NCBI GenBank assembly: GCA_001792535.1
Contig: MGGS01000001.1
Coordinates: 1 to 47,694 of the forward strand
Reading direction: 5' to 3'
Length of the DNA stretch: 47,694 nucleotides
From: Candidatus Woesebacteria bacterium RIFCSPHIGHO2_02_FULL_42_20
GTDB lineage: Bacteria; Patescibacteriota; Microgenomatia; UBA8517
Made by a program: the position numbers and the translations under genes
Part shown: in pieces, positions 1 to 47,694 of the stretch
How the letters are laid out: each line of letters begins with the position of its first letter
Numbering within the stretch: position 1 is the stretch's first letter
The notes under the pieces: model-generated
The model's input: only the letters and a program-made list of their open reading frames with translations
The model's database searches: none
Told to the model about the DNA's origin: nothing

Positions 1-2
1 TA

Positions 3-335
3 CTTAAAAAAGGGGGTTATCTTGTTTTAAACGTGCCGGCACACATGATCCTTTACAGTAAGGTTGATAAAAATTTGGGCCATTATAGAAGATACACTAC
101 TAAACATCTGGAGAGTGTGTTGAGCACGGCAAGCTGCGAGATAGTGAAAGTACTCTACATAAACTGGTGGGCAGCTTTAGGTTGGTGGCTGTTTGTAAAG
201 GTTTTGAAGCTGGAAAGTATCCCAAAAGATAAAGTTTCGTTATTTAATTTCTTTGGTAAATATTTACTTTGGATTGAGAAATTCGTTTCCATGCCCTTTG
301 GTTTGTCGGTGTTTGCGGTTGCCAAAAAATTATGA
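3..335 (+). CDS. Class I SAM-dependent methyltransferase, C-terminal part (5' truncated by window)
   Basis: Frame is open from the window start: LKKGGYLVLNVPAHMILYSKVDKNLGHYRRY, the typical L+PGG.L...VPA...L....D...GH.RRY tail of glycan-cluster methyltransferases; ATGA overlap with the next gene. Confidence 0.75.
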   Translation, partial: LKKGGYLVLNVPAHMILYSKVDKNLGHYRRYTTKHLESVLSTASCEIVKVLYINWWAALGWWLFVKVLKLESIPKDKVSLFNFFGKYLLWIEKFVSMPFGLSVFAVAKKL

Positions 336-1036
336 AACTTACTGTAATTATTCCAGTCTTTAATGAAGAGAATACAATTTCTGAACTGATTGAAAAAGTA
401 AAATTGGCAAAATTGCCCGAGTATCTAAGTCGCGAAATTATAGTTGTCGATGATGGGTCGGGTGATCGAACTGCAAAAAAAATCAAAAAAATTTCCGGAG
501 TTCGTTTTTTTGCACATAAGAAAAACTATGGAAAAGGCGCTGCAATTAAAACCGCAATGAGCAAGGCTAGGGGAGACATTGTTTTGATTCAGGATGCGGA
601 TCTGGAGTATGACCCCAGCGACTATAAAAGACTTATTGCACCGATTCTTAAAAAGGAGGCAGAAGTCGTTTACGGTTCACGCTTCAAGAATTTAAAATTT
701 GCTCTGGTTGGGAAAAACAAAACTCCGCTACCTTTTCATTTTGTCGGAAACAAAGTGTTGACGGCTCTTACAAATTTGCTTTACGGTTCCAAGTTAACGG
801 ATATGGAAACATGTTACAAAGTTTTTAAAAAAGTGATTGTTTCCCCGGAGGAAATAAAGGCTGACAGATTTGACTTCGAGCCGGAGTTTACAGCAAAAGT
901 GCTTAAAAAAGGAATAAAGATTGTCGAGGTCCCGATAACCGTTTCACCTAGAAGCTACAGTGAGGGCAAAAAAATTACCTGGCGCGATGGCTTAATTGCA
1001 ATAAAAGTATTGTTGAGAGAGAGTTTTGGCAAATGA
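332..1036 (+). CDS. GT2 glycosyltransferase, DPM1-like polyprenol-phosphate sugar synthase
   Basis: IIPVFNEE, VVDDGSGD, NYGKGAA, IQDADLEYDP, VVYGSRF, LTDMETCYK and FDFEPE motifs. Confidence 0.9.
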   Translation: MKLTVIIPVFNEENTISELIEKVKLAKLPEYLSREIIVVDDGSGDRTAKKIKKISGVRFFAHKKNYGKGAAIKTAMSKARGDIVLIQDADLEYDPSDYKRLIAPILKKEAEVVYGSRFKNLKFALVGKNKTPLPFHFVGNKVLTALTNLLYGSKLTDMETCYKVFKKVIVSPEEIKADRFDFEPEFTAKVLKKGIKIVEVPITVSPRSYSEGKKITWRDGLIAIKVLLRESFGK

Positions 1037-2103
1037 AAATTGCAATTTTGAGTTTTTACAGTGGAAGCAGCGAGAGGGGAGTTGAAAATTGGACTCAAGA
1101 GATTGCGGGCAAGCTTTCTGTTAATCATAAGGTAGTTGTCTATCAACGTACTAGTACAGTAGGACAAAGTTACGGAGTAGAGGTTGTAAAAGTAGGTTTC
1201 AATGACAGTTATGCCACAAATCAATTAGGTATAGCAAGGAGGTTTTTTATTGATTACGCGAGTCTGAAAATTGCATGGTTCACACTTAAGTGTTTCCCTA
1301 AGTTATTCAAGAAGGGTTATGACATTGTTGTTCCTACGAATGGCGGTTGGCAATCCGCGATGATGAGATTATTTACATGGTTGACTGGGGCGAAAATGGT
1401 TATAGTTGGCCATTCTGGTATTGGTTGGGATGACAGAAACAATTTGTGGTGCTTTCCGGATACATTTGTTGCCCTGTCAACAGTAGCAAAAGACTGGGCG
1501 ATCAGAGTGACCCCTTTTAAAAGTGTAGTTGTAATACCAGATGGGGTAGACTTGAGAAAATTTGGTAAAAGTGGCCCAAAAGTAAAAATCGGGACGGAAA
1601 GGCCGATTGTTCTTCTTGTTGCCGCACTTGAAGAAAGTAAAAGAATTGGCTTGGCAATTAAAGCAGTTAGCAAAATGAAGAAGGGGAGCTTGTTGGTTTT
1701 GGGTGGGGGTTCCAAGGAAAAAGATATCATGGCTTTAGGAACGAGGATATTAGGTAATAGATTCAAAATGATGAAAGTAAGTTACCAAAATATCCAAGAA
1801 TATTACAGGGCTGTTGACGTTTTCACGCTCCCCTCTTGGGGTAGGGAAGCTTTCGGGATGGTTTATTTGGAAGCAATGGCTTGCGGGCTTCCGGTAGTCG
1901 CAACAGATGATGACTTAAGAAGAGAAATTGTCGGCGATGCAGGTATATTAGTTGATCCCACCATCGTCGAAGATTATACAAAAGCTTTGGAGGAATGTGC
2001 TGGCGAGGATTGGGGGAATAAACCTCGGATACAAGCTGAAAAGTTTGGATGGGATAAGGTTAGTCGGATGTATGAAGATCTATTTTTGAAACTAGCAGCA
2101 TGA
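1033..2103 (+). CDS. GT4 glycosyltransferase
   Basis: IPDGVD and EAFGMVYLEAMACGLPVV (EX7E) motifs. Confidence 0.9.
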   Translation: MKIAILSFYSGSSERGVENWTQEIAGKLSVNHKVVVYQRTSTVGQSYGVEVVKVGFNDSYATNQLGIARRFFIDYASLKIAWFTLKCFPKLFKKGYDIVVPTNGGWQSAMMRLFTWLTGAKMVIVGHSGIGWDDRNNLWCFPDTFVALSTVAKDWAIRVTPFKSVVVIPDGVDLRKFGKSGPKVKIGTERPIVLLVAALEESKRIGLAIKAVSKMKKGSLLVLGGGSKEKDIMALGTRILGNRFKMMKVSYQNIQEYYRAVDVFTLPSWGREAFGMVYLEAMACGLPVVATDDDLRREIVGDAGILVDPTIVEDYTKALEECAGEDWGNKPRIQAEKFGWDKVSRMYEDLFLKLAA

Positions 2104-2942
2104 AAGTCTCTGTAATAATTCCCGTTTATAACGAAGAAAAAAATATACTCGATTGTATAAAGTCACTGTCTAAACAAACAATGAAAGACTTTGAGGTCAT
2201 TGTTGTTGATGATGGATCAATCGATGGCAGTTTAGCTGCCATGCGGAATTTTCAATTTTCAAATTTCAATTTTCAAATACTGGAGCAAAAACACAAAGGA
2301 GCAGGAGCTGCAAGGAATTTGGGGGCAAGAAATGCAAGTGGTGACATATTAGTTTTTGTAGATGCGGATATGACTTTTGACCGGAACTTCGTGAAAATGC
2401 TCGTGAAACCTATAACCAAGAGAAAGACAATCGGTACATTCAGTAAAGAAGAGTATTTGGCGAACCCGGATAACATTTGGGCTAGGTGCTGGAATTATAA
2501 CCGCGGGCTTCCGCCGGAAGCTATGCACCCTGCAAGTTATCCCGATGCTCAAAAAGTATTTAGGGCAATACTTAAGCCTGAATTCGACAAAGCAGGCGGG
2601 TTCGATGAAAACGTTGGTTATACAGATGATTACTCTCTATCTGACAAGTTAGGGGAAAAAGCTGTTGTTGCAAAAGGCGCAGTTTCGTATCATAAAAACC
2701 CGGATTCTTTAAAAACCGTGTTTGTGCATTCCAAGTGGATGGCAAAAAGAAGATATAAGTTATGGGGTTTTGGTTACTTGGTTGGATTGCTTCGCGTCAG
2801 TCCCCCGTTGTCATTTGGCAATGCAATTATAAAGTCGGTTATTTTTAGGCTGCCACTATTTTTCGTGTTTAAGTTGGTTTCAGACCTTGGCCAATTTATT
2901 GGCATTTTAGAGTACGTTTTATATGGAAAAACTTCGAAATAA
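2100..2942 (+). CDS. GT2 glycosyltransferase
   Basis: VSVIIPVYNEE, VVDDGSIDGS, GAGAARNLG, FVDAD, GGFDE motifs. Confidence 0.9.
   Translation: MKVSVIIPVYNEEKNILDCIKSLSKQTMKDFEVIVVDDGSIDGSLAAMRNFQFSNFNFQILEQKHKGAGAARNLGARNASGDILVFVDADMTFDRNFVKMLVKPITKRKTIGTFSKEEYLANPDNIWARCWNYNRGLPPEAMHPASYPDAQKVFRAILKPEFDKAGGFDENVGYTDDYSLSDKLGEKAVVAKGAVSYHKNPDSLKTVFVHSKWMAKRRYKLWGFGYLVGLLRVSPPLSFGNAIIKSVIFRLPLFFVFKLVSDLGQFIGILEYVLYGKTSK
2247..2278. repeat. Heptamer tandem repeat (AATTTTC-type, about 4.5 units) inside the GT2 gene
   Basis: AATTTTC AATTTTC AAATTTC AATTTTC AAAT, read as NFQFSNFNFQI. Confidence 0.9.
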
Positions 2943-4320
2943 CTTTCCCTTTTTGGTTATAATACTTTCCTTGGTTTTAAGGTTAGTGGTGATAAACCAA
3001 TCGTTGTGGCTTGATGAAGCAATAGGGGCAATTGCTGCACGCGACTTTTCCTACTCCAAAATCCTGAGAGAGTTTATGTTATCTGACAATCACCCACCGC
3101 TTTATTATTTATTTCTTAAGGCTTGGGTTTCACTCTTCGGTTTTTCTGAAGTTTCACTCCGCATGCCTTCTGTATTGTTTGGTGTTGGCACAATTTATCT
3201 GGTATATAAGATTTCAAAAAGTTTGAAAATTGGAAATTGGAAATTGGTAATTATTATGTTGGCAACTTCACCTTTACATGTATATTATTCTCAAGAAGCA
3301 AGAATGTATTCTATGGCAGCCTTTTTCGCTGCAAGTACTGTTTACTTTTTCGTAAGACAAAAATGGATTTTCTTTTCTTTAGCTATTTTAGTTTTAGCCT
3401 TTACTGACTATATGCCCTGGTTCATGTTCCCAGTATTTCCGATTTATGGTTTTGTTAAACATAAATCAAAGGCTTGGTTTGGCTCTCTTATGATTTCTTT
3501 TGTCCCGCTTTTTGTTGGCTTACTTTTCTGGGTTCCGATTTTCATTATTCAGTACTGGAAAGGTGATTGGCTGCTTTCGACTCTGCCGGCTTGGCGTGAC
3601 TTGGTGGGAGGTGCCAATCTAAAACAACTAGTTCTTGTTTGGACAAAATTTGTGCTGGGTAGACTATCTTTTCTAAACAGGTTAATTTACTACTCGGTAG
3701 TTGGTCTTGCGTCCATTCCTTTCGCCGTTGCTTTAAAAGATGCTTGGAAGGTACGAAAGAAGGTTTTTTTAACCTGGCTTTGGCTTTTGGTACCATTGGT
3801 TTTGGGCTTTTTGTTTTCGGTTGCTACGCCTGCCTTTTCTTACTTCAGATATGTTTATGTTCTTCCGGCTTTTTATATACTATTGGGAGCAAACTTAAAG
3901 AAAAGTATTATGTTTTTGGTCCTTTTTATTAACCTTGTGGGGCTTTCTATATATTATTTAAACCCCAGACAGCAGCGTGAAAATTGGCGAGGTGCAGTAA
4001 GTTTCGTTGAAACCAGAATTCGGGAGGGTGAAATTGTTCTTTTTCACAACCCTGAACCTTTTGCACCCTACAGATGGTATGCAAAAAAGCCTATTGCTTT
4101 CGGCGCAACAAATTCTATATCGGCTTCAAGAGAAGAAACTTTATGCAAGACAAAAGGATTGATAAGCGGGCATGATGCGGTTTACTTGTTTGAATATCTT
4201 AAAGCTGTTGAAGATCCGCAAAATTTTATTGGCAGTGCTTTAAACAAAGACGGTTTTGAGAAAGTTGCTAAATTCGACTTTTTGGGGGTGGGGTTTGTAG
4301 AATATTGGAAGAGAATATGA
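2923..4320 (+). CDS. GT-C membrane glycosyltransferase (PMT_2/ArnT-like)
   Basis: SLWLDEA, DNHPPLYY, SEVSLRMPS, YYSQEARMYS motifs; many hydrophobic segments. Confidence 0.85.
   Translation: MEKLRNNFPFLVIILSLVLRLVVINQSLWLDEAIGAIAARDFSYSKILREFMLSDNHPPLYYLFLKAWVSLFGFSEVSLRMPSVLFGVGTIYLVYKISKSLKIGNWKLVIIMLATSPLHVYYSQEARMYSMAAFFAASTVYFFVRQKWIFFSLAILVLAFTDYMPWFMFPVFPIYGFVKHKSKAWFGSLMISFVPLFVGLLFWVPIFIIQYWKGDWLLSTLPAWRDLVGGANLKQLVLVWTKFVLGRLSFLNRLIYYSVVGLASIPFAVALKDAWKVRKKVFLTWLWLLVPLVLGFLFSVATPAFSYFRYVYVLPAFYILLGANLKKSIMFLVLFINLVGLSIYYLNPRQQRENWRGAVSFVETRIREGEIVLFHNPEPFAPYRWYAKKPIAFGATNSISASREETLCKTKGLISGHDAVYLFEYLKAVEDPQNFIGSALNKDGFEKVAKFDFLGVGFVEYWKRI
3223..3252. repeat. Heptamer tandem repeat (TTGGAAA-type, 4 units) inside the GT-C gene
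   Basis: TTGAAAA TTGGAAA TTGGAAA TTGGTAA TT; its reverse complement is AATTTCC/AATTTTC-like. Confidence 0.8.
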
Positions 4321-5669
4321 AAAAAATTCTGGCCTTAATTATAATAATCCACCTTTTTGTGTTGACACGGATCACCTTCTTTCCCAATTCCGAAATGTTT
4401 ATTTATCCATACTTGACCAATAAAGGTTTATTACCCTATAAGCAAATCTTAGACCAGCATTTCCCGGGACTTCTTTTCTTGCCTGTCAATTTTGACAACT
4501 TGGGGATGAGAACTCCCCAAGCTGCTCTTCTTTGGCAGATGGCCGCAGTTGCCCTGACTCACCTTTTTGTATTTATCCTATCCCAAAAAGTATTAGATAA
4601 AAGGAAGTTTATACTTCTCCCTAGCCTTCTTTATCTTATTTGGCAACCGTTTTTTGAAGGGTTTATACAGTGGCTTGATGTTTTTTTGCCACTATTTTTA
4701 ATTTCTTCAGCTTACTTCCTTTTGAAGTATATCGACGCTCCCAAAAAAGTGAAGTATTTAGAGATTTCGGGTCTGGTTTTAGGATTGGGAATTATTTTTA
4801 AACAAGTGTTGATTCCGGTTGTTTTATTGGTTGGTTTATATCTCTTTATCAAAAATGGTGCGAAAATCGCCTCTATTTTTATCTTGTCTACATTGCTCCC
4901 TGTTTTACTGATGTTATTGTATTTGTCGTTAATTGGAGTTTTAAATGATTTTTTTTACTGGACTGTAACTTATAACCTGACAACTTTTGCCGATTACGGA
5001 AGAAAATGGGTTCCTTCTCTTTCTCACTTTATTCGCTTTGCTTTTGTGTTCGGTGCCGGTTTGTCGGGTTGGTTTTTAGGTTTCAAAACCAGGAAAGTGT
5101 TTTTGACCGGGCTTTACGGCGTCGGTGCGCTGTCAGCTGTTTACGCAAGGTTTGATTTTGTTCATCTACAACCCGCCTTACCTTTTGTGGTTATTCTAAC
5201 AACCTACGCTGTTACGAGACTTAAGAATCGGCTTGTTGTCTACTTTGGACTGTGCTATTTGTTTGTTGCGTTTATTTGGGGAGTAAAATTTTATCGGGGA
5301 AACTGGAACGGAAATATTACTTTTTTTGACGACAATGTGTATAGAGTAGCTAGTGTAGTAAGAGGAAGAATTCGTCCCGGATCTAAAATTTTTGTATACG
5401 GTGCGCCGGCGCATTTATATCAAATGACACAAACTTTACCTGCCGGAAATGTGTTTATTTTTCAGTTTCCGTGGTTTATGCGTGTTAGCCAGGATAGGAT
5501 CCTCACTGGAATTATTGTGGACAAGCCTGAGATAATAATTGCTGATAGAACTGTTTCGGTAGATAGCCAAAAACTGCTGGATTATACGGGAGGCATCAAC
5601 GCTTATATTTCGAAATATTATCAAACCACGGAAGTTATTGGGAATTATGAGATTTTAGAAAGGAGATGA
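4317..5669 (+). CDS. Polytopic membrane protein, probable GT-C glycosyltransferase
   Basis: Many TM segments, loop PYKQILDQHFPG, GLGIIFKQ motif, soluble C-terminal domain; start placed at the ATG overlapping the upstream TGA. Confidence 0.7.
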   Translation: MKKILALIIIIHLFVLTRITFFPNSEMFIYPYLTNKGLLPYKQILDQHFPGLLFLPVNFDNLGMRTPQAALLWQMAAVALTHLFVFILSQKVLDKRKFILLPSLLYLIWQPFFEGFIQWLDVFLPLFLISSAYFLLKYIDAPKKVKYLEISGLVLGLGIIFKQVLIPVVLLVGLYLFIKNGAKIASIFILSTLLPVLLMLLYLSLIGVLNDFFYWTVTYNLTTFADYGRKWVPSLSHFIRFAFVFGAGLSGWFLGFKTRKVFLTGLYGVGALSAVYARFDFVHLQPALPFVVILTTYAVTRLKNRLVVYFGLCYLFVAFIWGVKFYRGNWNGNITFFDDNVYRVASVVRGRIRPGSKIFVYGAPAHLYQMTQTLPAGNVFIFQFPWFMRVSQDRILTGIIVDKPEIIIADRTVSVDSQKLLDYTGGINAYISKYYQTTEVIGNYEILERR

Positions 5670-6763
5670 AGATGAAGATCGGAATTGACATTTCGCCCAT
5701 AATTTATGAAAGCGGCGTTTCCTGGTATACCTGGCATTTGGTCAAGAATTTACTTAGGGTAGACAAAAGTAATGAATACCTCCTGTTTGGTGGCTCATTA
5801 CGCCGCACCAATGATTTATTGGACAAAATCCAGAAGTTGAGAGGTAAGTTTAAGATAAGTTTCTATCCAATTCCACCGACTGTGGCTGATTTTTTATGGA
5901 ACAAGTTGCACTTGCTCAATATTGAATCTGTTGTAGGTAGCCTAGACGTGTTTCATTCGTCAGATTGGTCTCAACCGCCTTCTAACGCTTTCAAAGTAAC
6001 TACAATTCATGACCTTTCGCCAATTACTTATCCAGGTCTAACTGATGAGAAAGTCATAAAAAATACTCAAAGAAGGCTCAAGTGGATAGTTAAGGAGGTC
6101 GATAGGATAATTGTGCCATCCCAAAGTACAAAAAGGGACCTTTTACATTATGGAGTTAAGGAGGCTAAAGTAAAGGTGATTTCGGAGGCCTCGAACGTTG
6201 ACGGGCCTGCAAGTCAGGTGAAGGTGGATAGTTTTAAAAGAAAATATGCCATCGTAGGCGAGTACTTACTGGGTGTAGGAGTCAGCCCACGCAAAAATAC
6301 AAAAAGGCTGATTGCCGCTTACCGGAAAGTTCTTAATATACTGTTGCCAAAAAAGAAGATAAATATGGTTTTTGTAGGCGAAAAATGGCTTGAGATATCC
6401 GATACCCACAATATTATTTTTACCGGCCACATTAGCAATGAAGAGTTGCAAGCCGCATACAGCGGGGCCAAGGTGTTAGTTTATGCTTCTATTTGCGAGG
6501 GCTTTGGCATTCCTATATTGGATGCATATGCATGCGGTTGCCCCGTAGTTACATCAAATATTTCCAGTATGCCGGAAGTTGCCAGTGGCGCGGCTGTATT
6601 AGTAAATCCGTTTGATGTGGATTCGATTGCAAAAGGATTACTTAAAGCTATGCAAAATAGCGAAGACCTAGTCAAACGTGGTAGATCCGTAAATAAAAGG
6701 TTCTCTTGGGAGGAAGTTGCTAGGCAAACTCTGGACGTCTACAATGAAGCTCACGAGTTATGA
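5666..6763 (+). CDS. GT4 glycosyltransferase (mannosyltransferase-like)
   Basis: MKIGID, TTIHDL, PRKN, EGFGIPILDAYACGCPVVTSNISSMPEV. Confidence 0.9.
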   Translation: MKMKIGIDISPIIYESGVSWYTWHLVKNLLRVDKSNEYLLFGGSLRRTNDLLDKIQKLRGKFKISFYPIPPTVADFLWNKLHLLNIESVVGSLDVFHSSDWSQPPSNAFKVTTIHDLSPITYPGLTDEKVIKNTQRRLKWIVKEVDRIIVPSQSTKRDLLHYGVKEAKVKVISEASNVDGPASQVKVDSFKRKYAIVGEYLLGVGVSPRKNTKRLIAAYRKVLNILLPKKKINMVFVGEKWLEISDTHNIIFTGHISNEELQAAYSGAKVLVYASICEGFGIPILDAYACGCPVVTSNISSMPEVASGAAVLVNPFDVDSIAKGLLKAMQNSEDLVKRGRSVNKRFSWEEVARQTLDVYNEAHEL

Positions 6764-7896
6764 TCATAGGAATCGACGGTAACGAAGCTAATGTAAAAGA
6801 GAGAGTAGGTATAAATGTTTATGCATTTGAAATTATATGGGGACTTTATAATTTGGTTAAAAATTCCCGAAAGAAATGTAGACTTATAGTATATCTGAAA
6901 TCCGGGGCCCGAGATGATTTACCCAAAGAAGATAAACATATTTCGTACAAAGTACTGCATGGCGGTAAATTATGGATACTGACCAAGCTTACTCCTCACC
7001 TATCTTTTGTGAGGAGTGAACGACTGGATGTTTTCTTTACCCCCAGCCATTATTTGCCAGCTTTGGTAGGTGTTCCCTTGGTATTTTCCGTGATGGACCT
7101 AGGGTATCTCGAATTCTCGGGACAATTTAGAAAAAGGGACTATTGGCAGTTAAAGATCTGGACTGCTATTTCGATATATATATCAAAGTATATCATTACA
7201 ATTTCAGAAAGTACTATGAATGATATTGTACGACATTATCCCAAAGCTTCCAATAAGGTGCGAGTTACGCTTCTGGCGTACGACAGATACCTGTATAATA
7301 CAGACATATCTCAAAAAGTTGTGCGACGAGCGACGAAAAAATACCTTATAGTAGGTGATTACCTACTTTTTATGGGTACACTAAAGCCTAGTAAAAACAT
7401 TGAAGGGTTATTGGATGCTTGGTCACAAGTGATACAGGAGCATAAAGGAATTAAGTTGGTAATTGCCGGTAAGAAAGGGTGGCTTTTCGATGAAATTTTT
7501 AAAAAAGTTGAAAAACTTGATATTGACGGGTCTGTTATTTTTACAGACTTTGTTCCGGAGAAAGACAAGCGGTATCTAATAAAGGGTGCCAAAGCATTGA
7601 TACTGCCTTCTTTTTGGGAGGGCTTTGGCCTGGATCCGCTTTATGCCATGGCAGTCGGCACCCCGGTAATTGTTAGTAAAGTCGCCAGTATACCCCAGGT
7701 AGTTGGTGATGCGGGTATATATTTTAACCCCTATGACAAAAATGACATTGCAGATTCTATTAAAAAGCTACTGTCTATGTCGCAGTTAAGTTATAATAAG
7801 CTTGTTGCAAAGGGTTTAGCCCAAGCAGATAAGTTTTCCTGGCTGAAAACAGCAAATGAAACTTTTAAGGTTTTAGAGGCAGCTAGTCAAAAATAA
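6760..7896 (+). CDS. GT4 glycosyltransferase (mannosyltransferase-like)
   Basis: MIIGIDG, GTLKPSKN, EGFGLDPLYAMAVGTPV. Confidence 0.9.
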   Translation: MIIGIDGNEANVKERVGINVYAFEIIWGLYNLVKNSRKKCRLIVYLKSGARDDLPKEDKHISYKVLHGGKLWILTKLTPHLSFVRSERLDVFFTPSHYLPALVGVPLVFSVMDLGYLEFSGQFRKRDYWQLKIWTAISIYISKYIITISESTMNDIVRHYPKASNKVRVTLLAYDRYLYNTDISQKVVRRATKKYLIVGDYLLFMGTLKPSKNIEGLLDAWSQVIQEHKGIKLVIAGKKGWLFDEIFKKVEKLDIDGSVIFTDFVPEKDKRYLIKGAKALILPSFWEGFGLDPLYAMAVGTPVIVSKVASIPQVVGDAGIYFNPYDKNDIADSIKKLLSMSQLSYNKLVAKGLAQADKFSWLKTANETFKVLEAASQK

Positions 7897-7897
7897 T

Positions 7898-8539
7898 ATG
7901 CTATATTCTCAAAATTTACATTTCACAAAAAACGGGCTGGTTTTCACTGACAAAAACGGAAACAAATTATCCATGAATACTGCCGTGAAAAAAGGCCTTC
8001 AGCGGGTTTTTAGCTGGATGATAGATTTTAAATTGTTCATAATTCATGGTGTGAGTTTGCATTTACCTCTTTGGTCAGTAAGAAAGGCAATTTTTAGCCT
8101 GTTCGGTGTAAAAATCGGCAAAGGGAGCATAATTCATATGGGTTGCAAATTTTTTGAACCAAGCGGGGTTGAGATTGGCCAAGATACTGTAGTTGGTGAA
8201 GGAGCGTTTCTTGATGGTAGAGCCAAACTCGTTGTTGGCAATCATGTTGCTGTTGCGTCCCAAGTACTTATTTATAATTCGGAGCACGATATAAGTTCGG
8301 ATACATTTGAAGCAACAAACGCACCTGTTGCAATCGGGGACTATGTCTTTGTTGGGCCAAGGGCGATTATTCTTCCAGGCGTTTCGGTGGGTGCAGGTGC
8401 AGTTATCGCTGCGGGTGCGGTGGTGACAAAAGATGTGCCCTCGTTCGCAATAGTGGGAGGTGTCCCTGCAAAAATAATAAGCGAGCGAAAGCTAAAAGAT
8501 CCACAATATCGGCTTGGCCGTGCTCGGCTTTTTCAATGA
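7898..8539 (+). CDS. Hexapeptide-repeat sugar O-acetyltransferase
   Basis: Left-handed beta-helix repeats IGDYVFVGPRAIILPGVSVGAGAVIAAGAVVTKDV...GGVPAK. Confidence 0.9.
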   Translation: MLYSQNLHFTKNGLVFTDKNGNKLSMNTAVKKGLQRVFSWMIDFKLFIIHGVSLHLPLWSVRKAIFSLFGVKIGKGSIIHMGCKFFEPSGVEIGQDTVVGEGAFLDGRAKLVVGNHVAVASQVLIYNSEHDISSDTFEATNAPVAIGDYVFVGPRAIILPGVSVGAGAVIAAGAVVTKDVPSFAIVGGVPAKIISERKLKDPQYRLGRARLFQ

Positions 8540-9069
8540 GAAACTTATTAAAATTGATTTATGTCTTAATTTGTGTAGTTTTTATTGCTTATTTGCTTGC
8601 TCCCTCGAATAATTTTCCTATTCCCCCGCTCGATTCCGAACAGTCTGATGAGCCAGCAGACATCGAAACCCCTTATAGGAGGGCTTATTTTACAAATTCC
8701 ACCAGGAATGAAGCATTAGCGCATTACGCAAATTTTTTTGGCGGGCTGCTGCTCAACTACCCGCCTGAGGAAGCGCAAACGCTTATTCGTGATCAAACCA
8801 GAAGCTCCTATTTACAAGAGTTGGTAGTTCCGTTCCGTGAGTCGCTTTATATTAACGGGTTTATACCAACCCAGGAAAAGGATGCGATATTGATTAATGC
8901 CGTGCCGTGGAAGCAAAAAATAATAGCCAGGTTTATTCCAAGTAGCACCATTAATCGACTGGTAATCTATGTTTTAGTTTGTATTGGGTCCTGGTTTAGT
9001 ATTAAGAACTTAGCGAATTCAATTTTCAAGCTTCGCAATCAATTAACAAGACTATGGATGTATCGATAA
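8536..9069 (+). CDS. Hypothetical membrane protein (N- and C-terminal TM segments)
   Basis: 177-aa ORF overlapping both neighbours; no family recognised. Confidence 0.7.
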   Translation: MRNLLKLIYVLICVVFIAYLLAPSNNFPIPPLDSEQSDEPADIETPYRRAYFTNSTRNEALAHYANFFGGLLLNYPPEEAQTLIRDQTRSSYLQELVVPFRESLYINGFIPTQEKDAILINAVPWKQKIIARFIPSSTINRLVIYVLVCIGSWFSIKNLANSIFKLRNQLTRLWMYR

Positions 9070-9968
9070 TCATTGTTAGCTACAATACAGAGAAACTTAC
9101 GGCAAGCTGTATTAGGTCTATTGTCAAATACACGAGGGATGTTGATTACGAGATTATTGTGGTAGATAACGGGTCAACCGACGGATCTGTCGCGAAAATC
9201 TCAAATCTCAAATCTCAAATCTCAAATCTACGACTGGTTAAAAACAAAATAAATTTGGGATTTGGGCAAGCAAATAACCAGGGGATGAAAATTGCCAAAG
9301 GCGAATTTATATTACTCCTTAATTCAGACACTAAAATTTATGACAACGTGCTTGGCGACATGATCCACTGGATGAGAGCCAATCCTGATGTGGGTATCGC
9401 AAGTTGCTCACTTAGAAACAAAGACGGTAGTTTACAGCCCACCGGTGGTTACTTTCCGACAATTTTACGAGTGGTCTCTTGGATGTTATTTTTGGACGAC
9501 CTGCCTCTTTTAGGAAAACTAATCAGATCTTTTCACCCACACACTCCAGATTTTTTCGGAAAGAATCCTATTTACACAGCTGTTCAGGAATTTGATTGGT
9601 TAACAGGCGCTTTTATGCTGATAAGAAAGGATGTCATTAAAAAATCTGGTTACTTTGATGAGGATTATTTTATGTACGTGGAGGAAGTTGACCTTTGCTA
9701 TCGAATAAAAAAAGAAGGTTCGAGAATTTTATATTTACCAAAATGGTCGATAATTCATTACGGTGGTGCTAGTGGAAAAAGATCAGAATCTATTCTGGCT
9801 GAATATAGAGGAATTAAAACTTTTTATAAAAAGCACTATCCCAAATGGCAGTATCCTATCCTCAGACTATTACTTAAAATTGGTTCTGTTATCAGAATTT
9901 TACTTTTTGGTTTACTTGAAGGAAAGGAGTCGGCCGCAACTTATGCGAAGGCTTTTAAACTTGCTTGA
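9054..9968 (+). CDS. GT2 glycosyltransferase (WbbL-like)
   Basis: SIIIVSYNT, VDNGSTDGS, NLGFGQANN, LLLNSDT, FDEDYFMYVEEVDLC. Confidence 0.9.
   Translation: MDVSIIIVSYNTEKLTASCIRSIVKYTRDVDYEIIVVDNGSTDGSVAKISNLKSQISNLRLVKNKINLGFGQANNQGMKIAKGEFILLLNSDTKIYDNVLGDMIHWMRANPDVGIASCSLRNKDGSLQPTGGYFPTILRVVSWMLFLDDLPLLGKLIRSFHPHTPDFFGKNPIYTAVQEFDWLTGAFMLIRKDVIKKSGYFDEDYFMYVEEVDLCYRIKKEGSRILYLPKWSIIHYGGASGKRSESILAEYRGIKTFYKKHYPKWQYPILRLLLKIGSVIRILLFGLLEGKESAATYAKAFKLA
9196..9230. repeat. Heptamer tandem repeat (AAATCTC, 5 units) inside the GT2 gene
   Basis: Four exact AAATCTC units plus AAATCTA, read as KISNLKSQISNL. Confidence 0.95.
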
Positions 9969-11253
9969 CCCTCACTACTTTATTGCCGTGTTGATCATAG
10001 TTATCCCGCTATATCCGAAATTTCCCTTGTTTCAAATTTCTGGTACTTTTGTTTCCGTCCGGGCCGAAGATTTTGTACTCCTTGTATCTTTGATTGTGTT
10101 TTCAGTTTCGTTTTTGCGCAAAGCCGGGTATTTGATTTCAAATAGGGTGGTATTCTCGATGGGTCTTTTTTTAAGTGTTGCGGCTTTGTCTGTTTTGTCT
10201 GCAGTTTTTGTTACCCAAACGGTTGTTCCACATATTGGACTTTTGCACTGGCTGCGTAGAGTTGAATATTTTTTTCCGTTTGTCCTCGCTTTGTCAATTA
10301 AACACACCAAGTCCCACCTGAAACTATACTTAGCTTGCCTTGTGGTTGTGGTCAATTATGCATTTGTTTATGGCCTAGCGCAAAAATACTTCAGCCTTCC
10401 GATAGTAACCACTCAAAACCAAGAATATTCTAAAGGAGTTGCGCTTAGATATACCCCCGGAGGACACATAAACTCTACATTTGCAGGTCATTATGACTTG
10501 GCAAGCTTTCTAATATTGGTCTTGCCGTTGTTTTACACAAGTTTTTTTGTATTTAGGGACCGGCTTTCAAAATTATTGCTGAGTGTAAGTGTAGTGACCT
10601 CGCTGTGGCTTTTGGTTAATTCTGTTTCAAGAATATCAATAGTTTCTTATTTAGTTGCCGTAACGCTTTCCCTTGCATTAATTAAAAAGTACAAAGCGAT
10701 TCTGGTGGCAGCACTGATTAGCCTTTTATTTATTGCCTTTTCTTCTAATTTGCTAAGTAGATACTCAAGAATTATTGAAGTAACAATCGATAAGATTAGT
10801 ACGAATTTTGTCGCCGTTGCAGCAAGTGAGGAAAGTGTTCCGGTTAGCGAAGACAGATCGACATCAATCAGGCTTAATGTCGAGTGGCCAAGGGCTCTGC
10901 GGGCATTGACCAAAAACCCGTTGCTGGGGACCGGTTTTTCGTCAATTACACTCGCTACGGACAATGACTATTTAAGGTTACTTGGTGAAACGGGCGCTGT
11001 CGGATTTATATCCTTTATTGCCGTCCTATTGTGGTTGGCCGTGACTGTTAGTATGAAGTTGCCGGTCAATAAAACTTTAAATTTTGCCAATATGTGGGTT
11101 GTAGGTTTCGCGGGATCGTTTACGGGAATTTTATTAAACGCGATGTTTATCGATATATTTGAATCATCGAAATTCGCCACGATGTTTTGGTTGTTTGCGG
11201 GTATAGTAGTTTCCATCTGCACAAGCGTGAATGCAAATGAAGAAGCGAAATAA
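9943..11253 (+). CDS. O-antigen ligase/Wzy_C-like membrane protein
   Basis: INSTFAGHYDLASFL, SVSRIS, STSIRLNVEW, NPLLGTG, DNDYLRLLGETG motifs; probable start at ATG 9943 rather than the ORF-track start. Confidence 0.8.
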   Translation: MRRLLNLLDPHYFIAVLIIVIPLYPKFPLFQISGTFVSVRAEDFVLLVSLIVFSVSFLRKAGYLISNRVVFSMGLFLSVAALSVLSAVFVTQTVVPHIGLLHWLRRVEYFFPFVLALSIKHTKSHLKLYLACLVVVVNYAFVYGLAQKYFSLPIVTTQNQEYSKGVALRYTPGGHINSTFAGHYDLASFLILVLPLFYTSFFVFRDRLSKLLLSVSVVTSLWLLVNSVSRISIVSYLVAVTLSLALIKKYKAILVAALISLLFIAFSSNLLSRYSRIIEVTIDKISTNFVAVAASEESVPVSEDRSTSIRLNVEWPRALRALTKNPLLGTGFSSITLATDNDYLRLLGETGAVGFISFIAVLLWLAVTVSMKLPVNKTLNFANMWVVGFAGSFTGILLNAMFIDIFESSKFATMFWLFAGIVVSICTSVNANEEAK

Positions 11254-12655
11254 AAGAATACCAGCTTTATTGTTGTTGACGGCAATCGTCTTAGGTGGTT
11301 TTTTGGTTCGCTTGGTCAAGATTGACAGTCCGGTGGCGGACTGGCATTCTTGGAGACAGGCAGATACGGCTTCGGTAACCAAAAACTTTGTCGAGCGCGG
11401 AGTGGATCTTTTGTACCCTCGGTATCACGATGTTTCCAGCATTCAGTCCGGAATGACCAATTTGCGCGGGTTTAGAATGGTGGAATTTCCTGTTTTCAAC
11501 CTTTTTCACTACATGTTTTTTAGTTTGTTTGGCACTTTCTCACTTGAAGTTTGGGGAAGGCTGACTTCTGTTTTTTCGGCACTTGTGACCTCACTGTTTT
11601 TGTATAAACTTGGTCAGAAGTTTATTGGAATCGCTGGAGGCTTGCTAACGGCTTTTTTCTATCTTTTCATCCCTTTCAATATTTACTTCACCAGAGTTAT
11701 TTTACCCGAGCCGTTGTCGGTTGCCTTTGGAGTGGCTGCTGTTTGGTTTTTTGTCAAATATTTTTATTCAGATAGCGCCTTTAGTTTGTTTTTTTCGGCT
11801 ATTTTGTTTGCAATCTCACTGTTAATCAAACCGTTTGCCGTGTTCTACTCGATTCCTGTTATTTATTTGATTTTTGTGAAGCATAAAAGTATCTATGGGA
11901 TTGCTAAATCAATTCGTCTACTTATTTATCTTGATATTGCACTTATTCCTCTTTTTCTTTGGCGCGCTTGGATAAACCAGTTTCCGCAAGGCATTCCGCG
12001 TTTTGTGTGGGCCTTCAATGGTGACAATATCCGTTTTCGGCCGGCTTTTTGGCGTTGGATCTTTGCAGAGCGGTTAGGAACTTTAATCCTTGGTGTTTCG
12101 GGTATTGCGCTTTTTGTTGAGGGGCTGCTTCATTCAAAAACTTTTTTGAAAATGTTTTTTTTGGGAAGTCTAGTATATGTAACGGTTTTTGCCACCGCAA
12201 ATGTCCGGCATGACTATTACCAGACTTTTATAATTGCGCCGGTGTCTCTTGTTCTTGCTCAAGGCTTTATAAGCTACTGGAGGCAAAAAAACGATTTATT
12301 GCCGAAGTTTACAGCCGTATTTGTTGTTGCTGTTATGTTCCTTGTTGGTTTTGATAGGGTTAAAGAATTTTACAAAATAAACCATCCGGAGATAATCGAA
12401 GCGGGCCGCGCAGTTGCCAGGGTGGCTCCGAAGCAGTCATTGGTAATTGCTCCTTACAACGGTGATACCGCCTTTTTGTACCAGACAGGTAGATGGGGCT
12501 GGCCTGTAATCGACTCGAGTATCCCTGAAATTGTCGAAAAGGGCGCGCAGTTTTATGTTTCGGTAAATTTTGATAAAGATACAACATATGCAATGGAAAA
12601 CTACAAGGTAATCGAAAAGACCGACAAATATGTAGTTGTCGATTTAAGGAACTGA
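11231..12655 (+). CDS. GT-C membrane glycosyltransferase (ArnT/PMT_2-like)
   Basis: WHSWRQADT, EFP, GRLTS, LLIKP, HDYY motifs; many TM segments. Confidence 0.8.
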   Translation: MQMKKRNKRIPALLLLTAIVLGGFLVRLVKIDSPVADWHSWRQADTASVTKNFVERGVDLLYPRYHDVSSIQSGMTNLRGFRMVEFPVFNLFHYMFFSLFGTFSLEVWGRLTSVFSALVTSLFLYKLGQKFIGIAGGLLTAFFYLFIPFNIYFTRVILPEPLSVAFGVAAVWFFVKYFYSDSAFSLFFSAILFAISLLIKPFAVFYSIPVIYLIFVKHKSIYGIAKSIRLLIYLDIALIPLFLWRAWINQFPQGIPRFVWAFNGDNIRFRPAFWRWIFAERLGTLILGVSGIALFVEGLLHSKTFLKMFFLGSLVYVTVFATANVRHDYYQTFIIAPVSLVLAQGFISYWRQKNDLLPKFTAVFVVAVMFLVGFDRVKEFYKINHPEIIEAGRAVARVAPKQSLVIAPYNGDTAFLYQTGRWGWPVIDSSIPEIVEKGAQFYVSVNFDKDTTYAMENYKVIEKTDKYVVVDLRN

Positions 12656-12663
12656 GCAGACCA

Positions 12664-13860
12664 ATGAAGATATTAATGCTTGTACCTTTTTTACCGAACA
12701 CCTCCACATCCGGGGGGCAAACGCGGTGGTATAACATTATTAAATACATGTCAAAACGTCACCAGATAACGTTGTTTTCAATGATCAAGGACGAAAGCGA
12801 ACGTAAATTTATTCCCGAACTTGAGCGGTATTGTAAGAAAGTTCAAGTTTTCAAGCGAGCCAAATCTCCGTGGACATTGCGGAATATATTGTTTGCCCAG
12901 CTTGGTCCATATCCTTTGGTGGTGATCCGAAATAGGTCTTCAGTGGAGAAACGGGCTGTCGAAGAAGAGTTGAGAAAAGAAAAATACGATCTGATTCACG
13001 CCGAAGCGTTTTATGTCATGCCCCACATCCCAAACACTTTGGTACCGACAATCCTAGTGGAACAAACAATAGAATATATGGTTTACAAGCATTATGTCGA
13101 TAATGAAGTTAGCCCTTTGTTAAAGCCGTTTTATATGCTTGATGTCTTAAAGTGCCGCTTTTGGGAAAAATATTTCTGGCGGAAGACTGACAGGTTAGTT
13201 GCAGTCTCTAAGGAAGATAGAAAGGTTATGCAAAGACTGGTTTCCGGAATTAAGGTAGATATTATTCCAAACGGCGTAGACTTTGATTATTTTAATGCCA
13301 AAAGCGTGTCCAGGTTCGATCCTCCCAGAGTCCTTTACGGGGTTACTAATTTTGAGTGGCTCCAAAACAGGGAGGCGGTCGACGTTTTAGTTAAGAATAT
13401 TTGGCCCGGTGTTATCAAAAAAATGAAAGATGTAAAGCTGTGGATTGTCGGTAGAAAAATACCAAAGGAGTTGGTCGCCTTAAGTAAATTGAGAAACGAT
13501 ATCGAAGTTACCGAATCAATAGAGGATGCCAGGGATGCTTATCTTGCCTCAAGTGTTATGGTGACGCCGATTCGAGGAAGCGGAGGTACGCGGCTTAAAA
13601 TATTGGAAGCTATGGCGGCAGGTTTGCCAGTCGTTTCAACAACTATGGGAGTTGCCGGATTGGAATTGACAAACGGTAAGGAAGTGATTGTCTCCGACAA
13701 CACGCAGGGGTTAATCGCCGCAACCATAGACTTATTGCAAAACAAAACTAAAGCTACAAGAATCGGCGTGAATGGCCAACGCTTTGTCAAAAAATACTTT
13801 GATTGGCAAGTAATAGTCGGGCTGCACGAGCCTATTTATAAGGAGGTTATGAATGGCTAA
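12664..13860 (+). CDS. GT4 glycosyltransferase
   Basis: SGGQTR, IPNGVD, GSGGTRLKILEAMAAGLPVVST. Confidence 0.9.
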   Translation: MKILMLVPFLPNTSTSGGQTRWYNIIKYMSKRHQITLFSMIKDESERKFIPELERYCKKVQVFKRAKSPWTLRNILFAQLGPYPLVVIRNRSSVEKRAVEEELRKEKYDLIHAEAFYVMPHIPNTLVPTILVEQTIEYMVYKHYVDNEVSPLLKPFYMLDVLKCRFWEKYFWRKTDRLVAVSKEDRKVMQRLVSGIKVDIIPNGVDFDYFNAKSVSRFDPPRVLYGVTNFEWLQNREAVDVLVKNIWPGVIKKMKDVKLWIVGRKIPKELVALSKLRNDIEVTESIEDARDAYLASSVMVTPIRGSGGTRLKILEAMAAGLPVVSTTMGVAGLELTNGKEVIVSDNTQGLIAATIDLLQNKTKATRIGVNGQRFVKKYFDWQVIVGLHEPIYKEVMNG

Positions 13861-14743
13861 GTCTAGCCTGACGATTATTATTGTAAGTTACAATACCAAG
13901 GACTTGTTGGAAAAATGCCTGACTTCGATTATTAAGGCCAAAATAACGTATCCGTACGAAATTATAGTTTCAGATAATGGCTCGAAGGATGGCTCTCGAG
14001 AACTGGTCAAGGCACAATTTAAGGAGGTAAGGCTCCTTGTAAGCAGTCAGAATTTGGGATTTGCCGGAGGAAATAATCGTGCAAAGAACTATGTGAATAG
14101 TACGTACGTTTTGTTTCTCAATTCGGATACTTTGGTAAATGCCGATTCGGTCAACAAATCGGTCGGATATTTAGACAAACACCCCAAAGTGGGCTTAGTT
14201 AGCTGTAAAACGCTTCTTCCCGACGGCAGTTTAGATAAAGACTGTCGGCGGTCTTTCCCTACACCTTGGGCCGCCTTTAGTCACTTGGTGATTCCTCTTG
14301 ATAGATTATTTCCAAACTCTAAAATTTTTTCGCGATATTGGTATGGCTATATCAATCCTGATCTGGAGCACGAAATAGACGTTGCCCAGGGAGCGTTTAT
14401 GCTTACACGCAAAGTGGTATTAGACAAAATGGGATGGTTTGACGAGGACTATTTTATGGACGGTGAGGACGTTGACTTGTGCTGGAGAATAAAAAATGAT
14501 GGTTGGAAAATTGTCTATTACCCTAAAATTTTTATTGTGCATTACAAGAAAGCATCAAAAAAATCAAAGATTCTTTCAAGAAAGGATAGGCTTAGGTCAA
14601 GAATGGCTAGCGTAAACTCTATGGAAACTTTCTATAAAAAGCACTTATGGCAAAAATATAATATTCTGGTTAATTCTGTGGTTTCGTTGGGAATTTATCT
14701 GATTAAATTGCAGCGTTTATTATCCGTTTTAATCGTAAAATGA
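13853..14743 (+). CDS. GT2 glycosyltransferase (WbbL-like)
   Basis: IIIVSYNT, DNGSKDGS, NLGFAGGNN, LFLNSDT, FDEDYFMDGEDVDLC. Confidence 0.9.
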   Translation: MAKSSLTIIIVSYNTKDLLEKCLTSIIKAKITYPYEIIVSDNGSKDGSRELVKAQFKEVRLLVSSQNLGFAGGNNRAKNYVNSTYVLFLNSDTLVNADSVNKSVGYLDKHPKVGLVSCKTLLPDGSLDKDCRRSFPTPWAAFSHLVIPLDRLFPNSKIFSRYWYGYINPDLEHEIDVAQGAFMLTRKVVLDKMGWFDEDYFMDGEDVDLCWRIKNDGWKIVYYPKIFIVHYKKASKKSKILSRKDRLRSRMASVNSMETFYKKHLWQKYNILVNSVVSLGIYLIKLQRLLSVLIVK

Positions 14744-15846
14744 AAATAGCTATTGATGCAAGACTTTATGGAGTAGAGAACAAGGGTATCGGTAGATATA
14801 CTCAAGAATTAGTAAACAACTTACAAACTCAAGACAAAGAAAATAACTATTTTATATTGCTTCGAAAAAAGTACTTTAATAAATTGAAGTTGGCCAATAA
14901 CTTTCGTATGATTCAGACAGAGTATAGACACTATTCAATTAGTGAACAAATAAGACTCCCTTTGCTTTTAAATAAGATAAAACCTGACATTTTTCACGCA
15001 CTTAACACAAATGTTCCACTAATTTACTCAGGGAGGTTGGTTGTCACCGTTCACGACATGACACAACTTGATTTTAACAGAAAAGCAACAACTTTACCTA
15101 TTCCTTTTTATGCTATTAAAAACCTCGCTTATAGAGATCTCTTTCGGTCTTCTGTAAGTAAAGCATCAGCGATAATTGTTCCTAGTGAATTTGTCAAAGC
15201 AGACCTCTTGGATTTATTTGGGATTTCGGTAAATAAGATCGTGGTGATCCCCGAAGGTGTAAGCTCGCAATTTCGAAAGCCTTCTCAAGCAAAAAGAAGC
15301 ATTGGTGATTATTTGGTTTATGTAGGCAGTAGCTATCCTCATAAAAATTTACATCTATTAATCGCCGCGGTGAATATGCTTAATAAGCAGAAGAAAAAAC
15401 CAATTAAACTAAAATTAATTGTGGGAAATGACTATTTTAGTAGGCGGTTAGCTAGTCAAGTTAGTAAAGAGCAATTTTCCTTCGTTGAATTTGTTTCGCA
15501 AGTGACGGATTCGAATTTACGGTTAATATATCGCGACTCTTTGGCTTTTGTTTTCCCTTCACTTTCGGAAGGGTTTGGACTACCAGGATTGGAGGCGATG
15601 GCAACTGGGGCATTGGTGGCTTGCTCCAATATTCCTACTTTTAAAGAAGTTTACGGCGATAATGCGATATATTTTGACCCAAGGAGTGATCAAAGCCTGG
15701 CTGATACTATTTTGAAAATTTTAAAAATGAGTTCTGCCAAGCGAGCTAAAAGGATAAAGAAATCCCAAGGGTATGTTAAACAGTTTGCCTGGAGCAAAAC
15801 TGCTAGAAAAACTCTTGAGGTATATAATTCAATCCAAACTCTTTGA
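14740..15846 (+). CDS. GT4 glycosyltransferase (mannosyltransferase-like)
   Basis: MKIAIDAR, GIGRY, VTVHD, PHKN, EGFGLPGLEAM. Confidence 0.9.
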   Translation: MKIAIDARLYGVENKGIGRYTQELVNNLQTQDKENNYFILLRKKYFNKLKLANNFRMIQTEYRHYSISEQIRLPLLLNKIKPDIFHALNTNVPLIYSGRLVVTVHDMTQLDFNRKATTLPIPFYAIKNLAYRDLFRSSVSKASAIIVPSEFVKADLLDLFGISVNKIVVIPEGVSSQFRKPSQAKRSIGDYLVYVGSSYPHKNLHLLIAAVNMLNKQKKKPIKLKLIVGNDYFSRRLASQVSKEQFSFVEFVSQVTDSNLRLIYRDSLAFVFPSLSEGFGLPGLEAMATGALVACSNIPTFKEVYGDNAIYFDPRSDQSLADTILKILKMSSAKRAKRIKKSQGYVKQFAWSKTARKTLEVYNSIQTL

Positions 15847-15893
15847 TTGACAAATTGCGGATTGAGCATTTAGGATAATAACTACACTAACTT

Positions 15894-16952
15894 ATGATTC
15901 CGGTAATTATCTGTGGCGGTTGGGGTACAAAATTGTGGCCCATTAGCCGCCAGTATAATCCCAAACATTTTATCAACCTAATTGGTGGAAAATCTTTGTT
16001 TCAAATAAACTATGAGGCGCTAATTACAAAATTTAAGCCCGAAGACATTTATGTTTCTACTAACCAGGACCAAGCTGTCATAGCTGCCAAGCAAGCTCCT
16101 GAAATTCCTCCCGCTAATTATATTTTGGAGCCGGAGATGCGTAATCAAGGCCCAGCCACAGGTCTTATTGCAGCAGTACTGTTTAGAAAAGGTTTAGCAG
16201 ATGAGCCGTTTATGATAGTTCAGGTTGATGATTTGCGGGAGCCTACCGAAAATTTTATTAAAATGATGATGGATTGCGATCGGCTGGCCAGAAAAGAAAC
16301 GAAATATATTACCGGTGGCTTTAAACCTGATTTTCCAGTGATGGGGGTTGACTACTTAGTCAAAGGAAAACGGGTCTCAGCTACCAATGAGGTTGGTATA
16401 TATGAGGTAGATAAGTTTGTTTGGCGGGGTTCAAGAGAACAAACCGAGGAGTTTATCAAGGGAGAGAATGCTTTAGTTCACACAAATCATTCTTGCATGA
16501 CGCCACGCAATTTTCTTAACATGCTTCAAAAATATAAACCCGATTGGCATAAGCCGTTAATGACTATTATCGAAGAGGGTGATATTAAAACCGAATTTGT
16601 AAAGATGTCCCCGGGTCCGATAGAAGATGTTACCCAACAAGTTCACGCGGCGGGAGAATCATTAGTAGTGGAATTGCCTTTCAAGTGGGTTGATATTGGC
16701 ACATATGAATCACTTTTCAAATATTTGAGTGAAAGAGGATTATATAAACTGCCTGAAAATGTTGTTGTACAAGACAGTCGTGATAACTTTATAAAGCTCG
16801 ACGATCCTAATAAGGTAATTTGTTTGGTTGGGCTTCATGATCTAATTATAGTAGATACCGGAGACGCGATTTTGATTTGCAACAAAGACCAAACAGGCCA
16901 AGTCGGTGAGGTATTAAAAGAGGTAAAAAAGAGAAACATTTCACTTACCTAG
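15894..16952 (+). CDS. manC: Mannose-1-phosphate guanylyltransferase-like nucleotidyltransferase (divergent)
   Basis: GGWGTKLWPISR..PKHF, ILEP, WVDIGT and the C-terminal beta-helix GLHDLIIVDTGDAILI; several central motifs are altered. Confidence 0.7.
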   Translation: MIPVIICGGWGTKLWPISRQYNPKHFINLIGGKSLFQINYEALITKFKPEDIYVSTNQDQAVIAAKQAPEIPPANYILEPEMRNQGPATGLIAAVLFRKGLADEPFMIVQVDDLREPTENFIKMMMDCDRLARKETKYITGGFKPDFPVMGVDYLVKGKRVSATNEVGIYEVDKFVWRGSREQTEEFIKGENALVHTNHSCMTPRNFLNMLQKYKPDWHKPLMTIIEEGDIKTEFVKMSPGPIEDVTQQVHAAGESLVVELPFKWVDIGTYESLFKYLSERGLYKLPENVVVQDSRDNFIKLDDPNKVICLVGLHDLIIVDTGDAILICNKDQTGQVGEVLKEVKKRNISLT

Positions 16953-16967
16953 TTTTGAAACGATTAA

Positions 16968-16976
16968 TGATATAAT
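16968..16976 (+). promoter_or_regulatory. Putative extended -10 promoter element
   Basis: TGATATAAT (TGn plus perfect TATAAT) 11 nt upstream of ATG 16988. Confidence 0.55.
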
Positions 16977-16987
16977 CACCTGCCCAT

Positions 16988-17629
16988 ATGTTTTACGATT
17001 GGTTCAAGCGACTGACCGACTTTTTTGGCGCTTTTCTTTTATTGATATTATTCTCACCGGTAATCTTTGTAACATGCATCGCCATTAAGTTAACTTCTTC
17101 AGGTCCCGTGTTTGCCGATACACCGAAAAGGGTTGGCAAAGGGGGTAAATTGTTTTACCCCTACAAATTTCGGTCGATGGTGGAAAATGCCCACAAACTT
17201 ATGCAAACAGACCCCAAATTTAAAAAACTCTACAAGAAATACCAAAAAGGAAGTTTTAAGTCACCTGAAGACGACCCGAGGATAACACGGGTAGGGAGTG
17301 TAATCCGCAGATACTCTGTTGATGAAGTGCCACAATTTCTGAACGTTTTAAAAAGAGAAATGAGTATTGTCGGCCCTCGGCCGTATTACCCTGATGAACT
17401 CGCGTTTCAGCAAAAAAGGTATCCAACCACTCGTGAACTTGTGACAGAAACCCTGAAGGTGAAGCCGGGGATAACCGGATTCTGGCAGGTTTCCGGCCGA
17501 AGCGAGATCAACTTTGATAAGCGGATAGAGATGGATGCCTATTATGCAAGAAAAAGGTCGGCACTTCTTGACGTACTAATTCTTTTAAAGACGCCGTTTG
17601 CCATGATTTCCGGGAAAGGTGCAGTATGA
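16988..17629 (+). CDS. Undecaprenyl-phosphate glycosyl-1-phosphate transferase (Bac_transf, PglC/WbaP-type)
   Basis: KRLTD, YKFRSM, DDPRITRVG, SVDEVPQ, MSIVGPRP, KPGITGFWQVSGRS. Confidence 0.95.
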   Translation: MFYDWFKRLTDFFGAFLLLILFSPVIFVTCIAIKLTSSGPVFADTPKRVGKGGKLFYPYKFRSMVENAHKLMQTDPKFKKLYKKYQKGSFKSPEDDPRITRVGSVIRRYSVDEVPQFLNVLKREMSIVGPRPYYPDELAFQQKRYPTTRELVTETLKVKPGITGFWQVSGRSEINFDKRIEMDAYYARKRSALLDVLILLKTPFAMISGKGAV

Positions 17630-19584
17630 AGCAAAATATTGAAATAAAGCAGATTAATCCTGACAAAAAAAATAGACTTAAACTGCTGTTTAGCAAAATT
17701 AGCATAGATCGAGGGTTAGTTTTAAAAGTTGGTCTGCCGGTTTTTATATTGCTGTTGCTGATGGCAATTTTTGCTGTTTTCCCGCTGATAAATCTGTATC
17801 GGAAGGCACAATTTTTGAAGGGTTTGGAGTCAAGGTTTAAAACGGCTATTGAGAAGCAGGATATTGGAATCGTTTCCAGTGAAATTGACCGAACCAAGTC
17901 GCAGTTGACGGAATTTAAAGGAGCATACTACAGTTTGGCTTGGACTAAAGTTTTGCCCCTTGTCGGCGGCTATTGGCGTGACGGTGAAAAAATGCTCAAG
18001 GCGGCCTTTTATGGGCTGGAAGCTTCCGAAATCACTCTTGGAACGATCAAACCTTACGCAGACATAATTGGTTTTGCGCCGGGAGGAAAAGAAGCCCAAA
18101 GCGGGGAAGAATCGGCACAAGACAGGATGGAGTTTGTAATTAGTACTCTGGATGCAGTTTTACCAAAACTTGCCAGTATTACTGAGAGAGTTGAAAAAGC
18201 AAATAATGAGCTCAAAAGCATTGATGTTTCCAAATATCCTGAGACTTTGGGGAAATATGAAGTCAGACCAAAACTACAGAATCTTCTTCGGGTAGCAAAT
18301 GAAGCTGCAAGATTTGTGCTTGATACTAAGCCGGTTATCGAAAAGGCAAAGTACTTACTCGGCGTAGATAAGGAGAGGACTTACCTCGTTCTTTTCCAGA
18401 ACGACAAAGAACTTCGTCCCACAGGTGGCTTTATCACTGCCTATACAATTATGAAAGTGACTAAGGGTAAGATAAGTTCTGTAGTTAGCTCAGACATTTA
18501 TGCGCTTGACGACAGGTATATACCTGTTATTGAGGCTCCACCCCAATTTCTGGAATTTTTGAAAGGGCCTTATGTTTTATCAAATAATCTTCGACTTCGT
18601 GATATGAATTATTTGGCCGATTTTAAAGAAAGTATGGACTTGTTTGCCAAAGAGTCCTCAAAAACTGGGATAGCTGATGTTGACGGTATCATTGCTGTTG
18701 ATACCCAAACATTGGTTAATATTTTGGATGTGTTGGGTGAAGTTGGAGTGAGCGGCTTTGGTAACTATAATACTTTGATTGATCCGGAATGCAATTGCCC
18801 TCAAGTCGTCCACGAGCTGGAGAAATTTGCAGACATAGAAGGCCCTATTGTCTGGAGTGAAAACGAACCGGGTAAAATTGTCTACAGACCTCCCAATTCC
18901 GAAAACAGGAAGGGCATAATCGGTCCATTGATGAACTCCGTCTTGGCGAATGCGCTGGGCCAGCCAAAAGAAAAAGTTCCGGGGTTGTTCGGAGCAATTT
19001 ACAAGTCACTGACCGAAAAGCACGTGCTTTTTTACATGTATGAGGAAGACGTCCAGAAGGCCTTGGAGGAGGCTCATTTGGCGGGTAGGATTGAAGAAAC
19101 CGAAGGAGACTATTTACACATCAACGACGCGAATTTGGGCGGAAGAAAATCAAATCTCTACGTAATTTCGGAGGTTATCCAAGACGTAAAGGTGGACGGC
19201 GATGGTAATGTCACGAAAACATTGACGCTTACTTACGCTAACCCTCAAGATTACGATGGCTGGCTAAATTCGGTGCTTCCAAACTGGACCAGAATATATG
19301 TACCCAAAGGTGCTACCCTTGTTAATATGGGCGGGTTTGATAAGACCTATGACACTTATGATGAGCATGGTAAAACAGTATTTTCGGGAAGTTTTAGTTT
19401 GCGGCCAAAAGGAGTGGTAAAAATTGTGGTTGAATACAAGCTACCATTTAAAGTTAAAGGCAATTATAGGCTACTTATTCAGAAACAACCGGGCACAGAC
19501 AAGCCGTTTTACACAATTAACTTTGGGAAAACCATTGAAGAGTTTTTCTTAGACACAGATAAAAATTTAGAGCTAAGGAGTTAA
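17626..19584 (+). CDS. DUF4012-domain membrane-anchored protein
   Basis: N-terminal TM and helical stalk; TYLVLFQNDKELRPTGGFI, LRD.N...DF, VDGIIAVD, NLGGRKSN, RIYVPKG, IQKQPG. Confidence 0.85.
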   Translation: MKQNIEIKQINPDKKNRLKLLFSKISIDRGLVLKVGLPVFILLLLMAIFAVFPLINLYRKAQFLKGLESRFKTAIEKQDIGIVSSEIDRTKSQLTEFKGAYYSLAWTKVLPLVGGYWRDGEKMLKAAFYGLEASEITLGTIKPYADIIGFAPGGKEAQSGEESAQDRMEFVISTLDAVLPKLASITERVEKANNELKSIDVSKYPETLGKYEVRPKLQNLLRVANEAARFVLDTKPVIEKAKYLLGVDKERTYLVLFQNDKELRPTGGFITAYTIMKVTKGKISSVVSSDIYALDDRYIPVIEAPPQFLEFLKGPYVLSNNLRLRDMNYLADFKESMDLFAKESSKTGIADVDGIIAVDTQTLVNILDVLGEVGVSGFGNYNTLIDPECNCPQVVHELEKFADIEGPIVWSENEPGKIVYRPPNSENRKGIIGPLMNSVLANALGQPKEKVPGLFGAIYKSLTEKHVLFYMYEEDVQKALEEAHLAGRIEETEGDYLHINDANLGGRKSNLYVISEVIQDVKVDGDGNVTKTLTLTYANPQDYDGWLNSVLPNWTRIYVPKGATLVNMGGFDKTYDTYDEHGKTVFSGSFSLRPKGVVKIVVEYKLPFKVKGNYRLLIQKQPGTDKPFYTINFGKTIEEFFLDTDKNLELRS

Positions 19585-20127
19585 ATGCAAAGATATTATA
19601 AACTTGAGGCGATTGTCCTTTCAAAAAAAAGGATAGGTGAGGCTGACTCATTGGTTAAAGTCTATAGCAGACAGATGGGGAAGACTACACTTTTGGCCAA
19701 GGGTGTGCGCAAACCGACTTCACGCAAAAGAGGCTCGCTCGATAACTTTTCGCACGTTGCGCTATCGGTGGCAAGCAGCAAAGGGATAGATATTATCACT
19801 GAAACGAAGTTAATACACAGTTTTGCAGGTTGGAAGAAAGACTTAAAGAAAGTGTCTATTGCTTACTTTTTTTGTGAAGTAGTGGATAAACTTACGGGTG
19901 AGGCGGAGAAAAACGAAGTGGTATATACATACTTACTTGATACTTTTAAACTGCTTGAAAGTGTCAAGGGACTCCGGAGTCAAAGAGATATGTTTAGTAA
20001 AAAGATTTTGGTATTGTTGGGGTTTTGGGAAGAGGTTAAAGACCTCACCGACCCGGATGAAGCTTTGAAGGGGGTTGTCGAGCGGGAGATCTTTTCATTA
20101 AAGATCGGCAAAAAAATTCTCAATTAA
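19585..20127 (+). CDS. recO: DNA repair protein RecO (short form without Zn finger)
   Basis: EAIVL....GEAD.LV..YSRQMGK..LLAKGVRKPTSRKRGSL. Confidence 0.9.
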   Translation: MQRYYKLEAIVLSKKRIGEADSLVKVYSRQMGKTTLLAKGVRKPTSRKRGSLDNFSHVALSVASSKGIDIITETKLIHSFAGWKKDLKKVSIAYFFCEVVDKLTGEAEKNEVVYTYLLDTFKLLESVKGLRSQRDMFSKKILVLLGFWEEVKDLTDPDEALKGVVEREIFSLKIGKKILN

Positions 20128-20905
20128 CTTCGTAGAAATATTCAAACAGTAGTGTCGACAAATAAAACCATTTCGGGCTTGGTTTAAACGGCCTGCCGCT
20201 GCCCAAGGTTTGCATTTGGCTACGGTGAGCGTAAAATGCCTTTATTTTTGAAGTTATTTGTCCGCCTATAAATATTTTGAGAGTCGGAGCAGTTCTTAGT
20301 TTCTTAAAGGTAGGTGACTTGGCCATATGTTCGGGCAATTTTATTTTGCTTATGAACTTTCTGTTCGGGCTCGCGTACCAAAGCTTAGCCCGTTCATGTT
20401 TGTTAACTGCATCGGTTACCACACGGGACAGCGCCATATGGTCTTCATGCCCGTAAAGACCCGATAGATCATAAGTAATCACCAGGTCAAAGTTTTCTTT
20501 GGCCAGTAATTTTTCAAAATAAATAGCCATTCTTTGTTTTTTTTGACTGAGTAAGCCGTCGCCAAAGTCTTTGACTATCACTTTTTTGTAGCCTAAGATT
20601 TTCCCCGACCGCTTGCCTTCCTTTGTTCTGATTTTGCGAAGGATGTGCTCGCGGTGTGCGTCCGTTGTCCCTTTTTCACCTTTGGTGAAAAGTAAAAGAG
20701 TTGTGTCGGCTCCCTGTTTTGCTGTTTTTTTAATGAATCCACCACAGGTAAAAATTTCATCATCCGGGTGAGGAAAAGTCACGAGGATTTTCTTAAACGG
20801 GATGTCTCTTGTTGTTTTAATTGAAAAGTCGTTGAGATTAATAAAGATCACAATCCATACAAATACAATGACCGCCAAAAGTATGGTAAGAAAGAGCGCA
20901 AACAT
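20120..20905 (-). CDS. PIG-L/LmbE family deacetylase with N-terminal membrane anchor
   Basis: FPHPDDE, TKGEKG, R..E, GLYGHEDH, AHRSQ motifs. Confidence 0.9.
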   Translation of the reverse strand: MFALFLTILLAVIVFVWIVIFINLNDFSIKTTRDIPFKKILVTFPHPDDEIFTCGGFIKKTAKQGADTTLLLFTKGEKGTTDAHREHILRKIRTKEGKRSGKILGYKKVIVKDFGDGLLSQKKQRMAIYFEKLLAKENFDLVITYDLSGLYGHEDHMALSRVVTDAVNKHERAKLWYASPNRKFISKIKLPEHMAKSPTFKKLRTAPTLKIFIGGQITSKIKAFYAHRSQMQTLGSGRPFKPSPKWFYLSTLLFEYFYEVN

Positions 20906-20956
20906 AGTGGAATATTATCAAAAACTCCTGGCAATTAACATGTCAGATTGCTTCTT

Positions 20957-20982
20957 GTTCTACTGTTCTAGAATAGTAGAAC
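20957..20982. repeat. Near-perfect 26-bp palindrome in a divergent intergenic region
   Basis: GTTCTACTGTTCT|AGAATAGTAGAAC, one mismatch. Confidence 0.85.
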
Positions 20983-21141
20983 GAACGGTATTCTTGCGTT
21001 TCCTGAAATTTGTTACAATTTTCTTGTGAATTAACTTGGCAGACGACCCGAAGAGTTTAGAAGAGAATTTTAGAATTTGACTGCTGGAGTTGTAAAAGTG
21101 GAATTTTAAATAAAAGATGTATAAAATTGCACCATAACTCG

Positions 21142-21582
21142 ATGTCTATTGAAATAAGATTAGTTGAGTCAGCGTTGGGCTTTTATCGTTATAAGAAACC
21201 GGGCAGTACTGAAGCTTGTGTTGTAAATGGTCGTTCATGTTCACAAAGATTTGAAGATACTATGCGTGATGCTTTGAATAGAGACATGACTCCTGGGCAA
21301 GCGATTAGTCAAGCAGTCTTGTTTGTAGTGGATACTTGTGTGGAAATAAATGAGTTTTCGCGACCAGAAGCCCTTGCAACTTTAGTTGGAGGAACTATAG
21401 GAAGTGTTGTTGGGCTTCCGCTTGGTGCATGCAACTGTCGTCCCGAAAAATTTACGCAGCAGGTGATTGGAGACGCTAGTATTGTTTATCGTATTTCAAG
21501 GGATGTTGGCATGACCGCAAGAGCAGCCGTTGAATCTGCTGCTGGAGTTCTTGCACACCCAAAAAAGCACGGTTTTTGTTGA
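21142..21582 (+). CDS. Hypothetical protein (orphan-like, six Cys)
   Basis: 146-aa ORF from ATG 21142 ending 1 nt before glyQS; no family recognised. Confidence 0.6.
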   Translation: MSIEIRLVESALGFYRYKKPGSTEACVVNGRSCSQRFEDTMRDALNRDMTPGQAISQAVLFVVDTCVEINEFSRPEALATLVGGTIGSVVGLPLGACNCRPEKFTQQVIGDASIVYRISRDVGMTARAAVESAAGVLAHPKKHGFC

Positions 21583-21583
21583 T

Positions 21584-22948
21584 ATGATGGATTTAATGGA
21601 CAAAGTTGTAAGTCTTGCGAAGAGACGGGGGTTTGTTTATCCCTCTTCTGAGATATATGGCGGCCTAGCTAACGTTTGGGATTTTGGTCCAATGGGTACA
21701 CTGCTGAAGAATAATATTCGTGACGCTTGGTGGAAACACTTCGTACTTGATCGAGCCGATATGGTTGGAATTGACTCGTCAACGATTTTGCGTCCGGAAG
21801 TCTGGCATGCTTCCGGTCATGTAGCAGGATTTAATGAAGCTATGGTTGACTGCAAGGAGTGTGGTAATAGAGTCCGGGCAGACCACTTAATTGAAGATAG
21901 ATTTTCAGATAAAAAGGTTGAGGGTTTGCCCTTTGAGGAGTTGGATAGGATCATCTCAAAAAATAAAATTGTCTGTCCTAAGTGTGGCAAAACTGATTGG
22001 ACGAATGTGCGCAAGTTTAATCAACTTGTGGAAGTAAAAATTGGGGTTTTGGAGGAAGGAAAGAATTTGGCTTATCTTCGAGGAGAAATTGCACAGGGAC
22101 TGTTTTTGAATTTTAAAAATGTCTTAAATACTACTCGTGTGAAGATTCCTTTTGGGATAGCCCAGCAAGGAAAAGCCTACAGGAATGAAATTACAATGGG
22201 TCAGTTTACTCACCGTACGTTTGAATTTGATTTAATGGAATTTGAATATTTTATAAAGCCAGAAACATGGGAAGAAGTTTTTGAAATGTGGCGCAAGGAA
22301 ATGTGGAAATGGGCCTTAAACCTGGGAATTAATGAAAAGAGTCTCAAATGGCGAGAACACGAGGACTTTGAAAGGTCACACTATTCCAAAAGAACTATGG
22401 ATATTGAATTTAAATATCCATTTGGTTGGAAAGAAATGTGGGGGATTGCTTATCGAACAGACTTTGATCTCAAAAATCACATGGAAAAGACGGGTGTGGA
22501 TATGCACTACACCGATCCGGACACGGGAGATAAATTTATACCGCATGTTATTGAGCCTACTTTCGGGCTTTCAAGATTAACAGGTATTATCCTGTTTAAT
22601 GCTTATAGCGAAGATGAAAAAAGAATTGTGTTAAAAATTAACCCACGTCTTGCACCATATAAGGTCGCGATTTTTCCGCTGCTTGCCAATAAGGAAAAAT
22701 TGGTAAAGAAAGCCCGCAAGATTTATGAAGCACTTAAAAGAGATTTAGTTGTAACTTGGGACAATAGAGGAAACATAGGCAAACGCTATTTTGCACAAGA
22801 CGAAATAGGTACACCTTGGTGCGTTACGATCGACTTTGAAACGCTTGATAAAGACACTGTTACAGTTCGTGATCGAAATACTGCCCGTCAGGAGCGAGTG
22901 TCGGTTGACAAACTTTCGACCTACTTCCAAAATAAATTAGAGGATTAA
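21584..22948 (+). CDS. glyQS: Glycine--tRNA ligase, alpha2 (eukaryote/archaeal) type
   Basis: KRRGFVYPSSEIYGG, WHASGH, YLRGEIAQG, HYSKRT.D, PHVIEP.FG, GNIGKRY..QDEIGTP; start at ATG 21584. Confidence 0.97.
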   Translation: MMDLMDKVVSLAKRRGFVYPSSEIYGGLANVWDFGPMGTLLKNNIRDAWWKHFVLDRADMVGIDSSTILRPEVWHASGHVAGFNEAMVDCKECGNRVRADHLIEDRFSDKKVEGLPFEELDRIISKNKIVCPKCGKTDWTNVRKFNQLVEVKIGVLEEGKNLAYLRGEIAQGLFLNFKNVLNTTRVKIPFGIAQQGKAYRNEITMGQFTHRTFEFDLMEFEYFIKPETWEEVFEMWRKEMWKWALNLGINEKSLKWREHEDFERSHYSKRTMDIEFKYPFGWKEMWGIAYRTDFDLKNHMEKTGVDMHYTDPDTGDKFIPHVIEPTFGLSRLTGIILFNAYSEDEKRIVLKINPRLAPYKVAIFPLLANKEKLVKKARKIYEALKRDLVVTWDNRGNIGKRYFAQDEIGTPWCVTIDFETLDKDTVTVRDRNTARQERVSVDKLSTYFQNKLED

Positions 22949-22951
22949 TAC

Positions 22952-23467
22952 ATGAAAAAATTTTTGCCGATTATTCTCTTCGTTGTTGGACTACTTGTAG
23001 TTATTGGTGCCGTTTTTGTCGTCAAGTCCCGAAACAATGTCACCATTGACGAAGACAGCGATCAATTAGCCCAAATACCCGTGGACCAGCGGCCGAATAT
23101 TTCGCTCACACCAATGTTTGATCTCAAGCCCAGGAGCGGCCTCTGGCTAAGGCTGGTTATTGAAGACATCAAGGTGGATAACGCCGCTTCTCTTGACTAT
23201 GACCTGTTTTATTTTTTGGAGAGCGGCAGACAAAACGGCGTGCGTGCATCTGTCGAATTGGCTAACCAAACCCGAATGGAGCGCGATATTTATCTGGGAA
23301 GTGAGTCTAACGGTAAGTTTTCGCAAGATAAGGACGTCCGGCGAGGAACGTTGACCGTCAAATTCAGGGATAAAGGCGGTAAGGTTATTGGTAAACTGTC
23401 GACCGATTTTACACTGGATGAGACTGCCGATGGCCCCAGTGTGACTATAAATTCTTCAAGCAAATAA
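22952..23467 (+). CDS. Hypothetical membrane-anchored protein
   Basis: N-terminal hydrophobic helix followed by a beta-rich domain; GAGGA upstream. Confidence 0.75.
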   Translation: MKKFLPIILFVVGLLVVIGAVFVVKSRNNVTIDEDSDQLAQIPVDQRPNISLTPMFDLKPRSGLWLRLVIEDIKVDNAASLDYDLFYFLESGRQNGVRASVELANQTRMERDIYLGSESNGKFSQDKDVRRGTLTVKFRDKGGKVIGKLSTDFTLDETADGPSVTINSSSK

Positions 23468-23481
23468 CTTCCGATAGTTGT

Positions 23482-23497
23482 ACCCCATATCTAGTGG
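23482..23497. promoter_or_regulatory. NrdR-box-like 16-mer
   Basis: ACCCCATATCTAGTGG matches the key positions of the acaCwAtATaTwGtgt consensus; single copy only. Confidence 0.4.
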
Positions 23498-23519
23498 TGA
23501 TTGTTTTCTGAAAGACATA

Positions 23520-23549
23520 TTGACAATTATCACGGCATTGTATCAAAAT
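23520..23549 (+). promoter_or_regulatory. Putative sigma70 promoter of the dcw cluster
   Basis: TTGACA (23520-23525), 18-nt spacer, CAAAAT (23544-23549). Confidence 0.5.
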
Positions 23550-23583
23550 GGTGTAAAGTGGTGATAAGTGAATAATAGTGTAT
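23548..23583 (+). promoter_or_regulatory. MraZ-binding direct repeats with 10-bp period
   Basis: ATGGTG/GTGGTG/GTGAAT/GTGTAT at 23548, 23558, 23568 and 23578, directly upstream of mraZ. Confidence 0.75.
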
Positions 23584-24025
23584 GTTGATAGGTCATTATT
23601 TTGTAAAACTGACTGCAAAGGGTAGGCTGGCTATACCGTCAAAATTCAGACGTGAGATTGGAAACAAGGCTATCGTTACGAGGTTTTACGAAAAATGTTT
23701 GGTATTGGTGGGTTTGTCTCGTTGGGAAAATCTGATGACTAAACTGACAAATAAAAGTGAGTTCATAACAGAGCCGATGAGAGATGTCGAACGCTTTATT
23801 TTAGGATCAGCATTTGAAGTCGATATGGATAGCCAAGGAAGGTTTGTGGTGCCTCAAGTGTTGAGGGGCTATGCAAATATAGGTGACGAGGTTGTTTTTT
23901 TAGGTCTCGGTGACAGAGCTGAAATTTGGAATAAAAAAGAGTGGGAGAAAAGGGAATCTAAAATTGAAGAATTTGCTCTGGAAAGTTTAGCAAATAGAGA
24001 GGAGGGAAGAAAGATAGGTGATTAG
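23582..24025 (+). CDS. mraZ: Division/cell wall cluster transcriptional repressor MraZ
   Basis: MLIG.Y..KL.AKGRLAIPSKFR, DSQGRFVVP..LR.YA, GLGDRAEIW. Confidence 0.95.
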   Translation: MLIGHYFVKLTAKGRLAIPSKFRREIGNKAIVTRFYEKCLVLVGLSRWENLMTKLTNKSEFITEPMRDVERFILGSAFEVDMDSQGRFVVPQVLRGYANIGDEVVFLGLGDRAEIWNKKEWEKRESKIEEFALESLANREEGRKIGD

Positions 24026-24108
24026 ACTAAATTGTACCGAAATGAAAAAAAGACTGGATGAAACAGTAGAATTTATAAGAATGTTTGAAAAAAAGGAGGC
24101 TAATGTAA

Positions 24109-24999
24109 ATGGTAAGGAAGCAAAAGACAGACGCGACTCATGAAAGTGTACTTGTTGAGGAGGTTATCAGCACTTTTAAATTAAAAATAAAGCGAAACCA
24201 AAGGATAATCGATGCCACGGTTGGAACCGGAGGCCATACTTTGGAACTAATTAAGAACGGAGCTTTGGTTTTGGGGCTAGAAATCGATCCAAAAATGAGC
24301 CAGATAGCAAGGTTTAGATTGGGTGAGATGCCATATAAATTAATTCTTGGAAACTTCAAAGACATTGACAGTATTGCCAAGAAAGAAGGCTTTACGGATA
24401 TCGACGGCGTGCTTTTCGATTTGGGGGTAAGTAACTTGCACCTAAAAGATATAAAGCGAGGTTTCTCTTTTGACACCCCGGAGGCCTTACTCGATATGAG
24501 GTTAAATGAGCAGGATCAGGGCGTCAAGGCTGCCGATCTACTCAATGTTTTGAGGAAAGACCAATTGACGGATCTTTTTGGAAAGGTACTGGGCTTTCGG
24601 GCAACAAAGTCGCTTGTAGACAGAATAGTAGAGTTTAGAAATGGCAAGCGTTTTACTGCCGTGGAGGATCTTCTTGGTGTGGTAGGAGGCGTGAGAACCA
24701 CGGGTAGGAATCCTGCCACTAAGGCGTTTTTGGCGCTACGAATTGCGGTAAATTTGGAAACTGAAAATATCAAAGAGGCGTTACCAAAAGCTTTTGCTCT
24801 GCTTAGAGCGGGCGGAAGGCTGTGTATTATCTCTTTTCACTCGCTCGAAGACAAAATTGTTAAAGCTTGTTTTACTAGTTTGGTAGCAAGTAAATTGGCA
24901 CAAAGTATTACAAAAAAACCTATAACACCGGGTTATCAGGAGTTAGAAAGAAACAGGAGATCAAGAAGCGCAAAAATGAGAGTGGTCGAAAAAATATGA
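24109..24999 (+). CDS. rsmH: 16S rRNA m4C1402 methyltransferase
   Basis: HESVL, DATVGTGGH, LFDLGVS, RGFSF, LDMR, ALRIAVN, ISFHSLED, RSRSAKMR. Confidence 0.97.
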   Translation: MVRKQKTDATHESVLVEEVISTFKLKIKRNQRIIDATVGTGGHTLELIKNGALVLGLEIDPKMSQIARFRLGEMPYKLILGNFKDIDSIAKKEGFTDIDGVLFDLGVSNLHLKDIKRGFSFDTPEALLDMRLNEQDQGVKAADLLNVLRKDQLTDLFGKVLGFRATKSLVDRIVEFRNGKRFTAVEDLLGVVGGVRTTGRNPATKAFLALRIAVNLETENIKEALPKAFALLRAGGRLCIISFHSLEDKIVKACFTSLVASKLAQSITKKPITPGYQELERNRRSRSAKMRVVEKI

Positions 25000-25003
25000 A
25001 AAA

Positions 25004-25294
25004 ATGCAGCGATTAATGCAGACAGTAAAGTTACCCAAAATTATTTTGGTGGTTTTGTGTGGGCTGTTTTTGATTAATATTTCACTAATTGTTTTTATGT
25101 CGACAAATAGTACTGTTTTGCATGAACTGGAAATTCAAAGGGAAAAACTGGAGAATGAGAATTTGTCCTTAAAGTCGGATTTAGTTAATTCAAGCTCGCT
25201 TTCGCAAGTTGCCCAAACAGCCCGAGAGTTGGGGATGGACAAACCGGGGACAATTTACTACTTAAATACGCCGGACTCGGTTGCCAGTCGGTGA
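25004..25294 (+). CDS. ftsL: FtsL-like cell division protein
   Basis: Single TM, coiled coil, ARELGM motif; position between rsmH and the PBP gene. Confidence 0.7.
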   Translation: MQRLMQTVKLPKIILVVLCGLFLINISLIVFMSTNSTVLHELEIQREKLENENLSLKSDLVNSSSLSQVAQTARELGMDKPGTIYYLNTPDSVASR

Positions 25295-25309
25295 TTGGGT
25301 CTCAAAAAT

Positions 25310-27019
25310 ATGCGAGTGCGAATCAAAATACTTTTCATCGTTTTTTGCGTGGCAATTCTGGGGCTTATTGCCAGGCTATTTTACTGGCAAGTTGTCAGAA
25401 ATTCCGAACTTACGGCTTTCGCAAAGCTTCAGCACAGTCTGGGTACGTCAATTTCTGCCTCTCGTGGCAGTATTTTAGGAAGTGACGGTTCGTGGCTGGC
25501 TACAAGTGTCGAAGGCTGGCTTCTGTTTGCACAATTGCCGGATGTGATTTTAGATCCCAAAACAATTGCAAATAAACTCGCGCCTGTATTTGTCGACGAT
25601 AAAGATAACGCAGTTTTACTCGGGGAGACATTAAGAATCGAGGGCCTTTTAGCAAAAGCAGGTGCGGTTTGGGTACCAATAAAGGCCAGAGTAGACAGAA
25701 GTAAAAAAGAACAGATCGAGTCGATGCAAATTTCGGGATTGGGTTTCGAGAGCGAGAATAGACGTGTTTACCCTGAAGGTGAGTTAGCCGGCCAAACATT
25801 GGGTTTTGTGGGAAAGAATGAACAGGGCGAGGATGTTGGCTATTTCGGACTTGAAGGCTATTGGGATTTGGCATTGAAGGGGAAAATGGGTTTTTTGGAA
25901 AGGGAGACGGATGCCATAGGTATCCCGATTATTCACGGTAAACAAACGCAAGTCGAAGCCTCAACCGGTGTGGATGTCGTTACTCATATAGACAAAGGGG
26001 TGCAACTGGTTGTTCAAAAAAAACTTGCTGAAGGCATTGACAAATACGGTGCGAAGGCGGGGACAATCATAGTTATGGACCCATATACCGGAGCGGTAAT
26101 GGCCAACTCGTCCTACCCATTTTACGAACCGCAAAATTATACCGATTACTCAAATGACTATTTCAAAGATTCAGTGGTTTCGGACACTTTTGAGCCGGGA
26201 TCAATATTTAAGGTTTTGGTTATGGCATCGGCGCTTGATGCGGGTGTTATTGAACCAGACACCAAGTGCGACATGTGCAGCGGCGCCTATAAGGTAGACA
26301 AGTATCTGATTGAGACATGGGATGGAAAATACTATCCGGATTCTACGATGACCGATGTGATTGTTCACTCGGATAACGTCGGGATGGTGTTTGCGGCTAG
26401 GCGAATTGGCGCGGATGCTTTGTACGACTATTTAGAAAGTTTCGGAATAGGTGAAGTAACGGGCATTGATTTACAAGGCGAAGTTAGTGTGCCTTTGAGA
26501 GAAAAGAATAGCTGGTCCCAAATTGATTTGGCTACAATTTCATTCGGCCAGGGGGTTGCTGTTACACCAATTCAAATGCTAACCAGTGTCTCGGCAATCG
26601 CAAATGGGGGTACCCTTGTTAAACCCCAGGTTGTTGACAAAGTTGTTCGAGAAGATTGGGTGGAAGACATTAAACCTGAAAATAAACGTAGAGTACTAAG
26701 GCCGGAAACTGCGGCAAAAGTTAAAAATATGATGGTTGAGGCTGCAAAAAATGGTGAGGCGAAGTGGACCAGTTTAAGAGGATTTAAAGTTGCCGGTAAG
26801 ACTGGCACGGCGCAAATTCCAGTTGCCGGGCATTATGATAAAGACAAAACCGTGGGGTCGTTTGTGGGTTTTGCGCCCGCGGACAAGCCCAAGTTTGCTA
26901 TGTTAGTAACTCTTCGTGAACCCGAGTCATCACAGTGGGCTAGTGAAACGGCTGCACCTTTATGGTTTGATATTGCTAAAGACCTGTTTCCCTATTTTGG
27001 AATTACGCCGGGGGAGTAG
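25310..27019 (+). CDS. ftsI: Class B penicillin-binding protein (FtsI-like)
   Basis: RGSI, R.YP, GLE, SxxK (EPGSIFK), SxN (HSDNVG), KTGTAQ; start placed at ATG 25310. Confidence 0.93.
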   Translation: MRVRIKILFIVFCVAILGLIARLFYWQVVRNSELTAFAKLQHSLGTSISASRGSILGSDGSWLATSVEGWLLFAQLPDVILDPKTIANKLAPVFVDDKDNAVLLGETLRIEGLLAKAGAVWVPIKARVDRSKKEQIESMQISGLGFESENRRVYPEGELAGQTLGFVGKNEQGEDVGYFGLEGYWDLALKGKMGFLERETDAIGIPIIHGKQTQVEASTGVDVVTHIDKGVQLVVQKKLAEGIDKYGAKAGTIIVMDPYTGAVMANSSYPFYEPQNYTDYSNDYFKDSVVSDTFEPGSIFKVLVMASALDAGVIEPDTKCDMCSGAYKVDKYLIETWDGKYYPDSTMTDVIVHSDNVGMVFAARRIGADALYDYLESFGIGEVTGIDLQGEVSVPLREKNSWSQIDLATISFGQGVAVTPIQMLTSVSAIANGGTLVKPQVVDKVVREDWVEDIKPENKRRVLRPETAAKVKNMMVEAAKNGEAKWTSLRGFKVAGKTGTAQIPVAGHYDKDKTVGSFVGFAPADKPKFAMLVTLREPESSQWASETAAPLWFDIAKDLFPYFGITPGE

Positions 27020-27042
27020 TATAATGATCGGGCACGAGATTC

Positions 27043-28329
27043 ATGGATATAGTTGTAAAAGGTGGGCAGACGTTAGCCGGTGAGGTTACGCCTTCCGGAA
27101 GTAAGAACTCCGCAGTTGCCATTATACCCGCTACCGTTTTATTTGATAAACCAGTAAAACTTACTAATATTCCGGATATCACCGATGTGGCTTCTCTGGT
27201 CGACATACTTCGCGGTTTCGGTTCCAAAATAAAGTGGGATAAGACCAAAAAAATAATCGATATAGACAATAAAAATTTATCGTTTGAGAAAGTGGATTCC
27301 GAGTCGCTGGGTAAGATGCGCGGAACGTCACTTCTGTGGGGGCCAATGCTCATGCGGTTCGGTAAAGTTAATTTTGGCCAGCTCCCCGGTGGTTGTACTT
27401 TGGGTTTCAGAACTCTGTCTCCGCACTATAAAGCGCTTGAGAGCCTTGGAGTGCAAGTTGCTAATCGCGGAGATGGGGTTGTGATGGATGCCTCGCACGT
27501 TGTGGCTGGTACTGTATGGATGAGTGAAATGAGTCCGACGGCGACAGCAAACGTTATAATGCTTGCGACTGGACTTTCGGGGGTAACAAAGATAGTAGGT
27601 GCGGCCAGTGAACCCCAAGTACAGGATTTATGTAACTTTTTAGCTTCGGCGGGAGCAAAGATTTCCGGAATTGGCTCAAGCGTCCTTGTTGTCGAAGGAG
27701 TCAAAAGTTTAAGTTCGGTAACACACGATATTTTAAGCGATCATTATGAAATTACGACATTTTTAGCTATGGGTGCGGTCACCGGTGGAGAAGTCCGAGT
27801 AAAAAACGCCACGCCTGACTATTTCGGCTATATTAATCAGGTCTTTAGCAAGTTTGGCATAGTGATTTCCTATGACGGTGATACGGCGGTTGTCAAAAAA
27901 GGCCAGAAGGTCGCGCTAAAATATGAAGAAGGCAGAAATTTAATGACTGTCAAGGCACAGCCTTGGCCGGGGCTTCCGGTAGATACATTGCCGCTTTTTA
28001 TTCCGATAGCTTTAACGGCAGCGTCAGGACACGTCTTGTTTCATAATTGGATGTACGAGGCCGGGCTTTTCTGGACTTCCCAGCTGACCAAACTTGGTGC
28101 AAATATTGTGATGGCAGATCCCCACCGTGTTATTGTGCTCTCCGGAAGTAAACTTAAAGGGGCAAAAATGGAAGCACCTTATATTATCCGTGCTACTGTC
28201 GCTATGGTGATGGCAGCAATGGTTTCCCAAGGCGATTCGGAAATATTAAATGCCGAGGCCCTTTATCGCGGACACCCTCATTTTGCCGAAAACCTCAAAA
28301 AATTAGGCGCTTCGATCAAAGAAAAGTAA
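27043..28329 (+). CDS. murA: UDP-N-acetylglucosamine 1-carboxyvinyltransferase
   Basis: SGSKNS, LPGGCTLG.R (active-site Cys), AASEP, RG near the C-terminus; TATAAT at 27020-27025. Confidence 0.95.
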   Translation: MDIVVKGGQTLAGEVTPSGSKNSAVAIIPATVLFDKPVKLTNIPDITDVASLVDILRGFGSKIKWDKTKKIIDIDNKNLSFEKVDSESLGKMRGTSLLWGPMLMRFGKVNFGQLPGGCTLGFRTLSPHYKALESLGVQVANRGDGVVMDASHVVAGTVWMSEMSPTATANVIMLATGLSGVTKIVGAASEPQVQDLCNFLASAGAKISGIGSSVLVVEGVKSLSSVTHDILSDHYEITTFLAMGAVTGGEVRVKNATPDYFGYINQVFSKFGIVISYDGDTAVVKKGQKVALKYEEGRNLMTVKAQPWPGLPVDTLPLFIPIALTAASGHVLFHNWMYEAGLFWTSQLTKLGANIVMADPHRVIVLSGSKLKGAKMEAPYIIRATVAMVMAAMVSQGDSEILNAEALYRGHPHFAENLKKLGASIKEK

Positions 28330-29750
28330 TGAAATTAACCGATCTTCTTAAGGGTATAAAATGCGAGGTCTTTGGCGGAAAGGATATTAATATAAGTGCC
28401 GTTACGCCGGATTCCAGAAGGGTAAAAAAAAATAGTCTATTTGTCGCTGTTAAGGGCCTCAATGTTGATTCCCATGAATTTATAGATCAGGTTATTGAAA
28501 AAGGTGCGGCAGTTGTTGTCGGCGAGGTAAAGCCGGCTGCCGATTGGCTTGGCAAGATTACATATGTCAAAGTGGCTAACTCAAGAAAAGTACTTGGCTG
28601 CCTTGCAGCTAACTGGTTTGGTAATCCTTCGCGGAAGCTTGCTGTCATTGGGGTAACAGGCACAGACGGTAAGACTACTACCTGTAATTTTATTTATTCG
28701 ATTTTAAACTTTTCCGGTCACAAAACAGGGTTGGTGACGTCGATTAACGCGAAAATTGGAGACAAAAGCCTAGACACAGGTTTTCATGTCACAAATCCTG
28801 AGCAGTTGGAACTTCAAAAAATTTTAAAGCTGATGGTTGATGCAGGCTGCGAGTTTGCAGCTATTGAAGTTACCTCGCACGGACTTGACCAGGAAAGGGT
28901 TGCCGGAGTCGGGTTTAAAGCCGGGCTAATTACCAATGTTACCCACGAGCACTTGGATTACCACAAAACTTACGATAGCTATCTTTTAACTAAAGCGAAA
29001 TTAATGACGATAAGTGATTTTGTGGTTTTGAACAAGGACGACGGTTCATATAGAAAACTTAAAAGAATGGCTCCCGCAGACCATCTTACCTTTTCCATTC
29101 ATGACAACTTCTTGGATAAAAAGACGAATGAGCATTTGGCCCAACTGTTCCCCGGAAACTACAATGTCATGAATGCTTTGGGCGCGGCAGTATTGTGTCG
29201 AAAGTTTAGTATCTTGGACGAGAATATTAATTCAGGTTTACGGGCAATCAGAAAAATCCCAGGGAGATGCGAGAAAGTGGGTAACACGAGAGGTATAAAA
29301 CTTATAGTCGATTTTGCTCATACGCCGAATGGCTTAAAAAGCGTTTTGGCTGTGCTTAAGGCAAGCAGTCAAGGCAAACTTGTTTGTGTATTTGGTTGCG
29401 CTGGTGAAAGAGATCTTTTAAAAAGACCCTTAATGGGTGAGATATCCTCGAAGCTTGCAGATGTTACTGTATTAACTGCCGAGGACCCGAGATATGAGGA
29501 TGTTGACCGGATAATTGCCCAGATAAAAAAAGGGGTAAATGCCAAAAGTAAGGTTATCTGTATACCGGAACGAGGGGAAGCAGTTTGGTATGCTATAAAT
29601 AAAGTTGCCAAGTTAGGCGACACAGTTGTCATTTGCGGCAAAGGCCACGAAAAGTCGATGGCCTATAAGGGGATAGAATACCCTTGGAGTGACCGCAAAG
29701 CGGTCAAACTGGCCTTGGAGGGTAAAATATTTAAGGTAAATCATGGTTGA
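28329..29750 (+). CDS. murE: UDP-MurNAc-tripeptide synthetase MurE
   Basis: DSRRV, GVTGTDGKTTT, EVTSHGL.Q.R, EHLDYH, DFAHTP, FGCAGERD..KR..MG, AEDPR, GKGHE. Confidence 0.93.
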   Translation: MKLTDLLKGIKCEVFGGKDINISAVTPDSRRVKKNSLFVAVKGLNVDSHEFIDQVIEKGAAVVVGEVKPAADWLGKITYVKVANSRKVLGCLAANWFGNPSRKLAVIGVTGTDGKTTTCNFIYSILNFSGHKTGLVTSINAKIGDKSLDTGFHVTNPEQLELQKILKLMVDAGCEFAAIEVTSHGLDQERVAGVGFKAGLITNVTHEHLDYHKTYDSYLLTKAKLMTISDFVVLNKDDGSYRKLKRMAPADHLTFSIHDNFLDKKTNEHLAQLFPGNYNVMNALGAAVLCRKFSILDENINSGLRAIRKIPGRCEKVGNTRGIKLIVDFAHTPNGLKSVLAVLKASSQGKLVCVFGCAGERDLLKRPLMGEISSKLADVTVLTAEDPRYEDVDRIIAQIKKGVNAKSKVICIPERGEAVWYAINKVAKLGDTVVICGKGHEKSMAYKGIEYPWSDRKAVKLALEGKIFKVNHG

Positions 29751-30809
29751 CATGCAAACTGCATTTGAAAGCGCGCCGAAAGTTAGTGAAAGAAGTACTT
29801 TAAATAGTAGGTTGGATCGGGAGTTGTCAATACGCGGAATTGGTCCTGAAAGTGCGGAGAATAAAGGAAACGTGATGATTCCAGCAATACCGGATAAGCC
29901 TGCGGTTAAGCCTGGTAAACAAGCAGAGTTTATTGAGTCAACAAAAGACACTTTGACCCAATTAGGTATAAAACACGATGCAAAAGCGTCCGTTAAAAGA
30001 ACAGTATTATCTTTCAGGGAAAATGTTCCATCTGAAGTTAACCGACGTGGACAAGACCAAGAGCTGCTATTTTATGACTTTGGTGATCCGGAAGCCATGA
30101 GCGAACCGGCTAAAAATATAGGGGTTCCCTTGGTTGTTTTTAGCCACGGCGGCAAAATTCATCCCGAGGTAATTGCCTCGTCAGGCTATTTGACTATGCT
30201 CCAAAAACATAATCCGAATATGCTTTTGTGCGCAGTTGATCATAGAGGATCGCAGTCTCACGATGTAAAAGTTGACTACGGCTTAGACGACAGGGTTGCA
30301 GATATATAGTTGCAATGAGATATGCAATGGGTGCTTTAGTAGAGGAGTATGAAAAGCAAGGAATAAGATGGAATGGAAAATTAGTCTTGATTGGAGACAG
30401 TATGGGTGGCGAGGTTATGTCTGTAGTATCTGAAAAGCTTTTTCCGGATGGAGTTATCCTGACCGAACCAGCGGCATATTCTGTATATGCACATCATGTA
30501 AAGTTTGGGAAAAGACATAATGAAGAGCCGGTATTCGGAGGTGATGATGGCGTGATTCGGAGTCGTAAACCCGATGACTCTTTTGCTCTAGAGTCGATTG
30601 GAAAATATATGGGAAAAACCCCCAAAGGAAAAGTGCTTGTCGTTGAGTTTGCTAGCGATAGAATTGTTGGTAAAATACCACAAGACTATAAAGCAAGTGC
30701 AGAAGTAGTTGATTCTATTAGAACGAGTCACCTTTTAACTAAAGGAGAACATGGTGCTACTCCAGCAGAAGAGGTGGAAACAATCAAGAATTTTGTTAAG
30801 AGTTTGTAA
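29743..30809 (+). pseudogene. Alpha/beta hydrolase split by a frameshift at about 30301-30309
   Basis: The 5' ORF has FSHGG and VDHRGS; the 3' ORF has GDSMGG, D and H; removing one AT from GATATATAG joins the two frames. Confidence 0.7.
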
Positions 30810-30810
30810 G

Positions 30811-31602
30811 ATGAAATATTTTTATTCGCCAACAAAAGCAGACTATTCAAAATATTTGTTCCCATATCAAGTTTATTTAATTAAAGAGGAAGCTGATAGC
30901 GCTGAAGAGATTTATGCCAAAGGGTTTCTTCCGGTCAGAACGATTTACGATTTGTATTATTTAGCTAGAAGCACCAGAGTTGATTTGGGTAACTTTGAAT
31001 TGTCGAGCGAAAATAGAAGAATACTTCGTAAGGTAGAAAATTTTTATTTCGAAGTTAAAGATATAGATAAGTTTAAGTTGGACGAGAGTGCCCTTAAAAT
31101 AATAAGGCAGTTTGCAAAGTCCAAATTTGATAAGGCACTTTTGAAGGATTCATCCTTAAAAAAGATTTTTTCGGTACTTGGTAACTATAACAAAGTTGCC
31201 TGTTTTTCGGACAAAATAGGCTTGCAAGGCTTGGCTGTTCTTTGTGTAAACGGGAAAACAGTTCACTATGCTCATCCATTTTATGCCATTGATGAACGAT
31301 TTAAGGACCTGGGGTTGGGGATGATGACATCTGTTGTTGATTGGGCAAGCGCGTCTTCCAAGAAGTATGTATACCTGGGGACAGTTTATGGTAAAAGTTC
31401 ACTCTATAAAACTCAATTTAAAGGTTTTGAATTTTTCGACGGCGTTGGCTGGTCTATTGACATTGGAAAATTAAAAGAGATTATTAAACTTGAAGAAGGA
31501 AAGTTTTCAGGCCATCTTTTACAAAACAAGAGTCATATTAAAAAATACTATAATTTCCCGAGTCTGACTAGACTTGTCAAAAAACTCAAATATGAACTCT
31601 AA
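30811..31602 (+). CDS. ATE1/Bpt-like aminoacyl-tRNA-dependent transferase (GNAT-like fold)
   Basis: RV....F.LS...RRILRK, FY......LG, YVYLG......LYK..F...E.....W pattern shared with bacterial arginyl/leucyl-tRNA-protein transferases; start at ATG 30811. Confidence 0.65.
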   Translation: MKYFYSPTKADYSKYLFPYQVYLIKEEADSAEEIYAKGFLPVRTIYDLYYLARSTRVDLGNFELSSENRRILRKVENFYFEVKDIDKFKLDESALKIIRQFAKSKFDKALLKDSSLKKIFSVLGNYNKVACFSDKIGLQGLAVLCVNGKTVHYAHPFYAIDERFKDLGLGMMTSVVDWASASSKKYVYLGTVYGKSSLYKTQFKGFEFFDGVGWSIDIGKLKEIIKLEEGKFSGHLLQNKSHIKKYYNFPSLTRLVKKLKYEL

Positions 31603-32914
31603 GAAACCGTGGGTTCACTTCATTGCCATTTGCGGGACAGGGATGGGAGCAGTTGCAGTTGTTCTCAAAAGCAAAGGTTATAGAGTAACAGGCTCAGACA
31701 TAGATTTTTATCCACCCATCAGTGATTTGCTCAGAAAAACCGGTGTGAAAATTGAGACAGGTTTTGATGCAACAAGGATAAGCTCCCAGATAGACATGGT
31801 GGTTATCGGCGGAAGTGCTTTGATTGATGACCGAAACAACCCCGAATTTGTGCAAGCCAAAAAACTTAAACTTCCCATCAAAACCTATCCAGAGTTGATT
31901 GCAGAGTATGTAATTAGGCCGGAGTCAATAGTCGTAGCCGGAACGTACGGTAAAACAACCGTTTCGGCTATGATTGCTTGGGTGTTTAAAAATATGAAAG
32001 TTGACGCAAGTTATTTTGTCCCCGGGATTGCAGTTGACTTGCCAGAGCCGATTCATTTGGGTGAATCAAGTTTTTCTGTTGCCGAAGGAGATGAATATCC
32101 GGCGGCAGTTTTTTTTGATAACGAGTCAAAATTTATGTTTTATAAGCCTAAATTCGTGATTTTAACTTCTGTAGAGTGGGATCACTTTGACGTCTTCCCA
32201 AAAGAAAAAGATTATATCCAAAGATTTGTTAATCTTATGAAAATTGTTCCCAAAGACGGGTTGGTAGTCGCGCCAAGTTCGGGCAAAAACGTTGAGAAGG
32301 TACTAGGTTTTGCCGGCTGTAAAGTAGTTCGTTTCTCAAGTGACAATTTTAGTGAGCAACTCCAAGTAATTGGCAGACACAATAGGGCAAATGCCGCGGG
32401 AGTTTTTACTTTACTTTGTGAATTGGGTTTTCCCAGGGAAGACATAATCAAAGGTTTATCGAATTTTAGAGGTGTCAAAAGAAGATTGGAAGTAATTTAT
32501 AAAGACAAAAACCTTGTAGTAATAAATGACTTTGCCCAGCACCCATCCCGACTTAAGGCCTCAATTGACGCAGTAAGAGAAGAGTATAAGAAACGCCTGG
32601 TCGTGGTTTTGGACCCACACGCGTCGATATTTAAAGACCCGACTATTCTAAAAAAACTTAGTACTGTGTTTGACAAAGTGGACGCTTTATTCATACTAAG
32701 GCTGAAACTTTTAAAAGGTCGCCATAAAGTCACTGGTCCTTTGATAGTTAAAGCAAGCGGACTTTCGGATGTTAAGACTAAATACATTCCCCTTGATGAG
32801 GATTTAGTAAAGGAACTTCTTAACCAAGCCAAAAAAGGAAATTGCGTTATCATGTTTTGCTCAAGCGGGGGGATAGATTCGCTGATCCAAAAATTTGTGG
32901 CTAAATTAAAATGA
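31592..32914 (+). CDS. mpl: Mpl-like (MurC family) UDP-MurNAc ligase
   Basis: HFIAICGTGM, GSD..FYPPIS..L, AGTYGKTT, EGDEY..VFFD..SKF..Y, EWDHFD, GVKRR, DFAQHP; these look closer to Mpl than to MurC. Confidence 0.75.
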   Translation: MNSKKPWVHFIAICGTGMGAVAVVLKSKGYRVTGSDIDFYPPISDLLRKTGVKIETGFDATRISSQIDMVVIGGSALIDDRNNPEFVQAKKLKLPIKTYPELIAEYVIRPESIVVAGTYGKTTVSAMIAWVFKNMKVDASYFVPGIAVDLPEPIHLGESSFSVAEGDEYPAAVFFDNESKFMFYKPKFVILTSVEWDHFDVFPKEKDYIQRFVNLMKIVPKDGLVVAPSSGKNVEKVLGFAGCKVVRFSSDNFSEQLQVIGRHNRANAAGVFTLLCELGFPREDIIKGLSNFRGVKRRLEVIYKDKNLVVINDFAQHPSRLKASIDAVREEYKKRLVVVLDPHASIFKDPTILKKLSTVFDKVDALFILRLKLLKGRHKVTGPLIVKASGLSDVKTKYIPLDEDLVKELLNQAKKGNCVIMFCSSGGIDSLIQKFVAKLK

Positions 32915-33615
32915 AGCTGAAGAATTTCCCAAAAACTTATAAGCTCTTGCAGGAGTATTTACACCTTACTTTCGGCAACGCCGATATCGCTTGTCCATAT
33001 TGGATAAACAAGCTTAACCAACACATCCGCGGACCGTTTTCGGGCAAGGGAACACCAAAGCAGATAAAAAAATCGGCTTTAACTCGTGCTTTAAAGCGGA
33101 ATATAAATTTAGCCAAGCTTAGTAGAAGGCAAATACTTATTTTTTTGAGACAAAACAGAATCGGTGTTGACTGTTCGGGGTTTGTTTATAATTTGGCAAA
33201 TTACCTGGACAAAGAAAAAGGTGGAGAGGGCCTTGCCCGCAAACTATTTAACAAAAAAATTTTCCCCCGTTGGAACCCAGCTTGGCGTACAAGTGTGCAG
33301 ATACTCACAAGTAATGCCAAAACTAGAGAAATAAAATTGTCAGATATCCGAGTAGGCGACCTGATCAGATTAACAAGCGGAAGGCACGTTTTGTTTGTCA
33401 TAGACGTCACCGGGAAATATATTACCTACGCGCATTCATCGAAGTTTCTCACTAAAAAATCTGGGGTCCATTTGGGAAAAATAAAAGTAACTGACCGGTT
33501 AAAAGGTTTAGAAGACCAGCTCTGGCTTGAAAAGACTCCGAAAGGAGAAAGTTTTGGTAAAAAATATTTTGATCCCAGCCAGGGCGATTCTCTTCGAAGG
33601 TTTAATTGGTGGTAA
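32911..33615 (+). CDS. NlpC/P60-like (C40) cysteine peptidase, no signal peptide
   Basis: GVDCSGFV, GDLI, HV, AHSS catalytic pattern; very basic protein. Confidence 0.75.
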   Translation: MKLKNFPKTYKLLQEYLHLTFGNADIACPYWINKLNQHIRGPFSGKGTPKQIKKSALTRALKRNINLAKLSRRQILIFLRQNRIGVDCSGFVYNLANYLDKEKGGEGLARKLFNKKIFPRWNPAWRTSVQILTSNAKTREIKLSDIRVGDLIRLTSGRHVLFVIDVTGKYITYAHSSKFLTKKSGVHLGKIKVTDRLKGLEDQLWLEKTPKGESFGKKYFDPSQGDSLRRFNWW

Positions 33616-33617
33616 AT

Positions 33618-33770
33618 TTACTTCTCTTCCTCTAAAATCTCGATTTTGAGCGGCTTTTTAGAGAGCAGCTCACACTCGGCGCCGCAGTTCCCGCATTCAA
33701 TAATTTCTCCAATGGCGGCGTCCCTGGGAATGACTAAATCAGTTAAGCAATCGGGACATTTGGTTTTCAT
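33618..33770 (-). CDS. LysW-like zinc-ribbon small protein (50 aa, absent from the ORF track)
   Basis: Manual translation MKTKCPDCLTDLVIPRDAAIGEIIECGNCGAECELLSKKPLKIEILEEEK; CPxC...GE...CxxCGAE.E.....PL pattern of LysW. Confidence 0.85.
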   Translation of the reverse strand: MKTKCPDCLTDLVIPRDAAIGEIIECGNCGAECELLSKKPLKIEILEEEK

Positions 33771-33786
33771 AAGTTATACTATAACA
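33771..33786. promoter_or_regulatory. Putative bidirectional leaderless promoter
   Basis: 16-bp spacer AAGTTATACTATAACA; TATACT (+) 6 nt before ATG 33787 and TGTTATAGT (-) 7 nt before ATG 33770. Confidence 0.65.
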
Positions 33787-34632
33787 ATGGATTACGAAGA
33801 AGGCAACACACCTATCAGGCAAATCAATGGTGTGTATTACAAATTGGAAACGGCCAACCCCACCGGGTCGGTTAAAGACAGAGGCATTTCTTTTCAGGTT
33901 TGGAAAGCAATTGGTACCGGCTTTAGTAAGTTTTGCATCAGTTCGTCCGGGAACGCCGCGATATCAGCGGTAACGTATGTCGGCTTGGCAGGCGGAACCT
34001 TGGATGTTTTTGTGAGCCGAAAAATTAATAAAGGCAAGCTTAAAAAAATAATCGGCAAAGACGTAAAGGTTCATTTCAGCCAAAAAGCAGTTAGCGAATG
34101 TATGCAGTTTGCCCAAAAAACGAATGCATATAATCTTCGCGCCTCCCAGGATCCCAATGGCTGGGTAGGCTACATGTCTGTTGCTTACGAGCTTGATTTT
34201 AAACTTGGTAAGTTAGGTGCAGTTTTTATTCCCGTTTCCAGCGGTACACTGTTTTATGGCGTGGCGCGCGGTTTTGACAAAATTGGCTATTTACCTACGT
34301 TGCATGCCGTACAAACTCCATATTGCAACTTCATTGCGAGCAAATTTGATAAAGATTTTAAACCAAGCCAGAGTAGTCTTGCCGACGCGCTGGTTGCAAA
34401 AACAACACCTTTAAAATCCGGTGTAGTTTCTTTGATTAAAAAATCCAAAGGTTTTGGTTGGGTCGTGTCGGATAATGAAATAAAAAAAGCTTGGGTGGAG
34501 TTATACGGAAAGGGTTTGGATACGTCATACGAAGGCGCGGCTTGTCTGGCCGCATACCGAAAAGCGCTCGGCAAGAAATTTAAGGTAAAAGAACCAATTG
34601 TTTGCTTAATTACTGGAAGATATTACGGATAA
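33787..34632 (+). CDS. PLP-dependent fold-type II enzyme (threonine synthase/cysteine synthase-like)
   Basis: KLETANPTGSVKDRG (PLP Lys), SSSGNA, PVSSGTL, SLADAL, ITG; probable start at ATG 33787. Confidence 0.85.
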   Translation: MDYEEGNTPIRQINGVYYKLETANPTGSVKDRGISFQVWKAIGTGFSKFCISSSGNAAISAVTYVGLAGGTLDVFVSRKINKGKLKKIIGKDVKVHFSQKAVSECMQFAQKTNAYNLRASQDPNGWVGYMSVAYELDFKLGKLGAVFIPVSSGTLFYGVARGFDKIGYLPTLHAVQTPYCNFIASKFDKDFKPSQSSLADALVAKTTPLKSGVVSLIKKSKGFGWVVSDNEIKKAWVELYGKGLDTSYEGAACLAAYRKALGKKFKVKEPIVCLITGRYYG

Positions 34633-35496
34633 AACAAACCAGATTAAAATTGCAGCATTCATTGCAAAATAACCGGGTTGCTGCACTCCGCCGATTTTAA
34701 ATTCAATTTTTCTATCTGAAAGGTCTTTATCGGTTTTGAAAACAAAAGAAAAGACGGCAACGATTGGAGCCACAATCAAAAACCACCAAGGAATAATACC
34801 TTTGCTTAAGGCTATTAAAATGCAAATTATTCCCGCTACGAGCGAAAGCTTGGCAAGCAAAAGCGCGTTTTTTTTACCCAAAAGAATGCTCGTGTTTTTG
34901 AGCCTTGCTTTTTTGTCGGCAATAAAATCACGTAACTGGTTATATATTTGCCCGTAACTGGATATAAAAAAGGCTGCGGCGACCAAGTAACCTGCTGTGT
35001 CAAGACTGCTTGAGTAGGTGTAAAATGAGGTCAGAATCAGCATGCTTCCAAGCATCATGGCATGGCTAGCAATGTCTACAATAGGCCATTTTTTGAGTCT
35101 TACAAATTTACTTGAATAAAGGTAGGAAAGAAGTATATTGGCACTTCCTAGCCAAAAAACAGGTCCACCGATGTAATAGAAGGCAAAAAAGGCGACCAGG
35201 GCGACTGACATAGACAATAAATAGCCTGTTCGTTTGGTTAGTGCGCCGCTGGCTATGGGATTTTTGACCAGTTTGGCTGTTATGAACTTGTCGTCTTCGG
35301 CATCCTCGACATCGTTTAGCATGAATGCGAAGGCAACCGTCGCGATGTTACCGATTAAGACAGCATATAACCTGTAGTCAAAAACCGAAATGTCTGCCCT
35401 ATTAGAAAGTAATGGCCCCAGAAGTGTGAGCGGTAGAACAAAAAGTAGATATTCCTTCCAGCGAGTCAGAAGCAAAACACCCTTGACTGTATTCAT
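34606..35496 (-). CDS. UbiA-family prenyltransferase
   Basis: NDVEDAEDD...NPIASG, YS....LK, NQLRDFIAD motifs; many TM segments. Confidence 0.88.
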   Translation of the reverse strand: MNTVKGVLLLTRWKEYLLFVLPLTLLGPLLSNRADISVFDYRLYAVLIGNIATVAFAFMLNDVEDAEDDKFITAKLVKNPIASGALTKRTGYLLSMSVALVAFFAFYYIGGPVFWLGSANILLSYLYSSKFVRLKKWPIVDIASHAMMLGSMLILTSFYTYSSSLDTAGYLVAAAFFISSYGQIYNQLRDFIADKKARLKNTSILLGKKNALLLAKLSLVAGIICILIALSKGIIPWWFLIVAPIVAVFSFVFKTDKDLSDRKIEFKIGGVQQPGYFAMNAAILIWFVLSVISSSN

Positions 35497-35562
35497 GGAT
35501 TTATTATACCAATATTAATTTTACTATTGCTAAAGTTTGTCTAGTTTGTCTAATATTAAATA

Positions 35563-36216
35563 ATGGAAGCAGCCGAAAATATAACTGCCGGTCAGGTTGG
35601 CGTGCCGCCTGTTGGTCCGGATAGGGCCGCTAAACCAGCGGCTGACAAAAAGTCAACAATCTTAAACTGGCTGATTGTTTTTGTGACCGTTACACTTATC
35701 GTTGTTTTATTCACAATAGCCGTACTGGCCTTAAGAGCGCCGGAAACTGTCAGTGTTGATGAGGGTGACGCTTTTTCGACACCAGAATTAATTGAGGAAT
35801 TGGTTAAGAAGTTTGAGCAAACTGCTCCGAGTTCCCAGTATTCCTTGGGTGATCTTGGTGCCGAAGTTACGACCCTCATTTCTCAAAGTAAGACTAGCTA
35901 TATTTTCTCACCCAACGGAGAACAAGAAGTACGGACCGGTAATTTGGACGACGGCTTTGTTTCAAGTCTGCTTGCCGGTATAGAATATAAAGTGATAGGG
36001 GAAGTGGAGGAAGACGGTTTCGTTAAAGTGTCGGCAAGCGGGACAGCAAGCGACTTCGAAGGCTTTTATGTCTTTGAAGTAGACGACCTTACCGGACAGG
36101 TCTTGGCCGTTTCTTTGTCTGTCGTTTATACTGATGCAGTCGGGAGTCCGGTTTCCGGTACTTTTAACTTTACCTATGAACTGCCAGTCGATGGTGAAGT
36201 GCTTGGTGTAACTTAA
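35563..36216 (+). CDS. Hypothetical single-TM acidic surface protein
   Basis: Pro/Ala-rich N-terminus, one TM segment, D/E/S/T-rich ectodomain. Confidence 0.75.
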   Translation: MEAAENITAGQVGVPPVGPDRAAKPAADKKSTILNWLIVFVTVTLIVVLFTIAVLALRAPETVSVDEGDAFSTPELIEELVKKFEQTAPSSQYSLGDLGAEVTTLISQSKTSYIFSPNGEQEVRTGNLDDGFVSSLLAGIEYKVIGEVEEDGFVKVSASGTASDFEGFYVFEVDDLTGQVLAVSLSVVYTDAVGSPVSGTFNFTYELPVDGEVLGVT

Positions 36217-37242
36217 TTAAAATAAGCTTTCCTTAATTTGCGCCCGGATTTGGGAGAAGTTAGCGTTTCCAGCCTTTGGTACGAGAATGAATTGGCCGCC
36301 GGGTCCCTTCGAATTACTGAGCACGTTGTCGGTTGATAAATTGAGCGTATTGATAGAATATTGATCTGGGTCAAACTTTAAAGCGGTTAATTCAACGATC
36401 AATTGCTTGTCGATATCTGTCTTTACACTTTCGCTTAGTTTGTCGATGATATTGTTCGCATTAGTCAGTACGCCAAGACTAATTAGTTTGTTTTTTATCG
36501 CGGCTAAAACGTCAAATTGTCGAAGACTGCGCGCAAAATCTCCGCCGTATGAGTCCGAGTGGCGTGACCTGACGAATTTTAATGCAGTCAGGCCATCCAT
36601 AGTGTTTTTACCTTGGTCAAAGTGTAGATGTTCGTATCGGCATGTAAATTGTTTTTCGAGTTCAAAACCTGAAAATTCTTCGTGAAACTTGGCAATCTCC
36701 TCGCCCGAAAACCCGCAGGTATCGTTTTCAAGCCCTTTTACGGGATAAAAGTAATCGTCGAAGGTGACCGGGACGTTAACTTCGATTCCGCCCATAATAT
36801 CGATAATTTCGACAAACCCTCCAAAATCGACAGATGCAAAATAGTCTACGGGCATGTCAATCATAGTACTTACAACGGACTTAATTAAGGGGCCTCCACC
36901 GGTGGCATAGGCATTGTTTATTTTAAAGTCGTTTATCCAAAGGTCTCTTGGAATGGAAGTAATCAATACTTTTTTGGTTTCTTTATCGATACTTATAAGA
37001 ATTATCACATCACTTAAATTTCCTCCCGAATGACCTTCTCCGCCATAACCAAGAAGCAAAACATTCACAGGTCGCTTTTGTTTTTCAGTTTTTTCGAAGA
37101 TGTCGGAAGTTACGGGAATCAGTTCGGGTTTGGAGGGAACTAAACTATTTGAGATTTTGGCAAACAAGTAACTACCTGTGAGCAAAATTAAAAAGAGAGC
37201 TACTGTGGCACCGATTAAAATAATTTTTTTCTTCTTGGTCAT
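36217..37242 (-). CDS. LCP (LytR-CpsA-Psr) family wall-glycopolymer transferase
   Basis: N-terminal TM, NVLLLG, SDVI, SIPRDL, KINNAY, ALKFVRSRH, DFARSLRQ. Confidence 0.93.
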   Translation of the reverse strand: MTKKKKIILIGATVALFLILLTGSYLFAKISNSLVPSKPELIPVTSDIFEKTEKQKRPVNVLLLGYGGEGHSGGNLSDVIILISIDKETKKVLITSIPRDLWINDFKINNAYATGGGPLIKSVVSTMIDMPVDYFASVDFGGFVEIIDIMGGIEVNVPVTFDDYFYPVKGLENDTCGFSGEEIAKFHEEFSGFELEKQFTCRYEHLHFDQGKNTMDGLTALKFVRSRHSDSYGGDFARSLRQFDVLAAIKNKLISLGVLTNANNIIDKLSESVKTDIDKQLIVELTALKFDPDQYSINTLNLSTDNVLSNSKGPGGQFILVPKAGNANFSQIRAQIKESLF

Positions 37243-37294
37243 CAGCTTTAAAGTTTACACGAGCTTGAATAAGTTTGCTAGAATACTAACTACT

Positions 37295-38404
37295 ATGGTA
37301 AATACTATCAAATGTAAGTACTGCGGAAAAGATATTGAGATCTCCGAGGCTTTGACTCACGAGGTTCAGGCTAAAATTAGACAAGAGCTCGAAGTAGAGA
37401 TTGAAGAAAAGGTAGGCAAACGGGTAAACGAAGAATATGAACTAACTCAAAAACAACAGCAGAAAGAAATAGCCGAAACAAATTTACGCAACAGGAAGCT
37501 TCTTATACAGATCGAGGAACTGATGGACCAGATGCGGCTTCTTAAGACCAAAGACGAAGAGCGTGAAGTTGAAATGAGAAAGAGGCTTGCAGAGGCGCAA
37601 GAAAAAATTAAACAGGCCGCAGTTGGTGAAGCAGAAGAACGTCACAAACTTGATGACAGGGAAAAGGACAAGAAGCTTAGCGATGCCCTTGCTCAAATAG
37701 AAGAACTCAAGATTAAAATCCAACAAAAGTCCGGGCAGCTTCAAGGTGAAGTATTGGAACTTGATTTGGAAAATAATCTTAAAGTCGCTTTTCCTGAAGA
37801 CGAGATTACTCCCGTAGGCAAAGGTGTTGCCGGCGGGGACATTGTACAAAAAGTTAAAAACCGCGCAGGTAAGATAGCCGGGACAATTATCTGGGAAACG
37901 AAGCGCGCCAAATGGAGCCGGTCGTGGTTACCCAAACTTCGTGGGGACACCAGGTCCGCAGGTGCTACTCTGGCTGTTCTGGTTTCGGAAAATTTACCTG
38001 CGGATATAGATACTTTTTCGGTTGTGGACGGGATACTTGTCACAAGTTACAAATATGCTCTGTCGCTTGCCTCTCTACTCCGCCGATCGGTGATGCAAAT
38101 TGCTTCAGCAAAATTTTTGGCGTCCACAAAAGTCGAAGACCTTCAAATTTTACACGAATATCTTCAAAGCGATGCTTTTAGGCACAGGTTCGAGGCGTTT
38201 TTCGAAGGCGTAAAAGCAATGGAGGAAGATTTGATGGGCGAAAAGCGCTCCATGGAGAGAATTTGGAAAAAGCGAGAGGTGCAAATTAGAAAATTGGGGG
38301 GAAGCGCTTCGAATATGTACGGTGAACTCCAAGGGATTATGGGAAAAAGCTTGCCAGACATTAAAAGTTTGTCGCTGGATTCCGGAGATAATGAAAATGA
38401 CTGA
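37295..38404 (+). CDS. DUF2130-domain protein
   Basis: IKCKYCG..I.ISEAL, coiled coil, QLQGEVLE, GGD, IIWETKR...W..KL..D; start at ATG 37295. Confidence 0.8.
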   Translation: MVNTIKCKYCGKDIEISEALTHEVQAKIRQELEVEIEEKVGKRVNEEYELTQKQQQKEIAETNLRNRKLLIQIEELMDQMRLLKTKDEEREVEMRKRLAEAQEKIKQAAVGEAEERHKLDDREKDKKLSDALAQIEELKIKIQQKSGQLQGEVLELDLENNLKVAFPEDEITPVGKGVAGGDIVQKVKNRAGKIAGTIIWETKRAKWSRSWLPKLRGDTRSAGATLAVLVSENLPADIDTFSVVDGILVTSYKYALSLASLLRRSVMQIASAKFLASTKVEDLQILHEYLQSDAFRHRFEAFFEGVKAMEEDLMGEKRSMERIWKKREVQIRKLGGSASNMYGELQGIMGKSLPDIKSLSLDSGDNEND

Positions 38405-38471
38405 CGGGAAAATTGTGACTGGAAAAGACAAGTTGGATTAGCTAATATCAAAACTGGGAGGTGAGATTTTT

Positions 38472-38735
38472 ATGGGCGGTGTGCAAGTAAGAAAAAGAGA
38501 CGACGGGAGTATGCAGCCTTTTGATCGAAACAAAGTTTATAGCTCTTTGACTGCTGCAGGTGCCAACTCCAATGAGGCGGAATGCCTGACTGTATTGATG
38601 GAGCATTGGGTGACCAGAAATGTTCAAAATGAAGTAGTCAAGTCGTCCGATATACGGGGTGTTTTGATTGAGTTGCTCAAGATATTGAATCCTGGGGTCG
38701 CCATTGCTTTCGAGTCGTACAAAAAACCGGTTTAG
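38472..38735 (+). CDS. Stand-alone ATP-cone domain protein
   Basis: VRKRDDGSMQPFDRNKV...SSDI...L...L....A..F..Y; GGAGGTG ribosome-binding site. Confidence 0.85.
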   Translation: MGGVQVRKRDDGSMQPFDRNKVYSSLTAAGANSNEAECLTVLMEHWVTRNVQNEVVKSSDIRGVLIELLKILNPGVAIAFESYKKPV

Positions 38736-38745
38736 TCGGGTTTTT
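38721..38745. terminator. Weak, possibly bidirectional hairpin between convergent genes
   Basis: AAAAAA-CCGG-TTTAG-TCGG-GTTTTT; short stem. Confidence 0.3.
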
Positions 38746-39826
38746 AGATAATATTAACTTCTGGCTCGAGTTTAAGATCGTAGTTTGTATATATATCTTC
38801 TTGCATTTTTTGAGAAAATTCCAATATTTCTTGGCCCGTGGCATTCCCGTGATTAATAATAACTAAAGCATGTTTTTCGAAAGTTCCCACATTTCCTATT
38901 CGCTTACCTTTCCAACCAAGTTCGTCTAGCAGCCTGCCGGCTGGGATTTTGACGTAATTGGCCATCTTAAAAATCGGGTCATCGGGGTCGGGATAAAGCA
39001 TTTCGTTGACTGGATATGCCTGAAGATTAGGTACCACTTTGAGTAGTTGGCGATATTTATTTTTAGTGACTACCGGATTTTTAAAAAAACTTCCCGCGGT
39101 ACCGACTTTTGTCCAGTCAGGCATTTTAATCCTGCGTAGGTTGGTAACAGCTTGGGCGACGATTTTTGGAGTGAGATTGTTTAGGTCTGGAACAATTTTA
39201 ATAAGCTCTTGTTTAAGTGATTCGTATGGAGCGCTGCCAAAATAGTCTGTGCTAAAGTGAGGTGTTTTTGACAACTTGACTGAAACCGAAGTAATAAAGA
39301 ATTTATTTTTGAGTTCGTGCTTAAAAATGCTGTCTCTGTAATAAAATTTACATTCGTTTTTTGTAATGGTTTCTAATTTGTTTGTGTCCAAACTGATGCC
39401 TTCAACCTCTTTTGTCACCGCTCCAAAATTTTGGCCATAGGCGGCAAGGTTTTGAACGGGCGCGGCCCCTATTGTTCCGGGTATCAGGCTAAGGTCTTCA
39501 ATTCCCGATAATCTGTTATTTACAGACCACATTACAAACTTGTGCCAGTTTTCTCCTGCGTTTACTTTGACTAAGACCTCTTTTGTGTCATCGCTCAGTA
39601 TTTGTTTTTTTGGAATAGAGATCTTGATCACCAATCCGTCAAAATTTTGTGTGAAGAGGGTATTTGTCCCGTCGCCCAAAATATGGAACTTTTCTACTTT
39701 TAAAAGCGAACTTTTGCTAATTTCCCGCAAGTCTTCACGCTTTTTTATTTCTACAAAGTATTTCGTCTTGATATTAACTTTGAAGGAGTTAAGCCTTTTT
39801 AGGTTATAGTCGGTAATAATTTTCAT
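38744..39826 (-). CDS. murB: UDP-N-acetylenolpyruvoylglucosamine reductase
   Basis: LGDGTNTLF, AGENWH, IPGTIGAAPVQN..AYG, YRDSIFK, AGSFFKNP, HALVIIN, LEPEV. Confidence 0.96.
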   Translation of the reverse strand: MKIITDYNLKRLNSFKVNIKTKYFVEIKKREDLREISKSSLLKVEKFHILGDGTNTLFTQNFDGLVIKISIPKKQILSDDTKEVLVKVNAGENWHKFVMWSVNNRLSGIEDLSLIPGTIGAAPVQNLAAYGQNFGAVTKEVEGISLDTNKLETITKNECKFYYRDSIFKHELKNKFFITSVSVKLSKTPHFSTDYFGSAPYESLKQELIKIVPDLNNLTPKIVAQAVTNLRRIKMPDWTKVGTAGSFFKNPVVTKNKYRQLLKVVPNLQAYPVNEMLYPDPDDPIFKMANYVKIPAGRLLDELGWKGKRIGNVGTFEKHALVIINHGNATGQEILEFSQKMQEDIYTNYDLKLEPEVNII

Positions 39827-39879
39827 ACAACTAAGTTAAATTATATCTCTAACACCTCAAAAATGGTAAAATTGGCAAG

Positions 39880-41169
39880 ATGTCCAAGCCATTTTTCTTT
39901 ATTTCCTCTGATCCTTTTAGGGCAGTTGGCTTGGCACTATTTACAAGCGATTTTGTCTTGATATGCGAAAAGCACTCTTACGTTGTTGACTGGCTAAGCC
40001 GTCGGGGAATAAAGGCTTTGGTTTTAAAATCTAACTACAACAACAGCGGCAAAATTCTTGCGGAAGCGAAAGTGGGCAAATTTATTTCAGATTACTCGGG
40101 CGGTATCACTCCCGAAATTTTGGTGTTTAAGCCATCTGCAAAAATTGACTTACTAGCCAGAAACAAAGGCTATAAGTTGCTTGCCAACAGTGCGGTACTA
40201 AATAAAAAGTTCGAGGACAAGACAAGTTTTTATAAACTTTGCCTTGACAATAATCTGGAAGTTCCAAAAGGGTTCGTAGCTAGGTTTGGGGAGGTCGATT
40301 TCGAAAGAGCTAAAAGTAAATTGGGTTTACCTCTTGTAATTCAATTCGGTAGGGGTTGGGCAGGCGGAACCACTTTTTTTATAGCCAACGCCAAAGATTA
40401 TTTGAGTCTTCAAAAGAAATTCCATAAGACCAAGGTAAAGTTTTCACAAAAGGTCGAAGGTATTACTGTCCTTAATAATGCGTGTATTACAAGTGATGAT
40501 CAAGTATTGGTTAGTCAGCCCGCCATTCAATTGTCAGGTGCGCTCTTTGGCCAGAGTGAAGCTGTGACTTTCGGTAGGCAATGGGGTGGGAACTTAATAC
40601 CCGACGAGCAAGAGGCTAGAATTGCCACAATCACCAAGAAGGTAGGACACATTATGGCGCAAAGCGGATATAAAGGCTGGTTTGGCTTGGATTTTATACT
40701 AAGCACTGACGGAGAAGTTGTACTCTCTGAAAACAATGCCCGGCTGACTGCTTCCTTTTCTTTTTATACGCAACTTGAGGTATTAAACGGATCTGATGTC
40801 ACTTTGTTGGCGAGTCACATAGCCGCTTTTGCCCAGAGAATAGCTGGTAGTTGGCATGTTCCTAAAGTGGTTGGCTCTCAAATTAGCTTGAGAACCGGCT
40901 CGCGAGGAGAAAAAGTTGTTAAAAAAAGTTTGCAAGCAGGTATTTATGGCCGTGATCTTAAATACAGGCGCGACGGGGTAGGTTTGGTGGATTTAACCGA
41001 TCAAAGCGAAGTTTTTATTAACTTTCCGGATTACGGCACTCTATTGCCGCAAAATAGTCAGCTGGTCACTATTGAAACTCGTAACCAAGTGCTTAAGAAT
41101 GAGCATAATGTTTACCCTTGGCTAGCTAAAGTAGCAAAGTATACGGAAAGTAATATACTTTATGAATAA
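39880..41169 (+). CDS. ATP-grasp fold ligase of unknown substrate
   Basis: FEDK..F..L...NLEVP, PLVIQ...GWAGG.T, Q.VEG, GWFGLDF, ENNAR (ExN). Confidence 0.8.
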   Translation: MSKPFFFISSDPFRAVGLALFTSDFVLICEKHSYVVDWLSRRGIKALVLKSNYNNSGKILAEAKVGKFISDYSGGITPEILVFKPSAKIDLLARNKGYKLLANSAVLNKKFEDKTSFYKLCLDNNLEVPKGFVARFGEVDFERAKSKLGLPLVIQFGRGWAGGTTFFIANAKDYLSLQKKFHKTKVKFSQKVEGITVLNNACITSDDQVLVSQPAIQLSGALFGQSEAVTFGRQWGGNLIPDEQEARIATITKKVGHIMAQSGYKGWFGLDFILSTDGEVVLSENNARLTASFSFYTQLEVLNGSDVTLLASHIAAFAQRIAGSWHVPKVVGSQISLRTGSRGEKVVKKSLQAGIYGRDLKYRRDGVGLVDLTDQSEVFINFPDYGTLLPQNSQLVTIETRNQVLKNEHNVYPWLAKVAKYTESNILYE

Positions 41170-41863
41170 GAATGTTGTTCTGATACATGGCTGGGGTTCT
41201 TCGACTTTGAAGTTGGATAAGCTGTCAATGGACTTGGAAGAGCTTGGTTGGCAAGTGTTGTTACTGCCACTTCCCGGCTTTGATTTACAGCCTCCAAGTA
41301 CAGTATGGGGAGTGAAAGAATACGCCGACTACATTTACAAAGAGTCGTCAAAATTTTTTAATGGGTCACACTTTGTTGTCTTTGGCCATTCATTTGGGGG
41401 TAGAGTGGCAATTAATATTGGCGCAAGAAGGTTACCTGCTACCGAGGGAATTGTTTTGTGCGCAACTTCGGGTGTTTCAAGAGGAAATAAAGCTAAAAGG
41501 TTTGTATTTAGCACACTTGCCAAATCTGGCAAAATTATTTTGGGTAAGAGGCCGAGAAAACTCTTTAAGAGCTTTCTTCATAAACTTTCCCGTGAGCATG
41601 ATTATGAAAAGTTGGAAGGGGTAATGAAAGAGATTTTTAAAAAAGTGGTAGCCTACGACTCACTACCAGAAGTCAAGAAGATTAAAGTGCCCGTTTTCAT
41701 TATTTGGGGGGATAGTGACCGTATGACACCTTTGGCTGACGCAAAGAAACTAAAATCTTTAATCGGCCGTTCTAAGCTGTACGTTTTTAAAAATTTGGGT
41801 CACACCTTGCCTTACGTACGGCCAAAACAAATTGCAAAATTAATTGACCAATGGAAAATATAG
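41162..41863 (+). CDS. Alpha/beta hydrolase
   Basis: IHGWG, LPGF, GHSFGG, IWGDSD..TP, GH. Confidence 0.92.
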   Translation: MNKNVVLIHGWGSSTLKLDKLSMDLEELGWQVLLLPLPGFDLQPPSTVWGVKEYADYIYKESSKFFNGSHFVVFGHSFGGRVAINIGARRLPATEGIVLCATSGVSRGNKAKRFVFSTLAKSGKIILGKRPRKLFKSFLHKLSREHDYEKLEGVMKEIFKKVVAYDSLPEVKKIKVPVFIIWGDSDRMTPLADAKKLKSLIGRSKLYVFKNLGHTLPYVRPKQIAKLIDQWKI

Positions 41864-43422
41864 TTGATTTGGTAATAAAACTAGTCCTTATTGCCCAGAT
41901 AGTTTACGAGTCTCTTGTCATTACCTATTGGGTGCAGCAAAAAGAATATCGTTGGGACAGATTTAGAAGTTTTGTTAAAAGCAGGGAGGGACTGTTTACC
42001 CTTAATGTTCACTTTATAGCCGCTAAAGTTGCTTCGTTGTTTTTTTTGCCGTTTTTAATTTCTCTGATTATTGTCGGCTTTATCCTATTAGTTTACTTAG
42101 ACAAGATTAGGACGAAGGGTCTTACAAGGCCAATTTTTACTTTAAGAGCAAGAGAGGTCTACTTGACCCTAGTTAGCCTTGCGTTTTTGGCGAGTGCCGT
42201 CGGCAGTATTATCTTTGCTCAGTTAAGCCTGCTCATTTCGCCCATCATTGGTGTTTATTGGTCGGGTCTCCTTGTCAGGCGAACACTCAGAAAGGAAGTT
42301 TTACAGGCAGAAGCTGTTTTTAGAAATGTCAAGCCAAAAGTTGTTGGAGTCACGGGCAGTTATGGCAAGACTACAACTAAGGAATTTATTGCTACCCTAC
42401 TTTCACGAAAGTATGTTGTTGCCAAAACAAGAGGTGGAGAAAATACTCTTTTTGCTATAGTTCGCACAATTATCCATAATTTGCCCGGCAGCACTCAAGT
42501 TTTTGTTGTTGAGATGGGCGCCTATAAGCGGGGGGAAATTAAACACATAACTGATATAGTTCGACCAACTATAGCAGTCGTGACCGGTATTGAACCTCAG
42601 CACTTGGATCTGTTTGGGTCAATTAAAAATATCCAACTGACCAAATACGAACTTATAGAAAGTTTGGGAAAAGGCGGCGTTGCCGTCCTGAATTATGGCA
42701 ATAGTTATTGCAGGCAAATAGGGCAGTGGGCAAAAGAAAGCGGCGTAAAAGTTTTAAGCTATTGCCTTGGCCCAAGACAGAGAAGTCTGGCTGTGGATTT
42801 GTCTGCCCGAGTTTTGGAAATGTCGGGCAAGGGTGTAAAGGTTGAATTTGATTATAAAAATAAAAAGAAAACACTTGAATTTAAATTTGCTGGAGCGCAT
42901 TTTGTCGAAAACGCAATGGCGGCAATATTAGTCGCTTTTGTGATGGGATTAGACTGGAAAGACGTGGGTAAAGTGAGCGATGAACTATCCACATATGAGA
43001 AAACTATGAAGGTATATAAAACAAAAAGCGGGGCGACTATAATTGATGATTCGCACAACAGTACTCCCAAGGCCTTTGAAGCGGCACTAGCGTATCTTGA
43101 CGAGTTTCAAGGAAGAAAAACTGTGTTCACGCCTGGAATTATTGAATTAGGATCTGTTTCAGACAAAGTTCATACTAGGTTGGGTAAGCTATTGGCTTCA
43201 AAGGTAGACGAAGTAGTTTTGACAAGAAAAGGATTCGAGTCGGCACTAAAAAAGGGCCTTGGAAGCTCCGTTAAAATACTTAAGATTTCTGATGGGAATC
43301 CTAATTATTTAAGCGAGTTGTTTAAAGAAAGTGCTACTCAAAAAGGTATTATTATTTTATTGGAGGGAAAAATGCCTAAGGCGATTTCATATCAATTGGA
43401 GAATCTTGAAACAGATGTTTGA
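41851..43422 (+). CDS. murF: MurF with N-terminal membrane domain
   Basis: About 4 N-terminal TM segments; GVTGSYGKTTTKE, VEMGAY..GEI, QHLDLFGS, IIDDSHNS.P, TPGIIELG. Confidence 0.88.
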   Translation: MENIVDLVIKLVLIAQIVYESLVITYWVQQKEYRWDRFRSFVKSREGLFTLNVHFIAAKVASLFFLPFLISLIIVGFILLVYLDKIRTKGLTRPIFTLRAREVYLTLVSLAFLASAVGSIIFAQLSLLISPIIGVYWSGLLVRRTLRKEVLQAEAVFRNVKPKVVGVTGSYGKTTTKEFIATLLSRKYVVAKTRGGENTLFAIVRTIIHNLPGSTQVFVVEMGAYKRGEIKHITDIVRPTIAVVTGIEPQHLDLFGSIKNIQLTKYELIESLGKGGVAVLNYGNSYCRQIGQWAKESGVKVLSYCLGPRQRSLAVDLSARVLEMSGKGVKVEFDYKNKKKTLEFKFAGAHFVENAMAAILVAFVMGLDWKDVGKVSDELSTYEKTMKVYKTKSGATIIDDSHNSTPKAFEAALAYLDEFQGRKTVFTPGIIELGSVSDKVHTRLGKLLASKVDEVVLTRKGFESALKKGLGSSVKILKISDGNPNYLSELFKESATQKGIIILLEGKMPKAISYQLENLETDV

Positions 43423-44671
43423 TAAACCTATTGCTATATCACTTTCACCAAACACCGAGCCCGACGACGTTCGTTTGGCCATAAAAGAATTACTAATCTT
43501 TAACGGTTGGTATGCATCTGCTAAAATTACTGCGCTTGAAAGTACACTAAACGATTACTTCGGTGACGGTTTTAAATCCCTCGCCGTCAACAGTGGCAGG
43601 AGTGCCCTGTACCTGATTTTGGAAACCTTGGGGATTGGCGGGGGGGACGAGGTTATAATCCAAGCATTCACTTGCGTCGCGGTTCCAAATTCTGTCCTTT
43701 GGTGCGGCGCAAAACCGGTATATACGGATGTCGACGATAATTATAACTTGGATGTAAATACTTTGGAAAAGAAAATAAACAAGAATACGAAGGCAATAGT
43801 TGTTCAGCATACATTTGGGCTTCCTGCAAGGATAGAGGAGATTAAAAAGATCGCGGTAAAACATAAACTTCATTTAATTGAAGATTGCGCTCATTGCTTG
43901 GGTGGAACTTATAAGGGGCGGAAACTTGGCACTTTTGGCGATATAGCGTTTTTAAGTTTTGGCCGCGACAAGGTGTTATCGGCTGTTTTTGGCGGCGCTG
44001 TAATAACGAGAAACGATAAAATATTTAATTTGATCACTGCAAAAATTGAAAGGCTGAAATTTCCAAGTAGGTTTTGGGTATTGCAGCAGCAACTACACCC
44101 CATACTTTTTAGTTTGCTTCTACCTGTTTATAACTTGGGTATTGGTAAGTTTACCCTTGGTAAGTTTTTGCTTTTTTTCTTTCAAAGAATTAAATTACTT
44201 TCCTTGCCTGTTTATGAAAAGGAGAAATCGGGAGGTAAAATTGATTTGTTTCCCAGAAAGATGCCTGGATCGCTGGCTTCATTGGCTAAGCACCAATTTA
44301 CAAAGCTAAATAGATATAATCGGCACAGAAGGGAAATAGCACGGCTTTACTTTGATGGCCTGAAGGGTACAAAAGTGATAACGCCCAATTATGATAAAAA
44401 TTCGGTTTGGCTTAGATACCCTGTAAGGCTAGATAAAGCCGGCGAGTTATTTGAATACGCAAAGGCAAGAGGTATGCTTCTTGGCAGGTGGTATAAGAGT
44501 GTAATTGAGCCCGCGAAGGACCTTTCGGTTGTTGGTTATGAACTGGGATCTTGTCCAAACGCGGAGAAGCTCGCCCGAACCGTCTTGAACCTGCCTACTT
44601 ACCCTGGTTTAAATGGTACCGATGTACAAAAAGTTATAGCTATGATAAAAAAATGGTCAATTACAAAGTAG
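43415..44671 (+). CDS. DegT/DnrJ/EryC1/StrS family PLP aminotransferase
   Basis: NSGRSAL, GDEVI.QAFTC, QHTFG, IEDCAH, SFGRDK, CPNAE, LNLPT; start at ATG 43415. Confidence 0.9.
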   Translation: MFDKPIAISLSPNTEPDDVRLAIKELLIFNGWYASAKITALESTLNDYFGDGFKSLAVNSGRSALYLILETLGIGGGDEVIIQAFTCVAVPNSVLWCGAKPVYTDVDDNYNLDVNTLEKKINKNTKAIVVQHTFGLPARIEEIKKIAVKHKLHLIEDCAHCLGGTYKGRKLGTFGDIAFLSFGRDKVLSAVFGGAVITRNDKIFNLITAKIERLKFPSRFWVLQQQLHPILFSLLLPVYNLGIGKFTLGKFLLFFFQRIKLLSLPVYEKEKSGGKIDLFPRKMPGSLASLAKHQFTKLNRYNRHRREIARLYFDGLKGTKVITPNYDKNSVWLRYPVRLDKAGELFEYAKARGMLLGRWYKSVIEPAKDLSVVGYELGSCPNAEKLARTVLNLPTYPGLNGTDVQKVIAMIKKWSITK

Positions 44672-45678
44672 TCGAGATTAACGATCAAAAAGTGTGGGAT
44701 GGTTTTGTAGTATCGACACAGCCACAGTCATTTTTACAATCCTGGAATTGGGGCGAAACCAATAGCAAGTTGGGTAAGCAAGTTTGGCGATTGGGCTATT
44801 ACGATAAAAAAACATTAGTTGGGGTATGTATGGCAATTATGGAAAGCGCAAAACGTGGCCCACACCTGCTAGTTCCTGGCGGCCCAGTAATAAACTGGAA
44901 AAATAAAAAGCTTGTAGATATATTTGTCGAGAGCGTTAATAATTTAGCCAGAAAAGAAAGGGTTTGGTTTGTGCGTTTCCGTCCAGAGCTACTTGACAAT
45001 TCTCGGCACCGTTCGCTTATGAAAAGCTTGGGATTTGTAGTCTCGCCGATGCATCTGCATGCCCAAAATACATGGGTATTGGATATCAGTCGAAGCGAAG
45101 ACGAAATTATGTCCGGCATGCGCAAAACTACCAGGTATTTAATCCGTCAGGCCATTGGACTAGACGATTTGAAGGTAACTTTTAGCAATTCCAATCAAAA
45201 TGTTAGCGTATTAGGTCAACTGCAAAAGGAAACTGCTTCGCGCCACCGGTTTGTTGGTTTTAGTCAAACACTGTTTAAAGCCCAGATGGACACTTTTGGT
45301 GGTGACGAACAGGCATTTCTGTTTGTCTGTTATCACAGAAGTATTCCTCTTAATGCGGCGATAATTATTTTTTATAATGATATAGCTTATTATCATCACA
45401 GCGCATCCACACTAAAGTTTCCAAAGACCCCTTCATCGTATTTGTTGCAATGGGAGATCATCAAAGAGGCTAAAAGAAGAGGCTGTAGAAAATATAACTT
45501 ATGGGGAATTGCACCAACCGACGATCCCAATCACAGGTTTTATGGCGTAACTGTTTTCAAAAAAGGTTTTGGTGGTCTAAGAGTTGATTGGTTGCCGGCC
45601 TTCGACATACCACTAAGTAGTTTTTATTGGCTGACACATTTTTTTGAGAAAATTAGAAAGAAAGTGCGCCGACTTTAG
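44653..45678 (+). CDS. FemAB/FemX family aminoacyl-tRNA:peptidoglycan transferase
   Basis: FLQSWNWG, GGP, MRKTTRY.IR, YLLQWE.I..AK..G...YNLWG, GV..FKKGFGG; start at ATG 44653. Confidence 0.9.
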   Translation: MVNYKVVEINDQKVWDGFVVSTQPQSFLQSWNWGETNSKLGKQVWRLGYYDKKTLVGVCMAIMESAKRGPHLLVPGGPVINWKNKKLVDIFVESVNNLARKERVWFVRFRPELLDNSRHRSLMKSLGFVVSPMHLHAQNTWVLDISRSEDEIMSGMRKTTRYLIRQAIGLDDLKVTFSNSNQNVSVLGQLQKETASRHRFVGFSQTLFKAQMDTFGGDEQAFLFVCYHRSIPLNAAIIIFYNDIAYYHHSASTLKFPKTPSSYLLQWEIIKEAKRRGCRKYNLWGIAPTDDPNHRFYGVTVFKKGFGGLRVDWLPAFDIPLSSFYWLTHFFEKIRKKVRRL

Positions 45679-45696
45679 TTTCTTGTATAATAAAAC

Positions 45697-46758
45697 TTGA
45701 CGATGTCCGGAACAAATTCCTTAAGCCTGATTTTAGGGTTAGTTCTTTTTTCCTTTTCGTTTACGAGTGTTCTTATTGTTCCGTTTATAGATATTTTATA
45801 CAAGCTTAAGTTTCTTCGTTTTAAAGAAGCTCCTAAGCTGGGTAAGGTGCCGTTAATCGATAAACTTTTGGACAAAAAAGCCGGAGTACCGACCGGCGGG
45901 GGGATATTGCTCGTAGCCATTGTTACTCTGCTGTTTTTGATACTGATTAGAATTCTTTCTTCTTCAGGTTTCTACATACAATCCTCTCACAACCTTTACT
46001 GGGAGATTTTCATATTGATTTTTACATTTATATCTTTTGCTCTATTGGGCTTATCTGACGATTGGCTAAAAATATTTGGTAAACCCAAAAAAGGAACTCT
46101 AGGGTTGTGGTTTGGGTTAAATCGGAAACTAAAATTCATCCTACAATGGACGCTTGGTTTTACAGTCGCTTTTCTGATTTACCATTTTCTGGGTATAAGT
46201 ATTGTTCATATTCCGGTTATAGATAAAGTTATTAATTTAGGGGTATTTTATATACCCTTGGCGGCCTTAATAATTGTTTTTTTTGCAAATGCTTTTAACC
46301 TCACCGACGGCCTTGACGGTTTATCTTGTGGTTTGTTGCTAATATTTCTAGTCTCCTACATTTTTATTACGGCCACAGCTCTGGACACACCCCTTTCTGT
46401 TTTTATTTCTTTGTGGATAGGAGCCCTGATCGCCTTTCTCTATTTTAATGTTTGGCCTGCGAGAATTATTTTGGGTGACACTGGCGCACTGTCCTTCGGT
46501 GCAACGGTTGCGGTTATAGGTTTACTGACCGGGAACATTGCGGTAGTCTTTGTGATCGGTGGCCTGTTTGTGATTGAATTGGTTAGCTCCGCGATACAAA
46601 TACTTGGTTGGAAGACACTGAAAAGACCACTATTGCCGCTTGCGCCTATTCATCACACCTTTTTAGCAATAGGTTGGGAAGAACCAAAAATTGTTACCAG
46701 AGCTTGGTTGGCTGGAATAATTTTAGCTATTCTAGGTTTATGGTTGTCGACGGTTTAA
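45697..46758 (+). CDS. mraY: Phospho-N-acetylmuramoyl-pentapeptide transferase
   Basis: KKAGVPTGGG, DD.LK, NAFNLTDGLDGL, ILGDTGAL, APIHH.F; start is TTG 45697 or ATG 45703. Confidence 0.95.
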   Translation: MTMSGTNSLSLILGLVLFSFSFTSVLIVPFIDILYKLKFLRFKEAPKLGKVPLIDKLLDKKAGVPTGGGILLVAIVTLLFLILIRILSSSGFYIQSSHNLYWEIFILIFTFISFALLGLSDDWLKIFGKPKKGTLGLWFGLNRKLKFILQWTLGFTVAFLIYHFLGISIVHIPVIDKVINLGVFYIPLAALIIVFFANAFNLTDGLDGLSCGLLLIFLVSYIFITATALDTPLSVFISLWIGALIAFLYFNVWPARIILGDTGALSFGATVAVIGLLTGNIAVVFVIGGLFVIELVSSAIQILGWKTLKRPLLPLAPIHHTFLAIGWEEPKIVTRAWLAGIILAILGLWLSTV

Positions 46759-46761
46759 CTC

Positions 46762-47694
46762 TTGAGAAAAAGATTAAAAATAGAAAAGAGACCTGTAGAC
46801 AGGAAGCTGTTATTTTTGACAGTCGGCCTGTCTTTGTTTGGTGTTCTAGCAATAACGGATGCGTCCACACCCCAAGCTTTGAGGTATTTTTCGGATAGCT
46901 TTTATTTCGTAAAGAGCCAGATAGTTTCTCTTGTGATCGGTTTGATCAGCCTGATTATTTTTAGTAAGATTGACTTTCGGATTTGGAAAAAATTTTCTGT
47001 AGTTTTTTTGGTTGTGATTCTGGTCATGCTTATTGTGGTTCTGATACCGGGTTTTGGCATAAAAAGTCTTGGGGCTAGAAGGTGGATAAACTTAGGACTT
47101 GTAAGTTTCCAGCCGTCAGAGTTCGTGAAACTTTTTTTTGCTGTCTATGTGTCCAGCCTTGTCGGTGCTAAAAAGAGCTTGCTGTCTTTTTTAATTCCGA
47201 CCGTGATAGTGGCATTTCTTGTCGTACTTCAACCGGACATGGGTACGGCGCTTGTGATACTTGGAATTGCCTCCTCTGCGATTTTTATCGAGGGTATTAA
47301 TTTATTCAAGTTAATCTCGTTATCGTTAGTCGCGTCTGTTGTGGGTCTGGCGACTGTTTTGATTTCCGACTATCGGAGAGAAAGATTAATGTCATTTTTA
47401 AATTCCTCAAACGACCCGCTCACCGGCTCGTATCATGTAAAACAGATATTGCTTGGGCTTGGCTTAGGTGGATTTTTTGGGACAGGTCTCGGCCAGTCAA
47501 GGCAAAAGTTCTTGTTTTTGCCGGAATCGGCAACCGATTCTGTTTTTGTGGTCATTGCAGAAGAGTTGGGATTCCTTGGTGCCGTTACGGTCATTTTACT
47601 TCTCGGTTTGCTGGTTTACAGGATTTTTAAGATTGCACTTGGCTCTCCCGACCGCTTTGCTGCGAGTTTTACTACCTGCGTTGGTATTTGGATT
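46762..47694 (+). CDS. ftsW: SEDS family protein FtsW (3' truncated by window; absent from the ORF track)
   Basis: Manual translation from TTG 46762 gives GARRWINLG..SFQPSEFVKL, LQPDMGT, GTGLGQSRQK..FLPESATDSVF.VIAEELG. Confidence 0.95.
   Translation, partial: MRKRLKIEKRPVDRKLLFLTVGLSLFGVLAITDASTPQALRYFSDSFYFVKSQIVSLVIGLISLIIFSKIDFRIWKKFSVVFLVVILVMLIVVLIPGFGIKSLGARRWINLGLVSFQPSEFVKLFFAVYVSSLVGAKKSLLSFLIPTVIVAFLVVLQPDMGTALVILGIASSAIFIEGINLFKLISLSLVASVVGLATVLISDYRRERLMSFLNSSNDPLTGSYHVKQILLGLGLGGFFGTGLGQSRQKFLFLPESATDSVFVVIAEELGFLGAVTVILLLGLLVYRIFKIALGSPDRFAASFTTCVGIWI

Follow-up and report, generated by a model that had tools for sequence, protein, structure and literature searches.

How does a bacterium begin the stem peptide of its peptidoglycan when the two enzymes that normally start it, MurC and MurD, are missing? 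The question is raised by the dcw cluster of Candidatus Woesebacteria bacterium RIFCSPHIGHO2_02_FULL_42_20, a small groundwater bacterium that, together with dozens of relatives, lacks both enzymes and carries a conserved set of five genes instead. These genes suggest an undescribed way of starting the cell-wall peptide, and we found no published description of their combination. An earlier note on this DNA had proposed a non-canonical stem-peptide system here, an idea that the present analysis partly supports. The window, i.e. the whole stretch analysed, covers 47,694 nucleotides of contig MGGS01000001.1.

In the window MurA (27043..28329, +; PF00275, 180.8 bits) is followed by a full-length MurE of 473 aa (28329..29750, +; NF001126, 446.8 bits, cut-off 373, residues 1-464 on model positions 1-483). 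Further downstream, the gene of a 263 aa protein with an ATE/Bpt-like aminoacyl-tRNA transferase fold (30811..31602, +, ORF opening at 30751; PF04377 17.6 and NF002342 28.8 bits, both below the cut-offs) overlaps by 29 nt that of a 446 aa Mpl-type UDP-MurNAc ligase (MurC/Mpl-type; 31574..32914, +; TIGR01081 242.2 and TIGR01082 241.5 bits, both below the cut-offs), which in turn overlaps by 4 nt the gene of an NlpC/P60-like cysteine hydrolase (32911..33615, +; Cys-His-His triad, no Pfam or NCBIfam match). A threonine-synthase-like PLP fold-II enzyme comes next (33787..34632, +, ORF opening at 33646; PF00291 147.4 bits; NF005035 129.9 bits, cut-off 301), and a second overlapping run (39880-45678) comprises an ATP-grasp ligase, an alpha/beta hydrolase, MurF, DegT and FemAB. 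Both overlapping groups had been recognised in the earlier note, as had the absence of ddl, murC, murD and murG from the window; murG lies just past it (contig position 47854-48852). The accessory families that the note placed between murE and mraY are mostly present, but several positions were wrong: MraY (45697..46758, +; PF00953 92.3 bits, TIGR00445 172.7 bits) lies 12 kb past the NlpC/P60-like gene and not directly after it, and is followed by FtsW (46762..47694, +; TIGR02614 262.6 bits), which is cut by the window end. The PLP enzyme had also been paired with a LysW-like carrier protein; the enzyme stands, but the carrier does not, as no LysW-like protein was found at the locus.

The loss of MurC and MurD is not a matter of the window only. 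Neither gene was found anywhere in this genome (G000, completeness 98.26%), whose three Mur_ligase_M genes are MurE, the Mpl-type ligase and the membrane-anchored MurF, the last also giving the best match to the MurD model (81 bits). Likewise, Ala_racemase_N, Asp_Glu_race and Aminotran_4 gave no match in the genome, i.e. alanine racemase (alr), glutamate racemase (murI) and D-amino-acid transaminase were not found, and ddl is represented by a weak Ddl-like gene on contig 2. Among 301 genomes of the class (MurD counted at E<=1e-50, genome lists compared by hand) MurD is present in 214 and the ATE-like gene in 33, with no overlap (0/33); the respective tallies are 0/18 and 18/18 in family f26, and 0/7 and 7/7 in f15. 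A phylum sample added 14 ATE-like-positive genomes from 5 families of other classes, again without MurD over the cut-off (0/14), which makes 47 out of 47; the compared genomes are related and the counts overstate their independence, but the pattern spans 13 families. None of the 21 ATE-like-positive genomes tested, G000 included, has a canonical MurC over the cut-off, and 20 such genomes each contain at most one MurC/Mpl-type gene (129-293 bits). Canonical murC and murD elsewhere in the genome, which by the earlier note would have spoken against its idea, are missing both here and in every ATE-like-positive genome tested.

It could be argued that there is no special pathway at all, i.e. that MurC and MurD were overlooked owing to incomplete assemblies or divergence, or that the accessory genes serve another polymer and just happen to lie in the dcw cluster. 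Most compared genomes are indeed drafts assembled from metagenomes, compact genomes place unrelated genes in common operons, and the LCP, UbiA and DegT genes of the window point to other wall polymers. We nevertheless find this explanation very improbable: the pattern recurs in 47 genomes, some of them single-contig (G332, G528) or rated 100% complete, the models do find their targets (MurD in about 205-214 of 301 class genomes, MurC in 9/9 genomes of family f38), and the synteny is kept across classes.

This synteny also shows which genes belong together. The ATE-like gene adjoins the Mpl-type ligase gene in 17 of 20 class loci and in 10 of 10 loci from other classes, as well as in genomes G001 and G054; in family f40 the two are not neighbours (L038, L040). 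Because the same genes are together in 27 of the 30 loci fetched from other genomes, their co-localisation is far beyond chance, and the scattering among relatives that would have spoken against the earlier note is not seen. The trio of NlpC/P60-like, PLP fold-II and ATP-grasp genes is complete in 11 of 20 class loci, and 5 further ones hold one or two of its members, several being limited by the fetched range; in the other-class loci the NlpC gene is present in 9/10, the PLP enzyme in 9/10 and the ATP-grasp gene in 8/10. In most class loci the trio has MraY on one side and FtsW on the other and thereby occupies the canonical slot of murD, and the PLP enzyme occurs in 33 of 33 ATE-like-positive class genomes and in 16 genomes of family f38. 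In the latter family, one operon combines the trio with a divergent MurD (153 bits, cut-off 212); f38 has no ATE-like gene, and canonical MurC is present in the 9 genomes mentioned above. The nine genes once regarded as a single unit are therefore split by their distribution into three: the ATE-like gene with the Mpl-type ligase, a pair that follows the absence of MurC and MurD; the trio, which is also found with a divergent MurD; and a hydrolase-MurF-DegT-FemAB block, a separate recurrent add-on that also occurs without the other two.

With somewhat better than even confidence, we propose that two conserved modules of the cluster provide a different way of starting stem-peptide synthesis. Gene content, synteny, complementary distribution, folds and a gene fusion are the observations from which we infer all substrates and reactions. 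The first module, the transferase and the Mpl-type ligase, would replace MurC and MurD: the transferase would move L-Ala from Ala-tRNA to the alpha-amino group of (D-)Glu, the ligase would use ATP to attach this ready-made L-Ala-Glu to UDP-MurNAc in a single step, and MurE, MurF, MraY and MurG would then act as usual. That this module builds and ligates a preformed peptide seems, on balance, probable; Ala-tRNA as donor and Glu as acceptor are a more tentative assignment, a little short of an even chance.

The predicted structure of the transferase (AF2, pLDDT 91.7) is consistent with such a role, as the leading Foldseek matches of the model are aminoacyl-tRNA transferases, ATE1 being the best (E 1e-9, TM 0.62), followed by MprF, FemX and Sbb17. 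The similarity to ATE1/Bpt is also apparent from the weak ATE_C and arginyltransferase matches, and many homologues carry PF04377 and PF13480. Known ATE/Bpt enzymes act on protein N-termini and take N-terminal Asp or Glu as acceptor. The protein described here differs from them in its length of 263 aa, in scores below the family cut-offs and in the ATE_N domain, for which the Pfam profile search returned no match; the family alignment has no Cys in invariant or >=90%-conserved columns. The proposed acceptor would differ as well, being a free amino acid or short peptide at the start of the stem peptide rather than a protein N-terminus or a Lys side chain.

The ligase has the three Mur-ligase domains of known Mpl and is closer to E. 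coli Mpl (214 bits) than to E. coli MurC (116 bits). The same holds for 20 out of 20 ATE-linked ligases (140-214 versus 75-116 bits), while 9 of 12 MurC proteins of MurD-positive relatives are closer to E. coli MurC and 3 score slightly higher against E. coli Mpl. In a tree with one Mpl and one MurC as references, the 20 ATE-linked ligases group in a single clade (SH-aLRT 99), with E. coli Mpl as its sister (94), and the best solved-structure match of the window ligase is 3hn7 (171 bits; MurC 1gqq, 145 bits). The NCBIfam models give a near-tie, with the Mpl score well below its cut-off (242 versus 389 bits), and the Mpl-specific loop motif matches well in G000 and G001 only, some canonical MurC proteins also having an insert there. 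In two genomes a single ORF encodes the ligase and the NlpC/P60 domain as a fusion (699 aa in G429, 697 aa in G490). According to the report on Psychrobacter arcticus Mpl (PMC3060825), the enzyme is a recycling ligase that attaches a ready-made peptide to UDP-MurNAc and has weak activity with L-Ala-D-Glu (1.4/min, about 190 times slower than the tripeptide). Mpl as described there is a side route alongside MurC, MurD and MurE, whereas here the Mpl-type protein is the sole MurC/Mpl-type ligase, MurD is missing, and the partner is a tRNA-transferase-like gene.

One might instead suppose a step-for-step substitution, with the ligase as a divergent MurC adding L-Ala, ATP-grasp in the role of MurD, the PLP enzyme as glutamate racemase and the ATE-like protein as a FemX-like enzyme of side-chain addition. 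ATP-grasp enzymes and Mur ligases have acyl-phosphate chemistry in common, fold type II racemases exist, the ATP-grasp gene occupies the murD slot in most class loci, the NCBIfam MurC score of the ligase is as high as that for Mpl, and the transferase model also matches FemX in fold. But the ATP-grasp protein is not simply a MurD analogue, because in f38 it shares an operon with a MurD-like ligase. Moreover, the ATE-linked ligases fall with E. coli Mpl, apart from the class's own MurC, and the substitution accounts neither for the NlpC/P60 fusion nor for the strict association of the ATE-like gene with missing MurC and MurD. We consider it quite improbable.

In the two-module proposal, the trio would supply the second residue in genomes without glutamate racemase and mostly without D-amino-acid transaminase. 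MurI over the cut-off is found in 81 of 301 class genomes and in none of the 49 that are ATE-like-positive (33) or belong to f38 (16); its absence is not specific to the ATE-like system, because 133 of 214 MurD-positive genomes lack it too. The Aminotran_4 gene, present in 3/3 f38 genomes and 1/18 ATE-like-positive ones, could supply D-Glu there, which weighs against this role. The catalytic features are conserved in all three proteins: C88 and H159 of the NlpC/P60-like protein in 30/30 homologues and H175 in 90%, K77 and the SSGNAA motif of the PLP enzyme, and the catalytic residues of the ATP-grasp ligase (429 aa; 39880..41169, +; NF005096 82.8 bits, cut-off 684). The Atlas neighbours of the first are NlpC/P60 clusters, and the protein is probably cytoplasmic because it has no hydrophobic segment. 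The ATP-grasp protein belongs to a small unnamed family whose 78 homologues are all listed as hypothetical; its AF2 model (pLDDT 95) matches biotin carboxylase, PurK and PurT in Foldseek, and its sole solved-structure sequence match is BesA. It is conceivable, though doubtful, that a gamma-glutamyl dipeptide is first formed by ATP-grasp, that its Glu, with the amine free, is then inverted by the PLP enzyme, and that the NlpC/P60 protein finally hydrolyses the gamma-D-glutamyl bond.

This route is drawn from family chemistry, the one sequence link to a gamma-glutamyl ligase being BesA at 17-20 bits. Protect-modify-release pathways, i.e. LysW/LysX and BesA gamma-glutamylation, combine the same kinds of enzymes (ATP-grasp ligase, PLP enzyme, hydrolase), but no carrier protein was found here, and with BesA the similarity is marginal and the shared logic is our reading. 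In cytoplasmic murein-peptide catabolism (YkfC, an NlpC/P60 gamma-D-Glu-diamino-acid peptidase; YkfB/YcjG, L-Ala-D/L-Glu epimerases; MpaA) an NlpC/P60-type enzyme is also tied to the handling of L-Ala-D-Glu peptides; here an ATP-grasp ligase and a PLP enzyme take the place of an enolase-type epimerase as partners, and the context, a dcw cluster and a fusion to a ligase, is biosynthetic. Another parallel is MurD2/MurL of Xanthomonas, where (PMC8788868) an alternative early step with ATP-driven, one-way L-to-D conversion is tied to a missing D-Glu-forming gene, and a divergent MurD lies beside an accessory gene, as in f38. Compared with that description, G000 has no MurD-like gene, the accessory genes are those of the trio and not MurL, and MurC is replaced too.

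Patescibacteria are thought to be host-dependent, which favours salvage as another explanation: stem peptides or D-Glu would be imported from the host wall, with no de novo D-Glu. NlpC/P60 would cut the imported peptides, e.g. at the gamma-D-Glu to diamino-acid bond, the ligase would re-attach L-Ala-D-Glu or tripeptide to UDP-MurNAc, MurE would add the cell's own third residue and the ATE-like enzyme would restore a lost N-terminal L-Ala. The lack of MurI, Alr and Aminotran_4 in G000, the probably cytoplasmic NlpC/P60-like protein and the fusion, which fits cut-then-ligate, agree with this, as does the recycling role of Mpl (PMC3060825). We consider salvage unlikely, however, as ATP-grasp, PLP and aminoacyl-tRNA transferase families are biosynthetic and conserved with the ligase in 13 families, profile searches of the window found no transporter in the cluster, and MurE is retained in every locus fetched far enough to include its region. 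Several ATE-like-positive genomes keep Ddl (4/5) and Alr (2/5), which means that D-Ala can still be made de novo, and the f38 trio around a divergent MurD would be left unexplained.

The remaining block probably has its role in the late steps of precursor synthesis and in adding the side chain. It consists of an alpha/beta hydrolase, abh2 (41162..41863, +; PF00561 57.7 bits, PF12146 52.8 bits), which adjoins MurF also in G010, G027, G054, G070 and G429; a membrane-anchored MurF-type ligase (41851..43422, +; TIGR01143 224 bits, cut-off 288.6, residues 150-504 on model positions 62-403), in which, by hydropathy, three hydrophobic segments (about 140 hydrophobic residues) replace the N-terminal domain; a DegT-family PLP aminotransferase (43415..44671, +, start codon chosen by us, ORF opening at 43331; PF01041 230.1 bits); and a FemAB-family transferase (44653..45678, +, start likewise chosen, ORF opening at 44551; PF02388 138.3 bits; NF047883 FemX 32.2 bits, below the cut-off).

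The earlier note passed over the region 34606-39826, which encodes UbiA, a membrane protein, LCP, DUF2130, an ATP-cone protein and MurB (38744..39826, -; PF02873 86.6 bits, PF01565 54 bits). The one small ORF of this region, 87 aa at 38472-38735, was considered as a LysW-like candidate and rejected, as it matches ATP-cone (30.8 bits), has one Cys and adjoins MurB, not the PLP enzyme. The position from which the system was first delimited, 29743, falls in the first part of an alpha/beta hydrolase gene that is split: the N-terminal half (29743..30309, +; no family match) has an HGG motif and the C-terminal half (30315..30809, +), in another frame, a GDSMGG nucleophile motif, both recognised by reading the sequence. 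The break is bridged by contigs of three other runs with 0 differences.

The gene order of the window was read from an ORF listing together with family scans, and all genes lie on the + strand unless stated otherwise. The dcw cluster starts with RsmH (from 24109), a 96-residue ORF at the FtsL position (from 25004; this ORF lay outside the family scans and is 58% identical to its counterpart in G001, a genome of the same genus), a PBP (from 25295), MurA (from 27043) and MurE (from 28329; 447 bits, above its cut-off). Then come an alpha/beta hydrolase in two halves (29743-30309 and 30315-30809), an ATE/Bpt-like protein (from 30811), a MurC/Mpl-type ligase (from 31574), an NlpC/P60-like protein (from 32911) and a PLP fold-II enzyme (from 33646/33787). 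These are followed by UbiA (from 34606, - strand), a membrane protein (from 35563), LCP (36217-37242, - strand), DUF2130 (37178-38404, GTG start), a stand-alone ATP-cone protein of 87 residues (38472-38735) and MurB (from 38744, - strand). The remainder consists of an ATP-grasp protein (from 39880), a second alpha/beta hydrolase (from 41162), a MurF in which three hydrophobic segments replace the N-terminal domain (from 41851), DegT (from 43415), FemAB (from 44653), MraY (from 45697) and FtsW (from 46762). Neighbouring genes overlap or are 1-5 nt apart from MurE to NlpC/P60, and again from ATP-grasp to FemAB. The five core genes, i.e. the ATE-like gene, the ligase and a trio of NlpC/P60-like, PLP and ATP-grasp genes, are all in the window, but the set is interrupted by an inserted block. 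No compositional island was seen and no tRNA gene was found in the window; a genome-wide ARAGORN scan gave 41 parsed tRNAs with Met-CAT and Val-TAC as the only duplicates (two each), a list that may be incomplete because tRNA-Ser is missing from it.

The ORF listing and family scans give most of the families that an earlier note had named here, so its family list was largely right, while its map has to be redrawn. mraY does not directly follow the NlpC/P60 gene, and the six-gene block from UbiA to MurB, between the PLP enzyme and ATP-grasp, had gone unmentioned. The proposed LysW-like carrier has to be dropped: in the LysW system a small Zn-ribbon carrier adjoins the ATP-grasp ligase, whereas no small Zn-ribbon protein adjoins the ATP-grasp gene of the window, and the sole small ORF is the ATP-cone protein, which has one Cys.

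The genome (1.08 Mb, 18 contigs, 98.26% complete) contains only three genes that match the Mur ligase middle domain, every one of them inside the window. A search of the whole genome did not find MurD (the highest-scoring match, 81 bits, belongs to MurF), nor did it find an alanine racemase, an Asp/Glu racemase or a class-IV aminotransferase. MurG lies just beyond the window, directly after FtsW. Of the genes that the earlier note proposed to look for elsewhere in the genome, murC, murD, alr and murI were not found, and the single Ddl-like gene, on contig 2, is weak (99.7 bits vs a cut-off of 243). Contig 2 also carries two further FemAB genes. The Ddl-like gene overlaps a PGA_cap/CapA-family gene (213 bits), the pair lying on the - strand at 102362-104378 of contig 2 (L004:495-2511). 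The PGA_cap/CapA-family gene also resembles the epimerase MslH (60 bits), which acts on the C-terminus of a lasso peptide, and with alanine racemase absent from the genome the two genes might offer an alternative route to a D-residue dipeptide.

A mutually exclusive pattern appears when relatives are compared. A first sample of relatives included some without any Mur ligase. In a sample of 301 genomes of the class, with the lists compared by hand, 214 genomes have MurD, 33 have the ATE-like gene, 0 have both and 54 have neither (the MurD and MurI counts include one unpublished genome, G117). Whole families follow the same division: MurD is found in 0/18 and the ATE-like gene in 18/18 genomes of family f26, and in 0/7 and 7/7, respectively, of family f15. 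A profile of the ATE-like family detected 14 further genomes in the phylum sample, from five families of other classes, and MurD exceeds its cut-off in none of these 14. Canonical MurC is over its cut-off in 0/20 ATE-like-positive genomes, each of which has at most one MurC/Mpl-type gene (129-293 bits). The ATE-like gene and the Mpl-type ligase accompany the loss of MurC and MurD. Relatedness among the genomes means that the counts are not independent; the pattern extends over 13 families, single-contig genomes included, and is not an oddity of one draft genome. We regard it as highly improbable that the pattern is an artefact or that the genes have an unrelated function.

MurI over cut-off is likewise absent from the ATE-like-positive genomes (0/33 in the class sample, 0/14 in other classes). 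As a separate observation, a glutamate racemase over cut-off is missing from 133 of the 214 MurD-positive genomes of the class sample. Five ATE-like-positive genomes, each of a different family, carry three or four Mur ligases apiece, with a strong Ddl in four and an alanine racemase in two, which argues that the D-Ala-D-Ala end is often ordinary and that it is the start of the pathway that differs.

Loci around the ATE-like gene were fetched from the class (20) and from other classes (10). In the class the genes usually run RsmH - PBP - MurE - ATE-like - Mpl-type ligase - (MurB) - MurA - (MurF) - MraY - NlpC/P60 - PLP enzyme - ATP-grasp - FtsW; in G001 it is MurE - ATE-like - ligase - NlpC/P60 ... 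PLP enzyme. The co-localisation in relatives that the earlier note's proposal called for is borne out, as the ATE-like gene is beside the ligase in 27 of 30 loci (17/20 in the class, 10/10 in other classes), the exceptions being two loci of family f40 and one 1.8-kb contig. The full trio is present in 11 of the 20 class loci and one or two of its genes in 5 more, several of these limited by the fetched range; in the other classes NlpC, the PLP enzyme and ATP-grasp are found in 9/10, 9/10 and 8/10 loci, respectively. In most class loci the trio occupies the mraY-ftsW interval, where MurD-positive genomes have murD, often together with murI. In f40 (L029, L030, L038, L040) about 4 kb, with a pyruvate:ferredoxin oxidoreductase gene and unnamed ORFs, separate MurE from the ATE-like gene that follows it, and no Mpl-type ligase adjoins the latter. 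The f40 genomes are labelled Gammaproteobacteria in public records; in gene order and in G+C content (40%) they are similar to the Patescibacteria loci.

The ATE-like protein is below the cut-offs of the known families (PF04377, 17.6 bits vs 25; NF002342, 28.8 vs 205), and its assignment is based on a predicted structure (pLDDT 91.7). The best Foldseek match of this model is ATE1 (E 1e-9, probability 1.00, TM 0.62), followed by MprF, FemX and Sbb17, all of them, like ATE1, aminoacyl-tRNA-dependent transferases, so that the protein is predicted to have the fold of this group. The ATE/Bpt family typically carries an N-terminal Cys-rich ATE_N domain. The family scan gave no match to it in the ATE-like protein, and an alignment of 64 ATE-like sequences has no Cys among the columns that are invariant or at least 90% conserved. 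Longer fused forms were not found among the ATE-like proteins, which is weak evidence. Outside Patescibacteria, a 36%-identical relative in Paraburkholderia solisilvae (L031, 8508-10798) is downstream of a Peptidase_M15 gene and a methyltransferase gene; Peptidase_M15 is the D-Ala-D-Ala dipeptidase family, and this neighbour ties the ATE-like family to D-amino-acid peptides.

The ligase of the window is below both NCBIfam cut-offs with nearly equal scores (Mpl TIGR01081, 242.2 vs 388.7; MurC TIGR01082, 241.5 vs 335.1), and in direct comparison it scores 214 bits against Mpl of E. coli and 116 against MurC. In all 20 ATE-linked ligases the E. coli Mpl score is about twice the E. coli MurC score, and the opposite preference is seen in 9 of 12 MurC proteins from MurD-positive relatives. 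In a tree that, like these comparisons, had one reference of each kind, the 20 ligases group in one clade (SH-aLRT 99), with E. coli Mpl as its sister (94), apart from both E. coli MurC and the class's own MurC proteins. By sequence, then, the ATE-linked ligase appears closer to Mpl than to MurC. An Mpl-specific loop, (S/T)AFFDKRSK, has been described (PMC3060825). At this place the ligases of the window and of G001 have AVFFDNESK and AVLYFDEKSK, respectively, and the remaining 18 carry an insert that differs in sequence; an insert is also present in 7 of 12 canonical MurC proteins.

Among solved structures the best match of the ligase is 3hn7, labelled a MurC-type ligase in its file, which we take to be the Mpl of P. 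arcticus. That enzyme takes L-Ala-D-Glu at 1.4/min vs 260/min for the tripeptide (PMC3060825). Salvage of host peptides through the Mpl-type ligase is a rival reading that we find unlikely. In two genomes the ligase and the NlpC/P60 domain are a single ORF (G429, 699 aa, L080:7389-9485; G490, 697 aa, L100:3880-5973), and the two separate genes of the window share 4 nt. The fusion argues that the hydrolase acts on the peptide substrate of the ligase, or just before it.

Within the trio, the NlpC/P60-like protein gave no Pfam or NCBIfam match at E<=0.01, PF00877 included; its Cys-His-His triad is conserved among 30 homologues (C88 and H159 invariant, H175 in 90%), and its Atlas structure neighbours with PF00877 (TM 0.46-0.69) are leads only. 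The PLP enzyme passes the PF00291 (PALP) cut-off (147.4 bits vs 35) and misses that of the threonine synthase equivalog (129.9 vs 301), and so is classed as a fold-II enzyme only; it is remotely threonine-synthase-like and keeps the Lys and the SSGNAA motif. Relatives of 620 aa in families f38 and f9 combine PALP with LeuA_dimer and were set aside as unrelated to the system. For the ATP-grasp protein the predicted model (pLDDT 95) matches biotin carboxylase, PurK and PurT (Foldseek E 1e-18, TM 0.59-0.68), and residues E284, N286 and R288 are invariant, so that the predicted fold and the conserved Mg/ATP residues place it in the ATP-grasp superfamily. The fold matches are generic, family scans put no specific ATP-grasp family over its cut-off, the sole sequence match to a solved structure is BesA (17 bits), and none of the 78 members of its family has a name. 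It had looked like a sporadic gene when 10 of 61 close relatives matched, an impression that wider samples overturned.

The PLP enzyme occurs in 33/33 ATE-like-positive genomes and in 16 genomes of family f38, where one operon combines the NlpC/P60-like gene, a divergent MurD (153 bits, cut-off 212), the PLP enzyme and ATP-grasp. Canonical MurC is over its cut-off in 9/9 f38 genomes, and the family has no ATE-like gene and no MurI over cut-off. Because f38 has the trio together with MurC and a divergent MurD and without the ATE-like gene, the trio seems to form an independent unit linked to the second residue. A step-for-step substitution, with ATP-grasp in the role of MurD, might be read from the position of the trio in the mraY-ftsW interval; set beside the f38 operon, in which ATP-grasp and a MurD occur together, it strikes us as quite improbable. 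The f38 operon (L066-L070, e.g. L066:8291-12570) lies outside the dcw cluster, adjoining prfB and ftsEX, and the f38 genomes that have it also carry an Aminotran_4 gene.

An aminoacyl-tRNA transferase extends a free amine only, and a Mur ligase extends a free carboxylate. For this reason the replacement of MurC and MurD by an ATE-like transferase and an Mpl-type ligase is chemically sensible, and we lean, by a modest degree, towards such a replacement. ATE/Bpt enzymes recognise N-terminal Glu or Asp. The ATE-like transferase might place L-Ala on the amine of Glu before any nucleotide link exists, although we are less than evenly confident in this donor and acceptor. The Mpl-type ligase would then join the dipeptide to UDP-MurNAc and the retained MurE would add the third residue. 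The trio would supply D-Glu, or a variant of it, where a racemase is absent: we speculate that a gamma-glutamyl ligation is followed by PLP-dependent epimerisation of Glu with its amine free and by hydrolysis of the gamma-D-glutamyl bond. That bond is the typical cleavage site of NlpC/P60 enzymes. This route is a doubtful one at present, and equally doubtful is the scheme as a whole, in which Ala-tRNA acylates D-Glu, the Mpl-type ligase attaches the dipeptide, and an ATP-driven, one-way inversion by the trio replaces glutamate racemase.

The MurE beside the ATE-like gene lacks its first 85-97 residues in all 19 class loci that hold one. We considered this short form as a sign of a nucleotide-free peptide substrate and rejected the idea, since the same form occurs in 8/8 MurD-positive genomes of other families and in f38; the short MurE is a trait of the class, not of the ATE-like system. 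It is found in most class families, with or without MurD (L090-L097, L089 and the ATE-like loci), and the long form only in f1, the family of the window; G001 has one long and one short copy.

The MurF of the window is below the TIGR01143 cut-off (224 bits vs 288.6), and about 140 residues with the three hydrophobic segments stand in place of model positions 1-61. The hydrolase-MurF-DegT-FemAB block precedes MraY in the genome of the window and in G010, of the same family; in G429, from another class, it precedes MurE in a dcw cluster that also contains the five core genes, and hydrolase and MurF occur together also in G027, G054 and G070. The earlier note had treated these four genes and the core genes as one set. 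The block is better described as a recurrent but separable companion. The position of FemAB between MurF and MraY would suit a FemX-like side-chain step, a tentative reading given the low FemX score (32 bits). G010 (L025, 5900-20000) keeps PBP and hydrolase - membrane MurF - DegT - FemAB - MraY - FtsW; its MurE is fragmented and contains an internal stop, its MurA is a 40-aa fragment only, and MurD and MurI were not found in this genome. Its wall pathway looks reduced to the late steps.

MurC, MurD and D-Glu at position 2 are held to be near-universal in bacteria and are antibiotic targets, and Patescibacteria account for a large part of bacterial diversity. What we propose is a different enzymology for the first steps of peptidoglycan precursor synthesis. 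Searches of the literature, among it PMC2922099, PMC3060825, PMC8788868, PMC11974145 and bioRxiv 10.1101/2025.01.14.632903, found no description of this gene set or of Patescibacteria without MurC and MurD; supplements might list such neighbourhoods. The only alternative early route found in these searches is MurD2/MurL (PMC8788868), which differs from the present gene set in every component and needs a MurD-like ligase, of which the genome studied here has none. If our reading is true, a lineage-wide replacement of MurC and MurD would stand as another alternative early route beside MurD2/MurL and as the first case of an aminoacyl-tRNA feeding the main stem peptide, not a side chain; D-Glu would come from a three-enzyme inversion, and MurC and MurD would be dispensable in a widespread patescibacterial lineage. 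Five uncharacterised families would gain testable functions, among them a candidate new source of D-Glu. The reading bears on the host dependence of reduced cells for wall precursors, and genome-based metabolic reconstructions in which murC and murD serve as the markers of peptidoglycan synthesis would assess these organisms wrongly.

Two details of the window deserve mention. The alpha/beta hydrolase at 29743-30809 (HGG ... GDSMGG) is divided at 30307-30315, where a stop coincides with a change of frame. Three other sequencing runs (X10, X11 and X14) yielded contigs that span this point without any difference, which speaks against an assembly error of this genome as its cause. G001 lacks a counterpart of this hydrolase at the corresponding position, and the second hydrolase, at 41162, is dissimilar. 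The LCP ORF (- strand) and the DUF2130 ORF (+ strand) overlap by 65 nt at their 5' ends, and the true start of DUF2130 may be further downstream than this GTG.

Follow-up and report, generated by a model that had tools for sequence, protein, structure and literature searches.

In LysW/AmCP carrier systems, an ATP-grasp enzyme, LysX or ArgX, attaches the amine of the substrate to the gamma-carboxyl of the terminal Glu of an EDWGE motif. To our knowledge, every carrier described for this chemistry ends in a glutamate, which protects the amino group of the substrate. In the CysO/CysM pair, the C-terminus of a small protein delivers a reactant to a fold-type-II PLP enzyme, and the epsilon-amine of lysine is acylated by ATP-grasp ligases such as PylC and the D-aspartate ligase of Enterococcus faecium. 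As for D-glutamate, Xanthomonas is devoid of both MurI and the transaminase and is reported to rely on MurD2 and the ATP-dependent epimerase MurL (PMC8788868).

We analysed a stretch of 47,694 nucleotides, hereafter called the window, from Candidatus Woesebacteria bacterium RIFCSPHIGHO2_02_FULL_42_20 (contig MGGS01000001.1). It is a peptidoglycan region coding for a PBP, MurA, MurE, a MurC/Mpl-like ligase, MurB, a MurF-like ligase, FemAB, MraY and FtsW, and it also harbours a DegT gene. The features discussed below, including a LysW-family protein that we call the carrier, are the following.

28329-29750, plus strand: MurE, DAP-type model above cut-off
30751-31602, plus strand: 283-residue protein weakly similar to arginyl/leucyl-tRNA protein transferases (E 8.6e-7)
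31574-32914, plus strand: MurC/Mpl-like Mur ligase, with equal murC and mpl scores, both under cut-off
32911-33615, plus strand: 234-residue protein with a GVDCSGF motif (NlpC/P60-like by motif), ending 3 nt from the carrier stop
33618-33770, minus strand: carrier, a LysW-family zinc-ribbon protein with a terminal Lys (LEEEK), assigned by Pfam match and codon pattern
33771-33786, no strand: 16-nt spacer between the divergent start codons of the carrier and PLP genes, defined by sequence
33787-34632, plus strand: threonine-synthase-like, fold-type-II PLP enzyme of 281 residues, divergent neighbour of the carrier
39880-41169, plus strand: ATP-grasp ligase of 429 residues, proposed loader, with orthologues located next after the PLP gene in most other genomes
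41162-41863, plus strand: alpha/beta hydrolase, overlapping the ATP-grasp and MurF-like genes
41851-43422, plus strand: MurF-like ligase, the best murF match of the genome (224 bits, cut-off 288.6)

The carrier resembles LysW/ArgW of Thermus, Sulfolobus and Thermococcus in zinc-ribbon fold, family, small size, acidic character, flexible acidic C-terminal tail and proximity to an ATP-grasp gene. However, those proteins end with EDWGE/Glu, work with LysX-type ligases and serve amino-acid biosynthesis, whereas here we find a terminal Lys, a ligase that is not of the RimK/LysX type, a cell-wall context, a PLP partner that would need a free alpha-amine and no reductase (LysY) partner. CysO/CysM-type pairs likewise combine a small carrier protein with a fold-type-II PLP enzyme, but CysO is ubiquitin-like, has a GlyGly end and carries sulfur as a thiocarboxylate. 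PylC and the D-aspartate ligase perform the epsilon-amine chemistry that we propose below, but on free lysine or wall precursors rather than on a protein tail. The MurD2/MurL system is similar to ours in occurring in genomes devoid of MurI and D-amino-acid transaminase, beside a MurD-type ligase, and in consuming ATP, a property owing to which a route of that type can be one-directional.

The carrier gene and its subfamily

The carrier ORF (stop included) encodes 50 residues, MKTKCPDC...CGNCGAEC...LEEEK, with two CxxC motifs (C5-x2-C8 and C26-x2-C29) and a fifth Cys at position 33, in full agreement with a preliminary description of this DNA made from the letters alone. The fifth Cys is not conserved, being Ile or Val in the two closest homologues. 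Comparison with the gene of a same-genus genome (G001) revealed 9, 6 and 38 differences at codon positions 1, 2 and 3, respectively, over 150 coding bases, with 27 synonymous and 12 non-synonymous codon changes, and the summed differences in 182 pairs of related genes are 1653, 846 and 3804. The ORF is a genuine gene under purifying selection and not a chance occurrence. An identical protein is present in public protein collections, with PF21344 precomputed there, and some public sources label its relatives 'lysine biosynthesis protein LysW'. On the plus strand, a longer ORF (33646-34632) overlaps the carrier gene, but it is just the PLP reading frame left open upstream of its conserved ATG start codon at 33787.

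The HMM search proposed in the preliminary description identified the carrier as a true LysW homologue, matching Pfam Zn_ribbon_LysW (PF21344) with 37.1 bits (cut-off 27, E 2.4e-9), although it remains below the NCBIfam LysW cut-offs (45.6 versus 75 for NF041070 and 29.6 versus 53.2 for TIGR01206). With a profile of the lysine-ended subfamily, the best solved match is Thermus LysW (3wwl, E 1.2e-13), followed by the Thermococcus (5k2m) and Sulfolobus (3vpb) LysW proteins. The best match is thus LysW itself and not a generic zinc-ribbon regulator, the outcome that had been regarded as damaging.

We searched 1.84 billion representatives exhaustively with HMMER, which yielded 603 matches at E values up to 1e-3. 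Among the best 150 of these 603 representatives, 65 end with xEK (46 of them with EEEK), 9 with another K, 6 with DWGE and 70 otherwise; the search profile was generated from four lysine-ended proteins, which biases the ranking and leaves the positions where proteins end unaffected. We also performed a DNA-pattern scan with one genome per species, which returned at least 119 stretches; for 80 of them, nearly all from Patescibacteria MAGs, the loci are listed, and all 80 harbour an EEK-ended ORF. The tails of Patescibacteria proteins vary (EEEK, IEEK, LVEK, YVQK, MIQK and DEGK), only the terminal Lys being constant, and the folded LysW domain is conserved throughout the subfamily. Since the lysine-ended tail is conserved among homologues, the loss of conservation that would have spoken against the preliminary description is not observed, and the subfamily forms a large branch of the LysW family in its own right, marked by the lysine end. 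Full-text literature searches, with supplements outside their scope, returned nothing on a lysine-ended LysW or on the gene module described below.

Partner genes of the carrier

The succession of the carrier gene, a divergent PLP gene and an ATP-grasp gene recurs in 29 loci of a 401-genome sample of the phylum and in 40 wider loci. Among 32 loci with a lysine-ended carrier, the PLP gene is found within six genes in 31 and the ATP-grasp gene in 23. In the 80 listed loci of the pattern scan, the PLP gene is divergent and within 400 nt in 72 cases, with ATP-grasp and MraY genes in 61 and 54 loci, respectively. Three of the eight listed loci without a PLP gene have the carrier at the locus end, and the other five (L081, L116, L120, L134 and L148) are truly devoid of it there. 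In some loci the carrier and PLP genes are together and the ATP-grasp gene is several genes away. Among 61 close relatives of the window's genome, the carrier and strong PLP matches co-occur in the same three and nowhere else.

LysW genes of the same phylum with DWGE or DWGQ ends are found near genes for LysX-type ligases, a class-III aminotransferase, ArgG and an ArgH-like lyase, and one canonical DWGQ locus (L057) harbours two LysX-type genes. Tabulating the neighbours of EEEK-ended homologues, another step suggested at the outset, therefore separated lysine-ended carriers, beside PLP, ATP-grasp and mur genes, from DWGE-ended ones beside their canonical partners. Judging from gene order, the carrier, the PLP enzyme and the ATP-grasp ligase are a conserved module built into peptidoglycan-precursor (mur/dcw) gene clusters.

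The module is also found outside the CPR, in at least two high-GC metagenome contigs. In one (L193), the genes for the carrier, a Mur ligase, the PLP enzyme and the ATP-grasp ligase are on one strand; in the other (L196), the PLP gene is divergent from the carrier gene, which faces an operon coding for a MurD-like ligase, NlpC/P60, GLUCM-like_C and D-Glu_cyclase proteins. The two D-glutamate-cyclase-family genes of that operon (PF07286 and PF14336; L196:10638-12387), which also contains the NlpC/P60 and MurD-like ligase genes, were seen at this locus only. In L081 and L148, from Moraniibacteriota and Paceibacterota MAGs, the carrier gene adjoins murD and the expected ThrC-like gene is missing; L148 has MraY, a D-aminoacylase-like gene, a 300-residue-protein gene and murD in succession.

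The PLP enzyme, whose PLP lysine and SSGN loop are conserved, is the sole PALP protein of the window's genome (1.08 Mb, 98% complete). Its nearest relative is threonine synthase (6cgq, E 5.8e-37), with fold-II serine/aspartate racemases as near relatives (about 1e-25) and a weak similarity to SbnA and cysteine synthases. Its best score against the ThrC equivalog is 129.1 bits for a cut-off of 301, and it lacks the N-terminal approximately 50 residues of ThrC, the alignment starting at model position 55 to 81. The spacer that it shares with the carrier gene contains the palindrome GTTATA-C-TATAAC (33773-33785), which provides -10-like boxes on both strands, placed as for leaderless transcripts; the -35-like boxes fall inside the opposite genes, all of these boxes being consensus matches only.

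In the window, the ATP-grasp gene is 6 kb from the carrier gene, whereas most other genomes have it immediately after the PLP gene. Genes for a DUF2130 protein (37178-38404), a family-less 217-residue protein (35563-36216), UbiA and LCP are located between the PLP and ATP-grasp genes, an interruption of the module found in this genus only. The preliminary description had designated the ATP-grasp protein as the candidate loader, and its synteny with the carrier in 61 of the 80 listed loci supports this; that description underrated the divergent PLP gene, which is the nearest partner, and the cell-wall context. Against Pfam and solved structures, the syntenic ATP-grasp proteins match ATPgrasp_ST or ATP-grasp_3 weakly and give no LysX or RimK match. 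They are remote from all solved ATP-grasp enzymes, with PurK, CPS, biotin carboxylase and BesA at E 4e-6 to 4e-4; the similarity to the gamma-glutamyl ligase BesA, at E about 1e-4, is likewise remote.

Prediction of a complex of the carrier, the ATP-grasp ligase and ATP gave a median ipSAE of 0.43 (best control 0.01), which weakly supports their interaction. Of the solved complexes, 58 of 80 attain this mark, as do 2 of 110 mismatches, but only 7 of the 80 and both mismatches do so at 0.60 or under. At least 72% of contacts are shared between runs, and the partner pLDDT is at least 79. The calibration is rough, as custom alignments and a ligand were included, and likeness to solved LysW-enzyme complexes may contribute. 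ATP-grasp paralogues (170-235 bits) in five carrier-less genomes of family f1 are not module members and belong to another operon type; those at L197-L200 (genomes G034, G027, G032 and G016), some of 746-793 residues, adjoin a gene for a second protein of ~440-460 residues, a ligase pair distinct from that of the module. A 626-residue ORF at L094 matches both the ThrC and ATP-grasp models with both parts truncated, and we set it aside as a fusion because misassembly or a frameshift may have created it.

D-glutamate as the putative product and alternative roles

Of the 31 module genomes, 2 have Asp_Glu_race (MurI), versus 165 of 370 others (Fisher 1.3e-5, a figure that is not a probability because kin are not independent, and with the unpublished genome G212 among the 370). 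The 31 module genomes are those in which the lysine-ended gene was seen, with the PLP gene beside it in 30; the contig of the remaining one (G131) ends first. Aminotran_4, the D-amino-acid transaminase family, is present in 4 of the 31, and 26 harbour neither MurI nor Aminotran_4, both of which are also missing from 173 of the 370 module-less genomes. The module and MurI are both present in G180 and G329. In families f60 and f85, MurI is present in the member without the module and missing from most members with it, but in the family of the window none of five sampled module-less genomes has MurI. Given the latter result and the 173 genomes without both routes, some of the MurI bias could be due to lineage effects or to scavenging. 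Ala_racemase_N shows no comparable bias (16 of 31 module genomes versus 138 of 370 others), and we rejected the module as a replacement for alanine racemase. The clusters of G110 and L148 each code for a homologue of D-aminoacylase and N-acyl-D-glutamate deacylase (for G110, E 1.5e-73 and 7.3e-65 to the two enzymes, respectively). Together with the murD genes beside the carrier gene, the D-glutamate-cyclase-family genes of L196, the racemase kinship of the PLP enzyme and the Xanthomonas precedent, these distributions indicate that the module probably supplies or inserts the D-glutamate of the wall.

We consider it reasonably likely that the LysW-like protein is a carrier or a substrate protein of this cell-wall module. 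With slightly less assurance, our best overall explanation is a lysine-tailed LysW-family carrier of reversed polarity that takes part in the D-glutamate route of wall synthesis. We propose the reversed polarity on two grounds: no residue of the tail other than the terminal Lys is invariant, and a PLP enzyme needs a free alpha-amine. In this scheme, the ATP-grasp ligase would use ATP to link the epsilon-amine of Lys50 to an amino-acid carboxyl, most likely that at the gamma position of glutamate, leaving the alpha-amino-acid end of the cargo free for epimerization to the D form by the PLP enzyme. A cysteine amidase (NlpC/P60-like) or a D-aminoacylase-like hydrolase would then release D-glutamate, or the tethered residue might be passed to the Mur ligases. 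D-glutamate is a plausible cargo at best, and the epsilon-amine of the terminal Lys is a somewhat more doubtful attachment site, a D-aminoacylase neighbour being a better fit with an amine-linked cargo. The proposed racemase role is weakened by the closer kinship of the PLP enzyme with threonine synthase than with racemases. If the scheme holds, the lysine-ended branch and its PLP enzyme follow a mirror image of LysW logic, with the carboxyl end held and the amine free, and provide the first tie between the LysW carrier family and cell-wall synthesis. It would also bear on the ways in which numerous ultra-small Patescibacteria devoid of glutamate racemase, some of them devoid of MurD, obtain and insert D-glutamate.

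Alternatively, the terminal Lys or the acidic tail might be the site at which the module makes or tailors another wall unit, such as the position-3 diamino acid, some D-amino acid that is not glutamate or a side-chain or cross-bridge residue. The absence of Asd, and so of a DAP pathway, in spite of a DAP-type MurE would agree with such a role, as would the weak resemblance of the PLP enzyme to SbnA and cysteine synthases, which catalyse beta-replacement, the presence of FemAB and DegT genes in the window and the co-orientation of the ATP-grasp gene with the MurF-like gene there; we also reason that the Glu-Lys end of the tail resembles the end of the MurF substrate. However, the linkage across lineages is to murD or the murD slot rather than to murE or murF, glutamate is indicated by the homologues of D-Glu cyclase and N-acyl-D-Glu deacylase, and alanine racemase is not anticorrelated with the module. 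We therefore regard this alternative as rather unlikely.

A little less likely still is that the zinc ribbon serves the ThrC-like enzyme as a regulator or a non-covalently bound subunit, replacing its missing N-terminal domain, with the tail docking electrostatically. The start of the window's PLP enzyme within the ThrC model would leave room for it, and the carrier and PLP genes are the tightest pair, even where the ATP-grasp gene is several genes away. Yet a longer PLP orthologue with an N-terminal extension (G110, 343 residues) is still paired with a carrier, the homology is specifically to LysW, the ATP-grasp gene co-occurs in most loci, and an invariant residue at the extreme C-terminus marks a reactive end, as in LysW.

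The carrier could also be imagined as a ribosomal precursor, RiPP or cofactor-like, whose C-terminal residues are cut off to yield a small molecule, since it is small, has a conserved C-terminus and is encoded beside genes for modifying enzymes and a cysteine peptidase-like protein; the conservation of the LysW domain throughout the subfamily, the lack of a radical-SAM enzyme or other usual maturase and the housekeeping wall-synthesis context make this very improbable.

Finally, the PF21344 match and the public LysW names might suggest an ordinary LysW/ArgW amino-group carrier for the synthesis of lysine or arginine whose tail has drifted, an idea to which we give almost no credence given the lack of EDWGE, the unmet equivalog cut-offs, the partner ligase not of the LysX type, the canonical neighbours that DWGE-ended carriers have and lysine-ended ones do not, and the absence of Semialdhyde_dh (LysY/ArgC/Asd) from all five module genomes searched (14 of 14 controls positive). 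As no LysY/ArgC/Asd-type enzyme was found, and as the PLP enzyme remains below the ThrC cut-off in a genome devoid of an Asd-type enzyme, and so of a supply of O-phosphohomoserine, the module, by its gene content, is not one for lysine, arginine or threonine biosynthesis. The earlier claim that the protein is not a standard lysine-pathway carrier thus stands.

MurD-positive and MurD-less architectures

In type A genomes, murD is directly beside the carrier gene (7 of 7 tested), and it adjoins the carrier gene in 19 of the 80 listed pattern-scan loci. A search of nine type B/C genomes (G000, which is that of the window, G001, G054, G168, G123, G403, G216, G098 and G146) returned no MurD above cut-off, whereas MurD is present in 46 of 61 relatives of the window's genome. 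The latter, although 98% complete, codes for three Mur ligases only: MurE, the MurC/Mpl-like ligase and the MurF-like ligase. The MurF-like gene corresponds to MurLig523, which we had considered as the Mur ligase of the module and rejected, since the carrier-adjacent ligase elsewhere is MurD, absent from this genome.

All 15 type B/C loci code for the 234-residue GVDCSGF protein and 13 for the 283-residue tRNA-transferase-like protein. In G146, a 695-residue ORF (L046:10189-12273) fuses a MurC-like ligase (residues 3-445) with a homologue of the 234-residue protein (residues 457-689). This gene content suggests that, in type B/C genomes, the module together with the 234- and 283-residue proteins also replaces MurD. 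It is conceivable, though improbable, that in MurD-less genomes D-glutamate is made and kept on the terminal Lys of the carrier, extended or handed over by the 283-residue and NlpC/P60-like proteins, and joined to UDP-MurNAc preformed. Such a protein-tethered start of the stem peptide would amount to a carrier-protein-templated substitute for both MurI and MurD.

The 234-residue protein matches no Pfam or NCBIfam family, and a BLASTP comparison with the Pfam-positive NlpC/P60 protein of G110 aligns the Cys motif alone (E 0.037); its 'NlpC/P60-like' label therefore rests on that motif. Two family-less ORFs (188 and 164 residues; 29743-30809) lie between murE and the MurC-like gene. The alpha/beta hydrolase gene is beside the module in this window only.
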